Shown here: positions 1 through 64,000 of the stretch, one piece after another
Position numbering within the stretch: the stretch's first letter is position 1
Layout: every line of letters starts with the position of its first letter
DNA from: Blastocystis sp. Blastoise
Lineage: Eukaryota; Protista; Bigyra: Opalinata
Reading direction: 5' to 3'
NCBI GenBank assembly: GCA_039096225.1
Contig: JBBPEB010000004.1
Span: 1,178,001-1,242,000, forward strand
DNA: 64,000 nt
Program-made: the position numbers and the translations under genes
Notes under the pieces: generated by a model
Databases searched by the model: none
Told to the model about the DNA's origin: nothing
What the model saw: the letters and a program-made list of their open reading frames with translations, nothing else

Positions 1-3000
1 ATTTTTTTAATTATTATATTTATTATATTTATTATATTTATTATATTTATTATATTTATTATATTTATTTATTAAAGGTTATAAATCAAAAGTCTTATAA
101 GAAATTCTTACAATATTTATATTCTATGATTCGATCTATAAAGAAAGAAGAAGAAATAAAACGAAGGTATTTATTTATTATTTATTTATTTTTTTTTTGT
201 AAAATATAATATATTATTATTATAATAGTGAAAAACATCAAAGTGCTATTTTAGAAATGGAAAAAGAAATTCAAAATCTTGTTACGGAACAAAAAGTATT
301 TATTATTATTCTTATTTATTCTTATTCTTATTTATTCTTATTCTTATTTATTCTTATTCTTATTTATTATTTACTATTATTGTATTTATAATACATATGT
401 TTATTATCTTTATTACCCTTTATATTATGACCTATAGTGTGCTCGATATCGATCTGAACGTATTCGATTAAATATAAAAATCGAAGAAGAACGAGCTATT
501 CTACGTACAAGAAAAGAACTTGTATATATATATATATATATATATAGTTAATATAGTTATATAACTATATATATAGATCAATCCCAATCCTGATTTGAGT
601 AAAACTAGACTGAATATACTCCAACAGTATATATATATATTATTCTTATATATATATATAGGACATTATTGGAAGTTGATTTCCACGGGGATATTCATGT
701 TTGTGATTTAGATAAAGAAAAAGAACCTATCTTAAGCTCGAAAAATGATAGTATATATATATATATAATATAGAGTAAATAATATATATATATATATATA
801 TAGAAGATGCTTATTCACTAGTTTATATATTTACACCGTTACCCCAAACTGTAGAAGATGCCTATGTATATATATATATATATATACATATTTATTTATT
901 TATTTCTATAGTGTTTCTGTAATACTTATAAATATATACCTTCTTTGAAAGTATCCAATAAATGCCATTTGTGTTCCCAAGAAAGTCACGTGCTTTTACC
1001 TCATCGATTAGAGATTATTAAACAGGATATTTCTGTATTTAATATTCTATATATGTATATAACTTTACTATATCTATAGACTATGCTTGCAAAGACATTC
1101 AGTCCATTTCAGTCGAATCATATATCGCTGAATCTTATTCCTATGTCTTTATTTTCATCTTCATCTATTAATGATACTTATCCTTTATCTACTTCTTATT
1201 CTCTTTTTTATTCTTTATTTGTTAATTCTACTGATATACATATTATTCATAATTATGATTTATTTATATCTTCGCATTTCTATCCATTCCAAGTAGTTAA
1301 ACAAGACGAACAAAATAATCATCAACAGAAAGAAATTCCCACGGGAAATAACGAAGAAAATCCGAATGCTTTTCGTTGTCAATTTCATTTCTCTGATACT
1401 CGTATTCTATATATTATTTTTGATTTTTATATATATTATATATATTATATAAAGCCATCATATATAATAAATATTTTTTATTATGATTCATTTTTTCTTA
1501 TTCTTCTAGTTAGTATTATATATATATATCTATTATATCTCTATTATATGTATATCTATTATATCTCTACTCTATATATTCTCTAGTATCTTCTGCTTGT
1601 TATATGATCCCTTCTGTATCGTATATGAAGGCATTATATCTCAAGAATAAAGATACTCTTCCTTTTACTTGTCTCTCTCATGATGTCTCTTCTTCTCTAT
1701 ATACTAAAACTACTTCTTCTTCTCTAGCTAATCCTCCACCACTTTCACCGTTATTCACAGACTCTAAAGATCCTAAAGATCCTAAAGATCCTAAAGATTT
1801 TAAAGATTTTAAACATTTTAAAGATCCTAAAGATCTTGAAGATCTTGAAGATCTTGAAGATTCTGAAGATCCGTTATATACAGATACAAAACTATCTTCG
1901 AAAGTGACGAAAATAAAGAAGACGAATAGTAAGAAGAAAGAATCAAAGACTATTCGTATGAATAAAGTAAAGAAAATAAATAAAATACTAAAAGAACAAT
2001 CAGATAAGAATTCATTGAAGTCTACTATTCCTAAGAAAATCCATTCTGTTGAAACTACAGCTAATACTATCTCCTCTAGTCTTATATATACAGAGAGTAT
2101 GAATAAGAATAATAAAGATGACATGAATATATTTTCAGAGAAAAAGGCAACATTATCATTATTTAAAGATATTTCTTCTACTTCTTCTATTCATAAACCA
2201 TATGTTTCTAGATTTGAATTATATAAACGTCAACATGAAACTCATAAAATGAATTATAAATCTCCTTTATCTTCTCCTTCTTCATCCTTTGGTTTTATTC
2301 CTGCTTCTCCTCCTCTCTCTCCTCCTGCTTCTCCTCTTCTCTCTCCATCTGTCTCTCCATCTGTCTCTCCTTTAGGATATATCCCAGAAACTCCTCCTCG
2401 ACCTACTAGATTATCTATATCATCCCCTCTTTCTCATAATAATACTATGAATACTCTTAATAGTAATAATGGAACTAATATATCTATGAATACTGTAGTA
2501 TCATCATTTTTTATCGATGAACCTCTTTCTCCTTCTCAATATATTCCTGCTTCTCCCCTTAGTACGATATATACTGACGATACTATTAATAATACTATTA
2601 ATAATACTATTAATAATAATACTAATAATACTATTAATAATACGATTAATAATAATACTACTACTATGAATAATACTATTAATAATAATACTACTACTCT
2701 TCCATCAGCGAATAATCATAATTCATCAATCTCTTCCTTTGCTTCTCTTTTTCCTCCACGTAAACGGTTATATATACCAGAGAAAAACGAATTATCTTCA
2801 ACTGCTACTTCAACTAGTAGTATAAAAGAAATAACATTAGATTCTCCTCCTACTAATATATATATATCCAAGTCTATTCCTATAAAGGAAAAAGAGTCAT
2901 GTTCAACGCTTTTATCCAATGAAAAGAAAGATATAATGAATTCAATAAATAAATCACAGGATACTTCATCAGAATCCCTGCATCGATCTATGTTGCGTCA

Positions 3001-3691
3001 TTATGATATTCCTACTCTATCTTCTATATCGGTTTTTAATCCTTCAAAGTATTCTATTCAACAGAATAATACAAGGAATTCAAATATAAAGAAAGATAAT
3101 AATATATCGAATAAATCTGAATTGAATACAAATCTTTCTTCTGCTACTATTAATAATATTGATACTATTAATAATAGTATAAAGAAGAAGAGAATGAGTA
3201 TATCAGCTTCTGTTTCTAAGAATAGATCAGTGAAATCTTCTTCTACAACATCTGTTGATTCTAACTCGAAAAAGTCGGAAAAACGAATTCTAGATGAAGA
3301 GATTAGTGAAGAGAAAAAGAAAAAAGTGAAAAAAGATGATGAATATATAGCTCCTGCGTCACAACCTCCTCGAATCAAACGAATGAAAGCACCTACTTCT
3401 CAAAGTAAGAGTACTACTCCACTTGCTTCTAAGAATAGTATTCCACTAAAGAATGAAACGTCTTGTTCTAAGAATATTCCATCAGTTCTATATATGGTAG
3501 ACCCTTCTACAGAGTACATTCAGTATGATATTAATATTAACGGATATATACCTATACATGAAATCTATGGCTCTCTTGTCTCTGTTCCTTTTGTATATAT
3601 ATATATATATTATATTTATTATATATATATATCATATTATATAGAAATCAAATATGTGTATTCAACCATCAAAATATTCTCAAAAGGTATT

Positions 3692-3737
<46 letters not shown>

Positions 3738-4013
3738 ATGACTTATTTATTTGACAATTCATTATCACTTATTGTTACATTCACTACTCCATGTGATCGA
3801 AATACTATTCCAAATGTCACTGCCACCACCAATGATATAAAGAATAATATTCCCTGTACATCTTCTGAATGTAATAATAATAATAATAATAATATCCAAT
3901 GTATATTGGTTCCTTATACATATACATCCTTTTATGTATATATGTCTACTCCTCTATTTATGGATCTTCATTATTCATACTCTTTTAAGTATATATATAT
4001 ATATATAGTTTTA

Positions 4014-4076
<63 letters not shown>

Positions 4077-4113
4077 AGGATGATCACTGAAAGATTAAGA
4101 CAATCACTTATTA

Positions 4114-4189
<76 letters not shown>

Positions 4190-4241
4190 TATTCCTATAA
4201 CTCCTTTGGCACCTGCTCCTGTTAGGTCAATAAATAATTAT

Positions 4242-4272
<31 letters not shown>

Positions 4273-6491
4273 ATTCTATGAATATATAGAAATCACTTCT
4301 ATTTACGTATTTCCCGCTTTTATCTTTTAAACAGCCCGCTAAATCTCTCTCTCCTGCTGTGATGTCATTTAAACGGAATAAACAGTATCAACAAATGATT
4401 TCTAAATGGAAACGACGTATATATATATATATAATGCTTTTAGTATATATATATATAGATATATATACAATGCATTCAGATAAACCAGTAATTGTTCCAA
4501 AATATAAACCGAAATCTGAATTAACTCCAGAATTACATAAATTGATGAAAGATCAGTATATATGTATATATATTATTATATATATTATTATATATAGATA
4601 TATATATGTTTTGGGTTCTTTGGATAGTAATACAGATAAATATACTAATGAAATCCTTAAAGGAATTAAACAAACTTATCTTCTACAGACACCTGGTATA
4701 TAAATATATAATTATAATTATATGTATATATAATATATTTATATAGAACCTGATTATTATTCTTCTTTATTTATTGATTTCCTTCCTTCATTATATATAT
4801 CTCCATCAGAATTATTAACTAAATATGCTCATTGTGATGTTAAACTTAATCCGTATATATTATATTATATTATATTATATTATATATATATTTAGGAATA
4901 TTTATTTAATTCGAACTCGTGAATATCAGCTTCAAATTTTAATTCGTTTCTATATCCTTATTATATATATATATATATTATTATTATTATTAGTTATTTA
5001 TATATTTATGTTTCTTAATATAATTACTTGTTTGGCAACTTGAATTAGAAAAAGTTGAATCTGATATAAAGTATATATATATAATATATAATATTTATAT
5101 CTATAATATATATATAGTGATCCTCTTTCTTCTGTATATCTCTCTCCTCTCCTTCAACTTCTCTCTTCACTATCGCTATTTATGAATATCGCAGGAAATC
5201 ATTTTGAAGACTTTCTTAATGTATATATATATATATATAATATAATACTAATAATAATAATTATTATTATTATATATAGGAGAAATTATTATATCCTTAT
5301 GCTTCTTTTTTCCCCAAAACATTGGCCTATATATATGAATCGTTTGAAATGCCAAAACCATCTTTATTAGATTCACATCTTCCTAAAACACATAAGCGTC
5401 ATCATGACGCAGTTCAAGATCTTCCAATCATTTCCTCTTCTTCCTCCTCTTCTTCTTCTTCTTCTTCATATTATCTTCCTCCTTCTATTCATTTGGGTCC
5501 TCCAACTTCTCTTTTGGATTCTCTTAATGCTCCTCCTCCTCCTCCTGCTTATCTTACTCTTCATACTACTACTTCTTCTATTGGTAAATCGATTCAACAA
5601 TTAAATAAAACTATGAATAAATCACCTACTGTTGTATATAATTCAAAAAGAAAACAACTATCTATCGATTCGAATCCTCCTTCTGAACCTTCTTCTTCTT
5701 CTTCTACTCATAAGAATACTAATACTATTCATATGAATACTAGTAATACTAATAATAATAAGAATAATAATATTTCATCTTTGCATACGTTACGAAATAA
5801 GCCAATACATTCATACCCATCGACACGTGCACCTGTTATAACACAACTTCCTAGTCGAGGCAGAATTGGAAATACTATTCCATCACCACTTTCTGCATCG
5901 AATTCGAAGAATATGAAATCCTCATTAGATACATCACTTCCTCATGCTTTAACTACCACCAAAAAGCATGTGCGACCTCCGATAGTATCCAATCGTTTAC
6001 CTCAATCGAACACATTTACGTTACCTGCACCAGTTCCTATTGTATATATTTTTTCTAATATTATTCTTATTTTATTTTTAGTTTTTATTTATTATTTTAT
6101 TTATATTTATGATTTTATTTATATTTATTATTTTATTTATATTTATTATTTTATTTATATTTATTTATTATTCTATTTATATTTATTATTATTCTATTTT
6201 ATATTTATTTATTATTCTATTTTATATATTTTTATTATTCTATTTTATATATTTTTATTATTCTCTTTATTATCATTAAAACGATATAAATTCTAATAAT
6301 AATAATAATAATGATTCTATTTCATATAGACATCTTTAACTCATTTTAATGAGGCTCTTGCGAATCCTGCCCTCCATTATACTACTGTTATTACAAAGCG
6401 CGGGAACGCTGCGTATGCTAAGAAACATCGACCGAAACTAGATACAAGAACAACGATGCAGAAGTTATTAGATAGTCTTCCTGATGAGTAA
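1..6491 (+). CDS. Host multi-exon gene, 5' end outside the window; large S/P/N-rich low-complexity protein of unknown function (could be more than one gene)
   Basis: Coding-like exons (about 1587-3592, 5280-6041, 6330-6491) are separated by GT..AG introns full of (TA)n. The last exon ends CCT GAT GAG TAA at 6491. The YIYI tails of the ORF-track proteins are intron read-through. Confidence 0.55.
1765..1872 (+). repeat. Coding 9-nt tandem repeat (AAAGATCCT/AAAGATTTT/GAAGATCTT; KDP/KDF/EDL)
   Basis: About 12 degenerate 9-nt units are directly visible. Confidence 0.85.
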
Positions 6492-7425
6492 AAGAATTAT
6501 GTATTTTTTTTTACAATTTTGAGAATCATTATACCACCACTGATGATCTTTCTAATTGTTAAAACCACCCTAAGTACATTATTTTGTTATTCTTACTTTT
6601 TCTCTTCTCTTTTTTCTATTTATTCAAATAATTTTAATCATTTTTTATTTGTTACTTTTTACCCTCATTTTCTCTATTTAATCAAATAATTTTAATCATA
6701 TTCTATTTGTTTCGATTCCAGAAAATAAATAATTCAAAAAAACATAGGTTATCTATAACAATTCAGTGATTAATTTTACAATTATAATAGGATAACTTCA
6801 TACAAAGTAAAGAAAAATGAATAATGCAGCGTATATAACCAACTCAACGTATTTAGATATATGAAAAACGTAAATATATTTATTGTTCAGTCAATTACAC
6901 GTTGAAGTGTTTTCAAAAATTTAGATTTGTTCTTTTTATAAAAAATATCTATTTGAAAAAAGACAAACAACGTATATATAATGAGTTATTGTATAATGAA
7001 ACACAAAGAAAAAATTCAAAATATCGACAAAACCATGATTTGCTGGAATACAAATAATTTGGCTCAAAATCAAAAAATATTTATGGTTATAATAGAACGA
7101 TCACTCTGAATTTTATTAAGGTTTATTTCAGTCAATAAGATATTAAGGTATGATTCATATTTTTAAGATATTCCATAGAATTTTCTCGATAGAATATTAT
7201 TGTAAAATAAATTAAAAGGAGTAATATGGTATAAAAAGTACTAAAACATTCTATCGTGAAAAAATGAATAATTATTGTAATAATAAAAAATAGAGACTGC
7301 TATGAAGAATACAAAAGTAAAGAAATGAAAAGATAATAAAAACCTATTCTTTTGTAATAAGCGAGTATATTTTATAATTTATGAGTTATATATATATATA
7401 TTTTGAATGTATAGAATAACTGAAC

Positions 7426-8726
7426 ATGGATGAGATTTTTGATTTTGGTGCTTTAAGTTCGAATGAAACTGATACTTTAAGAGAAAGAGTAGAACAAGTA
7501 TGTTTTATATGTAGAAATTATATAAAAGTAATTATTAACATTATTTAGTTAGAAGCCGAACTTCAGACTGAGAAAGAAGAGAATGTGAATTTGAATGAGC
7601 GTATGTTTTTATTAGATATTATTGATTTATATATAATATGATGTCTTCTATAGAATTAGAGGAGCTTCAAGGTAATTATGATGATTGTGATAAAGAATTA
7701 CAGAAAGCATTGAAGACTATTGCAAAATCAAAGTCTAAGAAAGAGACTCAAGCTTTGATTAATGAATTAGATGAAGAAAGAGCTCAAAGTGAAGTTTATT
7801 TAGAGCAAATTCGTGCTTTACAAGAAATGGTTCGTAGTGCTCCTCAAGCAGGTAATACTAGTACTGTTGATGAAGGTCAAGTTAAAGTATTAAAGAAGAA
7901 TTTAGAATCTGTTCAAGCTGAATTAGATCAATGTCAGTCAGATAAAGATGCTTTCTTAAGTAAAATAAATAAATTAGAACAAGATTTATTTAATTTACAA
8001 CAACATTGTGAACAAGTTGAACAGAATGCTGCTACTCAAGTTGCTAATGCTTCTCATATGAATGATGATGAAATTGAACATTTAAAACAACAAAATGATA
8101 GTTTATCTCAACAATTAGAAGATATATCTATTAAATATAATCAAACCTTACAAAGACTTGAAAATACTAAATCTACTAGTGGAATCAATGTATATATTTT
8201 TATTATTTTTTTATTATGATTTTTATTATGATTTTTATTATTTTATTATTATTATTATTATTATGAGTATTATTATTATGTTTATTATGTTTATTATTAA
8301 TATATATTATATCTTATATAGGAAATGAAGAGTAAAATGTCAATATTAGAAGAAGAGAGTTTAAAGGTGAATGAGAAATATGATAAGATGGAAAAAGATT
8401 ATCAAAGAAAAATTGATGAATTGAATGAACAAATTAAGTTAAATAAAGAAAAGATGAATCAATCTGCTTTGAGTATTGAACGATTAAATGGTGATATTAA
8501 ACAAAAATCACAAGAAATTGAACAATTACAACAACAAATTACTAGTATATATTTATATATTATAAATTTAATTATTTAATTATTAATTATTTATTATTTA
8601 TTATATATTATTTATTATATATTATTTGAATAGAATTTGATCAGGAGAAGTTGGAGATTGAAAATAGAATTGAGAGTATTAAAGAGAGTAATACTATTAT
8701 TAGTCAACGAGAACAAACTGCTACTA

Positions 8727-8794
<68 letters not shown>

Positions 8795-10436
8795 CTATAT
8801 AATACTATAGGCTATGTCTGGATTAACTGCTCGTGCTGAAAAAGCTGAAAATAGATGTATAGAATTATTAAAGGCTAAGAAAGAATATGAGAAGAAGAAA
8901 GATAATTCTCAAGAAGTCATTGCTAATTTAGAAAATGAGATTAAAGATTTAAAGATGCAATTAGAAGATAAAGATTTATTAGTTAAATCTACAATTCGTC
9001 AGAATACTGTTTCCTTGAATGAAGTGAAATCTGATTGTGCTACTTTTAAGAAAGACCATGAGACTAAATATAGTGTATTACAACAAAAATATGATAAAGA
9101 TATGAAGCGTAATGAATTAGATATGGCTAATTTGAATAATCAGATTGTTAAGATTAAGACTGAATTTGAAGATTATAAAGTAGAAAAAGAAGATGAAATA
9201 GAAGAATTAAAGAAGAAGATGGAAAAGAAAGCTAAGAAAGAAAGAGAACAGATGGAAGAAGATCATAAAGAAGAAATTAATGAATTAAAAGATACTCAAG
9301 ATAAAGCTATTAAAGAAAAAGAAAAGATTATAAGTGATTTAGAGAAAGAAATGAAAGAAAAAGAAAAAGAATTTAAAGACAAAGAAAAAGAATTGAAAGA
9401 TAAATATAAGAAGAGTTCTAATGAAAATGATTCCCTTATGGCTCAAGTTGCTGAATTAAAAGTTAATATTAAAGGATTAAATAAGGTATATTTAGATTAT
9501 AATATATTATATATTATATATTAAATATTATTAATAAAATTATTATTATATATTATAATTATTAATAAAATTAATATTATATATTAAATATTATTAATAA
9601 AATTAATATTATATATTAAATATTATTAATAAAATTAATATTATATATACTATATAAAGGATAAAGATTCTCTTTCAAGTGATATAAAGTCTTTAAAATC
9701 TGATTTATCTTCTACAAAGATGGAATTATCGAATATAGAAGATGTTTTAAGTTCAAAGAATGATACATTAACAACTACTCAACAAGCTTTAGGTGATTTA
9801 GAAAATCAATTAAAAGAACAAAAAGAAACTTTTGAAAAAGAAAGAAAAGAAAGAGATAAGAAAGAACATGAAGAAGCTAAAGTGAATGTAGAAAAAATGA
9901 ATGATTTAAAGATTAAAATAAAACAATTGAAAGTTAATAATTTGAAATTAAAAGAAAAAATTGAAAAGATGAAAGGTTCTACAAGTAAATCCGATGAAGT
10001 AGTTACACCAACAGAAGAAGGAGATATGACTCCTTTAGAACCAACTGCTGATACTCCTAATAACGCTGAAAGTCCTATGAATCAAACATCTTCAACTGTA
10101 GAAGAAGAAAAGAAAGTTGAAGAAGAAAAACCCGTTGTAGAAGAAGAAAAACCTATTGTAGAAGAAAAGAAAGAAGTTGAAAAAGAAAAACCCGTTGTAG
10201 AAGAAAAGAAAGAAGTTGAAGAAGAAAAACCTATTGTAGAAGAAAAGAAAGAAGAAGAACATGAAAAGAAAGAAGAAGAACATGAAAAGAAAGAGAAAAA
10301 AGAAAAGAAAGAAAAGAAACATCGTCATGGTAGTAAAGTAGAGGATGATGATGAATCTGAAAAGAAAGAAAAGAAACATAAGCATGCTAGTAAATCTAAA
10401 GATAGTGATGATGATAGCGATGAAATTGATCTTTAA
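7426..10436 (+). CDS. Host multi-exon long coiled-coil protein with an E/K-rich C-terminus
   Basis: ATG at 7426 (MDEIFDFG), first donor GTATG at 7498. ORFs 7638, 8325, 8651, 8814 and 9720 are heptad-rich exons separated by AT-rich GT..AG introns. Stop at 10436. Confidence 0.75.
10096..10320 (+). repeat. Coding repeats EEEKP(V/I)VEEKKEV and EEHEKKE
   Basis: Direct repeats such as gaagaagaaaaacc(c/t)(g/a)ttgtagaagaa are visible. Confidence 0.8.
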
Positions 10437-10439
10437 ATA

Positions 10440-10478
<39 letters not shown>

Positions 10479-10883
10479 TCAACTATATACATATATGCTT
10501 TCTTTTTCTTGATATTTACTTGTATAACATATATTAATATTTTATTTTTTTTTATTATAGATTTGTTTTCATTATATAAAATGTTTAGCCATATATATAT
10601 AATATAATATAATATAATAATTTTTCTATTCAAGTAATATCAATTAAATATATATTGATTTTTTGTTTGTTTGTTTAGTGTTCTATATACTATTATTTTT
10701 TATACTTTATAAATAATAATTGTATTTAGATAAAAAAAAATATTAACAAAACTAAATGAGTTTCGCAGTTTATATTAAGACAAATGTATAAATATATATT
10801 TATACATATAATAAGATAGTCTTTATTTAATAGAAATAAAAAATAATATAAAATGAATCAAATAATAATAATACTATATAATA

Positions 10884-13185
10884 CTAAAAAAGATAGGATT
10901 TTGGAGGTAAATAAGTATCGAAATTAATTCCATTTAAATGATCTAAAGCTTCTTGAAAAGCTGCTTTTAAGTATTCTTTTGTAATATATATATCTCTAGG
11001 TTTGACAAATTCTTTGCAATTACCGCCATATGTTATTAATAATGAATCTTTTAAACATACATCAAAAGATTCATGAGGGTATATTGTAGAATATTGAGTA
11101 TTTGGATTAATAATATATAATCTATAAAATATACTTAATATATGTCCATATCGTTCATAGAAATAAGGTAGATTTGCTTCAATAACCACAGATTCAGGTT
11201 TAACAAAGAATAAAGCTACTTCTGCTTGACCATGAGAAATAAGAATAATATCATTATAATACATTGTTTTCATTTGTTCTTCAAATGTTTTTCCCTCAAA
11301 AGAAACAGTAGAATAATGTATAGACTATAGAGAATAAATGTTTAATATTTATTATGTTTACAATATTTGTTTTATTTGTTTTATTTATTATATTAATTAT
11401 ATTAATTATATTAACTATATTAGTTATATTAGTTTTTATATATACATTTTGATAATATGTGTCTAAGATAAATAGAATTTCTTGTTCATTAAAAAATCTT
11501 CTAGTTGATAATCGTTTTAATATAAGTAAATTATATATATTTGTATTATGACGTTCATAGAATAATTGATAATTATGATAAATAGCCGCTCTAATTAAAT
11601 CAGTCATTTGTAGTGAAGAAAAGAAACCACCACCAAATGGATACTCATTTCGATCTACTAAGATCTATATATATTATTTTTATATTTATATAGTATTAAA
11701 TAATAAATAATAAAAATAATAATAAAAATAAATAATAAAAATAAATAATAAAAATAAATAATAAAAATAATAATAAATAATAATAATAAAAATAAATAAT
11801 AAAAATAAATAATAAAAATAAATAATAAAAATAAATAATAAAAATAAATAATAAAAATAATACTATAATAAACATACAAGTTGATCAAAACACACAATAG
11901 GATCAAAATCTATATTAATATTAAAATTTTGAAATGAGTTTTGTCCATATAAAAATTGAATGTGATTTATTTCTGCATATTGTCGAATAACACTCATTAT
12001 TGCCAAATTATATTCTATTTCATTATCAATATTTGGATATATAAAATAATCAACCTATTTTATATATAATTATTAGCCATTATATTGATTTATATAATAA
12101 TATTCATAAATAACAAGAATAACATATACAGGTCCTTTAAGATAATTTGGATTCGTTACTACATTTAATACAGTAGATACAGTTTCTAATGTATGTAATA
12201 AATGTCTTCCCCAAGCAGCTATAGTAATAGCTATATGCTTATTACGAAGAACAGGATGATATGAACTTGGAAAAACACTGGGAATCTCAGTAAAAGAAGC
12301 ACCCCAACGAAAATGTTCAGCTATAAAAAAACAATGCATTATTTATATATTAAACAAATAAATAAGTATATATATATATATATATACTTTCACGATTAAT
12401 AATTTCTGTAATTCTTCGATAATTAGGATTATCAGAAGGATAAAAATATAATATTTTAAAAGAATACATATTTATGCAAACATTAGACATATATGCATAT
12501 CTTAATCCACGTCGATATTTAGGCATATATATTTGATAATAAGAATATTGGGAATCACCTCTATATAATAATAAATATTATTATTATTATATAAAATATA
12601 TATGATTAATTAAATAATAATAAATATATAAAAAAGCATACTTTGACATATCACGAATTACTTTTCGACTTATATTTCTATTATTATTTATACATATATG
12701 TAATTACATAGAAATCATATTTGAATATTAATTATAAATAAAGAAATATATACTTTGGCATTTCATGACTATGTTGCTTCACAATCTCTACTGATTTTGT
12801 GTAACTATTATAGAGAAGAATTAAATAGAATAGCTATAAACGTAGATCTTACTTACTAATCATAGTTTTTCCAAAAATCTGAATTTTCTGATATATTTAC
12901 ATGATTGTTAATTTTTAGTTGATCACGACATTTTGCATTTGATGACTTTTCAGGATGCATATTTGAATTGGATAACAATAAATTATCTTCTGAAATTACC
13001 ATCTCTATAATTTTTTGAGACTTTGTCTGATAATTATAACGAAAATAATGAATCAAATGCAATTTCATGATCTGCTGATTGTTAAACACGCTAAGTATTC
13101 TTTTGTATTATATTTATATATTTAAATACGTCATCAGAGCAGTAATTCCTAGAATTATGACAATAAATTTTGAAAGTAAATGCAT
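10884..13185 (-). CDS. Host multi-exon glycosyltransferase, family 61-like (DUF563), type II membrane protein
   Basis: ATG at 13185 gives a signal anchor (MHLLSKFIVIILGITALMT). The last exon has ILISHGQAEVALFFVKPESVVIE, matching the GT61 HGA(G/A)L..LF.....VIE motif. HLLHTLE and KR...RRF.N motifs lie upstream. Confidence 0.65.
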
Positions 13186-13399
13186 CTGAAATCAATAATA
13201 GACAATAAATGCAAGAAAAAATCTTTTCTATGGATAATTTTTATTATATTTATTGTTAAACAATAAAAATTATTAAAAAAAACACATCTGAAATTGATAT
13301 TCATGGAGAATCTGTTTACTGACTACAAAATACAATATAATCGTTATTATGTGTCAATAAAAATTTTTAAAGAATTATTTATTTTTGATCTTAATTAAA

Positions 13400-13529
13400 T
13401 TTAATAATACTTCCGCTCTTCGATCTCCAGTATTTCACTCGATATTACCCCTGTATCGGAAAATCATACTGATTTTCCGATCAGGGGTAATAGACGAGTG
13501 CTGGAGATCTCGGCTGAAGTATTATTAAA
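13400..13529. other. Left terminal imperfect palindrome/hairpin (130 nt; loop TAC at 13467-13469)
   Basis: Stems of 14, 9, 6, 11 and 12 bp are separated by bulges and internal loops, e.g. ATCGGAAAATCA-tac-TGATTTTCCGAT and TATTACCCCTG/CAGGGGTAATA. Confidence 0.95.
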
Positions 13530-13760
13530 ACTTCCGAAACATGGGGAAGTGATAAAAGTAAGGGTAGTTTTAAAAATAATCAAAAAAGTAATTTTAAAGT
13601 GATTTGATTGGTCCATTTGGGGGTGTGCGTCATCGATTTCTAATTCCCTAATATTATAAAATATTTTTTTGCATTATGGATTATGGATTTCATAAATCAA
13701 TAAACCCATAATCCCCTTATATCTACAGAGTTTGGGGAAAAAAATTTCAAAACTGGCTCT
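13407..13760 (+). repeat. Left terminal inverted repeat (354 bp)
   Basis: ATACTTCCGCTCTTCGATC...CAAAACTGGCTCT is the reverse complement of 38425-38778. The lengths are equal and I found no mismatch by eye. Confidence 0.97.
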
Positions 13761-13949
13761 ATTTTTCTTTGTTATTTTTATTATGGTTTATTTTAAATAA
13801 ATAAAAAGACCCGACATAACCGGGGATAGAACCCTTATATGTATATTTTTCAACATATCGTCGTATCCACCTGATATGCCAGGTCTCACTTTATATTTTT
13901 ATTATTATTTTTTTTAAACCAAACAAATTAAATATAATCAAAAAAAAAA

Positions 13950-16900
13950 TTAATAACCAAAATAAGGAGCATAATACTCTTTATTTTCATAAAATATTTT
14001 TAATTTTTTGACATTTTTCGAAAATAAATTAGCGTCAAAGCCGACAATATTCACTACAGAGGTACTAATACGGTATTCTTCCGTGAATTTTTTCATATTA
14101 ACACTATAATTATAAGATTTATCAATAAGAATACCTTTAATACCTATAGCAGTGTGATCCTTATAGTATTCGCTTTGATGAGTTCTACGGTAATCCAACA
14201 TATCAATTTCGTAGAATTCGGAGTTTGCCAGAAATGCAGTACACAACTGCTTGAAAAATTTATCTAGATTTGTCTGGATAGTAAATTTAGCATCTTTATT
14301 AAAATCTTTATAAGCGATAAAGATATCTTCTAAAGATACGACATTAATAAAGAAAGGATCTATTTGTAATTTAGCCTTGACAAAATCTTTCATATTATAT
14401 CCAGAAGAACATTTTTCTAAGAAATCTTCTTTACACGTGGCAATGGCTTGTATTCCTTGTAAAATATCCATATTAAGACGTAAGCTACGTTCAAGATAGT
14501 GGAAGATTAACCAAGAGAATATAGCATTTGTATGTTTTTTAAACAGAAAAGATACGTTAGGATCCATTGGATAGTGATTTTTCTTTTTAGCTAGAAGACC
14601 TTGATTCACGGCTATTTGGATTTCTTCCTCTGTATTATATCGTTTTCTCTTGGTTAAATAATCTCCTTTAGGTTCATAGAGTGTTACTGATGAAGGTGGT
14701 AAATAGCGGCAAAGTGACGGTAAGAAGACTACTCTACGTTCTAAAGGTCCGGCATTCACGGCAGTAGGTTGAATATTAGAGGTAACAAAAAGAATTCCCG
14801 TGTAATTATAGGTTTGAATAACATTAGAGTGAAGAAGACGAGCAGTAGCGTCTGATTTCTTTTCACATAATTCCTTGAATATACGAGATTCTAGGGGATT
14901 TACAGATTTCTTAAACCCTCCTGAATGTTCACTAAGTTCATTCATATAATACATAGTTTTATTATGTAAATTAAGTAGAAATGGAGAAGCTGAAGTTTCT
15001 TCAAAGTTATCAGGATTTACGGGAATACATTGATTATTACCTAGAATATTTTTCATAATATCAGTAGTTATAGTTTTTCCATTGGCACCAGAAGTACCAT
15101 ATAGGATATAACACCAAGTGTGATCGGAACAACAATAGAGTGATTGACAAATGATTTGCATCATAGCATCTGCGTAATCACCGTCGCCTCCACAATAACG
15201 TAATACATGTCTTTGAAATTGTTTTATAGCATCAAAGTCTTCAGGTACATGTTTTGTTTTAGGGACAATTTGTGCATTAATAATCATTTCTTCAAAGATA
15301 ATATCTTCTTTTTCATAGGGAATTACATCATAAGAAGGAGAATGTAAAAGGTGATATTGTGCTCCAGGGAATTCAGCTGTCCAATCATCTACAATGGTTG
15401 GTTCAGGGGCATTTGTTAGCGGAACAACAAAACCGACATTTGTATAAATAACATTTTCTCTATGTTTGAGATGAATATCTCTGAAAGTTTCATAAGATAT
15501 AGCGTAAGTTTTCTGATATCTAGCTAACCATTCCTTATAGTTTTTTTCATTTGTTTTAGAGGCATTTTGAAGTTTATTAAGAGAGAATATATGACTCTTA
15601 AGTTCTTTTTTAAATTGTTTTGCTTGTTGAAAGTTCTCGGCAATTGAATTAGCAAAAGAAGTAATTTCTGATTCAAAGAAGTTAACATCATAAGAATGGT
15701 GAATATTTCTTAAAACGTTGAATTCATCATAAGCATATATCTTTACGAATTTTTTAGATATATCTTCAACCATAACACGATCATTAAAGCAGAAAGTTTT
15801 GAATAATTCCACGAATGCTTGAGAAGTAACTTCATTATGTCTAGATATAGATTTCATCACATGGCAAAAGATATAATCATTCTTACAATCTATTGGTAGT
15901 TTATTGTGTTTTTGTAAGATAAAGAAAAGATACGAAGAATCTTTAAAATAATTATAAGATTCATAGCTAGACGTATTATTCCAAGTAGATTTGAATTTCT
16001 GTAAGCTACGAGTATGAGAACATGAGTTACTTATATTCATAAAAAGATTCAAAGTATCTTCAGAGTTATTATAATTATTTGTAGCACGTATAAGCTTATA
16101 CCATTCATTATGAGATTCAAAATAATATCCATTATCTATTTCAGAAATAAGTGTTAGTATTTGTTCTAATAAATTAAATTCATAATTATCTACTTCTTCA
16201 GAGTTATTATCCATAGTAGCAGGGTTAATATCTTTATAAGCTTTATTAATAGAGTATGCTGTAGTAAAACTATTAATAGTATCTTTATCAAAGGATAATA
16301 TTTTATGAAGGTATCTTTTTACATTATTTTTATTTAATAGTTCTGAAAATAAAACATAATTACTGAAACATACAAAAACATCATTAGGAGAATTATAATT
16401 AAGTAGAGTAGAATAATAAGCATTTTTGATTATATCAGAGTTTTCAAAATTAATTTTTTGCCAAGAATTTGATTCATACATATCGTAGAAATCATATGTA
16501 GACGGAGAATTAGTTTTAGAACATCCAAGCATCATTACACCATTATTTCGATTCTTATTTGCAATTACGGCTCCATCAATAAAGCGACTAGGAATTACAT
16601 TCATAGAGTTACATATAGATTTAACCATATCATCTTCAACAATTTCATTATATATATGAGTTAAAATATCAATTTTTATAAACCAATTGGTGAAGACGTG
16701 CATACCCCAACTATAGAAGAGACCATTTGCTTTTTCTTTTCTATTGACAAGCTTCTTAGTAGTAATAATATTCATATTATTTGGATTATATATCTTTAAG
16801 AACAATTGACTAATACGTTCAATCAGCATATGTATATTATTATCAGATAGATCGGAGAATTCATTTTCTTCACGGCAACAATCAAGATCAAACCATAATC

Positions 16901-17114
16901 GACGATAAGCTTTCTCAACAGTAGTAGGGACAACATCAATATAATGCTTAAGTTCAGGGACTCCACCAGGTTGTTTACTATCTAAATAATATTTATACAT
17001 ATAATCATAGAATTTCGAAGGGTTTTGAACAACTGTAGCAGCCCTGTTATCCATAGTATTTTCTTGATTGAAGGTAGAATACTTACAAATTGTTTGATTT
17101 TGAATTTCAGCCAT
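13950..17114 (-). CDS. Primase-helicase: AEP-like primase + PriCT-2 + D5-like SF3 helicase
   Basis: AEP motifs LWFDLDC, WGMHVF, FIDGAV and MLGCSK; PriCT-2-like HNEWYKLIRA...KSTWN; Walker A GTSGANGKT, Walker B YYMNE, motif C FVTSN, Arg finger LERR. First ATG is at 17114 (the ORF track starts at TTG 17141). Confidence 0.9.
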   Translation of the reverse strand: MAEIQNQTICKYSTFNQENTMDNRAATVVQNPSKFYDYMYKYYLDSKQPGGVPELKHYIDVVPTTVEKAYRRLWFDLDCCREENEFSDLSDNNIHMLIERISQLFLKIYNPNNMNIITTKKLVNRKEKANGLFYSWGMHVFTNWFIKIDILTHIYNEIVEDDMVKSICNSMNVIPSRFIDGAVIANKNRNNGVMMLGCSKTNSPSTYDFYDMYESNSWQKINFENSDIIKNAYYSTLLNYNSPNDVFVCFSNYVLFSELLNKNNVKRYLHKILSFDKDTINSFTTAYSINKAYKDINPATMDNNSEEVDNYEFNLLEQILTLISEIDNGYYFESHNEWYKLIRATNNYNNSEDTLNLFMNISNSCSHTRSLQKFKSTWNNTSSYESYNYFKDSSYLFFILQKHNKLPIDCKNDYIFCHVMKSISRHNEVTSQAFVELFKTFCFNDRVMVEDISKKFVKIYAYDEFNVLRNIHHSYDVNFFESEITSFANSIAENFQQAKQFKKELKSHIFSLNKLQNASKTNEKNYKEWLARYQKTYAISYETFRDIHLKHRENVIYTNVGFVVPLTNAPEPTIVDDWTAEFPGAQYHLLHSPSYDVIPYEKEDIIFEEMIINAQIVPKTKHVPEDFDAIKQFQRHVLRYCGGDGDYADAMMQIICQSLYCCSDHTWCYILYGTSGANGKTITTDIMKNILGNNQCIPVNPDNFEETSASPFLLNLHNKTMYYMNELSEHSGGFKKSVNPLESRIFKELCEKKSDATARLLHSNVIQTYNYTGILFVTSNIQPTAVNAGPLERRVVFLPSLCRYLPPSSVTLYEPKGDYLTKRKRYNTEEEIQIAVNQGLLAKKKNHYPMDPNVSFLFKKHTNAIFSWLIFHYLERSLRLNMDILQGIQAIATCKEDFLEKCSSGYNMKDFVKAKLQIDPFFINVVSLEDIFIAYKDFNKDAKFTIQTNLDKFFKQLCTAFLANSEFYEIDMLDYRRTHQSEYYKDHTAIGIKGILIDKSYNYSVNMKKFTEEYRISTSVVNIVGFDANLFSKNVKKLKIFYENKEYYAPYFGY

Positions 17115-17194
17115 TTTCAAATAAATATTTAAAAAATTCAAATAAATTAAATATTATTTTTAAAAGATTCAAATTAAATATTGTTTAAAAGTCT

Positions 17195-17460
17195 GTCATA
17201 TCAGGAAAAAAAATTAGAATGAATGGTTTTGAATATTTCTTCAACGTTGTCATTCCGGAAAGATTCGAAATGAATGGTTTTAAATATTGCTCCAAACGAC
17301 GTCATATCAGGAAAAACAAAATATGTGTTTTTTAGTATTGTTTCAAACGTTATCATTCCGGAAAGATTCGAAATGAGTGGTTTTGAATATTGCTCCAAAC
17401 ACCGTCATTCCGGAAAGATCCAAAATTGGTGGTTTTGAATATTGCTCCAAACTCCGTCAC
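17195..17460 (+). repeat. About five tandem 52-bp repeats in the divergent primase/SSB intergenic region
   Basis: Units start at 17195, 17249, 17301, 17352 and 17404. Consensus GTCATTCCGGAAAGATTCGAAATGAATGGTTTTGAATATTGCTCCAAACNNN. Confidence 0.9.
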
Positions 17461-17624
17461 TATGACTTAGCTATTTGTCAAAAGATATTGAAATATGATT
17501 GGCTAAATTCAAATTTTAGTGGAAACTATTATTTTTTTAGTATTCAGTCCAAATATTTTTGCAATTGCAATATTTATATAAATTTTATTTATTTATTTAT
17601 TTGAATTTTACAATTTTTTTGAAG

Positions 17625-18365
17625 ATGTCTAGTGTTATTGTCCGCCCTGAAGATTCTTTTGATGCTACGAAGTTATCCCTTGTTAAGTTAGACCCAATTG
17701 ATAATATTTCTGAAAGGTATGATGTTTATTATAAAGAAAAAAGATTATTTATTCAAACTCCCGCCTTAATTGCCCCTTTTGCTTTGAAATATTTCTCTGA
17801 TGGATTTTCTTCGAAGTTAACTTTATTTATGGATAACGAAGACTTCAATTGTCTTGTTAAGTCAATTGATGATTTTGTATATATGTCTTTATTCCCTACC
17901 GCTGAGAGTCGTGCTGTCTATATGGATTTTGTAATGAAGAAGTATCCTTATTCTCTTGATAACTCCAATTGTATTACTTGTTCTTCTGATAATTGTTCTT
18001 GTTTATCTGTTAATAGGCCTTCAAACTTACTTTATTATATAGATTCTCCTTTAAAGAGTACTCCTACTAAGGTTATGACTATCAATGTTCCTTTAAAAGA
18101 TAGTTTTGTCCGTTTGAATACTTATGATTGTGAACTGAATTTATTAACTTGTTTTCGAAATGAAAAATACTCTGTTATGAAATTTAATGAAACATTCTTA
18201 ACTCCTGGTAGTACTATTAAAGTGCTTTTTTCTGTAAGTGTTAATTATAAGATAGTCAATGGTAATCCTCGCTATTTCTTTAACTTATATGCAACTCAAA
18301 TGATGATTATTGAAAGAGGTGATCAACATTATAGTACTATGCCTGTATGTTCTATAAAACCTTAA
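17625..18365 (+). CDS. Probable OB-fold ssDNA-binding protein (NCLDV/T7 gp2.5-like)
   Basis: LFIQTP...PF motif, a helix ending IDDFV, and C-terminal PGSTIKVLF...FFNLYATQMMI resemble NCLDV SSBs. It is divergent from the primase-helicase. ATG at 17625. Confidence 0.65.
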   Translation: MSSVIVRPEDSFDATKLSLVKLDPIDNISERYDVYYKEKRLFIQTPALIAPFALKYFSDGFSSKLTLFMDNEDFNCLVKSIDDFVYMSLFPTAESRAVYMDFVMKKYPYSLDNSNCITCSSDNCSCLSVNRPSNLLYYIDSPLKSTPTKVMTINVPLKDSFVRLNTYDCELNLLTCFRNEKYSVMKFNETFLTPGSTIKVLFSVSVNYKIVNGNPRYFFNLYATQMMIIERGDQHYSTMPVCSIKP

Positions 18366-18462
18366 AAATTATTTTATTTTATTATTATATATATTTCTTA
18401 TTTATTCTATTAATGTAATTTTTTTAAATATTTGTTTTGTTTTAAAATATTATTATTTCTAT

Positions 18463-19305
18463 ATGTCAAAACAGTATTCATCCTTTGTTATTTGGCCTGG
18501 TAGTAAACGTCGGGTAGCTGGTCAAATAGCAGATATTTTAAAGTCAGTGCCTAGAAATAATAATAATGAAAATCCAATGTATATTGAACCTTTTATTGGT
18601 AGTGGTCATGTATTTTTAAATTTAATGATGCAAGATTATCAAGATAGAACTGATCGTAAATATGTAATTAGTGATACTAATACTGATTTAATAAATTGTT
18701 GGAAATATATTCGTGATTATCCAATAAAATTAATAGTTGAATTAGAAAAATTAAATGATGTAGAAGATACTTCTGATAATTATTATGAATTACGTAAAAT
18801 ATTTAATACTTGTACAAATACTTTGATGCGTTGTGCTTACTTTATTGCTTTAAATAAACGATGTTTTTGTGGTATATATTCTGTAAATCAAAAAGATGAA
18901 TTTAATACTCCATGGGGATATAAAAGAAATAAAAATATATTTAATAAAGAAAATATTTTACAAATATCATCTTTATTAAATTATAATAATGTAACTATAT
19001 TAAATGATGATTATCGTGATATAATAAAGAAATATCCTAAGGGTATATATTATATGGATCCACCCTATATGAATACATTTGATCGTTATAGTAAAGATAA
19101 ATTTTCAAATAATGAATTCTTAGAAACTGTGAAAGAAATGAAAGATGCTATATGTGTATATATATCATGCAGTAATGAAATGAAAAAATCTTTTGATGAT
19201 AAAGATATACAATATACTTCAGTATTATCATTTTATCGTCAAAATACATATGTAAGAAGTAAAGGTGTATTATATGATGAATATATTTTACATATAAATT
19301 ATTAA
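18463..19305 (+). CDS. DNA adenine N6-methyltransferase, D12/Dam family
   Basis: WPGSK, YIEPFIGSG (SAM-binding motif I), ISDTN.DLIN, and catalytic YMDPPY. Confidence 0.93.
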   Translation: MSKQYSSFVIWPGSKRRVAGQIADILKSVPRNNNNENPMYIEPFIGSGHVFLNLMMQDYQDRTDRKYVISDTNTDLINCWKYIRDYPIKLIVELEKLNDVEDTSDNYYELRKIFNTCTNTLMRCAYFIALNKRCFCGIYSVNQKDEFNTPWGYKRNKNIFNKENILQISSLLNYNNVTILNDDYRDIIKKYPKGIYYMDPPYMNTFDRYSKDKFSNNEFLETVKEMKDAICVYISCSNEMKKSFDDKDIQYTSVLSFYRQNTYVRSKGVLYDEYILHINY

Positions 19306-19374
19306 CATTATTTATTTATATTTTATTTATTATTAAAAGAATAGTTTTGTTATAAAAAATATATTTTATTAATA

Positions 19375-20781
19375 ATGGAAACTTGTATATTAGGTATGCC
19401 AAGCCCTGGTGCGTTTGGTATAAATAAAATAGCAGTTGGTAAAGAAAATAGACCTTATAAACCTCAACCATTAAAAACATTAGATGAATATAATCCATTA
19501 ATATTTGAAGTAGGTCCAAATTCATCTTTTTTAGTATCAAATTTAAAAAAGAAAAATCAAATAGAAAATAAAATAAATTCTTATGTTAATCGTGATAAAG
19601 AATTTGGTATTAATACAGGTGCAGGAGGAGCTTTAATACAAGCAAAACCTGTAGGAAAAGGTGTAATAAATAAAAGGCGATATGATGATACTGTAGATAA
19701 TCAAGAAGAAGCTCATACTAGTGATGATCCACAGATTAATCCTACTAATTTTAAAGCACGTAATCGTATAGGTATAAAAGGTAAAGGACTAGCTTATAAT
19801 AGTCGTGAATTAAATAAATTACAAAATAATAAAGGTGGTGGTATAATTACAAAAACTTTAGGTCATACAATGAAAGCTATAGGTAAAGCTACAAAACGTA
19901 AATCAGTAGAACATATAGGTAATATGTTAACTGGTGATAATAATGATTCACAAGGTGGTATAGTAAATGGTTCATTAAATATAATAAAGAAGATAGCCAA
20001 TAGTAATCAAGGTAATGGAATTCATAGAAAATTAAATAAAACCTTTGGTGGTACATTATTAGAAAATAATTTATCAGGAGTTATTACTGCGATGGAGTCT
20101 TCTAGAGGTGGTTCTTTAGATGATAAATCTGTAAGGAAATTCTTTAAAACAAAAAATAAAAAAGGGAAATTAATTCCACCACAAATAGCTAATGCTTTAC
20201 AATTTATGGTAGATAACCGTAAAGGAATGCGTGCAGCAGGCTTAAAGCCACTGAATATGTCTAAATTACGTAAATATATAGATTTTAATGAATCTCCCGA
20301 TGGTGAACATTTAAGATTAAAGCGTGGTGGTGCTGTAGCAGATGAGGTAATGGGTGTAATAAATAATTTACCAAATATATGGAATATGGTAAAAGAAATA
20401 CCTTCTAAAGTAATGTATTATGCACAACCAGGTAAATTAAAAGAAGCATGGGATACAATGAAAGAAGAAAATGAAATCAAGAAACAAGAAATGGAAGTAG
20501 AAGGTGATTATCATAAAGAAGAATTAAAAGAAAGAAGGAAAAATTTAGAAAATTATCAAAAACAGAAAGCAGCAAATTCTCAACAAATAAATCAAAATGA
20601 TAATTTAATAAGTGATAATTCTCAAAAAACAAAAGATATTAAACAAATAGATGATAAACCCTATAAAGCAAGTGGTGTATTACGTGCTGCTGGTAGTAAA
20701 CAAAAATTAAAAGGTAAAGCATTTTATGAATATATGCAACAATGTAAACGAAATAAACATGGCAATAAGTCAAAAAACTAA
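19375..20781 (+). CDS. Basic virion core-like precursor (468 aa) with many GG/GxG putative protease sites
   Basis: K/G-rich, with motifs GAGGA, IKGKG, NKGGG, SQGG, NQGNG, TFGG, SRGG and LKRGG. It ends on A AAA AAC TAA, overlapping the protease frame. Confidence 0.6.
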   Translation: METCILGMPSPGAFGINKIAVGKENRPYKPQPLKTLDEYNPLIFEVGPNSSFLVSNLKKKNQIENKINSYVNRDKEFGINTGAGGALIQAKPVGKGVINKRRYDDTVDNQEEAHTSDDPQINPTNFKARNRIGIKGKGLAYNSRELNKLQNNKGGGIITKTLGHTMKAIGKATKRKSVEHIGNMLTGDNNDSQGGIVNGSLNIIKKIANSNQGNGIHRKLNKTFGGTLLENNLSGVITAMESSRGGSLDDKSVRKFFKTKNKKGKLIPPQIANALQFMVDNRKGMRAAGLKPLNMSKLRKYIDFNESPDGEHLRLKRGGAVADEVMGVINNLPNIWNMVKEIPSKVMYYAQPGKLKEAWDTMKEENEIKKQEMEVEGDYHKEELKERRKNLENYQKQKAANSQQINQNDNLISDNSQKTKDIKQIDDKPYKASGVLRAAGSKQKLKGKAFYEYMQQCKRNKHGNKSKN

Positions 20782-21362
20782 GAGGAGGAGGTTTAGAAGA
20801 AAGTAAAAATGAGAAAATAATACAAGAACACTTAGATTGTGATAATCCTATTATAAGTGATTCTGATAGAAAAGTAACTCCTAGATCTCCTGAAAATTTT
20901 TCTCAAAAAATAAGTCAATATACATTAATTCCTAAAAATTTAATAAAACAAATTTATAATTATGGTTATTTAAATAAACCAACAAGTGCTGTAGCTTGTA
21001 GTCGTGCAAAATCAACAATGAATATGTTAAATCATTCAAATCCAAATGGATATAATTATTATAATAGTTATGAAGAATTTGAAAATAATATAGATAATGA
21101 TAGAACAAAATATAATATGATATTTCATCAAAGTAATTCAGATCCTAACTTTGGACATTTTGAAGCTATTATCTATACTCCAAAGAAAATAGAACATTAT
21201 AGTAGTCTTGGGAATAAACCTAATTTTAGTAGAAATTTTGTAAATAGTCATAACATAGTATTCAGTCCTATTCAACATCAAAGCACATCTGAAAATGCTA
21301 ATGGTTGCTTTTATTATTCTTTATTATATTTATTAAGTAATAGTAATATAATGCCTTGTTAA
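20769..21362 (+). CDS. Adenain/Ulp1-like cysteine maturation protease (frame open from 20769; first ATG only at 21018)
   Basis: GHFEAI (catalytic His), IEHYSSLG (equivalent to the YFDSxG strand, with Asp replaced), QHQ...NGCFYYSL (oxyanion Gln and catalytic Cys). Confidence 0.75.
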   Translation, partial: VKKLRGGGLEESKNEKIIQEHLDCDNPIISDSDRKVTPRSPENFSQKISQYTLIPKNLIKQIYNYGYLNKPTSAVACSRAKSTMNMLNHSNPNGYNYYNSYEEFENNIDNDRTKYNMIFHQSNSDPNFGHFEAIIYTPKKIEHYSSLGNKPNFSRNFVNSHNIVFSPIQHQSTSENANGCFYYSLLYLLSNSNIMPC

Positions 21363-21448
21363 AAATTCTGATGTGAACTGAATATATTAAACAAAAATAA
21401 GTTTTCTTTATTGGCATAATTATTTTATTTTTCTATATAGTAATAAAA

Positions 21449-21868
21449 ATGTCACAACCTATTAATATGCATAATATGACTTATGCAAATTTTGCTGAAG
21501 AATTACGTGGTATAAAGAAAGATGCTATAAGGTCCTATGGAAATCGTATATTTAGTTTATGTTGTAGATTTATAGATTTTCATAAGAATGCAAATTTTAC
21601 AAAAAATGAATTAAATGGCTTACGTCGTGCCAGTGAATTTATAGATGATAATCAATGTCGTAAAGAAATTCAAAATATTATAGATAAGGAAATACAAAAA
21701 ATATATTCTAAAAATATTTATAATAATAATAATTCTATTCTATCTTCACAACCACATATATCTTCTATAGATAATGATTTAACACAGCCACCCTTTATAA
21801 ATAATAATCGTATGAATCAAAATGATTGTATGTCAGTAAATTCTTTTTTTAATAATAATAATAATTAA
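21449..21868 (+). CDS. Viral hypothetical protein (139 aa)
   Basis: Clean ORF with an AAAAATG start; no family recognised. Confidence 0.7.
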   Translation: MSQPINMHNMTYANFAEELRGIKKDAIRSYGNRIFSLCCRFIDFHKNANFTKNELNGLRRASEFIDDNQCRKEIQNIIDKEIQKIYSKNIYNNNNSILSSQPHISSIDNDLTQPPFINNNRMNQNDCMSVNSFFNNNNN

Positions 21869-22027
21869 TTATTTTTTTTATATATAATATATATGTGTTT
21901 TGTTTTAATTTAAAAAATAATAATAATAATAACTAAACAACAAATAAAAGAATTAATAATAATTTTTAATACAATAAGAAATATAAAAATAAAAAAATAA
22001 AAATAAAATTAAATAATAAATATAAAT

Positions 22028-22660
22028 TCATTCTTTATCAGAATTAGTTGTAGTATCTTCAGATTCAGATATACAGTCAAGATTAAGAGATGAGAAAGTA
22101 ACTAAAGGAGTTAAATTACGTTCAGGTTGACTAGGTTCAATCTTAGTTCTTTTAGCTTCATGAGTAGGAGTTCTTGGTGGAGTATCAATACCATTCTTAG
22201 ATATATTATATTTTACAAATTTTTCACATTCATCATATTTTTCTTTACGGATTCTTTTCATTTGTTTAAATAATGCTTCAGGATCATACATACCATGAAT
22301 TGAAAATTCAATAAATTGAAGATTACTTTCTATATCAGAAAATTCTTCATGAATTTGTTTTACTATGAATTTATGAAGTTTTCTATTATCAGCAGAATAA
22401 TCAATAAGAGCTAAATGTTCAGGGGCAGCTTTCTTAGCATTTTCATCATTCAAGATATTATCATACATATAAAGAGTATCAAATAAATAAGTATTCAATT
22501 CCTTTATATAGTCCACTGTTTGACGGATATTAAATATATAATCATCAATATTATTATTATAAGGCTCTTTCATATTCCATTTCAATAATTCCAGTTTTTT
22601 ACTTAAATTATTTTCTTTAAGGAGTTTAGAGTAAACTAAATTATTCAAATCTTCAGACAT
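22028..22660 (-). CDS. Viral hypothetical helical protein (210 aa)
   Basis: Clean ORF; shares the TGAATT..TGAAAATG start context with the replication genes. Confidence 0.75.
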   Translation of the reverse strand: MSEDLNNLVYSKLLKENNLSKKLELLKWNMKEPYNNNIDDYIFNIRQTVDYIKELNTYLFDTLYMYDNILNDENAKKAAPEHLALIDYSADNRKLHKFIVKQIHEEFSDIESNLQFIEFSIHGMYDPEALFKQMKRIRKEKYDECEKFVKYNISKNGIDTPPRTPTHEAKRTKIEPSQPERNLTPLVTFSSLNLDCISESEDTTTNSDKE

Positions 22661-22784
22661 TTTCAGTATAATTCAGGATTATTTAAAAAATAATAAATAA
22701 TAAAATAAAAATGATTTATAAAATAAAATTAAAAAAATAGAGAAATAGAAAAACGAATATCTTTAAAAAGAGAAACTATTATTT

Positions 22785-25106
22785 TTAATTATATTGGATC
22801 TTTAATAGTATGACACACTTCACGTCACAACGAATTTCAAATGACGTAATGCTTGGTAATAATGACAACATACTACGATTACATACATATGTATTTGGTT
22901 TCATATATTGTTTTATACAATCATATTTTTGATCAGAATTATAAAAATAAGGTAATTCCCCTGGGAATATCATATGAATAATATTTTGATATTTATTAGG
23001 GAAACAATTTAAAGTAACAACACTAGAATCAGTTTCTTTAATATCTGTAGATAATACTAATATATTTGTTAAATATGCATGACTATATCTTAATATTTTA
23101 TGAATATTAAAACTTAATTTATTTGTATTTGTAAAATCACAATAGATTTCATCCCAATCTAAAAATAATCTTGGAATAGATATAGGTTCACATATATTAC
23201 AAATAATATTTCCTTTAAATGGATACTTAAATAATAATTTTATAAAATGATTTACTGATATTGGAGAATTTACATTATTATAATATAGAAAACTTTGATC
23301 TGTATTAAATATACAAACAGGATTTTGAAAATTATTTATATATAATGAATTTATTTGACCAGTAGTTGTAGGACTATAATTTTGTATAATAATATCTTTT
23401 ATAGTTTTATTTATTAAATTCAAATCTTTAAAATCAGTTTCAAAATCGATATCTTGAGTTAAACATGATAAATTTAAATTTTTTAATGTTTGTGGCTGTT
23501 CTAAACAATCAACAGTATCTTTTAATTCTAAAAAACCAAGTAATTTTGTATTATCTGCTATTGCTATTCCATTTCCTAAATTATCAGTAAAACGAAATCT
23601 TAAAAAATCTGTATGTGTTGTTCCTACATTAACATGACTATTTAAAACATCATGAAATTGATTATTTCCAAGAGGATCTCTTATTGGTATACAACATAAA
23701 GAATTATTAGTAGTATCAGATATACTACAATGACATTGTAAAACTGATTTTTTCCCAGTAATATTAGCTATATTCTCACTTATTTTTATATCATCATTTA
23801 AATAATATTCTTGTGTAAATCCTAATATTTCACGTAACTGTGGGCAAGTAGCAAAATTAATAAATCTTGCATCTATATATGTATGATATGTAGGAATAAT
23901 AGTAGTATTTATTGGAGGTGTATATCCTGGTACCCATTGTTTTAATTCTTCTGGATAATCTGTATATTTAGGCATTGGACCATCTTGTACATCCCACATA
24001 TTCATAGGTGTAAATGAATTAAAATATTTAAATGTTTGTAAATTATGTAATATACCATAATAATCCATTAAACTATGTTCTAAGTCATAATTACTTAAAT
24101 AAGCATCATTCAATTCTTCATTTTGTAAATACCAGAATGGATGTTCTTCTGTCCAGTCATCAAGTGTATCAATACCACCGGGTTGTATTGTTGCTGGCCA
24201 TGCTATAACTGATTGTCTGCAGAATTCTTCATAAAATGATTTTTGTGTATATGTTCCAGGAGGTATAGTAATAAGAAACATTTTTGGATAATCAGCACCC
24301 ATACTCATATATATTGTATTTTTTCCTTCTTCAATATCAGCAAAATTAACTACTCTATCAAATTTCCATTCTTGTTTACATATTGTTTTATCATTCGTAT
24401 CAATAAAATTAATATAATTATATTTATCATAATCAGTTGATATACCGTTAGTTATTGTATTAAAATGAAATGAGTGTGCAGTACTAAAGACACCTACTGT
24501 GTCATCATGATTAATCCAATGTATAGTTTCATTATTATTTGCTAATCGTATACTATAAGCAAATTCACTCCAATCTACACAATATCGAGAGGATGCCGTT
24601 GAACCCCAATAACTATTCATTCCCCATGCAATTTCTTCTATATATTCTTGTTCTGTATATTTACCATTAGGTATAGTTGATTGTTGATTTCTTCCTGCAC
24701 TAATATATATTTTTACTTTATTATTATTTGAATCTACAACAAAGATTTTAGGTTGTTCATAAGTATAAGATAATAAAGCAATATTTTCATTATTTTCATT
24801 ATTTTCTTCTTGTTTTAATTTAAATCCAGTTATATTTAATAAAGTAGATAAATCATAATAACCTTTAGGAATATCAATAAGAATACCATTTATAGCTAAT
24901 GTTTCATCTTGTTCAATAGTATTAAATATAGGTATTTGTTCATTATTAGAATTAATATTACTACATAAATTAAGATCAACAAAACCTATAGTATCACCTT
25001 GTATATCAATATTTGTATCAAGATGTACATCAAATTCATTATTAACACTTAAAGTGTTAATAGGTATAATTTGTGTTTTAATAATATTATCATTAGTTTC
25101 AAACAT
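22785..25106 (-). CDS. Large minor-capsid (penton)-like protein with insertions (773 aa)
   Basis: PLV penton-type motifs IDIPKGYY, LREILGF, VLQCHCSI and LRFRFTDNLG parallel FPGGNY, FFKILNL, LRIYSSI and WEVRDQND in the 217-aa penton. Confidence 0.65.
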   Translation of the reverse strand: MFETNDNIIKTQIIPINTLSVNNEFDVHLDTNIDIQGDTIGFVDLNLCSNINSNNEQIPIFNTIEQDETLAINGILIDIPKGYYDLSTLLNITGFKLKQEENNENNENIALLSYTYEQPKIFVVDSNNNKVKIYISAGRNQQSTIPNGKYTEQEYIEEIAWGMNSYWGSTASSRYCVDWSEFAYSIRLANNNETIHWINHDDTVGVFSTAHSFHFNTITNGISTDYDKYNYINFIDTNDKTICKQEWKFDRVVNFADIEEGKNTIYMSMGADYPKMFLITIPPGTYTQKSFYEEFCRQSVIAWPATIQPGGIDTLDDWTEEHPFWYLQNEELNDAYLSNYDLEHSLMDYYGILHNLQTFKYFNSFTPMNMWDVQDGPMPKYTDYPEELKQWVPGYTPPINTTIIPTYHTYIDARFINFATCPQLREILGFTQEYYLNDDIKISENIANITGKKSVLQCHCSISDTTNNSLCCIPIRDPLGNNQFHDVLNSHVNVGTTHTDFLRFRFTDNLGNGIAIADNTKLLGFLELKDTVDCLEQPQTLKNLNLSCLTQDIDFETDFKDLNLINKTIKDIIIQNYSPTTTGQINSLYINNFQNPVCIFNTDQSFLYYNNVNSPISVNHFIKLLFKYPFKGNIICNICEPISIPRLFLDWDEIYCDFTNTNKLSFNIHKILRYSHAYLTNILVLSTDIKETDSSVVTLNCFPNKYQNIIHMIFPGELPYFYNSDQKYDCIKQYMKPNTYVCNRSMLSLLPSITSFEIRCDVKCVILLKIQYN

Positions 25107-25178
25107 ATTTATATATATAAATTATTATTTTAAAATATAAAAAATAATTATTTATTTTTTTATTATATTTAAAAAAAA

Positions 25179-26768
25179 ATGAAATTATTAAGAATAAATA
25201 ATACTATTCCTATTCAATCAGATGTTGATTTACTTAATGAATCATTTGCATTTGAATATGATTGGACTAATGTTGATAGTCGTTTTACTAATTTTAATCA
25301 AAGTTATTTAGAATTATCTATTATAGTAAATGATCAAGAGGATACGATACCAGAACATTTAACAAGTACTGAAGAAGATGAAAATTATTGGGGAAATTTT
25401 ATTACTCCTATATATAAAAATGGTGCATCTTCTCAGTTAAAATTATGGGAAGTAACTCCTGGTAATGGTGTATGGAATGATAGTCTAGGTGTTACATATA
25501 CATTTAATAATTTATTATTTTTTACAAAACAAGAATTATTAAAATATTTATTAGATCAGTTAAAACAGTTAGTTAATATATATTCACTTATTGATAGTGC
25601 TGATATAGAAATGGTTTATGGTTTACCTGATGGTAGTGAACGTGCTATAAAATATCATGAATCTTCATTATTTTCATCTAGAGCTAGAAAAATGATTTTA
25701 TTAAAAGATATTCCAAAATATGAATTAGAAAAATCTATGTATGGTGAATCTTTATATTGTCCACAAAATGAATTAACATCATTTCGTTATTTAGTAAGAC
25801 ATAATAATGAATCATTAAAAATAGCTATACCATTATATCTTATAACTGGTTTAGGTGTTGATGGTGATTGTTTAAGTTTAGTAAAACATATGAAAATATT
25901 ATTTCGTACAGCTCCTATTAAATCAATGCTTAAAAATGATGATATTATATATACAAAAAAATTTATACCTTCAAAAACATCAGGTCAAATATATGATAAA
26001 GTAAATGAACAAACTATATGGAATACTTTAAATATAAGTTGGATAGATAAATTTATTTTAAAAGGTGCAAATTTATATTTAATGACATATGAAGATGTAA
26101 CATTTAATCATGATGAATTATATAAAACAATACCTACCTATATACAACTAGATTATAGATATGATCCTATTAAAAGAAATACATTTAATATTAATAGAGC
26201 ATTACCATTTATACCAGAATATGTATTATTTTATTTTACTGAAGGATGGGATATTAATAGAGTTAGTAATATTCCTACACCATATATATGGCCAACATAT
26301 TTAAGTTGTTTAGTAGGTAATGTACAAATGTTTCCACAAACTGAATTTCCTACTCAAAAATATTATAGTAATTTATTATTAAATGGTTGTGTTGGTGATA
26401 CTCATGAATTATATCATGATCAATGCCCAAATAAATCATTATATTCATTATGGGCAGATAATTCAAATCCTGAAACAAGTTTAGATTATGATCATTGGAT
26501 GAAACATCCTATATATATTATACCTTGTAAAAGTTTAATGAATGTTATTCCTAAACAAGGTGTAGAATTAAATTTTGATTGTGTTCTTGATGCTCATAAT
26601 GTAAAATATATTTTTAAAGATGATTCTACATATTTTGATGAATTAGGAAAATCATCTGATATGATTGTTAAACATGCTGGATATGAAAGACAAGTTAATG
26701 AAGAAATAAATGAAACTCATATGTATACAATACATATGGTTGCAGTTAGAAGTTCAAGAGATATTTAA
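25179..26768 (+). CDS. Double jelly-roll major capsid protein paralog 1 (529 aa)
   Basis: FTNFNQSYLEL, KIAIPL and PEYVLFYF motifs; collinear homology with the next gene; located in the MCP-penton-ATPase block. Confidence 0.75.
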   Translation: MKLLRINNTIPIQSDVDLLNESFAFEYDWTNVDSRFTNFNQSYLELSIIVNDQEDTIPEHLTSTEEDENYWGNFITPIYKNGASSQLKLWEVTPGNGVWNDSLGVTYTFNNLLFFTKQELLKYLLDQLKQLVNIYSLIDSADIEMVYGLPDGSERAIKYHESSLFSSRARKMILLKDIPKYELEKSMYGESLYCPQNELTSFRYLVRHNNESLKIAIPLYLITGLGVDGDCLSLVKHMKILFRTAPIKSMLKNDDIIYTKKFIPSKTSGQIYDKVNEQTIWNTLNISWIDKFILKGANLYLMTYEDVTFNHDELYKTIPTYIQLDYRYDPIKRNTFNINRALPFIPEYVLFYFTEGWDINRVSNIPTPYIWPTYLSCLVGNVQMFPQTEFPTQKYYSNLLLNGCVGDTHELYHDQCPNKSLYSLWADNSNPETSLDYDHWMKHPIYIIPCKSLMNVIPKQGVELNFDCVLDAHNVKYIFKDDSTYFDELGKSSDMIVKHAGYERQVNEEINETHMYTIHMVAVRSSRDI

Positions 26769-26878
26769 TAATATATTTTATAATATATTTATTTTATTAT
26801 TATTTATTTATTTTATTTTTATTTAATAAATATATATTTAATTATATATATATTTTTTAATAAAATATTTAAATAAAA

Positions 26879-28180
26879 ATGAATGGATTTCCACAAGATT
26901 TTTTACCTGCAGTAAATCATCAAACTATTACAGAAAATTTTATAACTGTATCTGTAACAACTGATCAAAGTTTATTAGAAGCTCCATGTAATGTAGATTT
27001 TCGTTATAATACTGTTGATAATCCTTATATTGATTTTAGTAATTCTTATTTAGAATTATGGTTTGGTGTTAGAAAAAGTGCTACTAATAATACTGCTGTT
27101 ACACAAAGTTCTAATATATATTCTATAGTTGATAAAGTTAATATTAATATGACTTATATTAGTCCAGTTGGAAAAGATGTAGCTATAAACTTTGCTGAAC
27201 CATCATTAAATAGTAGTAAAGCTAGAAAATTTGTAGCACTTAAAGAATTAAGTAAATTTGAATTAGATAAATCTATGTATACTCCATGTGAAAAATTATA
27301 TGCAAAAAAAGATGAATTACATCTTATAGAAGCTATGAGACAAAATGCTACAACTTCAAAAGATGCATTTACAACTTATAAAATATATATTCCTTTAATG
27401 CTTATTACTGGTTTAGCTACATTTGATTGTGCTATTAAAATAAAATCAATGTCATTTCAATTTGTTTTAAATCATATTAAGAAAATAGCTACAAACTTAG
27501 ATGGTATTTCAGCATTTGTTATTCAAAAAGCATTTATTAATTTTAGACATATGTATGATATTAACTGGGGTAATGATCCAAAAAATTTAATAAAATGTAT
27601 ACCTAATAATTGTGAAATTTGTTTTTTTACTGAACAAATTGGTACTCAAACAATAACAAATTCAACTGGTAATACTGCATCATTATCTTTTACAGGAGAT
27701 TTAGTAACCAGTAAAAATCGAAGTATTACATTTGTTCCTGATTATTGTTTAATGTATATTACAGATTCAGAAGATAGTATGATTCCTGTTAATACTCATT
27801 GTCCAACAACTATTAATTTTCAAATTGGTGGAAAGAATATGTTTACACAAACACAATTTCCTACAGCTACTAGATTTATACCTGATACATATACTTTAGA
27901 AATTATTCCTAATAGTATGTTATATAATGTATGGAGATCACAATCAAATCCTATGTGTGTATTAGATGGTAATGAATGGTATAATCAACCTATATATTTA
28001 TTTCCTATTGCTTCTGTTGTTGATGTTAATACAGAATCTGGTTGTGAAATTAATTATTATATACAAACATCTCCTTCTGGTATTAATAAATATCAGTTAA
28101 CTAATGGTGCTTCTAAAACACAAAATATATTTATTAATTTTATTTTTGTGAAATTTGTTAGAGATGGTTCTATGAATTAA
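26879..28180 (+). CDS. Double jelly-roll major capsid protein paralog 2 (433 aa)
   Basis: IDFSNSYLEL N-terminal motif typical of Polinton/PLV MCPs, plus KIYIPL and PDYCLMY; beta-rich; typical size. Confidence 0.8.
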   Translation: MNGFPQDFLPAVNHQTITENFITVSVTTDQSLLEAPCNVDFRYNTVDNPYIDFSNSYLELWFGVRKSATNNTAVTQSSNIYSIVDKVNINMTYISPVGKDVAINFAEPSLNSSKARKFVALKELSKFELDKSMYTPCEKLYAKKDELHLIEAMRQNATTSKDAFTTYKIYIPLMLITGLATFDCAIKIKSMSFQFVLNHIKKIATNLDGISAFVIQKAFINFRHMYDINWGNDPKNLIKCIPNNCEICFFTEQIGTQTITNSTGNTASLSFTGDLVTSKNRSITFVPDYCLMYITDSEDSMIPVNTHCPTTINFQIGGKNMFTQTQFPTATRFIPDTYTLEIIPNSMLYNVWRSQSNPMCVLDGNEWYNQPIYLFPIASVVDVNTESGCEINYYIQTSPSGINKYQLTNGASKTQNIFINFIFVKFVRDGSMN

Positions 28181-28231
28181 AATAATATTATTAAATTAAT
28201 ATTTTATTATATTTTTATTTTTTAAAAAATT

Positions 28232-28885
28232 ATGAATTCAATATCTCATTGTAGTTTTATTGAAGGACCATTCTATACAGAACATATAGAACCTTCATTA
28301 AATTTAGTTGGAAAAAATATATCTCATATAACTACTGTAGTTAATGGTATAGCTTTAGAAAATGTAAAAGATTTTATTTTAACTGATATACAAAATAAAA
28401 CATATCAATTTCCTGGTGGTAATTATGATTTAATGGATTTCATAAATAAATTATGTACTATTATACCTGAATTTGAATATAGTTCTTCTTTAAATTGTTT
28501 AAGTTTAATAGGTCATACATTCTTAAGGTCAACAGCTACAAATGAATATTTTTTTAAAATATTAAATTTACCTCATGATGCAACTGGTAGTTCTACTAAT
28601 ATGAATAATTTTGTTTTTTTAACTGATAATTATGTACTTAGTTCTACTATACGTAAAATATATTTATTAAGAATATATAGTAGTATTATTAATAAAGATA
28701 ATGATTTAATAAGTATTCCAATATATACTCAAGATGGATATGATAATCATTGGTCATTAAGTAATATATCTATACCCTTAATAGATGGATTTTATAATGA
28801 TATACAATGGGAAGTACGTGATCAAAATGATAATCCTGTTAATATATCACATAATAATATACAAATATTCTTTACATGTTCTTAA
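28232..28885 (+). CDS. Minor capsid protein (penton, single jelly roll)
   Basis: FPGGNYDL, LRIYSSII and IQWEVRDQNDNPV motifs; lies between MCP and ATPase. Confidence 0.78.
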   Translation: MNSISHCSFIEGPFYTEHIEPSLNLVGKNISHITTVVNGIALENVKDFILTDIQNKTYQFPGGNYDLMDFINKLCTIIPEFEYSSSLNCLSLIGHTFLRSTATNEYFFKILNLPHDATGSSTNMNNFVFLTDNYVLSSTIRKIYLLRIYSSIINKDNDLISIPIYTQDGYDNHWSLSNISIPLIDGFYNDIQWEVRDQNDNPVNISHNNIQIFFTCS

Positions 28886-29009
28886 AATAATAATATTTAT
28901 ATCTTTATATTATCAATAATTTATCATTAATATATAATACTAATATAATTTTTGTTTTGTTATTTCTTTTATAAATATATATATATTTTATTATTTAAAA
29001 AAAAACATA

Positions 29010-30056
29010 ATGGTTAATAAAAAGAATTTATTAGAAAATGATAAAAGTGGTTGTGGTGTATTAGCATTTAAATATGGTAAAACACATCATAAAACTTATG
29101 AATCAAAATTTATATTAATTATTGCTAGAACATTTAGTGGTAAATCATGGTTAACAGTTAATTTACTTGCTTCTATGGATTTAAATAATAAATTTCGTCA
29201 AGTAAGTTTATTTTGTCCTAAAGCTAGTTCTATGAATGAATGTTATACATCATTACAAGATTTATTAGAACATGCTGAAATAAAATATCAATGGTATGAT
29301 AGTATTGATGATAAATTTAAAAAAATAAAAAGTATTGATGATCTTGTAACTACATATAAATTACCAGAACATAATTTTATTATTTTTGATGATATATATC
29401 CATTATCAAAAGAAACAAAACTATTATTGATATCATTATTATCTAAAGGTAGACATTATAAACAAAATGCTATTATATGTTTACAAAGCCATAAAGATAT
29501 TACAAATCAAAGTGTATTAAGTCAAGTAAGTCATTTTTTTATTAATAGTCAAGTTTTAAAACGTGATCCTGGTTTATTATTAAAAAAATTACAGTTAGAT
29601 CCACCTAATTTAGAAGAAATATTATCTGATATGGAATTAATAGAAGATAAACATCAATTTTTTATGTTAAAACAAGGTTGTGATGATTTAATACCTTGGA
29701 CTAATCCTGATGTTGGTACAAAACAAAATGCTTATAAAATGATGAAAAAACGTAAATGGACTGATATGGATGAAGCAAATGAAAAACGTGAAGAAGGAAA
29801 TGGTGGTAATATTAATTCTGATAATAAGAAAAGTAATAATGTAAATAATGATTATCTTTCAAAAAGAATAAAAAAAATATTACCAAATGAAGAAGATATA
29901 CAACTACGTGGTACAGAAATACCTGATAAAGATAAACCTAAAGATGATATTCTGCAAATATTACATGAACAAATACTACAAGATCAAAGATTAAAATATT
30001 TTAATCCATATCCTATGAAACGTAGATATCATGGTGCTCCATATCAATATAATTAA
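29010..30056 (+). CDS. A32-like (FtsK-HerA) DNA packaging ATPase
   Basis: Variant Walker A ARTFSGKS, Walker B FIIFDD, and KGRH...ICLQS (Arg finger and conserved Gln). Confidence 0.9.
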   Translation: MVNKKNLLENDKSGCGVLAFKYGKTHHKTYESKFILIIARTFSGKSWLTVNLLASMDLNNKFRQVSLFCPKASSMNECYTSLQDLLEHAEIKYQWYDSIDDKFKKIKSIDDLVTTYKLPEHNFIIFDDIYPLSKETKLLLISLLSKGRHYKQNAIICLQSHKDITNQSVLSQVSHFFINSQVLKRDPGLLLKKLQLDPPNLEEILSDMELIEDKHQFFMLKQGCDDLIPWTNPDVGTKQNAYKMMKKRKWTDMDEANEKREEGNGGNINSDNKKSNNVNNDYLSKRIKKILPNEEDIQLRGTEIPDKDKPKDDILQILHEQILQDQRLKYFNPYPMKRRYHGAPYQYN

Positions 30057-30058
30057 TT

Positions 30059-30093
<35 letters not shown>

Positions 30094-30109
30094 TTATTAA
30101 ATTTAAAAA

Positions 30110-30805
30110 ATGGCTAGTATTGCTTATAACTATTTAAGTCAAAATTGTGATCCATCTAAATATGGTGGAAATATAAGAATTAAACCATCTGATGGATATA
30201 TGTTTGATAATGAAGGTGGAGCTATTAAAAATTTTGAATCACTTAATAAAGATATTAATATTAAAGAATTAGCTAGTAAACAAGAAAAAAAAAGAAATTG
30301 GATTCAAAAGAAATATGATACTGTTAAAGATTATTATGAAAATGCTAAAGAAAATCCAGACTATTATATTGCAACAGCATTTGGTGCTGCAGCTGTTCCT
30401 GTTATATTTCATTTTGGTCGTCAAGCTTTAAATTTTAGAAATAATTTTGTTGCTAATCAAAGAAGAAATCTACTTAATAATGATGAAGATGGATTTTTTG
30501 GAAGAAATGAAAACCGTCATAATGTTCGTAGAGGTAATCCATTAGCTATTATGGATATGAGTCCAAGAGATGATGCAGATGAAAATAATCATCATAGACT
30601 ACAACTACCTATATTATTTGATGATTTTAATTTGTTAGAAGTAAATCACAATGACCTGCCTGATAATGTCGATTTTACTAATATGCCACCATTAGAACCT
30701 ATAGATGAATTACCAGATAATAATAGACGACATGGTCATGGTATACATAATAAAAAAATAATAAAAAATAGAAAGAATAAAGTTATTAAACATAAATATA
30801 ATTAA
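30110..30805 (+). CDS. Viral hypothetical protein, possibly a virion protein (231 aa)
   Basis: YGG, EGG and RHGHG motifs, one hydrophobic segment (YYIATAFGAAAVPVIFHF), basic tail. Confidence 0.7.
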   Translation: MASIAYNYLSQNCDPSKYGGNIRIKPSDGYMFDNEGGAIKNFESLNKDINIKELASKQEKKRNWIQKKYDTVKDYYENAKENPDYYIATAFGAAAVPVIFHFGRQALNFRNNFVANQRRNLLNNDEDGFFGRNENRHNVRRGNPLAIMDMSPRDDADENNHHRLQLPILFDDFNLLEVNHNDLPDNVDFTNMPPLEPIDELPDNNRRHGHGIHNKKIIKNRKNKVIKHKYN

Positions 30806-30862
30806 ATATTATTTTATTTTAATTTTATTTTTATTTTTATTATTATTCGTTATTTTTATATA

Positions 30863-31851
30863 ATGGATCAAAATAGTAGATATAGACATATTACTTTACA
30901 AGATATTTTAAATCGTAATTTTAAGCAACAATCTTGGGATCCATGGTTACCAAATAGTTATATATGTGAAGATGAACAACCAGTAATGCGTATTGCTCAT
31001 GATCCTAATGCACAAAATTCTATGAGTCAAATTATGAATATGGAAAAATATTTAAAAGAAAAAATGACTGATAAAGATATATTTATTAGTCAAATGAATG
31101 CAGCTAGAAAAGAAGGTGATGAAGAACGAGTTACAGCTATGGCTAAAATATATGCTAATAATAGTGGACTTTATACATCTAAACAAAACTGGTCTTTAAA
31201 CAAAGAGTATTTATATATTTTAGTTTAATATAGATATATAGTCTAGAAAAAATCCCTCCAAATCTAAAATTCCAAAATCGAGTTGATGATAAAAATACAT
31301 CCCCTAATCGTGGTTATGTTAATTCTTTACTAAATTATTTTACTGTTAAAAAAGAAGAAAATAATGATTTTTTTAATAATAATGAATTACCAAGTTTAAG
31401 ATATGAAAATGAATATGGTCATACTGATAATAAAGATAACAAACAAGATGATAAACAAGATAATAATCAAAATAATAATGATCAACAATCAGATATACAA
31501 ACAGTATTAGATACAAGAGTAAATAATTTTGTTAATATGGTAACTTCATGTTTATTTACGGATGGTAAAATTAATGGAAAACAGTTACGTAATTATTTTG
31601 AAAAAAGTGAATTATTATATACTCAACCAAATCGTATACGATATGATCCAGAACAAAATAAAGCTTTATATGAAAAAAGAGAATATATATCTAATTTTAA
31701 ATATATACTAAATTCTATCAATCTAAAACAAAGCCCTGAAAATGTTAAATATATTATATATGAAAAATTAAGTAAATATTTTGAAGACTATAAATTTGGT
31801 AAAGAAGAAGAAAACATGTTATGGAATAATCCATATTCATTTCGTAAATAA
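30863..31851 (+). CDS. Viral hypothetical protein, two exons (30863-31206, 31242-31851; 317 aa)
   Basis: A 35-nt GTATTT...ATATAG intron at 31207-31241 joins ORF 30863 to the frame of ORF 31537, which is open from 31234. 344+610 nt = 318 codons including the stop. Confidence 0.7.
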
Positions 31852-31925
31852 AAATTTATTTTATATAAGTTTATATATATATATTTTTTTAATTATTTGT
31901 TTTGTTATATAACATTTTTTATTAA

Positions 31926-33650
31926 ATGCAAAGTGCACCTATTGGTAATCAGTGTCCAGGTTCATTTCATTGTAATAAACTTGGAACAAAAGAATTATGG
32001 TTAGGATATACTAGGCCACATAAAGTTCCTACTATTCTTGTTACACAACCTATTAACTATAATATAATTCCTAATAGTATTGAAAAAGTATGGGAAGATG
32101 AAAATGAAATGCATACACGTAGTTATCTTATGGGTAATACCCCTGAAAATAATAAAGCTTCTATTTCTAATATTCCTATTGAAACATCACCAAATAATGA
32201 TTCTGAAGAATATGAATCTAATGATTCTGAAGAAGGTGATTCTGAAGATAATGAATCTGATGATGATGAATCTGATGAGTCTCTAAAAGGATCTGGAGGA
32301 GGACTACTGCCAGATGGCAGAATCCCAAGGCATATCGTAAAACGTCTACAAAGATATATTAACGTTGATTACCCTAGATTCAGACGAAATAATCCTGATT
32401 CAGACAATAAATATGATTCTCTATTAACATCTGAAAATTTTAATAAATATATTAAAGTTGATAAAAGTGGTTGTGGTATACTAGATCCCGAAGGAAGTGG
32501 TTGGTGGGATACCGCCAAAAATTTATTATCAAAAACATATAATACTGGAAAATCCGTTTATAACCTTGGTACTAAAGCAGTTAAAGGTGCTAGTAAATTA
32601 TTAAATGGTATTGATTATGCTACAAATATTCCTGGAAAAATTAAGGAGAAATTAGATACTGTTTCTAAAAATATTAATGGGAAAATCATACATACAAAAA
32701 ATGGAATTAAAAGGGAATATTATTCTCGTTTTGGAGATTCTACTGAAGCACCAAAAACTATGTTAAATAATTTAAAAGCTTTAAAAAATACTCAATATGA
32801 GGGTATGACTGATAAAATGAGTAAGTTAACAAAAAAACGTATTCATAAGTCTTATATTAAAAGTGATGAATTAAAAACAAATGAAGGTAAACAAAATGTT
32901 ACTAAACGTATGAACAATGTTGATAATTTAAAAGATGGTTTTAACGCATTGGCTAAAGCTGAAAATAAAAAAATTGATAAATATAATAAAAGTCAAATTA
33001 AAGCTCAAAAACAAAAACAAAAAGATATTGAATATGAAAAAGCTAAACAAGGTACTTTACAGAAAATTAAAGGTAGTCTATCAGATATGGTTACTAATGC
33101 TGGTAAAAAAATATATAATAAAACTGTTGGAGAAGTTACAGGTAATAAGTATACTGAAGAAAAACCAGATCAAAAGAATAAATTAGATCTTGTGGAAACT
33201 GGAGGAGATAGACGTAAAGTAACTAAACCTAAAAAACAATTTAATAAAGATACTTTAAGCCAATTGAGTGATGATAAAAAATCTGCAATTGAACAAAAAC
33301 GTGCTGAACGTGCTGAAAGAATTAAACATACTGAAGAAATTAATCAAAAACGTAGAGATGGTTTTAAAGCAAGAAGAGCTGAAGCCCATAAAAAAGTAGA
33401 TGAAGAAGAAACAAAACGAAAAAAAGAGAATGATGAGTGGAATAATAAGAGCTACTTAGGTCAATTCTACTCTTATATGACGACGCCAAGTAAATCAAAA
33501 GGAGAAACTGAGAAACAAAAAGACGACGGTGATTGGGTAAATAAAGAAAATGACATAAGCAACATCGATGTTGCGTCAGGTATGCGTCGACGTCGACGAA
33601 CCCTACGTAAGAAAAAGAGAAACCAGATTCTCAAAGAAATAAATTGGTAA
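31926..33650 (+). CDS. Virion precursor-like protein (574 aa) with an acidic block, GxG sites, an amphipathic helix and an Arg-rich tail (adenovirus pVI-like organisation)
   Basis: LKGSGGG, KSGCG, EGSG-WWDTAKNLLSKTYNTGKSVYNLGTKAVKG, and C-terminal VASG-MRRRRRTLRKKKR. Confidence 0.6.
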   Translation: MQSAPIGNQCPGSFHCNKLGTKELWLGYTRPHKVPTILVTQPINYNIIPNSIEKVWEDENEMHTRSYLMGNTPENNKASISNIPIETSPNNDSEEYESNDSEEGDSEDNESDDDESDESLKGSGGGLLPDGRIPRHIVKRLQRYINVDYPRFRRNNPDSDNKYDSLLTSENFNKYIKVDKSGCGILDPEGSGWWDTAKNLLSKTYNTGKSVYNLGTKAVKGASKLLNGIDYATNIPGKIKEKLDTVSKNINGKIIHTKNGIKREYYSRFGDSTEAPKTMLNNLKALKNTQYEGMTDKMSKLTKKRIHKSYIKSDELKTNEGKQNVTKRMNNVDNLKDGFNALAKAENKKIDKYNKSQIKAQKQKQKDIEYEKAKQGTLQKIKGSLSDMVTNAGKKIYNKTVGEVTGNKYTEEKPDQKNKLDLVETGGDRRKVTKPKKQFNKDTLSQLSDDKKSAIEQKRAERAERIKHTEEINQKRRDGFKARRAEAHKKVDEEETKRKKENDEWNNKSYLGQFYSYMTTPSKSKGETEKQKDDGDWVNKENDISNIDVASGMRRRRRTLRKKKRNQILKEINW

Positions 33651-33699
33651 ATTCAAATATTTTATTAAATTCTGCCGCCTTAATTTGAATTTTTTGAAA

Positions 33700-34800
33700 A
33701 TGAACTGTACTATTCCTATGAAGAAAATGAAGAATATACATTATAATTCTATTTACTTTACGATTATCCATGTAGCTAAGTGGACTGATGAATGGAAAAA
33801 TAAGCAATTGAGTAACTTTGAACAATATATTAATCCTATGCCTGAGAAAGTATTCATGCGAATGATTGGTACACCTACTATCTTCATTGATTATATTCGT
33901 AATAAGTATAAACCTTCTATTAATACAATTAAAGCAATTGCCGAACTTATTATGTTTATCTATAAAGAAGATAAAACCTTAAAGAAGCGTATTATTGTTA
34001 TTAAAAGCTGGGAAGCCATGTATTCTATTATTAATAGTATTTATACTGATGTTCTTAAATCGAAGACTGATGCTGCTTTAAAGATGTTAAAAGATAACAA
34101 TTGCTCTTTAGAAAATTTTAAAAAGATAAGAGATACTTGTTCTGTTGCTGATCCTCTACGTTTATTAATTGATCTATATGTCTTAATGCCTCCTGCTCGT
34201 GCTGATTATGGTAACTTGATGATATATAAAGAAAAACCTGAAAAACCTGAATCTACTTCTTATGTCATTCCTACTCTAGATAGTACTATTGAAAATCCTT
34301 CTTATGAAATTCATGTTACTGAATATAAAACTGTCAAAACTTATGGTGAACGTATACTTAAGTGTTGTTCTGAATTTAATTCAGATTTAAATGAAATACT
34401 TACTTTGAATTCTAATAGTCGTTATTTATTCCATAAACCTGGTAAGAATGAATGTTATTCTCCTAAACGCTTTTCTGAATTTGTTAAAAATATTATGAGA
34501 CGTGTTGTTCCTGGAGGTATTACTATTAATAGTCTACGTAAACTCTATTGCTCTACTCATGGTAATAACTTTGAAGAAATGAATCAATTGGCTTTAGATC
34601 TCGGGCACTCTCTTAAAACTCATATTAATAACTATATGTCTATTACTACTACTGATTTCTTAACTAATTTAACTAAAGAAAATCAACTTACTATTACTCC
34701 TGTTCCTGCTGATGATGAAGATATACCTATTAACGTTAATAATGATTCTTCTAATCTTGAAAACTGGTGTAAAAACTTAAGTCAATGTTGGACTGAATAA
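33700..34800 (+). CDS. Tyrosine recombinase 1 (PLV type)
   Basis: Catalytic order R (PPARADY), K (YKTVKTYG), xxLR (INSLRK), H (LGHS), Y (HINNY). ATG at 33700. Confidence 0.9.
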   Translation: MNCTIPMKKMKNIHYNSIYFTIIHVAKWTDEWKNKQLSNFEQYINPMPEKVFMRMIGTPTIFIDYIRNKYKPSINTIKAIAELIMFIYKEDKTLKKRIIVIKSWEAMYSIINSIYTDVLKSKTDAALKMLKDNNCSLENFKKIRDTCSVADPLRLLIDLYVLMPPARADYGNLMIYKEKPEKPESTSYVIPTLDSTIENPSYEIHVTEYKTVKTYGERILKCCSEFNSDLNEILTLNSNSRYLFHKPGKNECYSPKRFSEFVKNIMRRVVPGGITINSLRKLYCSTHGNNFEEMNQLALDLGHSLKTHINNYMSITTTDFLTNLTKENQLTITPVPADDEDIPINVNNDSSNLENWCKNLSQCWTE

Positions 34801-34869
34801 ATCTTAATTTATTTATATATACTTGTTTAGTTAACAAAACTATTTTTTATTTTATTTATTTATAACAAC

Positions 34870-36669
34870 TTAATATTTTAATTTTAAAAATAGACCTGCA
34901 CCATGATTATGTTTCTTAGGAATCTTTATACGTATTATATTTGGTTTTCGTATAATATTAGACTGACTACGTGTAGCATAAGGGTGTTCTTTACCATCTT
35001 CTACATAAGCATCATACTCACTACTTCTCTTACTCATATTATGTAATGCCTGACTTTCTCTAGGTATCATCACACCAGTACGAGTATCTTTATCGATTTG
35101 ACGAACTAATGATTTACTCTTTATATATTTTATATATTTCTCACGATCTTTATCTTTCCAAATTACAGTCTTATCTGGACAACCCTCAGGTAATTGATTT
35201 TCTAAATCTGTTCTATTTGGATATTCACCATTTTTAAATTTTGAATATATTTCTAATAAACCTTTTTTAAACTCTGGAAAATCATTTAATTTATTAAACG
35301 ATATATTCTGACCCTCACTTAGATACTCTCCAAAATTCTCTTCACCAAATACATCTGTATAATCTTCATGATATTCTAAAATACGTTCTAAAAATCTTCT
35401 ATAGAGAAACATATCCTTCTCTTTATCTTCTAATAACCATTCTTTAAATAGAGATCTACCATTTATCTGAATAGGTCTAAATTGTTTATCTATTTGTTTT
35501 TTCTTTTTATTTACACGTTCTAAGAAGGGTGTTATATATTGTTCTAAATGAGTTGATGTAGCATGTAGCATCTTCTCTACACTTTTCTCAAATATTTCTT
35601 GACCACGTACTTCTAACTGAGGATCTCCACTCTCTGTTAATCTTAAATATATTTTATAATAACATTGAGCGAACAAATGACGTATTACATCACAACCTGT
35701 TATTAACTGTCTTTCTACTACTTGACCATTTATCTCATCTTTATATGTAAATATTCTACCTAAATGCATCTTTATATATTCTCCAAATTTATTTTCTCCA
35801 ATAAATCCATGAGTTATTTCATTTATAAATAACTCATCTCTTGGATATAATCTTAATGATCTTGCTAATACATTTAAAAATTCTTCTGAGACTTCTTGTT
35901 TTGTTTTAACACGATTTATACCTAACTGGTATACATTCTTAGTATCATTTACATTTATTGTTAAATCATTTAAATCTAAATAATTTGTAGACTTTTTAAG
36001 ACTTGAAGGTACTTTAGAACTACGAGTATATATCTTACAATCACCATAATCATTACGACAACATAAACAATCATAAGTTAATACTAATAAATAACTATTA
36101 ACATAAAATAAATCATTTGGATTCTTTAAATAATCATCTTTTGTTTTATTTATTAATATATCCCATTGAGCTCCAGACTCAGTTATTCTATCGGTATACT
36201 CATAATGTCTAGCAGTAGTAGCATTATGTTGTAGAGATACCCATATTGTTTTATATTTCTTTATATTAGACCTTAGAAATACAGGAGACCTTAATATTTG
36301 TCTATCATCTGTTAATATATCTATATTTTCCATTATAAACTCTAACATAGCCATATAGTTAGCTACAGAGGTCTTAGATAACCCTCCTGTTTGACCATGA
36401 GCTTTTGTCTCAGAATTTAATAAAATACTTGAAATATATTCAGGATAGCCTAATGCTTCTATACAGAAGTATGGAGCTAAATCAGGTTTATGAATACTTT
36501 CATCAATATTAATATTAGCAGCTACACGAAACTTAGAACATATAGTACGCATATTACGCATATATACTTCATAAGTAGATTCACGGATACGTTTAAAATG
36601 ATATAAATCACGAATACAGTTCATAAAAAAATCTTCACATTCTTCATCAGAATCCCCACGTTTATACAT
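34870..36669 (-). CDS. Tyrosine recombinase 2 (divergent, about 200-aa C-terminal extension)
   Basis: R (LCCRNDYG), K (DTKNV), xxIRH (DVIRHLF), H (MLHAT), Y (HLEQY); N-terminal STYEVY...SVANY resembles a core-binding domain. Confidence 0.82.
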   Translation of the reverse strand: MYKRGDSDEECEDFFMNCIRDLYHFKRIRESTYEVYMRNMRTICSKFRVAANINIDESIHKPDLAPYFCIEALGYPEYISSILLNSETKAHGQTGGLSKTSVANYMAMLEFIMENIDILTDDRQILRSPVFLRSNIKKYKTIWVSLQHNATTARHYEYTDRITESGAQWDILINKTKDDYLKNPNDLFYVNSYLLVLTYDCLCCRNDYGDCKIYTRSSKVPSSLKKSTNYLDLNDLTINVNDTKNVYQLGINRVKTKQEVSEEFLNVLARSLRLYPRDELFINEITHGFIGENKFGEYIKMHLGRIFTYKDEINGQVVERQLITGCDVIRHLFAQCYYKIYLRLTESGDPQLEVRGQEIFEKSVEKMLHATSTHLEQYITPFLERVNKKKKQIDKQFRPIQINGRSLFKEWLLEDKEKDMFLYRRFLERILEYHEDYTDVFGEENFGEYLSEGQNISFNKLNDFPEFKKGLLEIYSKFKNGEYPNRTDLENQLPEGCPDKTVIWKDKDREKYIKYIKSKSLVRQIDKDTRTGVMIPRESQALHNMSKRSSEYDAYVEDGKEHPYATRSQSNIIRKPNIIRIKIPKKHNHGAGLFLKLKY

Positions 36670-36678
36670 GACTGAAAA

Positions 36679-37011
36679 TTACTTAAAACAATTAATATTT
36701 TTTGATATTTCTGACAAAGTCTTTATTAATAAATCTAATTTTGTATTTATTATTTCAATAGACTCTGTTTCATCTAATGTATTTTCATGTATATCCTTTG
36801 CTTGATCTTTTATATCAGTTAACATTTTTTCTATTTTATATTGAGACTCTCTTAAGTGATGCAATCTAGCTACTTTATAAGGAGAACAACAGTTACAGTT
36901 AAAATTAATATTTTCTATTATACAACTTACTAGTTCACTACTTTTAGAGAATATAGATATTATTTTATCTATTATTGTTTTAAAACAATTATTCTTCACC
37001 TCGTTAGACAT
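36679..37011 (-). CDS. Small viral protein with a CNCC motif and coiled-coil tail (110 aa)
   Basis: Clean ORF ending 9 nt upstream of the YR2 start. Confidence 0.7.
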   Translation of the reverse strand: MSNEVKNNCFKTIIDKIISIFSKSSELVSCIIENINFNCNCCSPYKVARLHHLRESQYKIEKMLTDIKDQAKDIHENTLDETESIEIINTKLDLLIKTLSEISKNINCFK

Positions 37012-37545
37012 TATATTATTTAAAAAAAATTATAAAATTTCCATAAATAATATATTATATATTGATTCTATTAAGGATATCTATTTCAATTAAAATCATG
37101 TTTTTAATAATGAATAAATGAGTTTAAACAAAAATAGATATCATATTCGTAATCCCCGTAAAATTTACTATATATTTGACTATTTTTTTATTTGATTACT
37201 CAATATCATATATTAACCAACATACCAAGCAAAAGTCAATTGAGCAATTGGTCACGTACACCTTAAAATGGTCGTATCAATATATGGGTAACACCATTCA
37301 ATAGGGAATTTTATGCTTATTTCAACGGTGTATCAGGCATGTCTCAACGACGAGTATTTCCCTTTTAAAAAAAGGAATTACAATTGATTTATTTCTTTTA
37401 TCAATTGGTATTGTATAAGGTCATTTTTAATAGTTGTGTAATCAAATAAAAAGTATTTTTATTATTAAAACAATACAACAAAACAAAGTAATAAATAAAA
37501 AATTAAAAAACAAGAAAAACAAAAAAAAACAAAGATAAATATCAA

Positions 37546-38014
37546 TTACTTATAATAGTATACGACTTTTTTATACTTTCTGCATCCCTTTTTATGATGG
37601 TGTCTTCTAGTAGTATTAGGAGAACTTGGTTCAGCATAATTCACTCCTTCAGATGTATTATCTGGAGGAGCACACCAATTACAATTGCGAGGAGGTATCA
37701 AAATACTTCCATCTCTTCTCCAGGTAACATTGATATGATTTGGAAGTCTCCAAGTCAATAATCTCACCTGATCATAGAAGGCTTCTATCGACAAAGGTTC
37801 CAATTGGGGTAACAGAGTTCCATTCTCATTAGCAGGTTCATTAGTTTCATTAGAATCATCATCTATACTACTACCAACACTACCTAACTCAACTATATAT
37901 ATAAAATAATAATTGATATTTCAATTGCATACCTTTACAAACAGCTGGACTACAAGGAAGGCTATCATCAACATTAGTATCATCAGTTAACTCTAAAATA
38001 TCATTGGGATTCAT
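37546..38014 (-). CDS. Viral hypothetical protein, two exons (38014-37933, 37892-37546; 142 aa)
   Basis: A 40-nt intron (AAAG|GTATGC...ATATAG|TT at 37932-37893) joins MNPNDILEL...AVCK in frame to VELGSVG...EPLSIEAF. Confidence 0.75.
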
Positions 38015-38424
38015 TTTTAAGCTTTTATAATAAACAACAAATAAAATAAAATATGAACTTTTAAGAGAGCATTTCAAAGATAAAAATCAATCAGAGAAAC
38101 TCTGGTTTTTATAAAAATCAATGTTTTCATTGGTTGTTTTTCACTAAAAATGGGTTTTTCCTTTATGTCTTGATTTCTTATGTTTATCAATGGTTTTTAT
38201 TGATAGAAAACATTTACTATACATAATTGATTTTATTATTATAATATTATCAATTGAAACTTTTTTAAAAACTAATATTTTATATAAAAACATATATTTT
38301 TGACAATTTTAAATCAATTAATAACATTTTTTATACTTTTAAACATTAAATAATATAAATAAAAAATAAATAATATAAAATAATAAAATAAAACATATAA
38401 ACAAGCTTTCAATTGAAAAATAAA

Positions 38425-38778
38425 AGAGCCAGTTTTGAAATTTTTTTCCCCAAACTCTGTAGATATAAGGGGATTATGGGTTTATTGATTTATGAAATCC
38501 ATAATCCATAATGCAAAAAAATATTTTATAATATTAGGGAATTAGAAATCGATGACGCACACCCCCAAATGGACCAATCAAATCACTTTAAAATTACTTT
38601 TTTGATTATTTTTAAAACTACCCTTACTTTTATCACTTCCCCATGTTTCGGAAGTTTTAATAATACTTCAGCCGAGATCTCCAGCACTCGTCTATTACCC
38701 CTGATCGGAAAATCAGTATGATTTTCCGATACAGGGGTAATATCGAGTGAAATACTGGAGATCGAAGAGCGGAAGTAT
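38425..38778 (-). repeat. Right terminal inverted repeat (354 bp)
   Basis: Reverse complement of 13407-13760; ends ...GAAGAGCGGAAGTAT, followed by host CAAGTTCTG. Confidence 0.97.
38656..38778. other. Right terminal imperfect palindrome/hairpin (loop GTA at 38716-38718)
   Basis: Inverted copy of the left hairpin, with the outer arm 7 nt shorter. Confidence 0.95.
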
Positions 38779-39205
38779 CAAGTTCTGTCTCAAATTATTG
38801 ATTGCTAATCATAATTTACAGTTGTCCACATAAGTAGACTATATTTTAGGTAAAACTAAACAACATGATCTGTTGATGAACCTATTTAGTATCTAAACAA
38901 ATTTGAGAATGATACAAATTAATAGTAATAATAATATTATGATAAAAAAGAATAGCATAAATGAATCATACATTAAATAATACTATTAAAAAAATAAATA
39001 ATACAATGTAATTATAATACATAAGATATTTTTCAAATAAGTTGACTATTCTTTGCATACTAAAATTTATAAAAAAATGGATAGAGACATAGAGAAAAAA
39101 ACACACTTAAATAAAATATACACAAAAAAAAAATAGAGTATAAACTAGAATAAAAATAAAAACATTTACATACACTTCTATAATTTTATTATTATTATTA
39201 TTATT

Positions 39206-48990
<9,785 letters not shown>

Positions 48991-49277
48991 TTTCCTTCTA
49001 TCTTGCATCAAAATACCGAATATTCAATAAAGAGAAAATAAGTATTTTTTATAAAATTTTTTAGTAGGATACTAAAGAAATAATTTTGATTTTTAAAGAA
49101 ATATTACTGCATAATTTGTTTATTTTTATGTAAATGCAAAAAACACAAAAAAGAGATGAATCCGTCTGAAATATATAAATCGGTTTTTCAGAAATATTGT
49201 TTGTTTTTTATTTTATTCAAAAATCGATAAGTAGAAATTATTTTGAACCTTAGAATATTGTTTTAAATATATAATTT

Positions 49278-52200
49278 ATGTCATTTATCAAATTCAATAC
49301 TATTTCTGAAACAGATTCAGAATCACGATTTGATACTTCAATCATAGAGTTTGATAATTTAATTTATTTTAGATTCTAAATATTCTATATGTATATAGTT
49401 ATCGATTTGTTATTCAATATAAGTTAGATGGATGCTCATTTCAGTCTACAGAACGTATATTTATAGATACTAGTTTGTTTATTAGGATAGAATTCCGTTT
49501 TGTTACGTATATGAACGATAAAGGATCTAATTTAGATAAAATATGTTTCCTTTATGACAATTATTTGTTTATTTTGATACGAAAAACGGAGAATCATAAA
49601 ATAGAGACTCAGAAATATATCTACGATGTAAAGGAGAGAATTCAAGTATGATCTATAAAGGTTATTTAAAAATATTAAATATTTATCATATTTAGACCTG
49701 TTGTTGGAATTCAACAGGTGATTATATTGTATTAGGAGATTCTTCTGGTTATATTCACTTTCTAACAGATCATGGCCAATTATTAATTAAGCAACAGATT
49801 ATTCAGAATGAAAATAAAAATAATCAGTAAATATTAAATTGTTATGCAATTAATTTTATTGGAAATAAATATATATTAACTTGTATATAGACATTTCAAG
49901 GATATATTATGTTTTTCAACTGGAAATGAAGAAACTATAGTATTATATACAGATAATCAAACACGTAATCTTATTGAAAATATTCATTTTAATCTTATTC
50001 ATGAAGCTATTAAGAATAGTATATTATTATTTGCTTTTATTATTGTATTTTATTATTCTATATGTATTATATATATATTAGATAATAAGGAATTATTATA
50101 TGAAGAGAAGAGTCGATTAATTATGAGTAATGAATCTCTATCGAATTATTATTTACATAACTATAAAGTTACTCAAAATGTATTCTATTCTATTTATTTA
50201 ATTATATATTTATTTTTATTAAATGCATTTAATAATAGCAGATTTTTAATATTCTTCTATATTGTTCTATATTTATAGATATATTCTGATGAAGATAATC
50301 AGATATGTCATTTTACTTGTGGAAAAGGAAAAGATACTGTTTTATATATTCATAAATGGATTTATCATAAAAATAAATTTATTTTAAATAAAGTAAGAAT
50401 CAATCAATATTTTTATTTTTATTATAATTTATATATAAATGTAGAGTTTGAGTATTAATGTATCTTCTGAAAATGATGTCAATTCAATTTCTCTTTCTTA
50501 TGATAGTCAATGGATTATAATTATATATAAAAATCATTTTATTGATATTTATGATAGTGATTCTCTTCAAATTATTTCTTCTATTCAAAAGTATATTAAT
50601 ATTATTTATTTTTTATATTTTAGTAATATATATATATTTTATCATTATTATGGCATATATATTATAATAAAATATATTTTTTATCATTAATAGATATTAT
50701 AATATAATATATTTTTTATCACTATACCTAGATATTATAATTTATATATATTTTTTATCATTATATAACATATATATTATTCATATATATATCAATTATA
50801 GTTCAGAGATTTTATCGTTTCTTCTTCTTCCTAATACTTTTTCTTCCTCTTCTTCTCTTTCAGCACTCTATATAACTGAATCCTCTTTATGTTTTTCTCA
50901 TATAATCATGGGACAATCGATTATTTATAAATCTGCATCTCTCCAAGGAATGGGAATTATCACAAAAAATAATCATCAAATATGGCTTTATCAATATATT
51001 AAGAATACTTTAAATATCATTATATGTACTATGGCTTCTACTCTACAAAAAACTATGGTATATTAGCGATTTCTTTTTATTTTTTAGTTTTATTCTTATG
51101 ATATATTATATATAATTATTTTCTCTATTTTGTTGTTTTCTATATTTGATATATATATATTATTAACTTTCTCTATATTTTTATTCTAGCCTATATTTTA
51201 TATGTGTGTGTTTTTTTTTGTTTTATCATTTTTTAAATAAAACATATATATACTAGAATTTATTAGAGAATGGTCAATATGAAATAGCTGAAGCTTATAT
51301 ACAAGAGAATCATCTAAATAAAGATATATATATCAAATATAGAATAGAAGAAACCCTAAGAGACTGGAATACTCAAAAAATCAATAGTATATCATTTTTT
51401 TTTTGTTTTATACTAATTATTATGTATTATTTATCTATTCTCTTCTCTATAGATATAAGTTGGTTAAATAATACTACAGATATAACATCTTTTATTATTC
51501 TTTTAAATTCATGTTCTGATCTCTCCTATTTATTTAATATTTGTGTTTCATCAATCACACCTTCGTCACATATTCAACAACAACTTTTAGAATATATCAT
51601 CTCTAGAGTAATTTAATAAAAATATATATTTTTTAGTTTTACACATTTTATTCATCTTTATTTCTATTTTTTTAACTATATAGTATAATATATCATTATA
51701 TATAGTATGAATCTTCATCGTCCTCTTCTTCCTCTTTAATCTCTCTCTATAAACTTCTTTATAAATTTCATACTTATATACTTCTTCTCTCTTTTGGTTT
51801 CCCTTCTGGATCACAATATTGGCATGTATCCTTTTTATTCACTTTTTATTAATTGTTATACATATATATATATTAAAATATTTATAGATATTTCGATCAC
51901 GATCTCTTTCAGATATTCAATTAAATATGATGTTATCCAATCAAATAAATGCTTTGTATATTTTATGGTCACGTCATCTTTATATTGACCATGAATCTGA
52001 AACAGAGGGAACAATGACACTTACTATTGATGGAACACAATCATTTCTAACCACATCTTTGGACTTATCAATAGAGGATGACAATTCCATTAACAATATT
52101 TCGCAAACCCTAGAAGATGCATCAGTTCCCCGTGAAACTCCTAAGATTAAAATCGACAAACAAGAATGTCAAGAAATGATTCAAACAGTTATTTCCAGTC

Positions 52201-55200
52201 TAGATCATGTGAAAAATGTGATGGACGCACGCGCTTTGAAAAAATGGCTTACAGAATATGTTATTCACTATATATCAAAAAAAGATATTCAAGTATTTTT
52301 ATTCTTTTTATTTGAATTAATTTTATTTTGCCCTTATTTTAAAATTATTTTATTATTATTTTTTTATAGATTATTTTATTATTAATATTTTTAAAATAAA
52401 TGCTATTATTTATTATTTAAATATTTTATTCATTTTATTTTGCATAAATATCATATTTCTTTTAATTACACTTATTAGTATCACATTCATTATATATATT
52501 GAATAGTTGTTATCTACATGGTTATATAAGTATTGTACGTCACTATGTTTACAAAATACATTAACAGCACTTACAGATGCCTATCTTCTATCCTCTACAC
52601 TATCTACTCTCTATACACAGTTTCCCCGCGGGAATTCTGAAACTGGTATTGTGAATCCTACAGATAATCCTCTTTTTTCTTTGTATTATATTACTCCTGT
52701 CCTTCAAGTGTATATCAATATATATACACATTATCATCTATGGGTTCCTGTGATGTTACCGTTAGACTATCCAGATTATAATCACGTGATATGCATGTTT
52801 CTTGCACGTGCTGACTCTTCTACAATTGTTGAAGATGAAATTACTCAGAATATTATTCCGTTTTCCCGTGAATATAATGTAGATTTAGATCAAGTATTTT
52901 ATACATATATGAGTCATCAACTTGCTGAAAAGGATATTTCTGAAAATAGTTATTTATATAATATATGGAAACACATTGAAAGTGACACTCTTAAATGTGA
53001 TGTACTATTAAATTGTTTCGATAGATTGAAACCTCCTCATCCTTCTATACTATTAACCATGATGAATACATGTGTACATATGGTATGCTAAAGAAGTTAT
53101 TTTCTTTTTTTTTTGCTTGTTTTTTTTTTATTTTATTTGATATTGTGTTAATTTATTTTTATATTTTGTTTGATATTGTTTTAATATATGTTTTATATTT
53201 TGTTTGATATTGTTTTAGTTTATTTTTTTAACTATTTTCTTAAAATTATTGTTTATAGTCTCAATCAGATCGATCTTCTATGATTTCCCGTGAATATTCA
53301 TTAATGATTGCTGAAAATATGTTATTATCCCGTGGAATTGATATTTCTCTTCGAGAAGAAACAAATGGTCTTTCTCTTCTTGATTATATATTATCATCTG
53401 TATTTATATTATTATATTGAATATATTTATTTCATTTATTCTATTTATTATATTTATTATATTTATTTCATTTATTCTATTTATTCTATTTATTATATAT
53501 ATTATATTTATTATATTATAAATAAAAACACATTATTTATAATAAAGGGTGATGATCAATGTATAAAAGATGCTTCTCTTCTTCTTCCTATTTATAAATA
53601 TATGACATTACAAGACTTATGTGTAAAATATATTCAATTTAAAATAGATAATAATTTGTCATTCTTATTCTGTGTATATAATATATATATACATAATATA
53701 TATTTATTTATTAGGACTTATTGAATATACTTCAATCTTCTTCCCTTCCTCCTTCATCTATATATATGGCTCTCCTTGAAATAGTAGACTATACTTATAA
53801 TTATCTAGATTTACTCATTCTTTATGGTATACTTATATAATAAAATCTATTATATATTTACTATATATATATAGATGAATCAAGATGGATTTATTTTTTA
53901 CATATAACTATTGATATATATCATTATCTTAACCAAAATGAATATAATATTGGTATATATTTTTTTTGTTTACTTGGTTTATATATATATAGATATTACA
54001 CCTTATTCTTTATTTGCTATACCACATGATCGAGAAACTCAATTAACAAAACTACTTAATATTTACGATCATTGGCACGTGATTCTAGGTGTAGAAGAGG
54101 TAATAAGCCAATCAAAATGTAATACTATTCTTCATGATTCATTATCTTCAAAAGGATATCAAGTATTTATTATAGTAAAAATGATATATGCAATTATTAT
54201 TTATTATACTATTTTATCAGTGTTTTTTTTATCATAAAATACTTTATATATATATATATTAAACATTTATATTATTATTCAATATTATTATTTATTAAAA
54301 TATTCTAGTCGTCGTCTTCTTCATCTATTCTTAAAACAACAACCCTTCAAGAAGTCCAATCCTTAGCAATAGATCTATATTTACCTACTTCTCTTCCTTC
54401 ACTTCTCTATATAAAACGAAAAGTAAAAGAGGGATCCATTGATGGTCCAATCATATTAAAGGAACAGTGGAACATTTATATTCAAACAGAAGTGAATTCC
54501 CGTGATTATTCAAAAGAATTAACGATGTGCTGTTCTCTTGTTGATACTATTTTAGGTATTTTAAGATATATATATATATTTTTTTTATTATTTTATAATT
54601 CTTTTATAATTCTTTTTTATTCTATTGTTTAATTCTTTTTATAATTCTATTATTTATTTTTTTAATTCTTTTAATTCTTTATTCAAAACTATATATATAT
54701 ATAATAAGTTCATCTATTTATCTTATTAATAGTATTATTACGACAGCATGGTCAAAAAACTAAATATAAATCATTATCTCCATTATATATAAAGCAAATT
54801 CTAATTATGATTCAGAATATTCTAGAGCATTGTTCGCCATCTATGTTCCATTCTACTCTATTTTCATTCTCTTATATATACTATATATATAAAGTATTAA
54901 TTTGTATATATGATGATATTCATGAAAAGTATATTATATATATATATGAATATAAATATATAATTATAATAATCTATATATATAGTCCTCTATCAGATCT
55001 TTTTCCTTCTATATATATTGAACATAAAGTCAAATTAAGTGAAAAAGAAACATTAAAATATATATTTAAATATATTTCTGATTGTCGAGTGTATATATAT
55101 ATATATATATATATTTCAACATTATTTTATTTTCTTCTTTACATAGACATCTTTTTTCTTATGAGACATTTATATATCTTTCGACATATTTTTCAAAGAA

Positions 55201-56897
55201 CCATATGGAATCACTCTCTCTTCCTATTTATTCTCAATATTTATATTGTTCTTCAATCTATAAAGTGAATGTAGATACCTTTAATGATACATATCATTCT
55301 ATAATAATATCTCTATTTACAAAACTAATAAGATGCAAAGAAATCGATATATATTTATGTATACCTTGTTATGTATATTTAGGAGTTGAAGAAGGAGCTC
55401 AAGAAATTAAAAAGGAAATCACTCTGGCAGCAAACGATAATCAGTATAAAAATATTTATCGTATTATTAATATTATATTAAAAAATATTATTAACCTTAG
55501 TATAAATATCTTCTTTTTTCATATATATATCTCTATACTATATTAAATAAATAATACTCTACTATAGGCGTATTTTCATGTTAACCTCGTTACCTTTGGT
55601 TTTTTCCTATTTATCTCCTTATATTTATACTTATAAAGATTTTATTGGTATATATTAAATAATAATTTCAGTAGTTATTTTTTTATTCTTTAAAAATTTA
55701 ATTATATATAGATCTTTATGTATATAATTATTGGAAGACTCAATTAGAGAATAAAGGTTTACCTCAAGGAGAAAGCTTATTGATTGAAAATCCTGATTCT
55801 ATAGTTAGAAATCTAAGAACGATTATGGACTATATTCAGTATATATACTGTTATATAGATATTATATTATTTATTTTCTATATTATAATTTGTATAAAAC
55901 TATTTATATATTAGTTATGATATGCCTACAATTGTTGATTTATGCCAACAATACGATATATCTACAGATAAACCTTATACTATGTATATATATATGTAAT
56001 TATTATTATTATACTTATTATATTTTTTTTATTATTATTGTATTATTATTATATTTATTATTATATTTATTATTATATTTATATTTATTATATTTATTAT
56101 TATATCTATTATTATATCTATTATTATTATTATTATTATATATTTATTATATTATTATAATAACATTATAAATATTATAATATAGTTATATGGAGACATT
56201 ACTTACCTGTCCTTCTGCATTTCCAAATATGCATATTCCTATGGTTATAGATGGTCTTATCTTTAAGATACCTACTCAAGTGTATATAGATTGTTTACTT
56301 CATACATATAGACATATTCCTATATCAAATCGAACTTTACTTCAATATATTCTTCGAATACTTATGAAACAGACACCTATACCTGATGGAGTAGAAAGAG
56401 ATTGGAGAGTATTAGAATTCTTACTTAATAATGAGTATCTACTAACAACAATAAATACTCAGAAAATGAATCAAGTTTTAGATACAGTGGAAGAACATTC
56501 ATTAGAATCATCATATGATATAAATACTAAATCGATAAAACGATCCTCTGATATGATTTTATCTCAGAATACTATTTCAGAAGGATCTAAACGAATGAAA
56601 CAAAATGATTCCATTAATCAATCTATACATATCAAAGCGGACTCTAATAAATTGAATTCTACTTCTCTATCTTCATCATTAAATAATTCGAATAATATAC
56701 TTTCTGTCTCTACTTTATCTGTATATAATGACAAGAATCCAGAACCATTTACACTTCATACATTATCAGTTGAAGGCTGGAATCTGCTGAAAGATACGAT
56801 TAATGTTAGTAATCATAAAGATTATGTCTCATTATTAGACCTTATTGGAGTGCCTAAAGAGAAATTATTCATTCATGTTATTCAAGGACTCATCAAG

Positions 56898-56934
<37 letters not shown>

Positions 56935-56962
56935 TTTCACTTTTTTCTTATGTATATATTTT

Positions 56963-57051
<89 letters not shown>

Positions 57052-59182
57052 AATCTTCAATATATATAATTATTTATATTCATTATATATATATTTTTTT
57101 AAATCTTCAATATATTTATTATAATTATATATAATTATATTGATAAATAATTACTATATATATAATTAAATAACTTGACTATATTATTATTCTTATAGAA
57201 GTGCGGATCATCCATCATTTACATCAATATTTCTACCTCTTCTTCGTAATGTTCCTCTTTCTTCTCTAATTTCCTTATGTTTATCTATATCTACTATGTA
57301 TACTCATGAATCTATATGTACTCATATACCTTGTTATTTATGTCAACAACGTATTTTATGTATTCGATATGGATATGAACAAGGAAAGAAATATATAGAA
57401 GATTCCTTAAAGAGTGGTGATGATGAACAAATAGAAATATCGTCTATGTATTATCAGCAATGTCGTTGTGAACTACTTAAACAGATTTATATCTATAATA
57501 TGAATAGATTAGAGATTCCTAATGATGATTACCAACAGATCTTAGAAGTCAAAGATTATGAAGAGAGTATTTGTCAACTTATAGATAGATATACATATCA
57601 AGCAGGTATCACATTATTTAATGAATATCCACCCTTATCGGATCTAGAAACCTCACGTGATCTCTATAAACGATCCAATAAAATTGATATATATGATAAT
57701 GATGGAAAAGGTATTATTTATTTACATTCTTTTTTACTTAGTTTATGTCAGTTGTTCTCTATTAACTATGATTCTATTTACAAACGAATGCTTAATAAAT
57801 TTCTTCACGAAGAATTTATTGAAGATGAGAATTTTTTTTCTTCTGAATCTATTAATAATACTATATTAATAAAGACATATGAAGAACGTCGAAATGACTT
57901 TAATGAACAAAATATCATGAAATTATATTACTTAATAGAAGGATGTAAATATGAAGTTAATGAATATATAGATCATATTTCTGAATTACTAAAAATAGCT
58001 ACAGATGATAATATAGAAATATATTCTTATTCTACAAAAGCACGATTATTACAAGTTTTATTATATATATTACCTCCAAAATTATTTATAGAATCATATG
58101 ATATGAATTCAGATCATCTTCAAACAATTCTATATACATGGAAATGTATGTATGGAATCAATCAATATAAAATACCTTTAGATTCGAATAATATACTTTC
58201 TATCAATCAACCTCGTTATATTTATTCTCTATTATCTCAAAGAGGAAAAGAAAAAGGTATTTTATCATTCTGTTTATTTGTAATACTTCAAAAACATATT
58301 AATAATTCTGATATTTGGCTTCTTCTTTTAGAAAAGACATATTTTTTGAAATACTATCGTCTTCTCTATTTGATTCTCTCTTCGTTTCCTTTTATTTCAT
58401 CATTATCTGCAAAGCAACAACAATCATTTCTTTCAATATTCAAAGATTGTTTAACTATATTTATTAATCAACTGGAATGTTGTATTAAGAATAACAATGA
58501 TACTGAGAATTCATGTTCCTATTATTTGTCATCAGCTACTGTTTTGTCTATTTCTAAAGAATCTCAATTGAACGCCATTACAAAAACAATTGTTAAAATT
58601 ATTGAACATTCTCCTTTCCTTAGTGATCTCCCTCTGGAACATTATTGTACACAATTACTAACCTATTCATATTCATCTACAAATAAATTATTTATTCAAT
58701 TATGTATGTTTATTCCATCCATAGAAAAACGATGTGAATTACTTCTAAAGAGTATTCCATTAAAAGAATATTCTATTTTATTTGAAAGTATTTGTCCTAA
58801 TGGTAAACTAGTGTCTTATTATAGAAACGTATTTGAATGTGCTGTTCATACATTATATGATCATAAAGAATATAATCAATTATATACAATGTGGGGATAT
58901 CAAGATATTTTAAATGAATTAATAGAAAAATATTCTATTGATGATTATTTGTGTTATTTAATAGAACATTATCAATTTTTAGAGGCAAATCATGCTGTAC
59001 AAACATATTATGATATAGCAATTATCAGGCAAACATCTAATGAAGTGATACCAAATAAACAACAACTTGAACAAAACATTAATTTTGTATCTATTAAAAT
59101 TCAAGAAGATCCTAATTATCTTATTAAAAAATATATAATAGATCATCATTTAAATCAAACGCTTTTAAATTATTGTCATTAA
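49278..59182 (+). CDS. KNTC1: Host multi-exon Rough deal / kinetochore-associated protein 1-like (RZZ subunit ROD)
   Basis: From recalled similarity: beta-propeller IVLGDSSGYIHF, LLENGQYEIAEAYIQENHL, and Rod_C-like YSTKARLLQVLLYI and IWLLLLEKTYFLKYYRLLYLIL. Overall length is compatible. Exon structure was not fully resolved. Confidence 0.6.
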
Positions 59183-59747
59183 GTGTAGTTCATTTTTTTT
59201 TTGTTTTCTTTTTTCATTAGTTTATTCAAAGTATTTTCAATATTTTAATGTTTTCTATTTAAAAAAGATATTCATTTATCTTATTTTTAGTATTTACTTA
59301 TTTTTACCATGTTTTTTAAAGATTTATAATAGCTAATATGCAGAATTTGAACAATAATCATTGAAAAAGTGTCTTTAATGATCTTATTGTATTATTTTAT
59401 AATTGATAATAATCATGCAAATCGTTACTAGTATATTAAACAACAAATAGCAATAATTCTAAGTTAAAATGAAAAACAATTGCAAACAAGAACTGATTTT
59501 TTTTAACAATTATGTTCAAGTTTTGAAACATGACTTTTGAATATCATATGTTTGAAATAATAGTCAAAAATAAAACATTTATAACAAAAGAAAAGACAAA
59601 CTTCACAAAAACAATTTATCATTGGAATATGTGAAAAATGCTCTGTAAATTAAAAAAAACAATGATTAAAAGCATTTACTTTTTTCAAATGTTTGTTTGA
59701 ATAAATATTCTTTGTTATCCACTGCATTCATAAATAGCTCAATATAA

Positions 59748-61736
59748 ATGGATAACAACATCGTTACTATTTCAAATCAAAACAAGATTTCGCTATTAAA
59801 AACACAACTTCACATTTATCAAAGTTCTCTTGATGCATTAGGTAATATTATTGTGGATTACTTGAATGGAACATTGAAGGATCCCAAAACAACAAAGCAA
59901 GTCATCATTAAAAAGTGTGATGAAATAAAACAAGATTTGATCTCTTTCATTGATGATCCTGTGAATAGTAAGCTATTCTAGTTATTTTATATGTTCGTTT
60001 AAATATGTTTGTATCTATATTATTACATTTTGTTATAGATCAGATTGGCGCTTCAACAAATACTTTTCCTAATCAAGTTCCTACTATGATACCTATATCA
60101 AGCAATATCAAAAACGAGATTCCTTCTACTTCTTTATCAACTATCGTAAATAATCCAGTCGTGAAAGCAAGTACAAAACGAACAAGAAATTCAGTAAAGA
60201 AAGAAAGTCAAGATGCAACCCTTGGTTATCAATTCATTTTTTCAGATAATTCCTTACCGGTAATGATATCAATGGATACATTATTAAATAATTCGAATAG
60301 TTTATTTACGGAATTATCTATAAATGCGCTTCGTAATAATTCTGATATTATTAGAATTGATCATCCAAAAAGTTATTTTGATATTATACATGATGTAATG
60401 AAAGGAATTCCTTATAAGCAGAAAAAAATGGATGCCAAAAGTAAATATAAATTATATGATGAATTTGAGTATTACAAAGTTGCAGTTCCAACTGAATTAA
60501 GTTCATATAATACTAAAGAGTTAGTAAATAAAAAATGGAAATCTGATATTTTCAAAGTCAATGTTTCTGATAATATATATAAGATAAGTAAGAAGAATTT
60601 AAAGAAGCGAAATATAGATAATAGTTTTTTTGATAAAAGAAGAGATAAGAGATTAAGATATGACGTTGATAATGATGCAATTGTATTGCCTTTTCAAACT
60701 AAATATTTTGAGTATATAGATACATTTATACGTACAGGTCGTATTCAATTAAAGGAATCGGATATTTCTCATATAAAAGAGATTCAAAAGGATTTTGAAG
60801 CTTATGGTATTCCTGTAGATGAGAAGAAATGGTCAGTATATTCCTTCCAAAAGACCGATATGATTGGATCCGATATCATATCTAATGAATTCGCATATTA
60901 TATTCATAAATGGATTCCAAATAAAGAATGGAAAATTATATATAAGTAATTTTTTATGTTATATTATTTTTATTATTCTATTATTTTTTTATTATTCTGT
61001 TATTATTATTTTTTTTTATTATTAAAATATATATATATATTTTTTTTATTAAAATATTTTTATTACAATATATTTATTACAATATTTCTATAGAGGAACA
61101 AAGAATGGTTTTTCTCCATCATCGTTTCATAAATGCTGTGATAATCGTGGGGAAACTTTAATAGTCCTTTATTCTCGAAATAATAATGTTGATTGTGTTT
61201 TTGGAGGATATACATCAGTATCATGGCAGTCTCCACGATCGAATGGTATTTTTATATTAATTATAACTATTATTTTTTTTATAAATAATTCTTTTTTTAG
61301 TAATACATTTTTATTATTATTTTATTGAGTTATAGAATTAGCATAATAATAATATTATTATATCTATATATATATAGATAGTGAATATATAAAAGATCCT
61401 AATGCTTTTCTATTTACACTTCAAAATCCAAATGGTACTCTTCCTTCTCGATATATATGTAAACATCCTGGAAGTGCTCTTGTTCACAGTAGTTCATTCG
61501 GTCCAATCTTTGGATATACAGATATATGTGTTGAAGGAGAACTAGAGAAAACTATATATATCAACAATAAACAAAAAGGAAAAGGATATATATTAAATAA
61601 TGATAAACAAATATTTACATGCAAAAACTACATATATACATTTATTACTCAAGAAGATAATAAAGATATTAAAAATATAGAAAAGAAATATGAATTTACT
61701 ATTGATGAAATCGAAGTATTCCAAAGTAAAGAGTAA
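59748..61736 (+). CDS. Host multi-exon BTB/POZ-like + TLDc domain protein
   Basis: WKIIY(R)GTKNGFSPSSFHKCCDNRGETL, FGGYTSVSW, FLFTL.NP, GPIFG and IDEIEVF are the TLDc signature. Confidence 0.85.
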
Positions 61737-62195
61737 ATAAAATTGAAAATTATATCTTTTTTTGTTTTCTGTTTTTGTATTCTAATTTTTGTTTATCAAT
61801 GTATATTATATTGTATGATTATTGTCTTAATTACTAATAAAACAGTTAATATTTACAATGAAAGTTAAAATACAAAATCATTTTAAATTGGAATGGTTCA
61901 TTGTGTTTTATTAATTCCTTTTTTCATATGATTTTTTCTTTAAATATTTTTATCTATAAGTATTCATGTGTTTTACATTTATTTATTTCACTTAAACAAA
62001 AATCAATTCAAATAGATTAACAAGTTATAAAACAATAATTAGAATCAATATAATAGATATCATTAATATATATATATATATATAATTGTTAATAATGAAA
62101 AAATGAGAAAATGATAAGCCAATGTATCTGTATTTGTATATCTCTAATATAAATAAATAAATAAAAACACGAGAAATCATAATTTATTATTCTTT

Positions 62196-63740
62196 TTATG
62201 CTCTTCCCCAGACTTCATAATCTTCTACTGTAAAATAATTAGTAGAATCAGCATCATTTGTATTTACAAATAAAGCTGATTTTTTAAGAGTAATTACTTC
62301 AGAGAAATAAGATGCTTTACAAGAAGAATTATTATTATTATGACAATCATTTGATATATAGATATCATGACCACCTCCAAAAGTTGGACCATATAAAGAA
62401 CCACAATATGTTGCATAACCTTTAGTACTAGTATAATATATATATTTAGTAGGAGGAATACCATGTTCATTACTTAGCGTAAATAGAAACTCGTTAGAAT
62501 AAGATTTTCAACCTATACAAGAAATATAGTGAATAATTAATTTAAAAAATAATTAAATAATAAATATACTATTTGAACTATCCCAATCTTGATTTGTATA
62601 TCCTCCAAATATATTAATATGATTATTATGACCTATATGTTTAATTAGAGTCACTGTTTCTCCTTGATAATCACAATATCTATGAAATTCAACTGCAGAA
62701 TAGTTATGTTCACTTGCTCTAAATAATAATTTCCATTTCTTTTCTTTACCAAGCCAATTCACCAAAGAGTTTTCAGCTGTTTGATCTAATATATATGAGT
62801 GTGGAAATGAAATATTACTACACCATCCATTTTTTACACTATTTCTTCCTTTATCACCAAATAAACTATATATTTCATTCTCTAATAATTCTCTATTTAT
62901 ATTCTTTGCTTCTTCTTCAGATATATAAATATAATTATATTGAATATATTCATCAATATGATCAATATATGTATAATTCATCTTCATATATAATTCATTC
63001 TTCTTTTCATCATAATCTACATATCCATCATCATAGTCATTAATAATATTATTCCAAAAATGATATTTCTTCCAGTAATCTCTTAATATATCATCTTTCT
63101 TATCATTTATATAAAGAATAACATCATCACCTTCTTTATATTGTATCATATTACGATCCATTCTATATATAGTCTTCACTAATTCTTCAGGAATAGGTAA
63201 TTCACAATATTCAAACATTTTTAATAAATCAACTTGATCACCAAAACTTAACTTATCAATATTAACTTTCTTATTCATTAAAGAATCAATCAATAAAGGA
63301 GCTACTGTTTCATCATAAGGATAATCTAAATAAGCTTCACCGTCAACAGTTTTTTGATCATTTTGACATTGTTCATATAAATATGTTCCTACTAAACTAT
63401 TTGTTATTCTTTTAGGAAGAGAATAAACTGGACCATTACTGGTAAATCGAATATAATCAATTCCATTATCATTATTATTCATATTTAAATCACTTTCATG
63501 AACATATGAAGATTCTTGGATAATTATATGTGAATCCTCACCATTCTTATCATTCATTCCTTCACAATTTCTTGTTAATCGATTCACTAATTCATTCACG
63601 GACTCACCTGAATGAATACAAAAACTTATTGACTTACTTAAAATACCAATCAAATCACAAATCAGTCTTTCAAAATGAATTACATCCTTCTGAATATCAC
63701 CAATCTTATTCGCATCAAATCCTACCTTCTCTTTCACCAT
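62196..63740 (-). pseudogene. BTB-like + TLDc paralog with an in-frame TGA at the start of its last exon
   Basis: WKLLFRASEH..FHRYCD.GETV..FGGYT, then intron 62569-62513, then AGT TGA AAA TCT TAT...EFLFTL...GPTFGGG...VEDYEVWGRA*. Confidence 0.6.
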
Positions 63741-64000
63741 TCTTAACAATAAAAGGAATAAAAGAAAAATGAAAACTTTGTTGAATCAAAATTATGAAAC
63801 TGTATTCTTTTATAGCGTAAAAATTTAAAAAAATCGTAAATGTTTTTAACCACTTTTATTTTATCAATTTATAATTATTTTCATTTAATAGCTTTCATTT
63901 TAAAATAAATCATGATTTTAATTTATTTTGTTATTCATTTTTTAAATCTCTTTATTATTCATTTAAGTTCCATTTTTAATAAGATTATTAAATCATAATA

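Follow-up and report, generated by a model that had tools for sequence, protein, structure and literature searches.

A probable Polinton-like virus with hairpin-forming ends and candidate tyrosine recombinases, integrated in a probable Blastocystis chromosome

The window, i.e. the whole 64,000-nt stretch of DNA analysed, contains a 25.4-kb element between two TIRs. The TIR arms were initially called at 13407–13769 and 38416–38778. After base-by-base trimming they comprised 354 bp without a mismatch (left, 13407–13760, + strand; right, 38425–38778, − strand), and the 355th base pair was the first mismatch, exactly as the original prediction had claimed. No further copy or solo TIR was found elsewhere in the window. 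The element contains 19 ORFs starting from ATG (104–1054 aa; one nested 83-aa ORF was excluded), in line with the roughly 18 essentially intact genes predicted. Most of these genes are simple ORFs; the core/protease pair and the pair 30863–31228/31234–31851 are not. ORFs covered 82–84% of the element and 54% and 60% of its flanks. In the flanks, three of 15 frames matched Pfam above cut-off (BTB_2, TLDc and He_PIG), and microsatellites were abundant, unlike in the element. The element had no match to Rfam families. Four of its ORFs encode proteins of 139 aa (21449–21868, +), 210 aa (22028–22660, −; another copy is 99.5% identical), 231 aa (30110–30805, +) and 110 aa (36679–37011, −).

The predicted hairpin ends were borne out, as folding analysis indicated an imperfect hairpin of about 125 nt at each end. 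The left hairpin (13400–13528, +) starts 7 nt outside the TIR and has 129 nt, of which 106 are paired and 23 unpaired (−47 kcal/mol, z −11.3). The right hairpin (38657–38778, −) is the same isomer and is 7 nt shorter (−40.8 kcal/mol, z −9.0). For neither hairpin was any of 200 shuffles equally stable. The hairpin base carries an inverted repeat, GAAGT-N9-ACTTC (13516–13534, +), a candidate core site for a recombinase. It occurs twice in the window, at 13516 and 38651, i.e. only inside the two TIRs. Both junctions are sharp, each at the identical site of the hairpin base. The match to the inner hairpin arm is 14 nt long at the left end and 7 nt at the right end, and the extra left-end 7-mer has a frequency of 0.0005–0.0015 per site in the flanks. 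The predicted left boundary, 13407, holds as the start of the TIR, but the true boundary of the element is probably 13400. The predicted lack of a TSD was borne out, as no TSD of 4–11 nt was found for any pairing of left boundaries 13395–13409 with right boundaries 38774–38789. In the one insertion examined, the 7-nt difference between the ends at the hairpin-base inverted repeat is the pattern expected from a staggered recombinase cut, which seems to be a new observation.

Major capsid protein 1 (MCP1; 25179–26768, +) was modeled as a double jelly roll (DJR) with a pLDDT of 71.5. In a VIA structure search the best 16 matches were all DJR capsids (Z 8.5–19.7), as were all PDB matches listed by Foldseek. 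Z scores against NCLDV capsids (18–19.7) were slightly above those against virophage capsids (16.8 for Sputnik and mavirus, which rank below PBCV-1 and faustovirus), and no sequence similarity to virophage MCPs was found. The best BFVD match was a 'MELD virus sp.' protein (E 9e-16, 8% identity), and a sequence search against 1.84 billion representatives returned nine matches, all within the element's own family. MCP2 (26879–28180, +) is a paralogue of MCP1 (30% identity, E 7e-42). Its single-sequence model reached a pLDDT of 35.8, and an MCP1–MCP2 complex modeled without alignments scored 0.00, which bears neither way. The predicted capsid duplication was thus confirmed by a paralogue of a protein with a DJR model (Z 19.7). 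The family MCP profile matched two frames of the window, and a third, unrelated MCP among the remaining ORFs is unlikely, judged by their length and composition.

The packaging ATPase (29010–30056, +) matched PHROG 2666 (head and packaging, E 1.5e-9) and is presumably of the A32 subtype. Its Walker A, Walker B and GRH motifs were invariant in all seven aligned sequences. The 217-aa protein (28232–28885, +) is likely a penton or minor capsid protein, to judge from its position and FPGGNY motif. The acidic 773-aa protein (22785–25106, −) carries three IPxGxY repeats, which we take to be a minor capsid or spike motif, and is likely a large minor capsid or spike protein. The two proteins had no significant match to each other.

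A basic 468-aa protein with six GG motifs (19375–20781, +; pI 9.8) is likely a core polyprotein. Its ORF ends with A AAA AAC followed by a stop codon. A frame of 197 codons (20769–21362, +), in −1 relative to the core ORF, starts with K-K-L-R-G-G-G and contains an H...Q...C motif that presumably marks an adenain-like cysteine protease; no profile or PDB sequence matched it. As its first ATG lies at 21018, the N-terminal 83 codons have no start codon and can be reached from the core ORF only via a −1 frameshift or a splice. This apparent tie between the start-less frame and the core ORF appears to be a new detail. Predicted introns bridged the junction in all four named gene models, with three different splice choices; placed on the window, each intron has a length of 2 mod 3. 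In one model, P0122, the matched part was identical to the window ORF, and it is perhaps not independent. Slippery heptamers are frequent in the element (76 in 6715 codons), and no stimulatory structure was found downstream of A AAA AAC (z +0.79).

A 121-aa ORF and a 205-codon frame whose first ATG lies at 31537 (together 30863–31851, +) may also be spliced; a predicted 35-nt GT-AG intron (31207–31241) would join 30863–31228 and 31234–31851. For the 121-aa ORF a −1 frameshift was discarded, since a stop codon at 31231–31233 closes the −1 frame. The next gene encodes a basic 574-aa protein (31926–33650, +; pI 9.4), likely a second core protein.

The replication module starts with a 1054-aa protein of the AEP/PriCT-2/SF3 (D5-type) primase-helicase kind (13950–17114, −). 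The claim of an AEP-D5 primase-helicase stood for the helicase part, which matched PHROG 1156 (DNA primase, E 6.4e-14), whereas PriCT_2 (E 0.13) stayed under the cut-off. We take DLD76, H139 and D180 to be AEP motifs. A tandem array of 4.7 copies of 52 bp (17218–17459) separates the primase gene from the divergently oriented SSB-like gene and is a candidate origin or control region. The 246-aa SSB-like protein (17625–18365, +) is so called from a motif that we presume to be SSB-like. It matched no family in Pfam, PHROGs, NCBIfam or PDB sequences, and its ESM-Atlas matches were unnamed fungal clusters; the predicted SSB was confirmed by none of the profile, PDB-sequence and Atlas searches. A Dam-family adenine methyltransferase (18463–19305, +) matched TIGR00571 above cut-off (E 8.8e-47) and PF02086, with FIGSG and DPPY intact. 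The element shows no depletion of GATC (59 observed against 56.9 expected).

Two candidate tyrosine recombinases (YRs) lie at the other end. YR1 (33700–34800, +; 366 aa) matched PHROG 216, an integrase, at E 0.0014, and YR2 (34870–36669, −; 599 aa) had ESM-Atlas feature matches of 0.93–0.95 to viral YR clusters. Beside these weak matches, candidate R-K-(H)xxR-H-Y residues occur in the correct order in both YR1 (R167, K210/K213, R280, H303, Y312) and YR2 (R205, K244, R330, H369, Y378). The two recombinases predicted were thus supported by motifs and only weakly by profiles. Aligned with each other, they did not outscore shuffled sequences. Searches of PDB sequences yielded no meaningful match for YR1, the ATPase, the primase, the protease or the SSB-like protein. 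The predicted absence of pPolB and rve held, as Pfam, PHROGs and NCBIfam gave no pPolB match in any of the 19 ORFs and no rve integrase match in the element. As an AEP can be a primase-polymerase, the predicted lack of a polymerase is to be read as a lack of pPolB. The same three databases gave no match for HUH endonuclease, VLTF2/3 or RuvC, families that call for HHpred or fold comparisons.

Poxviruses have linear genomes with covalently closed, mismatched hairpin ends. The free genome of the element could be of this kind, in which case one recombinase would resolve replicated junctions, as a telomere resolvase does, and the other would integrate. The unpaired bases of the left hairpin fit this idea, and the hairpin and its reverse complement fold equally well (−45.5 and −46.4 kcal/mol). 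Further, both unrelated-looking recombinases are kept at 98–99.8% identity in the copies, and a YR has been proposed to act in dimer resolution at the hairpin ends of an entomopoxvirus, according to the available part of PMC11296320. However, both ends carry the identical isomer, so flip/flop forms were not seen in this copy; no protelomerase profile of Pfam, PHROGs or NCBIfam matched; and a whole unfolded palindrome at both ends also fits a fold-back-primed or circular intermediate. We consider closed hairpins unlikely.

Somewhat less unlikely, though still doubtful, is a helper-dependent, virophage-like element activated by a large DNA virus of Blastocystis that supplies polymerase and transcription. 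Pfam, PHROGs and NCBIfam profiles found no processive polymerase or transcription factor, several PLVs have a helper-dependent life style in the portions of the literature available, and particles up to 200 nm were reported from simian Blastocystis (PMC12835684, in part). The predicted host-style intron, by contrast, fits nuclear transcription, and no motif beyond A/T runs was shared upstream of 16 genes, i.e. there was no common promoter motif. The accessible text of 10.1101/2024.03.23.586382 also describes no gene flux between gut egoviruses and Blastocystis.

The family has at least 22 ATPase loci, including that of the window, and the named ones were all in a tortoise-type Blastocystis assembly. 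The host is likely a tortoise-type Blastocystis. Ten element proteins have copies elsewhere at 97–99.8% identity, in the same gene order as in the window (locus tags WA158_003037–003050). Several further related lineages were found in public assemblies, on ENA/Logan contigs of up to 24–27.5 kb. MCP and ATPase searches reached no reference PLV protein, and the trees of both contained family members only. No related DNA was found in IMG/VR viral contigs, JGI metagenomes, prokaryote genomes or phage records. The search for other copies thus indicated a young multi-copy family; the near-identical copies and family-only capsid matches agreed with the predicted young, intact provirus integrated in a Blastocystis-like protist and, as regards the capsid, with a separate lineage. 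For ten Blastocystis assemblies of other strains, what appears to be the count cell is empty in Table S1 of PMC10120064, a source available in part.

Could the element now be only a transposon that copies itself within the genome, makes no particles and has intact capsid genes because its burst is recent? It is known here from sequence alone, the IMG/VR viral contigs had no match, and in one named copy the 773-aa gene is split in two pieces (P0099 and P0100). But even diverged lineages have an ATPase and an MCP1 of full length (63–66% and 39–49% identical, respectively), and copies swap modules; in one of them the replication genes are 97–99%, the ATPase 79% and MCP1 60% identical. These results suggested long selection on the virion module, and we regard the transposon as quite improbable.

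A co-cultured virus or a repeat mis-joined to a host contig would also place the element here. Integration was read from the contig sequence, an A6 homopolymer lies at the core/protease frame break, and the cultures behind the named assembly may be xenic, as stated in the available part of PMC10690189. Such a mis-join is very improbable in view of the sharp junctions at the same hairpin-base site, the copies on many different contigs of 0.5–2.2 Mb, and the near-identical pieces in two public runs. In these runs 5–6% of sampled words were present; over 30863–34800 the pieces were short, at depth 2–3 and with no joints, too thin to bear on expression or splicing. The operational features of a PLV that we saw were a DJR MCP (by model), a packaging ATPase, a length within 14–40 kb with TIRs, and integration in a protist. 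We give a probability of about 0.93 that the element is a PLV-type virus integrated in a chromosome.

The lineage and its host seem new, and the component parts are already known from other Polinton-like viruses. The reading of the architecture as exceptional in itself, or of the replication module as specially NCLDV-like, was not upheld, and the novelty is smaller than claimed. In the available parts of the sources, the presence of an AEP replicase is strongly linked to that of a tyrosine recombinase across polisuviruses (10.64898/2026.10.13.758929), multiple MCPs are common in PLVs (10.64898/2026.06.19.733378), and terminal palindromes have been reported together with replicases other than pPolB (10.64898/2026.07.28.741278). 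As far as those sources extend, the entomopoxvirus-associated AHEV_PLV2 and CBEV_PLV1 and the oomycete PLVs share with the element a DJR MCP, packaging ATPase, cysteine protease, TIRs, a primase-helicase and YR in place of pPolB and rve, and a replicase adjoining the TIR (PMC11296320, PMC7805220). The element differs in its family-only capsid matches, its long terminal hairpins and its pair of YRs, which lie at the far end from the replicase. Some oomycete elements have TSDs of 5–7 bp, whereas this one has none. The palindrome-ended virophages and PLV subtype 4 of Halocafeteria seosinensis likewise have a stramenopile host, TIR palindromes, a non-pPolB replicase and proposed hairpin priming, but the available text describes RVE integrases, TSDs and, in subtype 5, 52-nt palindromes (10.64898/2026.07.28.741278), unlike the mismatched hairpins of about 125 nt, YRs only and missing TSD here. 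Trimcap PLVs, in the same partial view, also have stramenopile hosts, more than one MCP and sometimes two minor capsid genes (PMC7805220; 10.64898/2026.06.19.733378); their three MCPs are highly divergent, whereas the element has two 30%-identical paralogues.

The Blastocystis hominis MELD virus is likewise a DNA virus of middle size associated with Blastocystis, and its virion proteins are also unrecognisable, but it has PolB and a retrovirus-like integrase (PMC8502044). Mriyaviricetes resemble the element in having no DNA polymerase, a helicase often fused to an AEP, and an SSB (in the element, a candidate by motif), and the slightly higher MCP1 scores against NCLDV than virophage capsids lean the same way. 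They differ in size (35–45 kb against 25.4 kb), and all of them have an HUH endonuclease, which, like their VLTF2/3 and RuvC, profile searches did not find in the element; the mriyavirus paper does not mention integration or a protease (10.1101/2024.02.29.582850). Mavericks/Polintons and adintoviruses are also TIR-bounded, with DJR MCP, ATPase and protease, but the element lacks their pPolB, rve and TSD (5–6 bp in Mavericks). Duplicate hexons and predicted −1 frameshift hexon–adenain fusions are reported for adintoviruses and Mavericks (PMC11071296); the partner of the protease frame is a hexon there and a basic core protein here.

We propose that the element owes its insertion to a tyrosine recombinase of its own and that its genome is copied by a primase-helicase and not by a protein-primed polymerase; our confidence in this mechanism as a whole is slightly above even. 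In step 1, a YR would recognise GGAAGTA-N7-AACTTCC at the hairpin base, cut the outer, mirrored copy of the site with a stagger of 7 nt and join the element to AT-rich host DNA without homology, leaving the 7-nt spacer on one end only and no TSD. The end geometry was read from one insertion. After excision (step 2), replication would start from the terminal palindromes and from the 52-bp array as origins, the AEP-SF3 protein would prime and unwind, and the AEP or host nuclear polymerases would carry out synthesis. Transcription would be by host Pol II, and one or more of the genes would have a host-style intron (step 3). The protease would be made as a minority core–protease fusion, by −1 frameshift or splicing, and would cut GG motifs in maturation (step 4). 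MCP1/MCP2, the penton and the ATPase would package the DNA (step 5). Steps 1 and 5 are compatible with helper dependence.

A bolder version is improbable. It would make the element a member of a new, class-level lineage of viruses of gut protists that is widespread and active in Blastocystis. Its telomeres would be mismatched hairpins like those of poxviruses, one YR would resolve the ends after replication and the other would integrate the genome by a cut at the hairpin base with a 7-nt stagger, and the protease would be made by a frameshift in the manner of retroviral Gag-Pro. If true, this version could explain some of the unexplained particles seen in Blastocystis cells.

No eukaryote is commoner in the vertebrate gut than Blastocystis, and knowledge of its viruses comes from a few micrographs of older date and a single genome obtained by data mining, according to the available part of PMC12835684. 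The capsid described here is too diverged for sequence surveys to catch. About 20 intact young copies in a cultured strain make three questions testable: whether Blastocystis has DNA virions, how YR-encoding PLVs integrate, with the end geometry readable across many insertions, and whether terminal hairpins serve as replication primers in PLVs without pPolB.

The element is bounded by the largest inverted repeat of the window (13407-13769 and 38416-38778). When the TIR arms were compared base by base, the first mismatch was at position 355, so they are perfect over 354 bp, as the original prediction had stated. Between them lie 19 ATG ORFs of 104-1054 aa, in keeping with the approximately 18 essentially intact genes noted there. 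Coding density was 82% in the element versus 54-60% in the flanks. Microsatellites were nearly absent from the element and abundant in the flanks. The flanks have 22-23% GC, and Blastocystis sp. Blastoise, a tortoise isolate, has 23% (PMC10690189). Of 15 flank frames, 3 had a Pfam match above cut-off, and two of these matches were to domains of eukaryote type. On the minus strand at 39206-47246, two overlapping host frames, 885 and 1881 codons long and with a putative Ig domain, join in a long AAT repeat; they may be a single gene interrupted by an intron or by a slip in repeat length.

The helicase part of the 1054-aa ORF (13950-17114, minus strand) matched a PHROG DNA primase family (E 6.4e-14), and the ORF also had a weak PriCT_2 match. 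We take the DLD, H, and D residues in its N-terminus to be AEP motifs. The predicted primase-helicase was thus supported, and the SSB predicted with it had no tool support. The SSB, penton, and protease labels are our assumptions from motif and position; profile, sequence, and Atlas searches gave no support for them. The nearest Atlas clusters of the SSB-like protein (17625-18365; 0.95, 219 shared features) were unnamed proteins, mostly of Basidiomycota, perhaps from fungal endogenous elements. A 52-bp tandem array (4.7 copies, 17218-17459) separates its gene from the divergent primase-helicase gene. A Dam methyltransferase scored above the NCBIfam cut-off. The ATPase (29010-30056, plus strand) matched a packaging family, with Walker motifs invariant in all seven aligned proteins. 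Pfam, PHROG, and NCBIfam profiles found no pPolB, rve, or HUH in any of the 19 ORFs, as predicted for the first two. The 1.4 kb before the right TIR is otherwise empty and contains an ATG-less 124-codon frame (37546-37920, minus strand) overlapped by a 65-codon frame (37889-38086, minus strand). Neither had a Pfam match, and they are possibly another spliced gene. Third-position GC was 0.05-0.06 in MCP1, MCP2, and the ATPase versus 0.13-0.20 in the primase-helicase, YR1, and YR2, suggesting modules of different origin.

MCP1 (25179-26768, plus strand) and MCP2 (26879-28180, plus strand) were 30% identical, confirming the duplicated capsids. An MCP1 model built from an 11-row alignment (pLDDT 71.5) matched double-jelly-roll capsids alone among the hits listed, with Z scores of 19.7 (PBCV-1), 19.6 (faustovirus), 18.0 (ASFV), and 16.8 (Sputnik and mavirus), so this candidate does model as that fold. 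Its top BFVD match (E 9e-16) was a 'MELD virus sp.' protein that is itself uncharacterised.

YR1 (33700-34800, plus strand) had a weak PHROG integrase match, and YR2 (34870-36669, minus strand) resembled viral YR clusters in the Atlas. Both contain candidate R, K, R, H, and Y residues in sequence order, supporting two putative tyrosine recombinases. Their alignment to each other scored no better than shuffles. No TSD of 4-11 nt was present at any boundary pair tested, as anticipated. The outermost ~125 nt of both TIRs were predicted to form a mismatched hairpin (z -11.3 and -9.0; 0 of 200 shuffles each). Its inner arm ends in GAAGT-N9-ACTTC, which occurs in the window only in the two TIRs. Reading outwards, this arm was matched over 14 nt at the left end and 7 nt at the right; the additional left-end 7-mer turns up in the flanks at 0.0005-0.0015 per site. 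A tyrosine recombinase core site has inverted arms around a spacer. Judged from this one insertion, both ends are consistent with cuts at the two edges of a 7-nt spacer enclosed by inverted arms, if one A/T match per junction is put down to chance, a candidate layout of that kind. The left-end spacer appears viral rather than host, suggesting that the integrating molecule would have carried a palindrome continuing beyond the hairpin base.

The basic 468-aa putative core ORF (19375-20781, plus strand) ends with A AAA AAC and a stop. In its last ten bases a -1 frame opens (20769-21362, plus strand), beginning K-K-L-R-G-G-G, with 83 Met-less codons leading into a protease-like domain. Frameshifting or slippage at this heptamer is our leading reading, at slightly under even odds (about 0.45). 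Programmed frameshifting is disfavored by similar heptamers at 76 of 6715 codons, by the lack of a stimulatory fold downstream of the site, and by introns of 26, 35, or 47 nt that would equally restore the frame. Splicing is a tentative second reading. Predicted introns span this point in all four named gene models, one of which may be the window's own locus, with three different splice choices; mapped to the window, every intron length is 2 modulo 3. With a core allele of just 83% identity among these models, the break is probably common to the copies and not a private mutation; a shared error or defect is unlikely. For the second split gene, a 35-nt predicted GT-AG intron (31207-31241) is the best join.

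Further copies were found, bringing the ATPase loci to at least 22 including the window's: three that are nearly identical, a single one with 79% identity, and at least 18 with 66%. The corresponding MCP1 cluster comprises 20 loci. ATPase relatives formed 7 clusters among 1466 candidates, and MCP1 relatives formed 9 among 3180. Searching 1.84 billion representatives with MCP2 returned 9 proteins, all within the element's own family. Named relatives were all 'hypothetical protein' of Blastocystis sp. Blastoise, which, with the similar GC content of the flanks, makes a tortoise-type Blastocystis the likely host. The gene order recurs in WA158_003037-003050. Ten element proteins each had another copy at 97-99.8% identity, indicating a recent burst. 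One mosaic copy had replication genes at 97-99%, ATPase at 79%, and MCP1 at 60%. Among mosaic-copy proteins (P0004, P0074, P0088, P0092, P0098, and P0123, WA158_006914-006926; and P0126), replication genes were near-identical and capsid and ATPase diverged, and two core-protein allele types were swapped between copies. P0086 (WA158_005820), a further MCP1-type protein on a long branch, lies nine locus tags from a near-identical element copy, suggesting clustered or nested insertions. ENA/Logan assemblies added three ATPase and three MCP1 branches to trees of 27 and 18 family members picked among the matches listed. The longest contigs among those matches clustered at 23.6-24.1 and 25.9-27.5 kb, with no longer one listed, which fits unit-length genomes; collapsed proviral repeats would give the same picture. 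An animal-gut poly(A) run gave one 265-nt contig with 1 difference from the element, and a second run gave four contigs (168-202 nt, 95-99% identical). All are at depth 2-3; they may reflect carried-over DNA, and the independence of either run is uncertain.

We compared the element with passages of PMC11296320, PMC7805220, PMC8502044, 10.1101/697771 (its preprint), 10.1101/2022.05.25.493380, PMC11071296, PMC10690189, PMC12835684, PMC13697311, 10.1101/2024.02.29.582850, 10.1101/2024.03.23.586382, and supplement rows of PMC10120064. PLVs typically pair a helicase-primase with a YR (PMC7805220; 10.64898/2026.10.13.758929), Trimcap PLVs commonly have multiple MCPs and two minor capsids (10.64898/2026.06.19.733378), and adintoviruses are predicted to fuse hexon and adenain through a -1 frameshift (PMC11071296). 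Halocafeteria elements combine terminal palindromes with non-pPolB replicases (10.64898/2026.07.28.741278) but carry RVE and TSDs, neither detected here. The published Blastocystis hominis MELD virus carries both PolB and an integrase (PMC8502044). In the Blastoise genome paper (PMC10690189), term searches turned up nothing about viral elements: 'viral' appeared once, in a reference, and 'endogenous' did not appear. The searched literature, mainly open-access main texts, held no account of this YR/AEP lineage in Blastocystis, so its genomes may already be among the meldvirus or PLV data sets without having been named. The predicted novelty therefore stands for the capsid lineage, apparently undescribed, and not for the individual modules, which are already in print.

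The element is genuine, young, and intact. On the evidence of sequence and a capsid model it would function as a YR/AEP Polinton-like virus, and it has the operational PLV features open to test, without a formal class. It is set apart by two recombinases, by long mismatched hairpins with an apparent recombination site at the base, and by a protease reached via recoding or splicing. It represents an apparently undescribed capsid lineage, found in a major gut protist.

Follow-up and report, generated by a model that had tools for sequence, protein, structure and literature searches.

A candidate programmed -1 frameshift joining a core-like protein to a CE-clan protease in an integrated DNA virus of Blastocystis

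Introduction

A reading frame resembling a viral maturation protease lies in the window analysed here (64,000 nucleotides of Blastocystis sp. Blastoise), and it raises a simple question: how is it translated? The frame has no ATG in its first 83 codons, and it opens at the very end of a basic ORF that is read in another frame. Joining a structural polyprotein to its protease by a -1 shift is a hallmark of retroviruses, and MMTV and HTLV use the heptamer A_AAA_AAC at gag-pro. The original prediction for this locus proposed the same logic in a dsDNA virus, with a core protein in the place of Gag, and listed a homopolymer error and an intron as alternatives.

Results

The Element and Its Affinities

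The locus is part of an integrated virus delimited by terminal inverted repeats (TIRs):

13407..38778: integrated linear dsDNA virus (Polinton-like/MELD-like), 25.4 kb, recognised by its TIR pair and gene content
13407..13769: left TIR, 363 nt, 99% complementary to the right TIR
38416..38778: right TIR, 363 nt

The sequence at 13400-13529 folds as one long imperfect hairpin (z = -14.3, none of 200 shuffles being as stable). The genes of the element include a D5-like primase-helicase, an adenine methylase, a P-loop ATPase, an integrase-like ORF and two capsid-like ORFs. The P-loop ORF at 29010-30056 is packaging-ATPase-like (phrog_2666, E 1.5e-9), and the integrase-like ORF at 33700-34800 has a weak match (phrog_216, E 0.0014); the two capsid-like ORFs, candidates for the double jelly-roll major capsid protein of such viruses, are paralogous with 30% identity, a single-sequence model of the capsid candidate being unusable (pLDDT 35.8). 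Named database proteins place the element family in Blastocystis. A TIR-bounded linear genome of 10-50 kb with a packaging ATPase, a maturation protease and an integrase characterises Polinton-like/MELD viruses, and all of these were found. As for the strict Polinton/Maverick set of protein-primed PolB, rve integrase and 6-bp TSD, no PolB or rve Pfam match was detected among 20 ORFs, and a primase-helicase was present instead. Judged from its gene content, the element is one that works like a Polinton-like/MELD virus and not like a strict Polinton. No TSD is evident at its flanks.

Polinton-like and Blastocystis MELD viruses, as described in the accessible parts of PMC8502044 (section 3.4) and PMC12220804, are likewise TIR-bounded, 14-40 kb long and integrated in protists; a packaging-ATPase-like gene and a protease are common to both, as is tyrosine-recombinase-like integration with no TSD evident. 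The Blastocystis MELD virus described in those parts of PMC8502044 has PolB and an rve integrase, whereas the element here carries primase-helicase and adenine methylase genes together with two paralogous capsid-like genes, and ends in hairpins.

The Frame Junction

The features at the junction of the two frames, all on the + strand, are:

19375..20781, +: 468-aa basic Gly-rich ORF in the 0 frame, probable core-protein precursor by composition and Gly motifs
20766..20768, +: TAA of the -1 frame, which sets the 5' limit of the frame overlap (20769-20778)
20769..21362, +: -1-frame ORF of 197 aa, by modelled fold a CE-clan cysteine protease, whose front end is conserved and specific to the family
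20772..20778, +: slippery heptamer A_AAA_AAC, in phase (codons TCA AAA AAC TAA at 20770-81)
20778..20792, +: -1-frame linker L-R-G-G-G, candidate protease-release site, aligned with the GKG/TGG/GAG linkers of fused relatives
20779..20781, +: 0-frame stop TAA, abutting the heptamer
21018..21020, +: first ATG of the protease frame, Met84, an internal Met kept in all aligned relatives and preceded by no AT-rich leader

The 468-aa ORF is basic and rich in glycine (K+R 17.7%, G 9.4%, with 7 GG and 4 GxG motifs) and is homologous to the N-terminal part of the fused relatives P0030 and P0050. Its best database match is an NCBI protein of Blastocystis sp. Blastoise (100% over 97%), and Pfam, PHROG and PDB sequence searches returned no match. 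From its composition and Gly motifs it is probably a core protein. Gly-rich motifs are present in basic proteins of the element.

The predicted anatomy of the junction held throughout. The ORF ends with A_AAA_AAC and a stop, with the heptamer in phase; the -1 frame reads K-L-R-G-G-G-L-E-E and stays open to 21362, and 83 ATG-less codons precede 21018, residue 84 being its first Met. The heptamer lies within the 10 nt that the core frame shares with the -1 frame, their only overlap. A_AAA_AAC is listed among the most shift-prone heptamers (PMC5009743, accessible text). As a class, in-phase XXX-YYY-Z heptamers are common in the AT-rich element, with 77 in 6935 codons; A_AAA_AAC accounts for two of them, and a stop directly follows the heptamer in just one of the 77. 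Because the loss of one A before a C at a codon boundary creates A_AAA_AAC automatically, the heptamer does not speak independently against a sequencing error or the decay of a former fusion.

The Reading Register in Sister Copies

Sister copies of the gene are known as protein models only: four database gene models belong to the family of the window (P0027, P0047, P0028 and P0049), and in all four an intron bridges the junction; three different introns are used, the length of each being 2 mod 3 on the window. Nucleotide evidence comes from X1, a single run of contigs with a depth of 2.3, guessed to be RNA and possibly DNA, whose contigs cover parts of 13400-22600 (18 of 30 bins), 48 of its differences being unlisted. 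A 266-nt X1 contig covering 20563-20828 has 34 differences from the window and aligns to it with no gap; the 13 of these differences that are listed translate to the P0028/P0049 subfamily. Upstream of the site, this type accounts for 17-22 changes at the least, and being one base out of register would bring 32 more downstream; a hidden 1-nt shift is thus disfavoured, as it would need at least 49 differences against the 34 seen. The original prediction called for a check of other copies: a diverged copy is in register with no gap, judged from the gap and difference counts and not from the letters at the A-run. The offset is, on these counts, probably genuine and common to a diverged sister copy.

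Coding Status of the Protease Frame

The 83-codon ATG-less stretch was free of stops in only 4 of 20,000 shuffles. Its GC content of 26% can be set against the other 17 inter-ORF gaps, 12 of which have 0-16% and five 16-33%, and the 50 nt upstream of ATG 21018 contain 17 G/C in comparison with 0-10 at 18 ATG starts of the element. Within protease residues 11-83, each of five relatives shares 36-41 of the 73 residues (~50-56% identity), and the three near-length homologues all cover the 197-aa reading by 89-96%. The Leu of the window that follows the Gly linker aligns with the Met of relatives called as separate ORFs. Being conserved in homologues, stop-free in comparison with shuffles and devoid of an AT-rich spacer, the front end is to be read as real coding sequence and not as a chance opening, and the protease gene appears to have no start codon of its own near it.

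Over 20909-21111, an X1 contig shows 22 nucleotide differences; set against these are 9-10 amino-acid changes between subfamilies, where 15.3 were expected (p = 0.002-0.009). The test assumes that X1 record 7 is of the P0028/P0049 type; if so, the -1 frame would be under purifying selection between subfamilies. The frame thus has what is looked for in a frame reached by a -1 shift: it is coding, under selection under that assumption, and without its own start.

Fold Class and Catalytic Residues

Pfam, PHROG and PDB sequence searches with the protease gave no match, and an Atlas lead placed Peptidase_C5 on 13% of one cluster. We made a structure model for the relative P0013, which is 58% identical to the protease (pLDDT 70.6). 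Its matches in Foldseek and VIA were to the CE clan; the best viral match was the MELD virus protease (E 1.5e-6), and comparison with the adenovirus protease gave Z 8.3 and rmsd 3.2 over 118 aligned residues, that with pS273R Z 8.2. On this model the -1-frame ORF is a CE-clan (adenain/Ulp1-like) protease, and the adenain-like reading taken from the letters is supported at the level of fold class. His130, Gln171 and Cys180 (197-aa numbering) are invariant in all seven aligned sequences. The acidic residue of the triad usually stands at a position where this family has an invariant Ser (YSSLG). In the P0013 model (range 63-190) the CE core begins ~10 residues before Met84, so a product initiated at ATG 21018 would be a nearly full catalytic domain.

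Gene Layouts among Relatives

Some relatives encode the two proteins as a plain in-frame fusion: the P0050 cluster (617 aa, with at least six full-length members of that length among the 15 listed of 30), P0026 and P0030-32, the last of these being eukaryotic gene models that may hide an intron and that carry the same species label as the window. As such fusions exist, a fused core-protease product looks natural for the family. In the P0051 cluster, the core stops at the junction and ends A-G-F (14 of the 15 members listed); Gly-Phe-stop is compatible with G_GGU_UUY, a fit shared by ~7% of dipeptides by chance. The cores of P0052/P0053 end GEGIW-stop in all eight cases, and Ile-Trp-stop is incompatible with a heptamer. 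The proteases of three metagenome clusters (P0003, P0013 and P0029) are called as separate ORFs of 177/190 aa, starting at a Met just after the position of the Gly linker. These separate calls are weak evidence of separate genes, since the fused P0050 cluster has also been called from internal Met codons on long contigs, P0054 (252 aa) occurring on 12 contigs as long as 21 kb.

A protease tree of 11 rows requires two changes each for the fused and the separate state, and, with P0030 on a long branch and the root arbitrary, no order of events is claimed. Searches of viral contigs, genome contigs and phage records found no DNA loci of the relatives; a metagenome locus (L001) with 40% identity over 43 aa was dropped as a chance match in an unrelated contig.

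A Predicted Helix Downstream of the Heptamer

The original prediction reported no strong 3' stimulatory structure. This did not stand, as folding of 20784-20900 revealed an uninterrupted helix of 11 bp:

20786..20796, +: 5' arm of the predicted 11-bp stimulatory helix, after a 7-nt spacer from the heptamer (its bases pair with probabilities of 0.70-1.0 across three windows)
20881..20891, +: 3' arm of the same predicted helix, closing an 84-nt loop

The helix energy, -13.5 kcal/mol, is the best behind any of 80 in-phase heptamers; its strength was equalled at 6 of 6958 codon positions, and it ranks second of 2746 helices in the coding sequence of the element. A helix as good arose in 5 of 3000 base shuffles and in 49 of 3000 synonymous recodings (p ~0.02), a count that rose to 175 of 3000 when the 5' arm was kept fixed; to judge by these recodings, the encoded amino acids account for part of the helix. 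Its 3' arm codes for PRSP, as opposed to PKSL in the three separately called relative clusters, and the helix is therefore not conserved across the family. Shorter folding windows downstream of the heptamer gave no structure, the global folding z-scores were weak (whole-window -1.7 or -0.5, the former being the best of four downstream windows), nothing was found by folding upstream of the heptamer (z +1.1 and +1.3), and an Rfam search near the site had no match. A spacer of 5-9 nt is typical for frameshift stimulators (PMC5009743, accessible text), and a 3' structure within that distance is present here by prediction. We take the predicted helix as moderate support for frameshifting.

The Linker as a Candidate Release Site

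The accessible text of PMC4246237 (section 2) gives the cleavage motifs of adenain as (M/I/L)XGG↓X or (M/I/L)XGX↓G. LRGG↓G fits both and is the sole (M/L/I)xGG in 19 element ORFs, so the site proposed originally is there and is unique. Fused relatives carry GKG↓A, TGG↓T or GAG↓L at the junction, none of which is a strict adenain motif. For this reason, and because separately called relatives begin at the equivalent of the Leu, RGGG↓L seems as likely a scissile bond as LRGG↓G, and the exact bond is uncertain. Self-cleavage somewhere in the Gly-rich linker is plausible.

Competing Routes to the Protease

On the evidence above, the protease is probably translated by programmed -1 ribosomal frameshifting at A_AAA_AAC, helped by the predicted helix. 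For most ribosomes, translation would end at the adjacent UAA and yield the core precursor alone; a minority would slip back one base and produce core-(S-K-N/K-L-R-G-G-G-L)-protease. The fusion could then carry the protease into the virion core, where the enzyme might free itself at the Gly-rich linker and process the other GG/GxG sites.

The two frames could also be joined by a spliceosomal intron removed across the stop, with partial splicing setting the ratio of the products. The intron suggested from the letters is the following:

20714..20796, +: candidate GT-AG intron of the rival reading (83 nt, GC 30%), adopted in one of the four database gene models

This candidate is a valid GT-AG intron that restores the frame, with AG/GTAAAG as a plausible donor, but it is one of 72 such candidates at the junction, 20744-20835 being another. 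Splicing gains from the agreement of all four gene models on an intron at the junction, and it appears to be available to the element: a second break, at 31228/31234, is repaired by a 35-nt GTAT...ATAG intron at 31207-31241 (11% GC) that is likely real. The heptamer U_UUA_AAC at 31195-31201 was rejected as a second shift site, as its -1 frame meets TAG at 31231 and this intron explains the break. Yet the near-identical copies P0027 and P0047 differ in the intron assigned to them, and the models extend into the ORF that follows, a pattern suggestive of ab initio rescue. Furthermore, the 72 candidates all lie at 24-37% GC and lack the GTAT...ATAG ends of the 31207 intron and of most AT-rich host spans, GTAT being found at 21 and ATAG at 20 of 30 in a set preselected for AT richness. 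Both main candidates, 20714-20796 and 20744-20835, delete residues that are conserved in fused relatives. Aligned with P0031, the -1 product remains colinear across FYEYMQ..CK..G-x-G-L and scores 82, the spliced forms reaching 20-62; against P0050 and P0026 the spliced forms score 60-108 and the -1 product 99-100, and with such overlap the test discriminates for P0031 only. The X1 contig is unspliced, with no joints among those listed, though X1 may be DNA. We therefore regard splicing as unlikely. Independent initiation, with the heptamer incidental and the protease a separate gene that starts from ATG 21018 or from a near-cognate AUA at 20817 or 20820, would agree with the start of the CE core so close to Met84, with the three metagenome clusters called as 177/190-aa ORFs and with the core stops that are not heptamer-compatible. 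It leaves the conservation of the 73 upstream residues to be accounted for, along with the missing AT-rich spacer or leader, unlike at other element genes, and a Gly linker that is kept in the -1 frame upstream of the Met of the separately called relatives; it is quite unlikely.

Three further readings treat the offset as a lost or added base. An ancestral one-base loss may have inactivated an in-frame fusion, the copies having since spread by recombination or with the help of fused sister families in the same host. A-runs are mutable and the loss would itself have made the heptamer, the fused family P0030-32 carries the same species label, and the copies are mosaic, with P0049 mixing types. 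Against such decay, the protease frame is intact and, as far as the subfamily comparison goes, under purifying selection, the TIRs are 99% identical, the sole other break is explained by an intron and the predicted helix is correctly spaced, which makes this history quite improbable. Transcriptional slippage on the A6 run, adding one A in some mRNAs, would give a near-identical fusion (K-K-L), and according to the accessible text of PMC5009743 and PMC7618844 potyviruses and Ebola virus make use of such slippage on A-runs. The run is nevertheless unremarkable among the 35 A6 and 12 longer A-runs within element ORFs, a helix 7 nt downstream fits ribosomal geometry, and no insertion appears among the X1 differences listed, though contigs drop rare variants; we find this very unlikely. 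As for an assembly error, with a true sequence of seven As and a plain fusion like P0050, relatives are fused, the reading ...SKKLRGGGL would be natural, and repeats polish poorly. Blastocystis assemblies have been made from Nanopore data with short-read polishing and annotated with Braker3/Mikado (PMC10690189, accessible text). A homopolymer error is argued against by the diverged sister copy, which keeps the register with 0 gaps in an independent run. Moreover, four copies all need bridging, and 61 other or equal A/T runs of at least 6 in long ORFs come with no other unexplained break. An error at this one run is thus highly improbable.

Discussion

Programmed -1 frameshifting at A_AAA_AAC would bring the locus close to the retroviral gag-pro arrangement of MMTV, HTLV and SRV-1: a structural polyprotein, a -1 shift and a self-releasing protease, with a shift-prone heptamer and a 3' structure at 5-9 nt (PMC5009743, accessible text). 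The differences are as clear. The retroviral enzyme is an aspartic protease, whereas here a CE-clan cysteine protease is found in a dsDNA virus; the stimulator is a predicted 11-bp helix with a long loop and no pseudoknot shown; and the close relatives have either in-frame fusions or what look like split genes. The gag-pro-like reading of the original prediction has gained a CE-clan protease, a coding front end, fused relatives, an offset shared with a sister copy and a correctly spaced helix, and it is weakened by the P0052/P0053 core ends, which no heptamer fits. Its further suggestion, that the shift sets a low protease:core ratio, may apply to the window, but such a ratio cannot be essential family-wide given the in-frame fusions.

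Adenain, ASFV pS273R, poxvirus I7L, Sputnik V9 and the MELD virus protease resemble the enzyme in their CE fold, as far as the P0013 model goes, and in the Gly-rich motifs of basic proteins. These maturation proteases are encoded as separate genes. In comparison with them, the present family adds ~60 residues before the core domain and has Ser at the acid position. The nearest counterparts are the adintoviruses, Polinton-like/MELD viruses in which -1 Hexon-Adenain ("Hexain") fusions and Penton extensions were predicted by KnotInFrame only; there, too, a structural gene and an adenain-type protease are connected by a predicted -1 slippery site (PMC11071296, accessible text). The partner in the adintoviruses is the major capsid protein as opposed to the basic core-like protein here (PMC11071296), and the protease of the window, unlike theirs, has no upstream ATG of its own and has fused relatives. 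In a literature search of openly readable texts, without supplements, this prediction was the sole precedent, and the readable parts of PMC8097293, PMC8547959, PMC12220804 and 10.1101/2024.03.23.586382 make no mention of such recoding.

We tentatively propose, as a possibility and not as the expected outcome, that these are undescribed hairpin-ended DNA viruses of Blastocystis that keep their protease within a gag-pro-like polyprotein and dose it by in-frame fusion, by a -1 frameshift (at A_AAA_AAC and, in a gut-metagenome lineage, perhaps at G_GGU_UUY) or by split genes. If true, they would provide the first well-supported case, in a eukaryotic dsDNA virus, of a virion maturation protease controlled by programmed frameshifting. 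Within the literature searched, such frameshifting has been only briefly predicted in the Polinton/adenovirus line, for which the locus offers a concrete, testable case. The natural in-frame relative provides a built-in comparison that bears on protease dose and packaging where the enzyme is otherwise encoded separately. The locus also points to a widespread, unnamed group of gut-protist viruses, single protease sequences having been found on up to 256 contigs.

The locus further illustrates why gene callers miss or mis-splice such proteases.

Protease and Relatives

The database proteins P0003-P0087, which include relatives of the core-protein precursor and the protease, represent an unnamed, widespread family of metagenomic elements of ~21-24 kb, single proteases being present on up to 256 contigs, together with at least three more families that carry the same Blastocystis label. 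Among them, the linkage of core and protease switches from fused to split or back. While CE proteases usually have an acidic triad residue, the protease here has an invariant Ser at that position, within the motif YSSLG (21198-21212).

Termini and Gene Content of the Element

Features discussed below, in window coordinates
18463-19305: D12-class adenine methyltransferase (PF02086, E 4e-37)
25179-26768 and 26879-28180: tandem paralogous pair of candidate capsid-like genes
31207-31241: candidate spliceosomal intron of 35 nt, GTAT...ATAG, joining two ORFs
31926-33650: second basic protein (after the core), 574 aa, with GxG/GG motifs
37546-37920 (-): ATG-less, coding-like frame of 124 codons near the right terminal inverted repeat (TIR)

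At the left end of the element, positions 13400-13529 form an imperfect palindrome of ~130 nt, mirrored at the right TIR, that folds in silico into one hairpin (z -14). The pattern suggests that the tips are covalently closed hairpin ends, a likeness to those of poxviruses and ASFV. The hairpin arm is 7 nt longer at the left end than at the right, and no target-site duplication is evident at the element ends. The 124-codon frame near the right TIR is possibly spliced or translated from a non-ATG start codon.

Removal of the 35-nt candidate intron merges ORFs 30863-31228 and 31234-31851 into one frame of 318 codons, and the segment is likely a spliceosomal intron within a Polinton-like virus. 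The 574-aa basic protein, whose N-terminus weakly resembles the core (pairwise E 0.001), is probably a further substrate of the protease.

The two candidate capsid-like genes share 30% identity (E 7e-42). The convergent ORFs at 33700-34800 (+) and 34870-36669 (-) each appear tyrosine-recombinase-like by eye, the first alone giving a weak integrase match (phrog_216, E 0.0014). Within the 5' coding region of the methyltransferase, a helix of 14 bp beginning at 18484 is stronger than any other in the coding sequence of the element.

Follow-up and report, generated by a model that had tools for sequence, protein, structure and literature searches.

An endogenous polinton-like virus of Blastocystis with two predicted tyrosine recombinases and fold-back ends

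The window (the whole stretch of 64,000 nucleotides that was analysed) contains an endogenous element of 25.4 kb in the genome of Blastocystis sp. Blastoise that, judged by its sequence, is a polinton-like virus (PLV) with two tyrosine recombinases (YRs) and fold-back ends. The element has a packaging ATPase, terminal inverted repeats (TIRs), a length within the 15-30 kb range of PLVs, a YR together with a primase-helicase, and a double jelly-roll capsid protein, the Atlas model of which has TM scores of 0.67 to the virophage (Sputnik-MCP) capsid cluster and 0.62 to the NCLDV capsid cluster. Its genes and their associated motifs include:

13950..17114, minus strand: primase-helicase of 1054 amino acids (phrog_1156, E 6e-14), carrying the common start motif
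17625..18365, plus strand: orf246, carrying the common start motif, without a match in Pfam
18463..19305, plus strand: Dam-type adenine methyltransferase (PF02086, E 4e-37)
19375..21362, plus strand: orf468, glycine-rich with four GxG motifs, a likely core precursor, followed by an adenain-like orf in the -1 frame
25179..26768, plus strand: second capsid paralogue of 529 amino acids (30% identity over 367 amino acids to orf433, E 7e-42)
26879..28180, plus strand: double jelly-roll major capsid protein of 433 amino acids (orf433), with an Atlas model
29010..30056, plus strand: packaging-type ATPase (phrog_2666, E 1.5e-9) with a Walker A-like motif in its sequence
31926..33650, plus strand: orf574, basic with three GxG motifs, likely to be a virion core precursor
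33684..33702, plus strand: start motif TTTGAATTTT...TTGAAAATG, as at primase-helicase and orf246
33700..34800, plus strand: YR1, a tyrosine recombinase of 366 amino acids from its ATG (R167, K210, R280, H303, Y312) with an acidic disordered tail
34870..36669, minus strand: YR2, a tyrosine recombinase of 599 amino acids (R205, K244, R330, H369, Y378) with a C-terminal extension of about 210 residues and a basic tail
34891..34902, minus strand: GxG-hydrophobic motif GAGL at YR2 residues 590-593, a predicted viral protease site conserved in the tail only

The orf246 product may resemble viral ssDNA-binding proteins. The adenain-like orf (21018-21362) has His, Gln and Cys motifs that can be recognized by eye, and its searches gave no match in Pfam and no meaningful match in the PDB. 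The YR1 and YR2 orfs are convergent, 69 nt apart, and are adjacent in all four sister copies of the element; three of these copies are 98-100% identical, and integration is therefore recent. The block of YR1 and YR2 (81% and 85% identity between copies, respectively) is more divergent than the primase (97%). A search of sequencing runs matched two runs only, with a small share (0.10), and is uninformative on expression or habitat.

The identification of both orfs as YRs is upheld by predicted folds of a core-binding domain and a catalytic domain and by residues R-K-R-H-Y that are conserved in homologues. In the comparison of predicted structures that had been proposed as a check, YR2 folds as a YR, and XerA, Cre and lambda Int rank above TelA. 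The top VIA rows for both models (mean pLDDT 73) are XerA, Cre, XerH and Int with Z scores of 9-13, and Tn1549 Int is among the matches (Z 9.3 and 10.5). The YR1 model aligns with XerA at Z 12.8 (rmsd 15.0, 262 residues aligned), Cre at Z 11.8 (rmsd 7.1, 265 aligned) and TelA at Z 7.1 (rmsd 9.2, 228 aligned); the YR2 model aligns with XerA at Z 10.8 (rmsd 13.6, 267 aligned), Cre at Z 10.4 (rmsd 5.0, 287 aligned) and TelA at Z 5.1 (rmsd 5.5, 193 aligned). Foldseek matched the YR1 model to XerA with E 1e-4 and the full YR2 model to nothing at E<=0.001 (best XerA, 0.04), and the Atlas clusters closest to the YR1 model are viral and YR-like. Neither YR has a Pfam match at E<=1, and sequence searches of the PDB were uninformative, the best relevant match being an integrase with E 0.22.

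None of the five catalytic residues of YR1 varies among the 15 relatives in the alignment. Among 191 YR2-family proteins (a highly redundant set longer than 500 amino acids and chosen by the motif VNDTK, which makes conservation of the Lys circular), RND is present in 191, CDxIRH in 190, KMLH in 190 and the Tyr motif in 191. Protein P0202, which is repetitive and has no catalytic motifs, was excluded from the YR alignments as spurious. Both enzymes do lack the His of HxxR, as first noticed, having N277 (YR1) and D327 (YR2) in its place; it is also missing from all 15 rows of the YR1 alignment, and its absence is thus a family trait rather than a peculiarity. The missing His was rejected as a mark of protelomerase identity or of inactivity, since its absence is normal in the virus-type family. 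Between copies, the catalytic domain of YR1 is better conserved than its core-binding domain (91% versus 71% identity, Fisher p 6e-6), which suggests that YR1 has been kept functional; the corresponding domains of YR2 are 88% and 88% identical.

The following features are found at the ends of the element:

13400..13406, plus strand: TTTAATA, a 7-nt extension where the element meets host DNA on the left, which repeats, inverted, the 7 nt immediately interior to the palindrome
13407..13769, plus strand: left TIR of 363 bp, 99% complementary to 38416-38778
13407..13522, plus strand: left imperfect terminal palindrome, in which about 19 bases of the arms are unpaired and the loop is 3 nt long (z -14.5)
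13516..13536, plus strand: candidate recombinase core at the foot of the fold-back, consisting of GAAGTAT, the 7-nt TATTAAA and ACTTCCG
38416..38778, minus strand: right TIR, including a palindrome (38663-38778) and a copy of the core (38649-38669)

The palindrome that was originally described as 130 bp long exists, except that 116 bp of it are common to both ends (13407-13522 and 38663-38778) and the additional 7 bp per side are present at the left end only. Its folding z score is about -14 at the left end and -11 at the right. ACTTCCG occurs four times in the element, every time at the base of a palindrome, and once in the host flank; the arms of the core are asymmetric by 2 nt about the 7-nt overlap. 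No target-site duplication (TSD) touching both host junctions was found. The two junctions are 7 nt apart on the core in the one copy that was read: the 7-nt match at the left junction, an AT-rich match noticed after the fact, has no counterpart at the right, where there is no 7-nt extension, and its 7-mer is found at about 0.05-0.1% of host positions. TTTAATA is likely the overlap (coupling) sequence of a recombinase, and the junction geometry, taken from a single copy, fits a 7-nt overlap, an offset that recombinase chemistry predicts. A simple circular intermediate, in which 12-bp arms flank a 7-bp spacer and no hairpin forms, also accounts for this junction.

The expected replication-gene start context of YR1 was found: TTTGAATTTT occurs three times in the 25.4-kb element, always a short way upstream of a start, namely those of the primase-helicase, orf246 and YR1 among the 19 orfs that were inspected. 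The 38.6 kb of host flank contain it once, and the rough chance is 3e-6 for a motif that was picked after seeing it. The motif is likely an early promoter or leader. The start motifs of YR1 and YR2 differ, which would imply different timing, and it is from promoter class that we infer the roles assigned to the two enzymes below.

The tail of YR2 contains HNHGAGLF as had been reported, with G590 present in the extension of about 210 residues. The motif GxG[LIVMFW] is found in the last 70 residues of seven of nine YR2-family representatives (shuffle p 0.03-0.07 per positive) and in the body of none; the other two have a looser GG or GxG instead. In the 191 proteins overall, it is found in 158 tails and no bodies. 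In mavirus, according to the available text of PMC6048507, the protease cleaves GG/X and GX/G and the integrase is packaged. The conserved basic GxG tail of YR2 fits packaging into the virion. Homologues of YR2 number 162 matches, most of which lie on contigs of public assemblies measuring up to about 24-26 kb; in the host assembly, the YR2-bearing elements fall into clusters of 3, 1, 3 and 21 proteins. YR2 is placed by sequence as a member of a widespread Blastocystis-associated virus family. No locus of this family was found in viral contigs with any of six queries (YR2, the YR2 alignment, the capsid, the marine YR clade, P0200 and the primase), or in metagenome contigs (queried with the YR2 alignment) and phage records. 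A second metagenome scan found five marine loci with one YR each within 2.3-12.4 kb of DNA; a long palindrome is absent from four of the five, which says little, as these loci belong to distant relatives and are mostly without their ends.

With a probability of roughly 45%, YR2 would be the main inserting enzyme of the lineage, carried in the virion, and YR1 an early second enzyme that aids excision and the resolution of replicated ends. The recombinases would cut the basal core on either side of TATTAAA, giving a 7-nt 5′ stagger. Cruciforms are Holliday junctions; on the chromosome or at a replicated junction, exchange of one strand pair between the outer and inner copies of the core would produce hairpin-closed flip/flop ends like those of poxviruses, and such ends could prime replication by the primase-helicase. 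On entry, YR2 that had been packaged and then trimmed by the protease would link the ends with AT-rich host sequence; the target would not be duplicated, and the 7-nt overlap would stay behind at one end in the manner of Tn916-type integrases. YR1 is probably a helper that was acquired separately, not an obligatory partner. The broader proposition that Cre/Xer-type recombinases serve as the resolvase for poxvirus-like mismatched hairpins, with one basal 7-nt-overlap core both for integration and for freeing hairpin-closed genomes from chromosomes and concatemers, an early release enzyme and a protease-matured virion inserter, is put forward as a rather doubtful one.

The original prediction, that one enzyme is a resolvase and the other an integrase, possibly packaged, survives in the start motif of YR1, the GxG tail of YR2 and the fold-back ends, but loses its link to TelN and ResT. 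Both models lie nearer to XerA and Cre than to TelA (TelA versus XerA, Z 5.1 versus 10.8 for YR2 and 7.1 versus 12.8 for YR1, from predicted models and with TelA as the sole protelomerase among the rows), and the palindrome is too imperfect for cutting at its centre. A hairpin that is cut at the centre replicates to a perfect inverted repeat; because about 19 arm bases of the 116-bp palindrome are unpaired, centre cutting of the TelN/ResT type does not fit. The host junctions map to the base of the palindrome and not to its centre, and there is no short centre-cut rTel. A strict division, with YR1 as an obligatory dedicated hairpin resolvase, YR2 as an enzyme that only integrates and excises, and both carried by all fold-back-ended relatives, would account for the start motif that YR1 has in common with replication genes, for the fold-backs and for both genes in four of four sister copies. 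It is unlikely, given the absence of a TelA-like fold, the imperfect palindrome and the distributions of the two genes: in word-based protein searches of limited sensitivity, YR1 matched two clusters, in the four sister copies only, versus the 162 matches of YR2, among which two clusters, of 21 and 3 copies under the same name, have no YR1 match. YR2 lineages thus seem to lack YR1 in these searches, by which an obligatory pairing of resolvase and integrase is weakened; a profile of YR2 fails to pick up YR1.

Also improbable, to a similar degree, is that the two YRs are redundant or alternative integrases, YR1 being the ordinary YR that accompanies a primase-helicase in PLVs, either intercepted in the course of a module replacement or directed at a second target such as the genome of a helper virus, with the palindromes as replication primers only. 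The available text of PMC11296320 describes end modules of primase-helicase and YR as mobile, and that of 10.64898/2026.07.28.741278 reads double integrases (RVE and YR) as redundant or alternative; marine relatives have a single YR beside genes for a GIY-YIG nuclease and a D5-type helicase (L001), the tree favours separate origins of the YRs, and the YR block diverges more between copies than the primase. Against redundancy, neither catalytic domain shows decay, both being conserved, and the core motif and the junction offset link recombinase chemistry to the base of the palindrome.

The other option originally raised, an obligate pair like XerC and XerD in which each enzyme binds one half of the asymmetric core and exchanges one strand pair, is disfavoured and very unlikely. 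The genes are adjacent and homologous (profile match 99%, E 1e-19, partly circular), the arms of the core have their 2-nt asymmetry, and monophyly of YR1 and YR2 is not rejected (p-AU 0.06), but the best tree separates them, their differing start motifs imply differing timing, and in the low-sensitivity searches YR2 turns up widely without YR1. Slightly less probable still is that YR2 is mainly a structural DNA-binding core protein of recombinase descent and YR1 the sole working integrase, as its lengthy extension, its basic tail, a protease-type motif like those of the core precursors and the Asp at the position of the HxxR His might suggest, since the Arg, Arg, His and Tyr motifs are retained in 190-191 of 191 family proteins and YR2 lineages seemingly without YR1 are nevertheless multicopy (21 members).

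Poxviruses have mismatched flip/flop hairpin ends that are resolved at the junction by a RuvC-type resolvase, and they are not known to integrate. Integrases of the Tn916/Tn1549 type leave a coupling sequence at one end and no TSD, and Tn916 is not known to have hairpins or a capsid. The Blastocystis element would combine the resolution of mismatched hairpins proposed here, which is poxvirus-like, with a coupling sequence at one end without TSD, which is Tn916-like. The element is similar to TelN, TelK, ResT and TelA, as the available text of PMC12270096 describes them, in tyrosine chemistry and in the hairpin ends that it is proposed to form from a replicated junction. The modelled folds of YR1 and YR2 are nearer to Cre, Xer and Int, and where telomere resolvases cut a short inverted repeat in the middle, the substrate here is a long imperfect palindrome with a predicted cut at its base.

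Gezel-14T, the entomopoxvirus-associated PLVs and the cryptophyte C1 PLVs, as described in the accessible parts of PMC11296320, PMC12220804 and PMC10120064, resemble the element in size, TIRs, double jelly-roll capsid, ATPase, primase-helicase, YR and lack of a TSD. Unlike PLVs of the Gezel-14T type, which have one YR in those descriptions, it has two, one with an extension of 210 residues and a protease-type tail, as well as two capsid paralogues, a gut-protist host and large imperfect terminal palindromes with a basal core. Endogenous virophages and PLVs of Halocafeteria seosinensis, in the portions available of 10.64898/2026.07.28.741278, also have palindromes at the ends of their TIRs, non-pPolB replication and, in some elements, two integrases (RVE and YR); that source presents a hairpin-priming model and has terminal palindromes of protist viruses accompany non-pPolB replication genes, but its palindromes occur with RVE integrases and TSDs, not with two YRs and no TSD. 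Mavirus, from the available text of PMC6048507 and PMC6428243, is similar in its virion integrase (packaging of YR2 being a prediction), its GG/GxG protease and its integration into a protist genome, and differs in having an RVE integrase and pPolB. The literature search found no polinton-like element with two tyrosine recombinases, though supplements of papers may list some, no paper that links virophages, hairpins and cruciforms, and no description of the Blastocystis-associated YR2 virus lineage.

For PLVs without a protein-primed polymerase and a retroviral integrase, the sources, as far as their available text goes, offer only proposals (circular intermediates, hairpin priming) for how the ends are copied and how the chromosome is entered and left. 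The defined 21-bp core, the predicted cut positions, a pair of candidate enzymes whose timing clues point in opposite directions and the multiple, recently integrated copies turn this into a question for oligonucleotide assays. The 162 YR2 matches point to a widespread lineage of Blastocystis-associated viruses, and the proposed use of Cre/Xer-type recombinases as hairpin resolvases, if true, would give eukaryotic viruses a way to hairpin telomeres that dispenses with both protelomerases and RuvC resolvases.

The element spans 25.4 kb between 363-bp inverted repeats (13407-13769 and 38416-38778, 99% complementary), with a GC content of 25.4% against 22-23% in the flanks. Its genes include a primase-helicase matching phrog_1156 (E 6e-14) and a packaging-type ATPase matching phrog_2666 (E 1.5e-9), one capsid paralogue resembles double jelly-roll capsid clusters of virophages and NCLDV (TM 0.62-0.67), and near-identical proteins are named Blastocystis sp. 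Blastoise at NCBI. The element belongs among endogenous polinton-like viruses of the primase-helicase/tyrosine recombinase (YR) type outlined in parts of PMC10120064, PMC11296320 and PMC12220804, whereas the sole published Blastocystis virus found has, according to part of PMC8502044, PolB and an adintovirus-like integrase. The features concerned are:

13516-13536, putative core at the palindrome base (GAAGTAT, TATTAAA, ACTTCCG in order)
18463-19305, + strand, intact Dam-type adenine methyltransferase
25179-28180, + strand, tandem pair of capsid paralogues, 529 and 433 aa with 30% identity
33700-34800, + strand, YR1, converging on YR2
34870-36669, - strand, YR2, converging on YR1

The capsid pair suggests a mixed-capsomer capsid. 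At 20765-21362 (+), an A-AAA-AAC heptamer lies just before the end of orf468 (a likely core precursor), and reading in the -1 frame meets no stop from 20769, via an RGGGL motif, into a protease-like ORF. A programmed -1 frameshift yielding a core-protein/protease polyprotein would account for this, as would a homopolymer error. The protease-like ORF had no Pfam or meaningful PDB match, and orf246 no Pfam match. Imperfect repeats at 17170-17470, between the divergently oriented genes for the primase-helicase and orf246, with recurring CATTCCGGAAAGAT and TTTTGAATATTGCTCCAAA words, are a possible origin or regulatory region.

Both ORFs are convergent YRs with R-K-R-H-Y, as the original prediction held. 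AlphaFold models (mean pLDDT 73 each) align with recombinases across both domains: YR1 with XerA (Z 12.8; Foldseek E 1e-4) and Cre (Z 11.8), YR2 with XerA (Z 10.8), Cre (Z 10.4, rmsd 5.0, 287 aligned) and lambda Int (Z 9.6). TelA scores lower (Z 7.1 for YR1, 5.1 for YR2), which does not support the proposed link to telomere resolvases. R167, K210, R280, H303 and Y312 are invariant in 15/15 rows of the YR1 alignment, and 190-191 of the 191 family proteins fetched keep the YR2 motifs, though that set is redundant and was chosen by one motif. In the Atlas, YR1 has viral clusters for neighbours, one of them named as a YR. The HxxR histidine is indeed missing from both proteins, but it is no hint of a resolvase, since Asn or Ser takes its place in all 15 rows of the YR1 alignment, marking the loss as characteristic of these virus-type YRs.

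The same 116-bp imperfect palindrome opens each repeat (fold z -14.5 and -11.1), with about 19 unpaired arm bases. In poxviruses, flip/flop ends go with cleavage at the palindrome base, a pattern that this palindrome fits. A telomere resolvase, in contrast, cuts and refolds a short inverted repeat (part of PMC12270096), and its ends replicate into perfect repeats; the imperfect palindrome therefore points to base cleavage and flip/flop ends, not to TelN/ResT-type processing. ACTTCCG occurs within the element solely at the four palindrome bases. At the left host junction the sequence carries on the inverted TATTAAA copy for exactly 7 nt, at the right junction for 0, and no target-site duplication was found. 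Judged from this one copy of the element, the two joints appear to match the positions at which a single core would be cut on its top and bottom strands with a 7-nt 5' stagger, as YRs cleave; the joints are explained equally well by a circular intermediate carrying a 7-bp spacer. GATC sites lie inside the palindrome, and methylation might, speculatively, modulate end processing.

Homologues of YR2 are numerous (162 matches), including four clusters under the Blastocystis sp. Blastoise name (3, 1, 3 and 21 members) and several lineages on ENA/Logan contigs of up to about 26 kb. A large virus lineage can be traced by YR2: the one Blastocystis name covers three element families, of which one has 21 proteins, and no fewer than five further lineages lie on public assembly contigs that reach about 24-26 kb, whole-genome size. 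YR1 yielded 4 sequences in 2 clusters; its three named copies all adjoin a YR2 by locus tag, and a profile search added solely marine relatives. YR1 is likely missing from other YR2 lineages, with the caveats that the searches are word-based and that the YR2 profile is blind to YR1. Locus searches of viral contigs, metagenome contigs and phage records turned up no further loci belonging to this virus family. Five marine loci each have one YR in the sequence examined, and the four scanned, mostly lacking their ends, showed no long palindrome. One marine virus-like contig (L001, 703-5585) carries just one related YR, together with a GIY-YIG nuclease and, near the contig end, a D5-type primase-helicase, resembling the Gezel-14T end module.

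The start context noted for YR1 was recovered: TTTGAATTTT then TTGAA(A/G)ATG precedes 3 of 19 ORFs examined (primase-helicase, orf246 and YR1, not YR2), with no other copy of TTTGAATTTT in the element and one in the flanks. The virion-precursor motif of YR2 likewise held up; GxG-hydrophobic falls within the final 70 residues in 7/9 YR2 representatives (6/8 length classes) and in 0/9 bodies, the other two tails carrying looser GG or GxG, and recurs in orf468, orf574, orf231, orf529, orf773 and the ATPase. YR2-family tails are basic and that of YR1 acidic. In mavirus, GG|X and GX|G are protease cleavage sites and the integrase is found in virions (parts of PMC6048507 and PMC6428243). From these motifs, charges and precedent we infer that YR1 is early and YR2 late and packaged.

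The reading preferred here, at a probability of 0.45, is that YR2 is the main recombinase of the lineage, which would be packaged, trimmed by the viral protease and insert the genome at the core into AT-rich host DNA, while YR1, a separately acquired early enzyme, would help to excise the provirus and to resolve replicated junctions into hairpin-closed ends through a single pair of strand exchanges at the base of the cruciform. A strict division into obligatory resolvase and integrase would suit the opposite timing clues, but not a YR1 missing from other YR2 lineages, and is improbable. Redundant integrases caught in module turnover are no likelier. YR1 and YR2 have different histories: the best tree (22 proteins, long branches) joins YR2 to a marine clade and places YR1 among other environmental YRs, a constrained tree joining them not being rejected (p-AU 0.06). 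Between the present copy and its most divergent sister, YR1 is 91% identical in the catalytic and 71% in the core-binding domain (p 6e-6), and thus maintained with a fast-changing DNA-binding domain; YR2 is 88% identical in both and the primase 97%. A XerC/D pair is very unlikely given those histories, and a purely structural YR2, suggested by its tail motif, about as unlikely with its catalytic motifs kept.

Precedents exist for polinton-like viruses with a YR gene, for terminal palindromes and for double integrases; Halocafeteria elements share the terminal palindromes, with non-pPolB replication, and their integrase pairs are retroviral-type integrase plus YR (part of 10.64898/2026.07.28.741278). 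A literature search, supplements aside, found no Blastocystis-associated element in which two YRs with opposed timing clues accompany a basal core. For such viruses it is conceivable, if doubtful, that Cre/Xer-type recombinases act as the resolvase of poxvirus-like mismatched hairpin ends, one basal core serving both release and integration.
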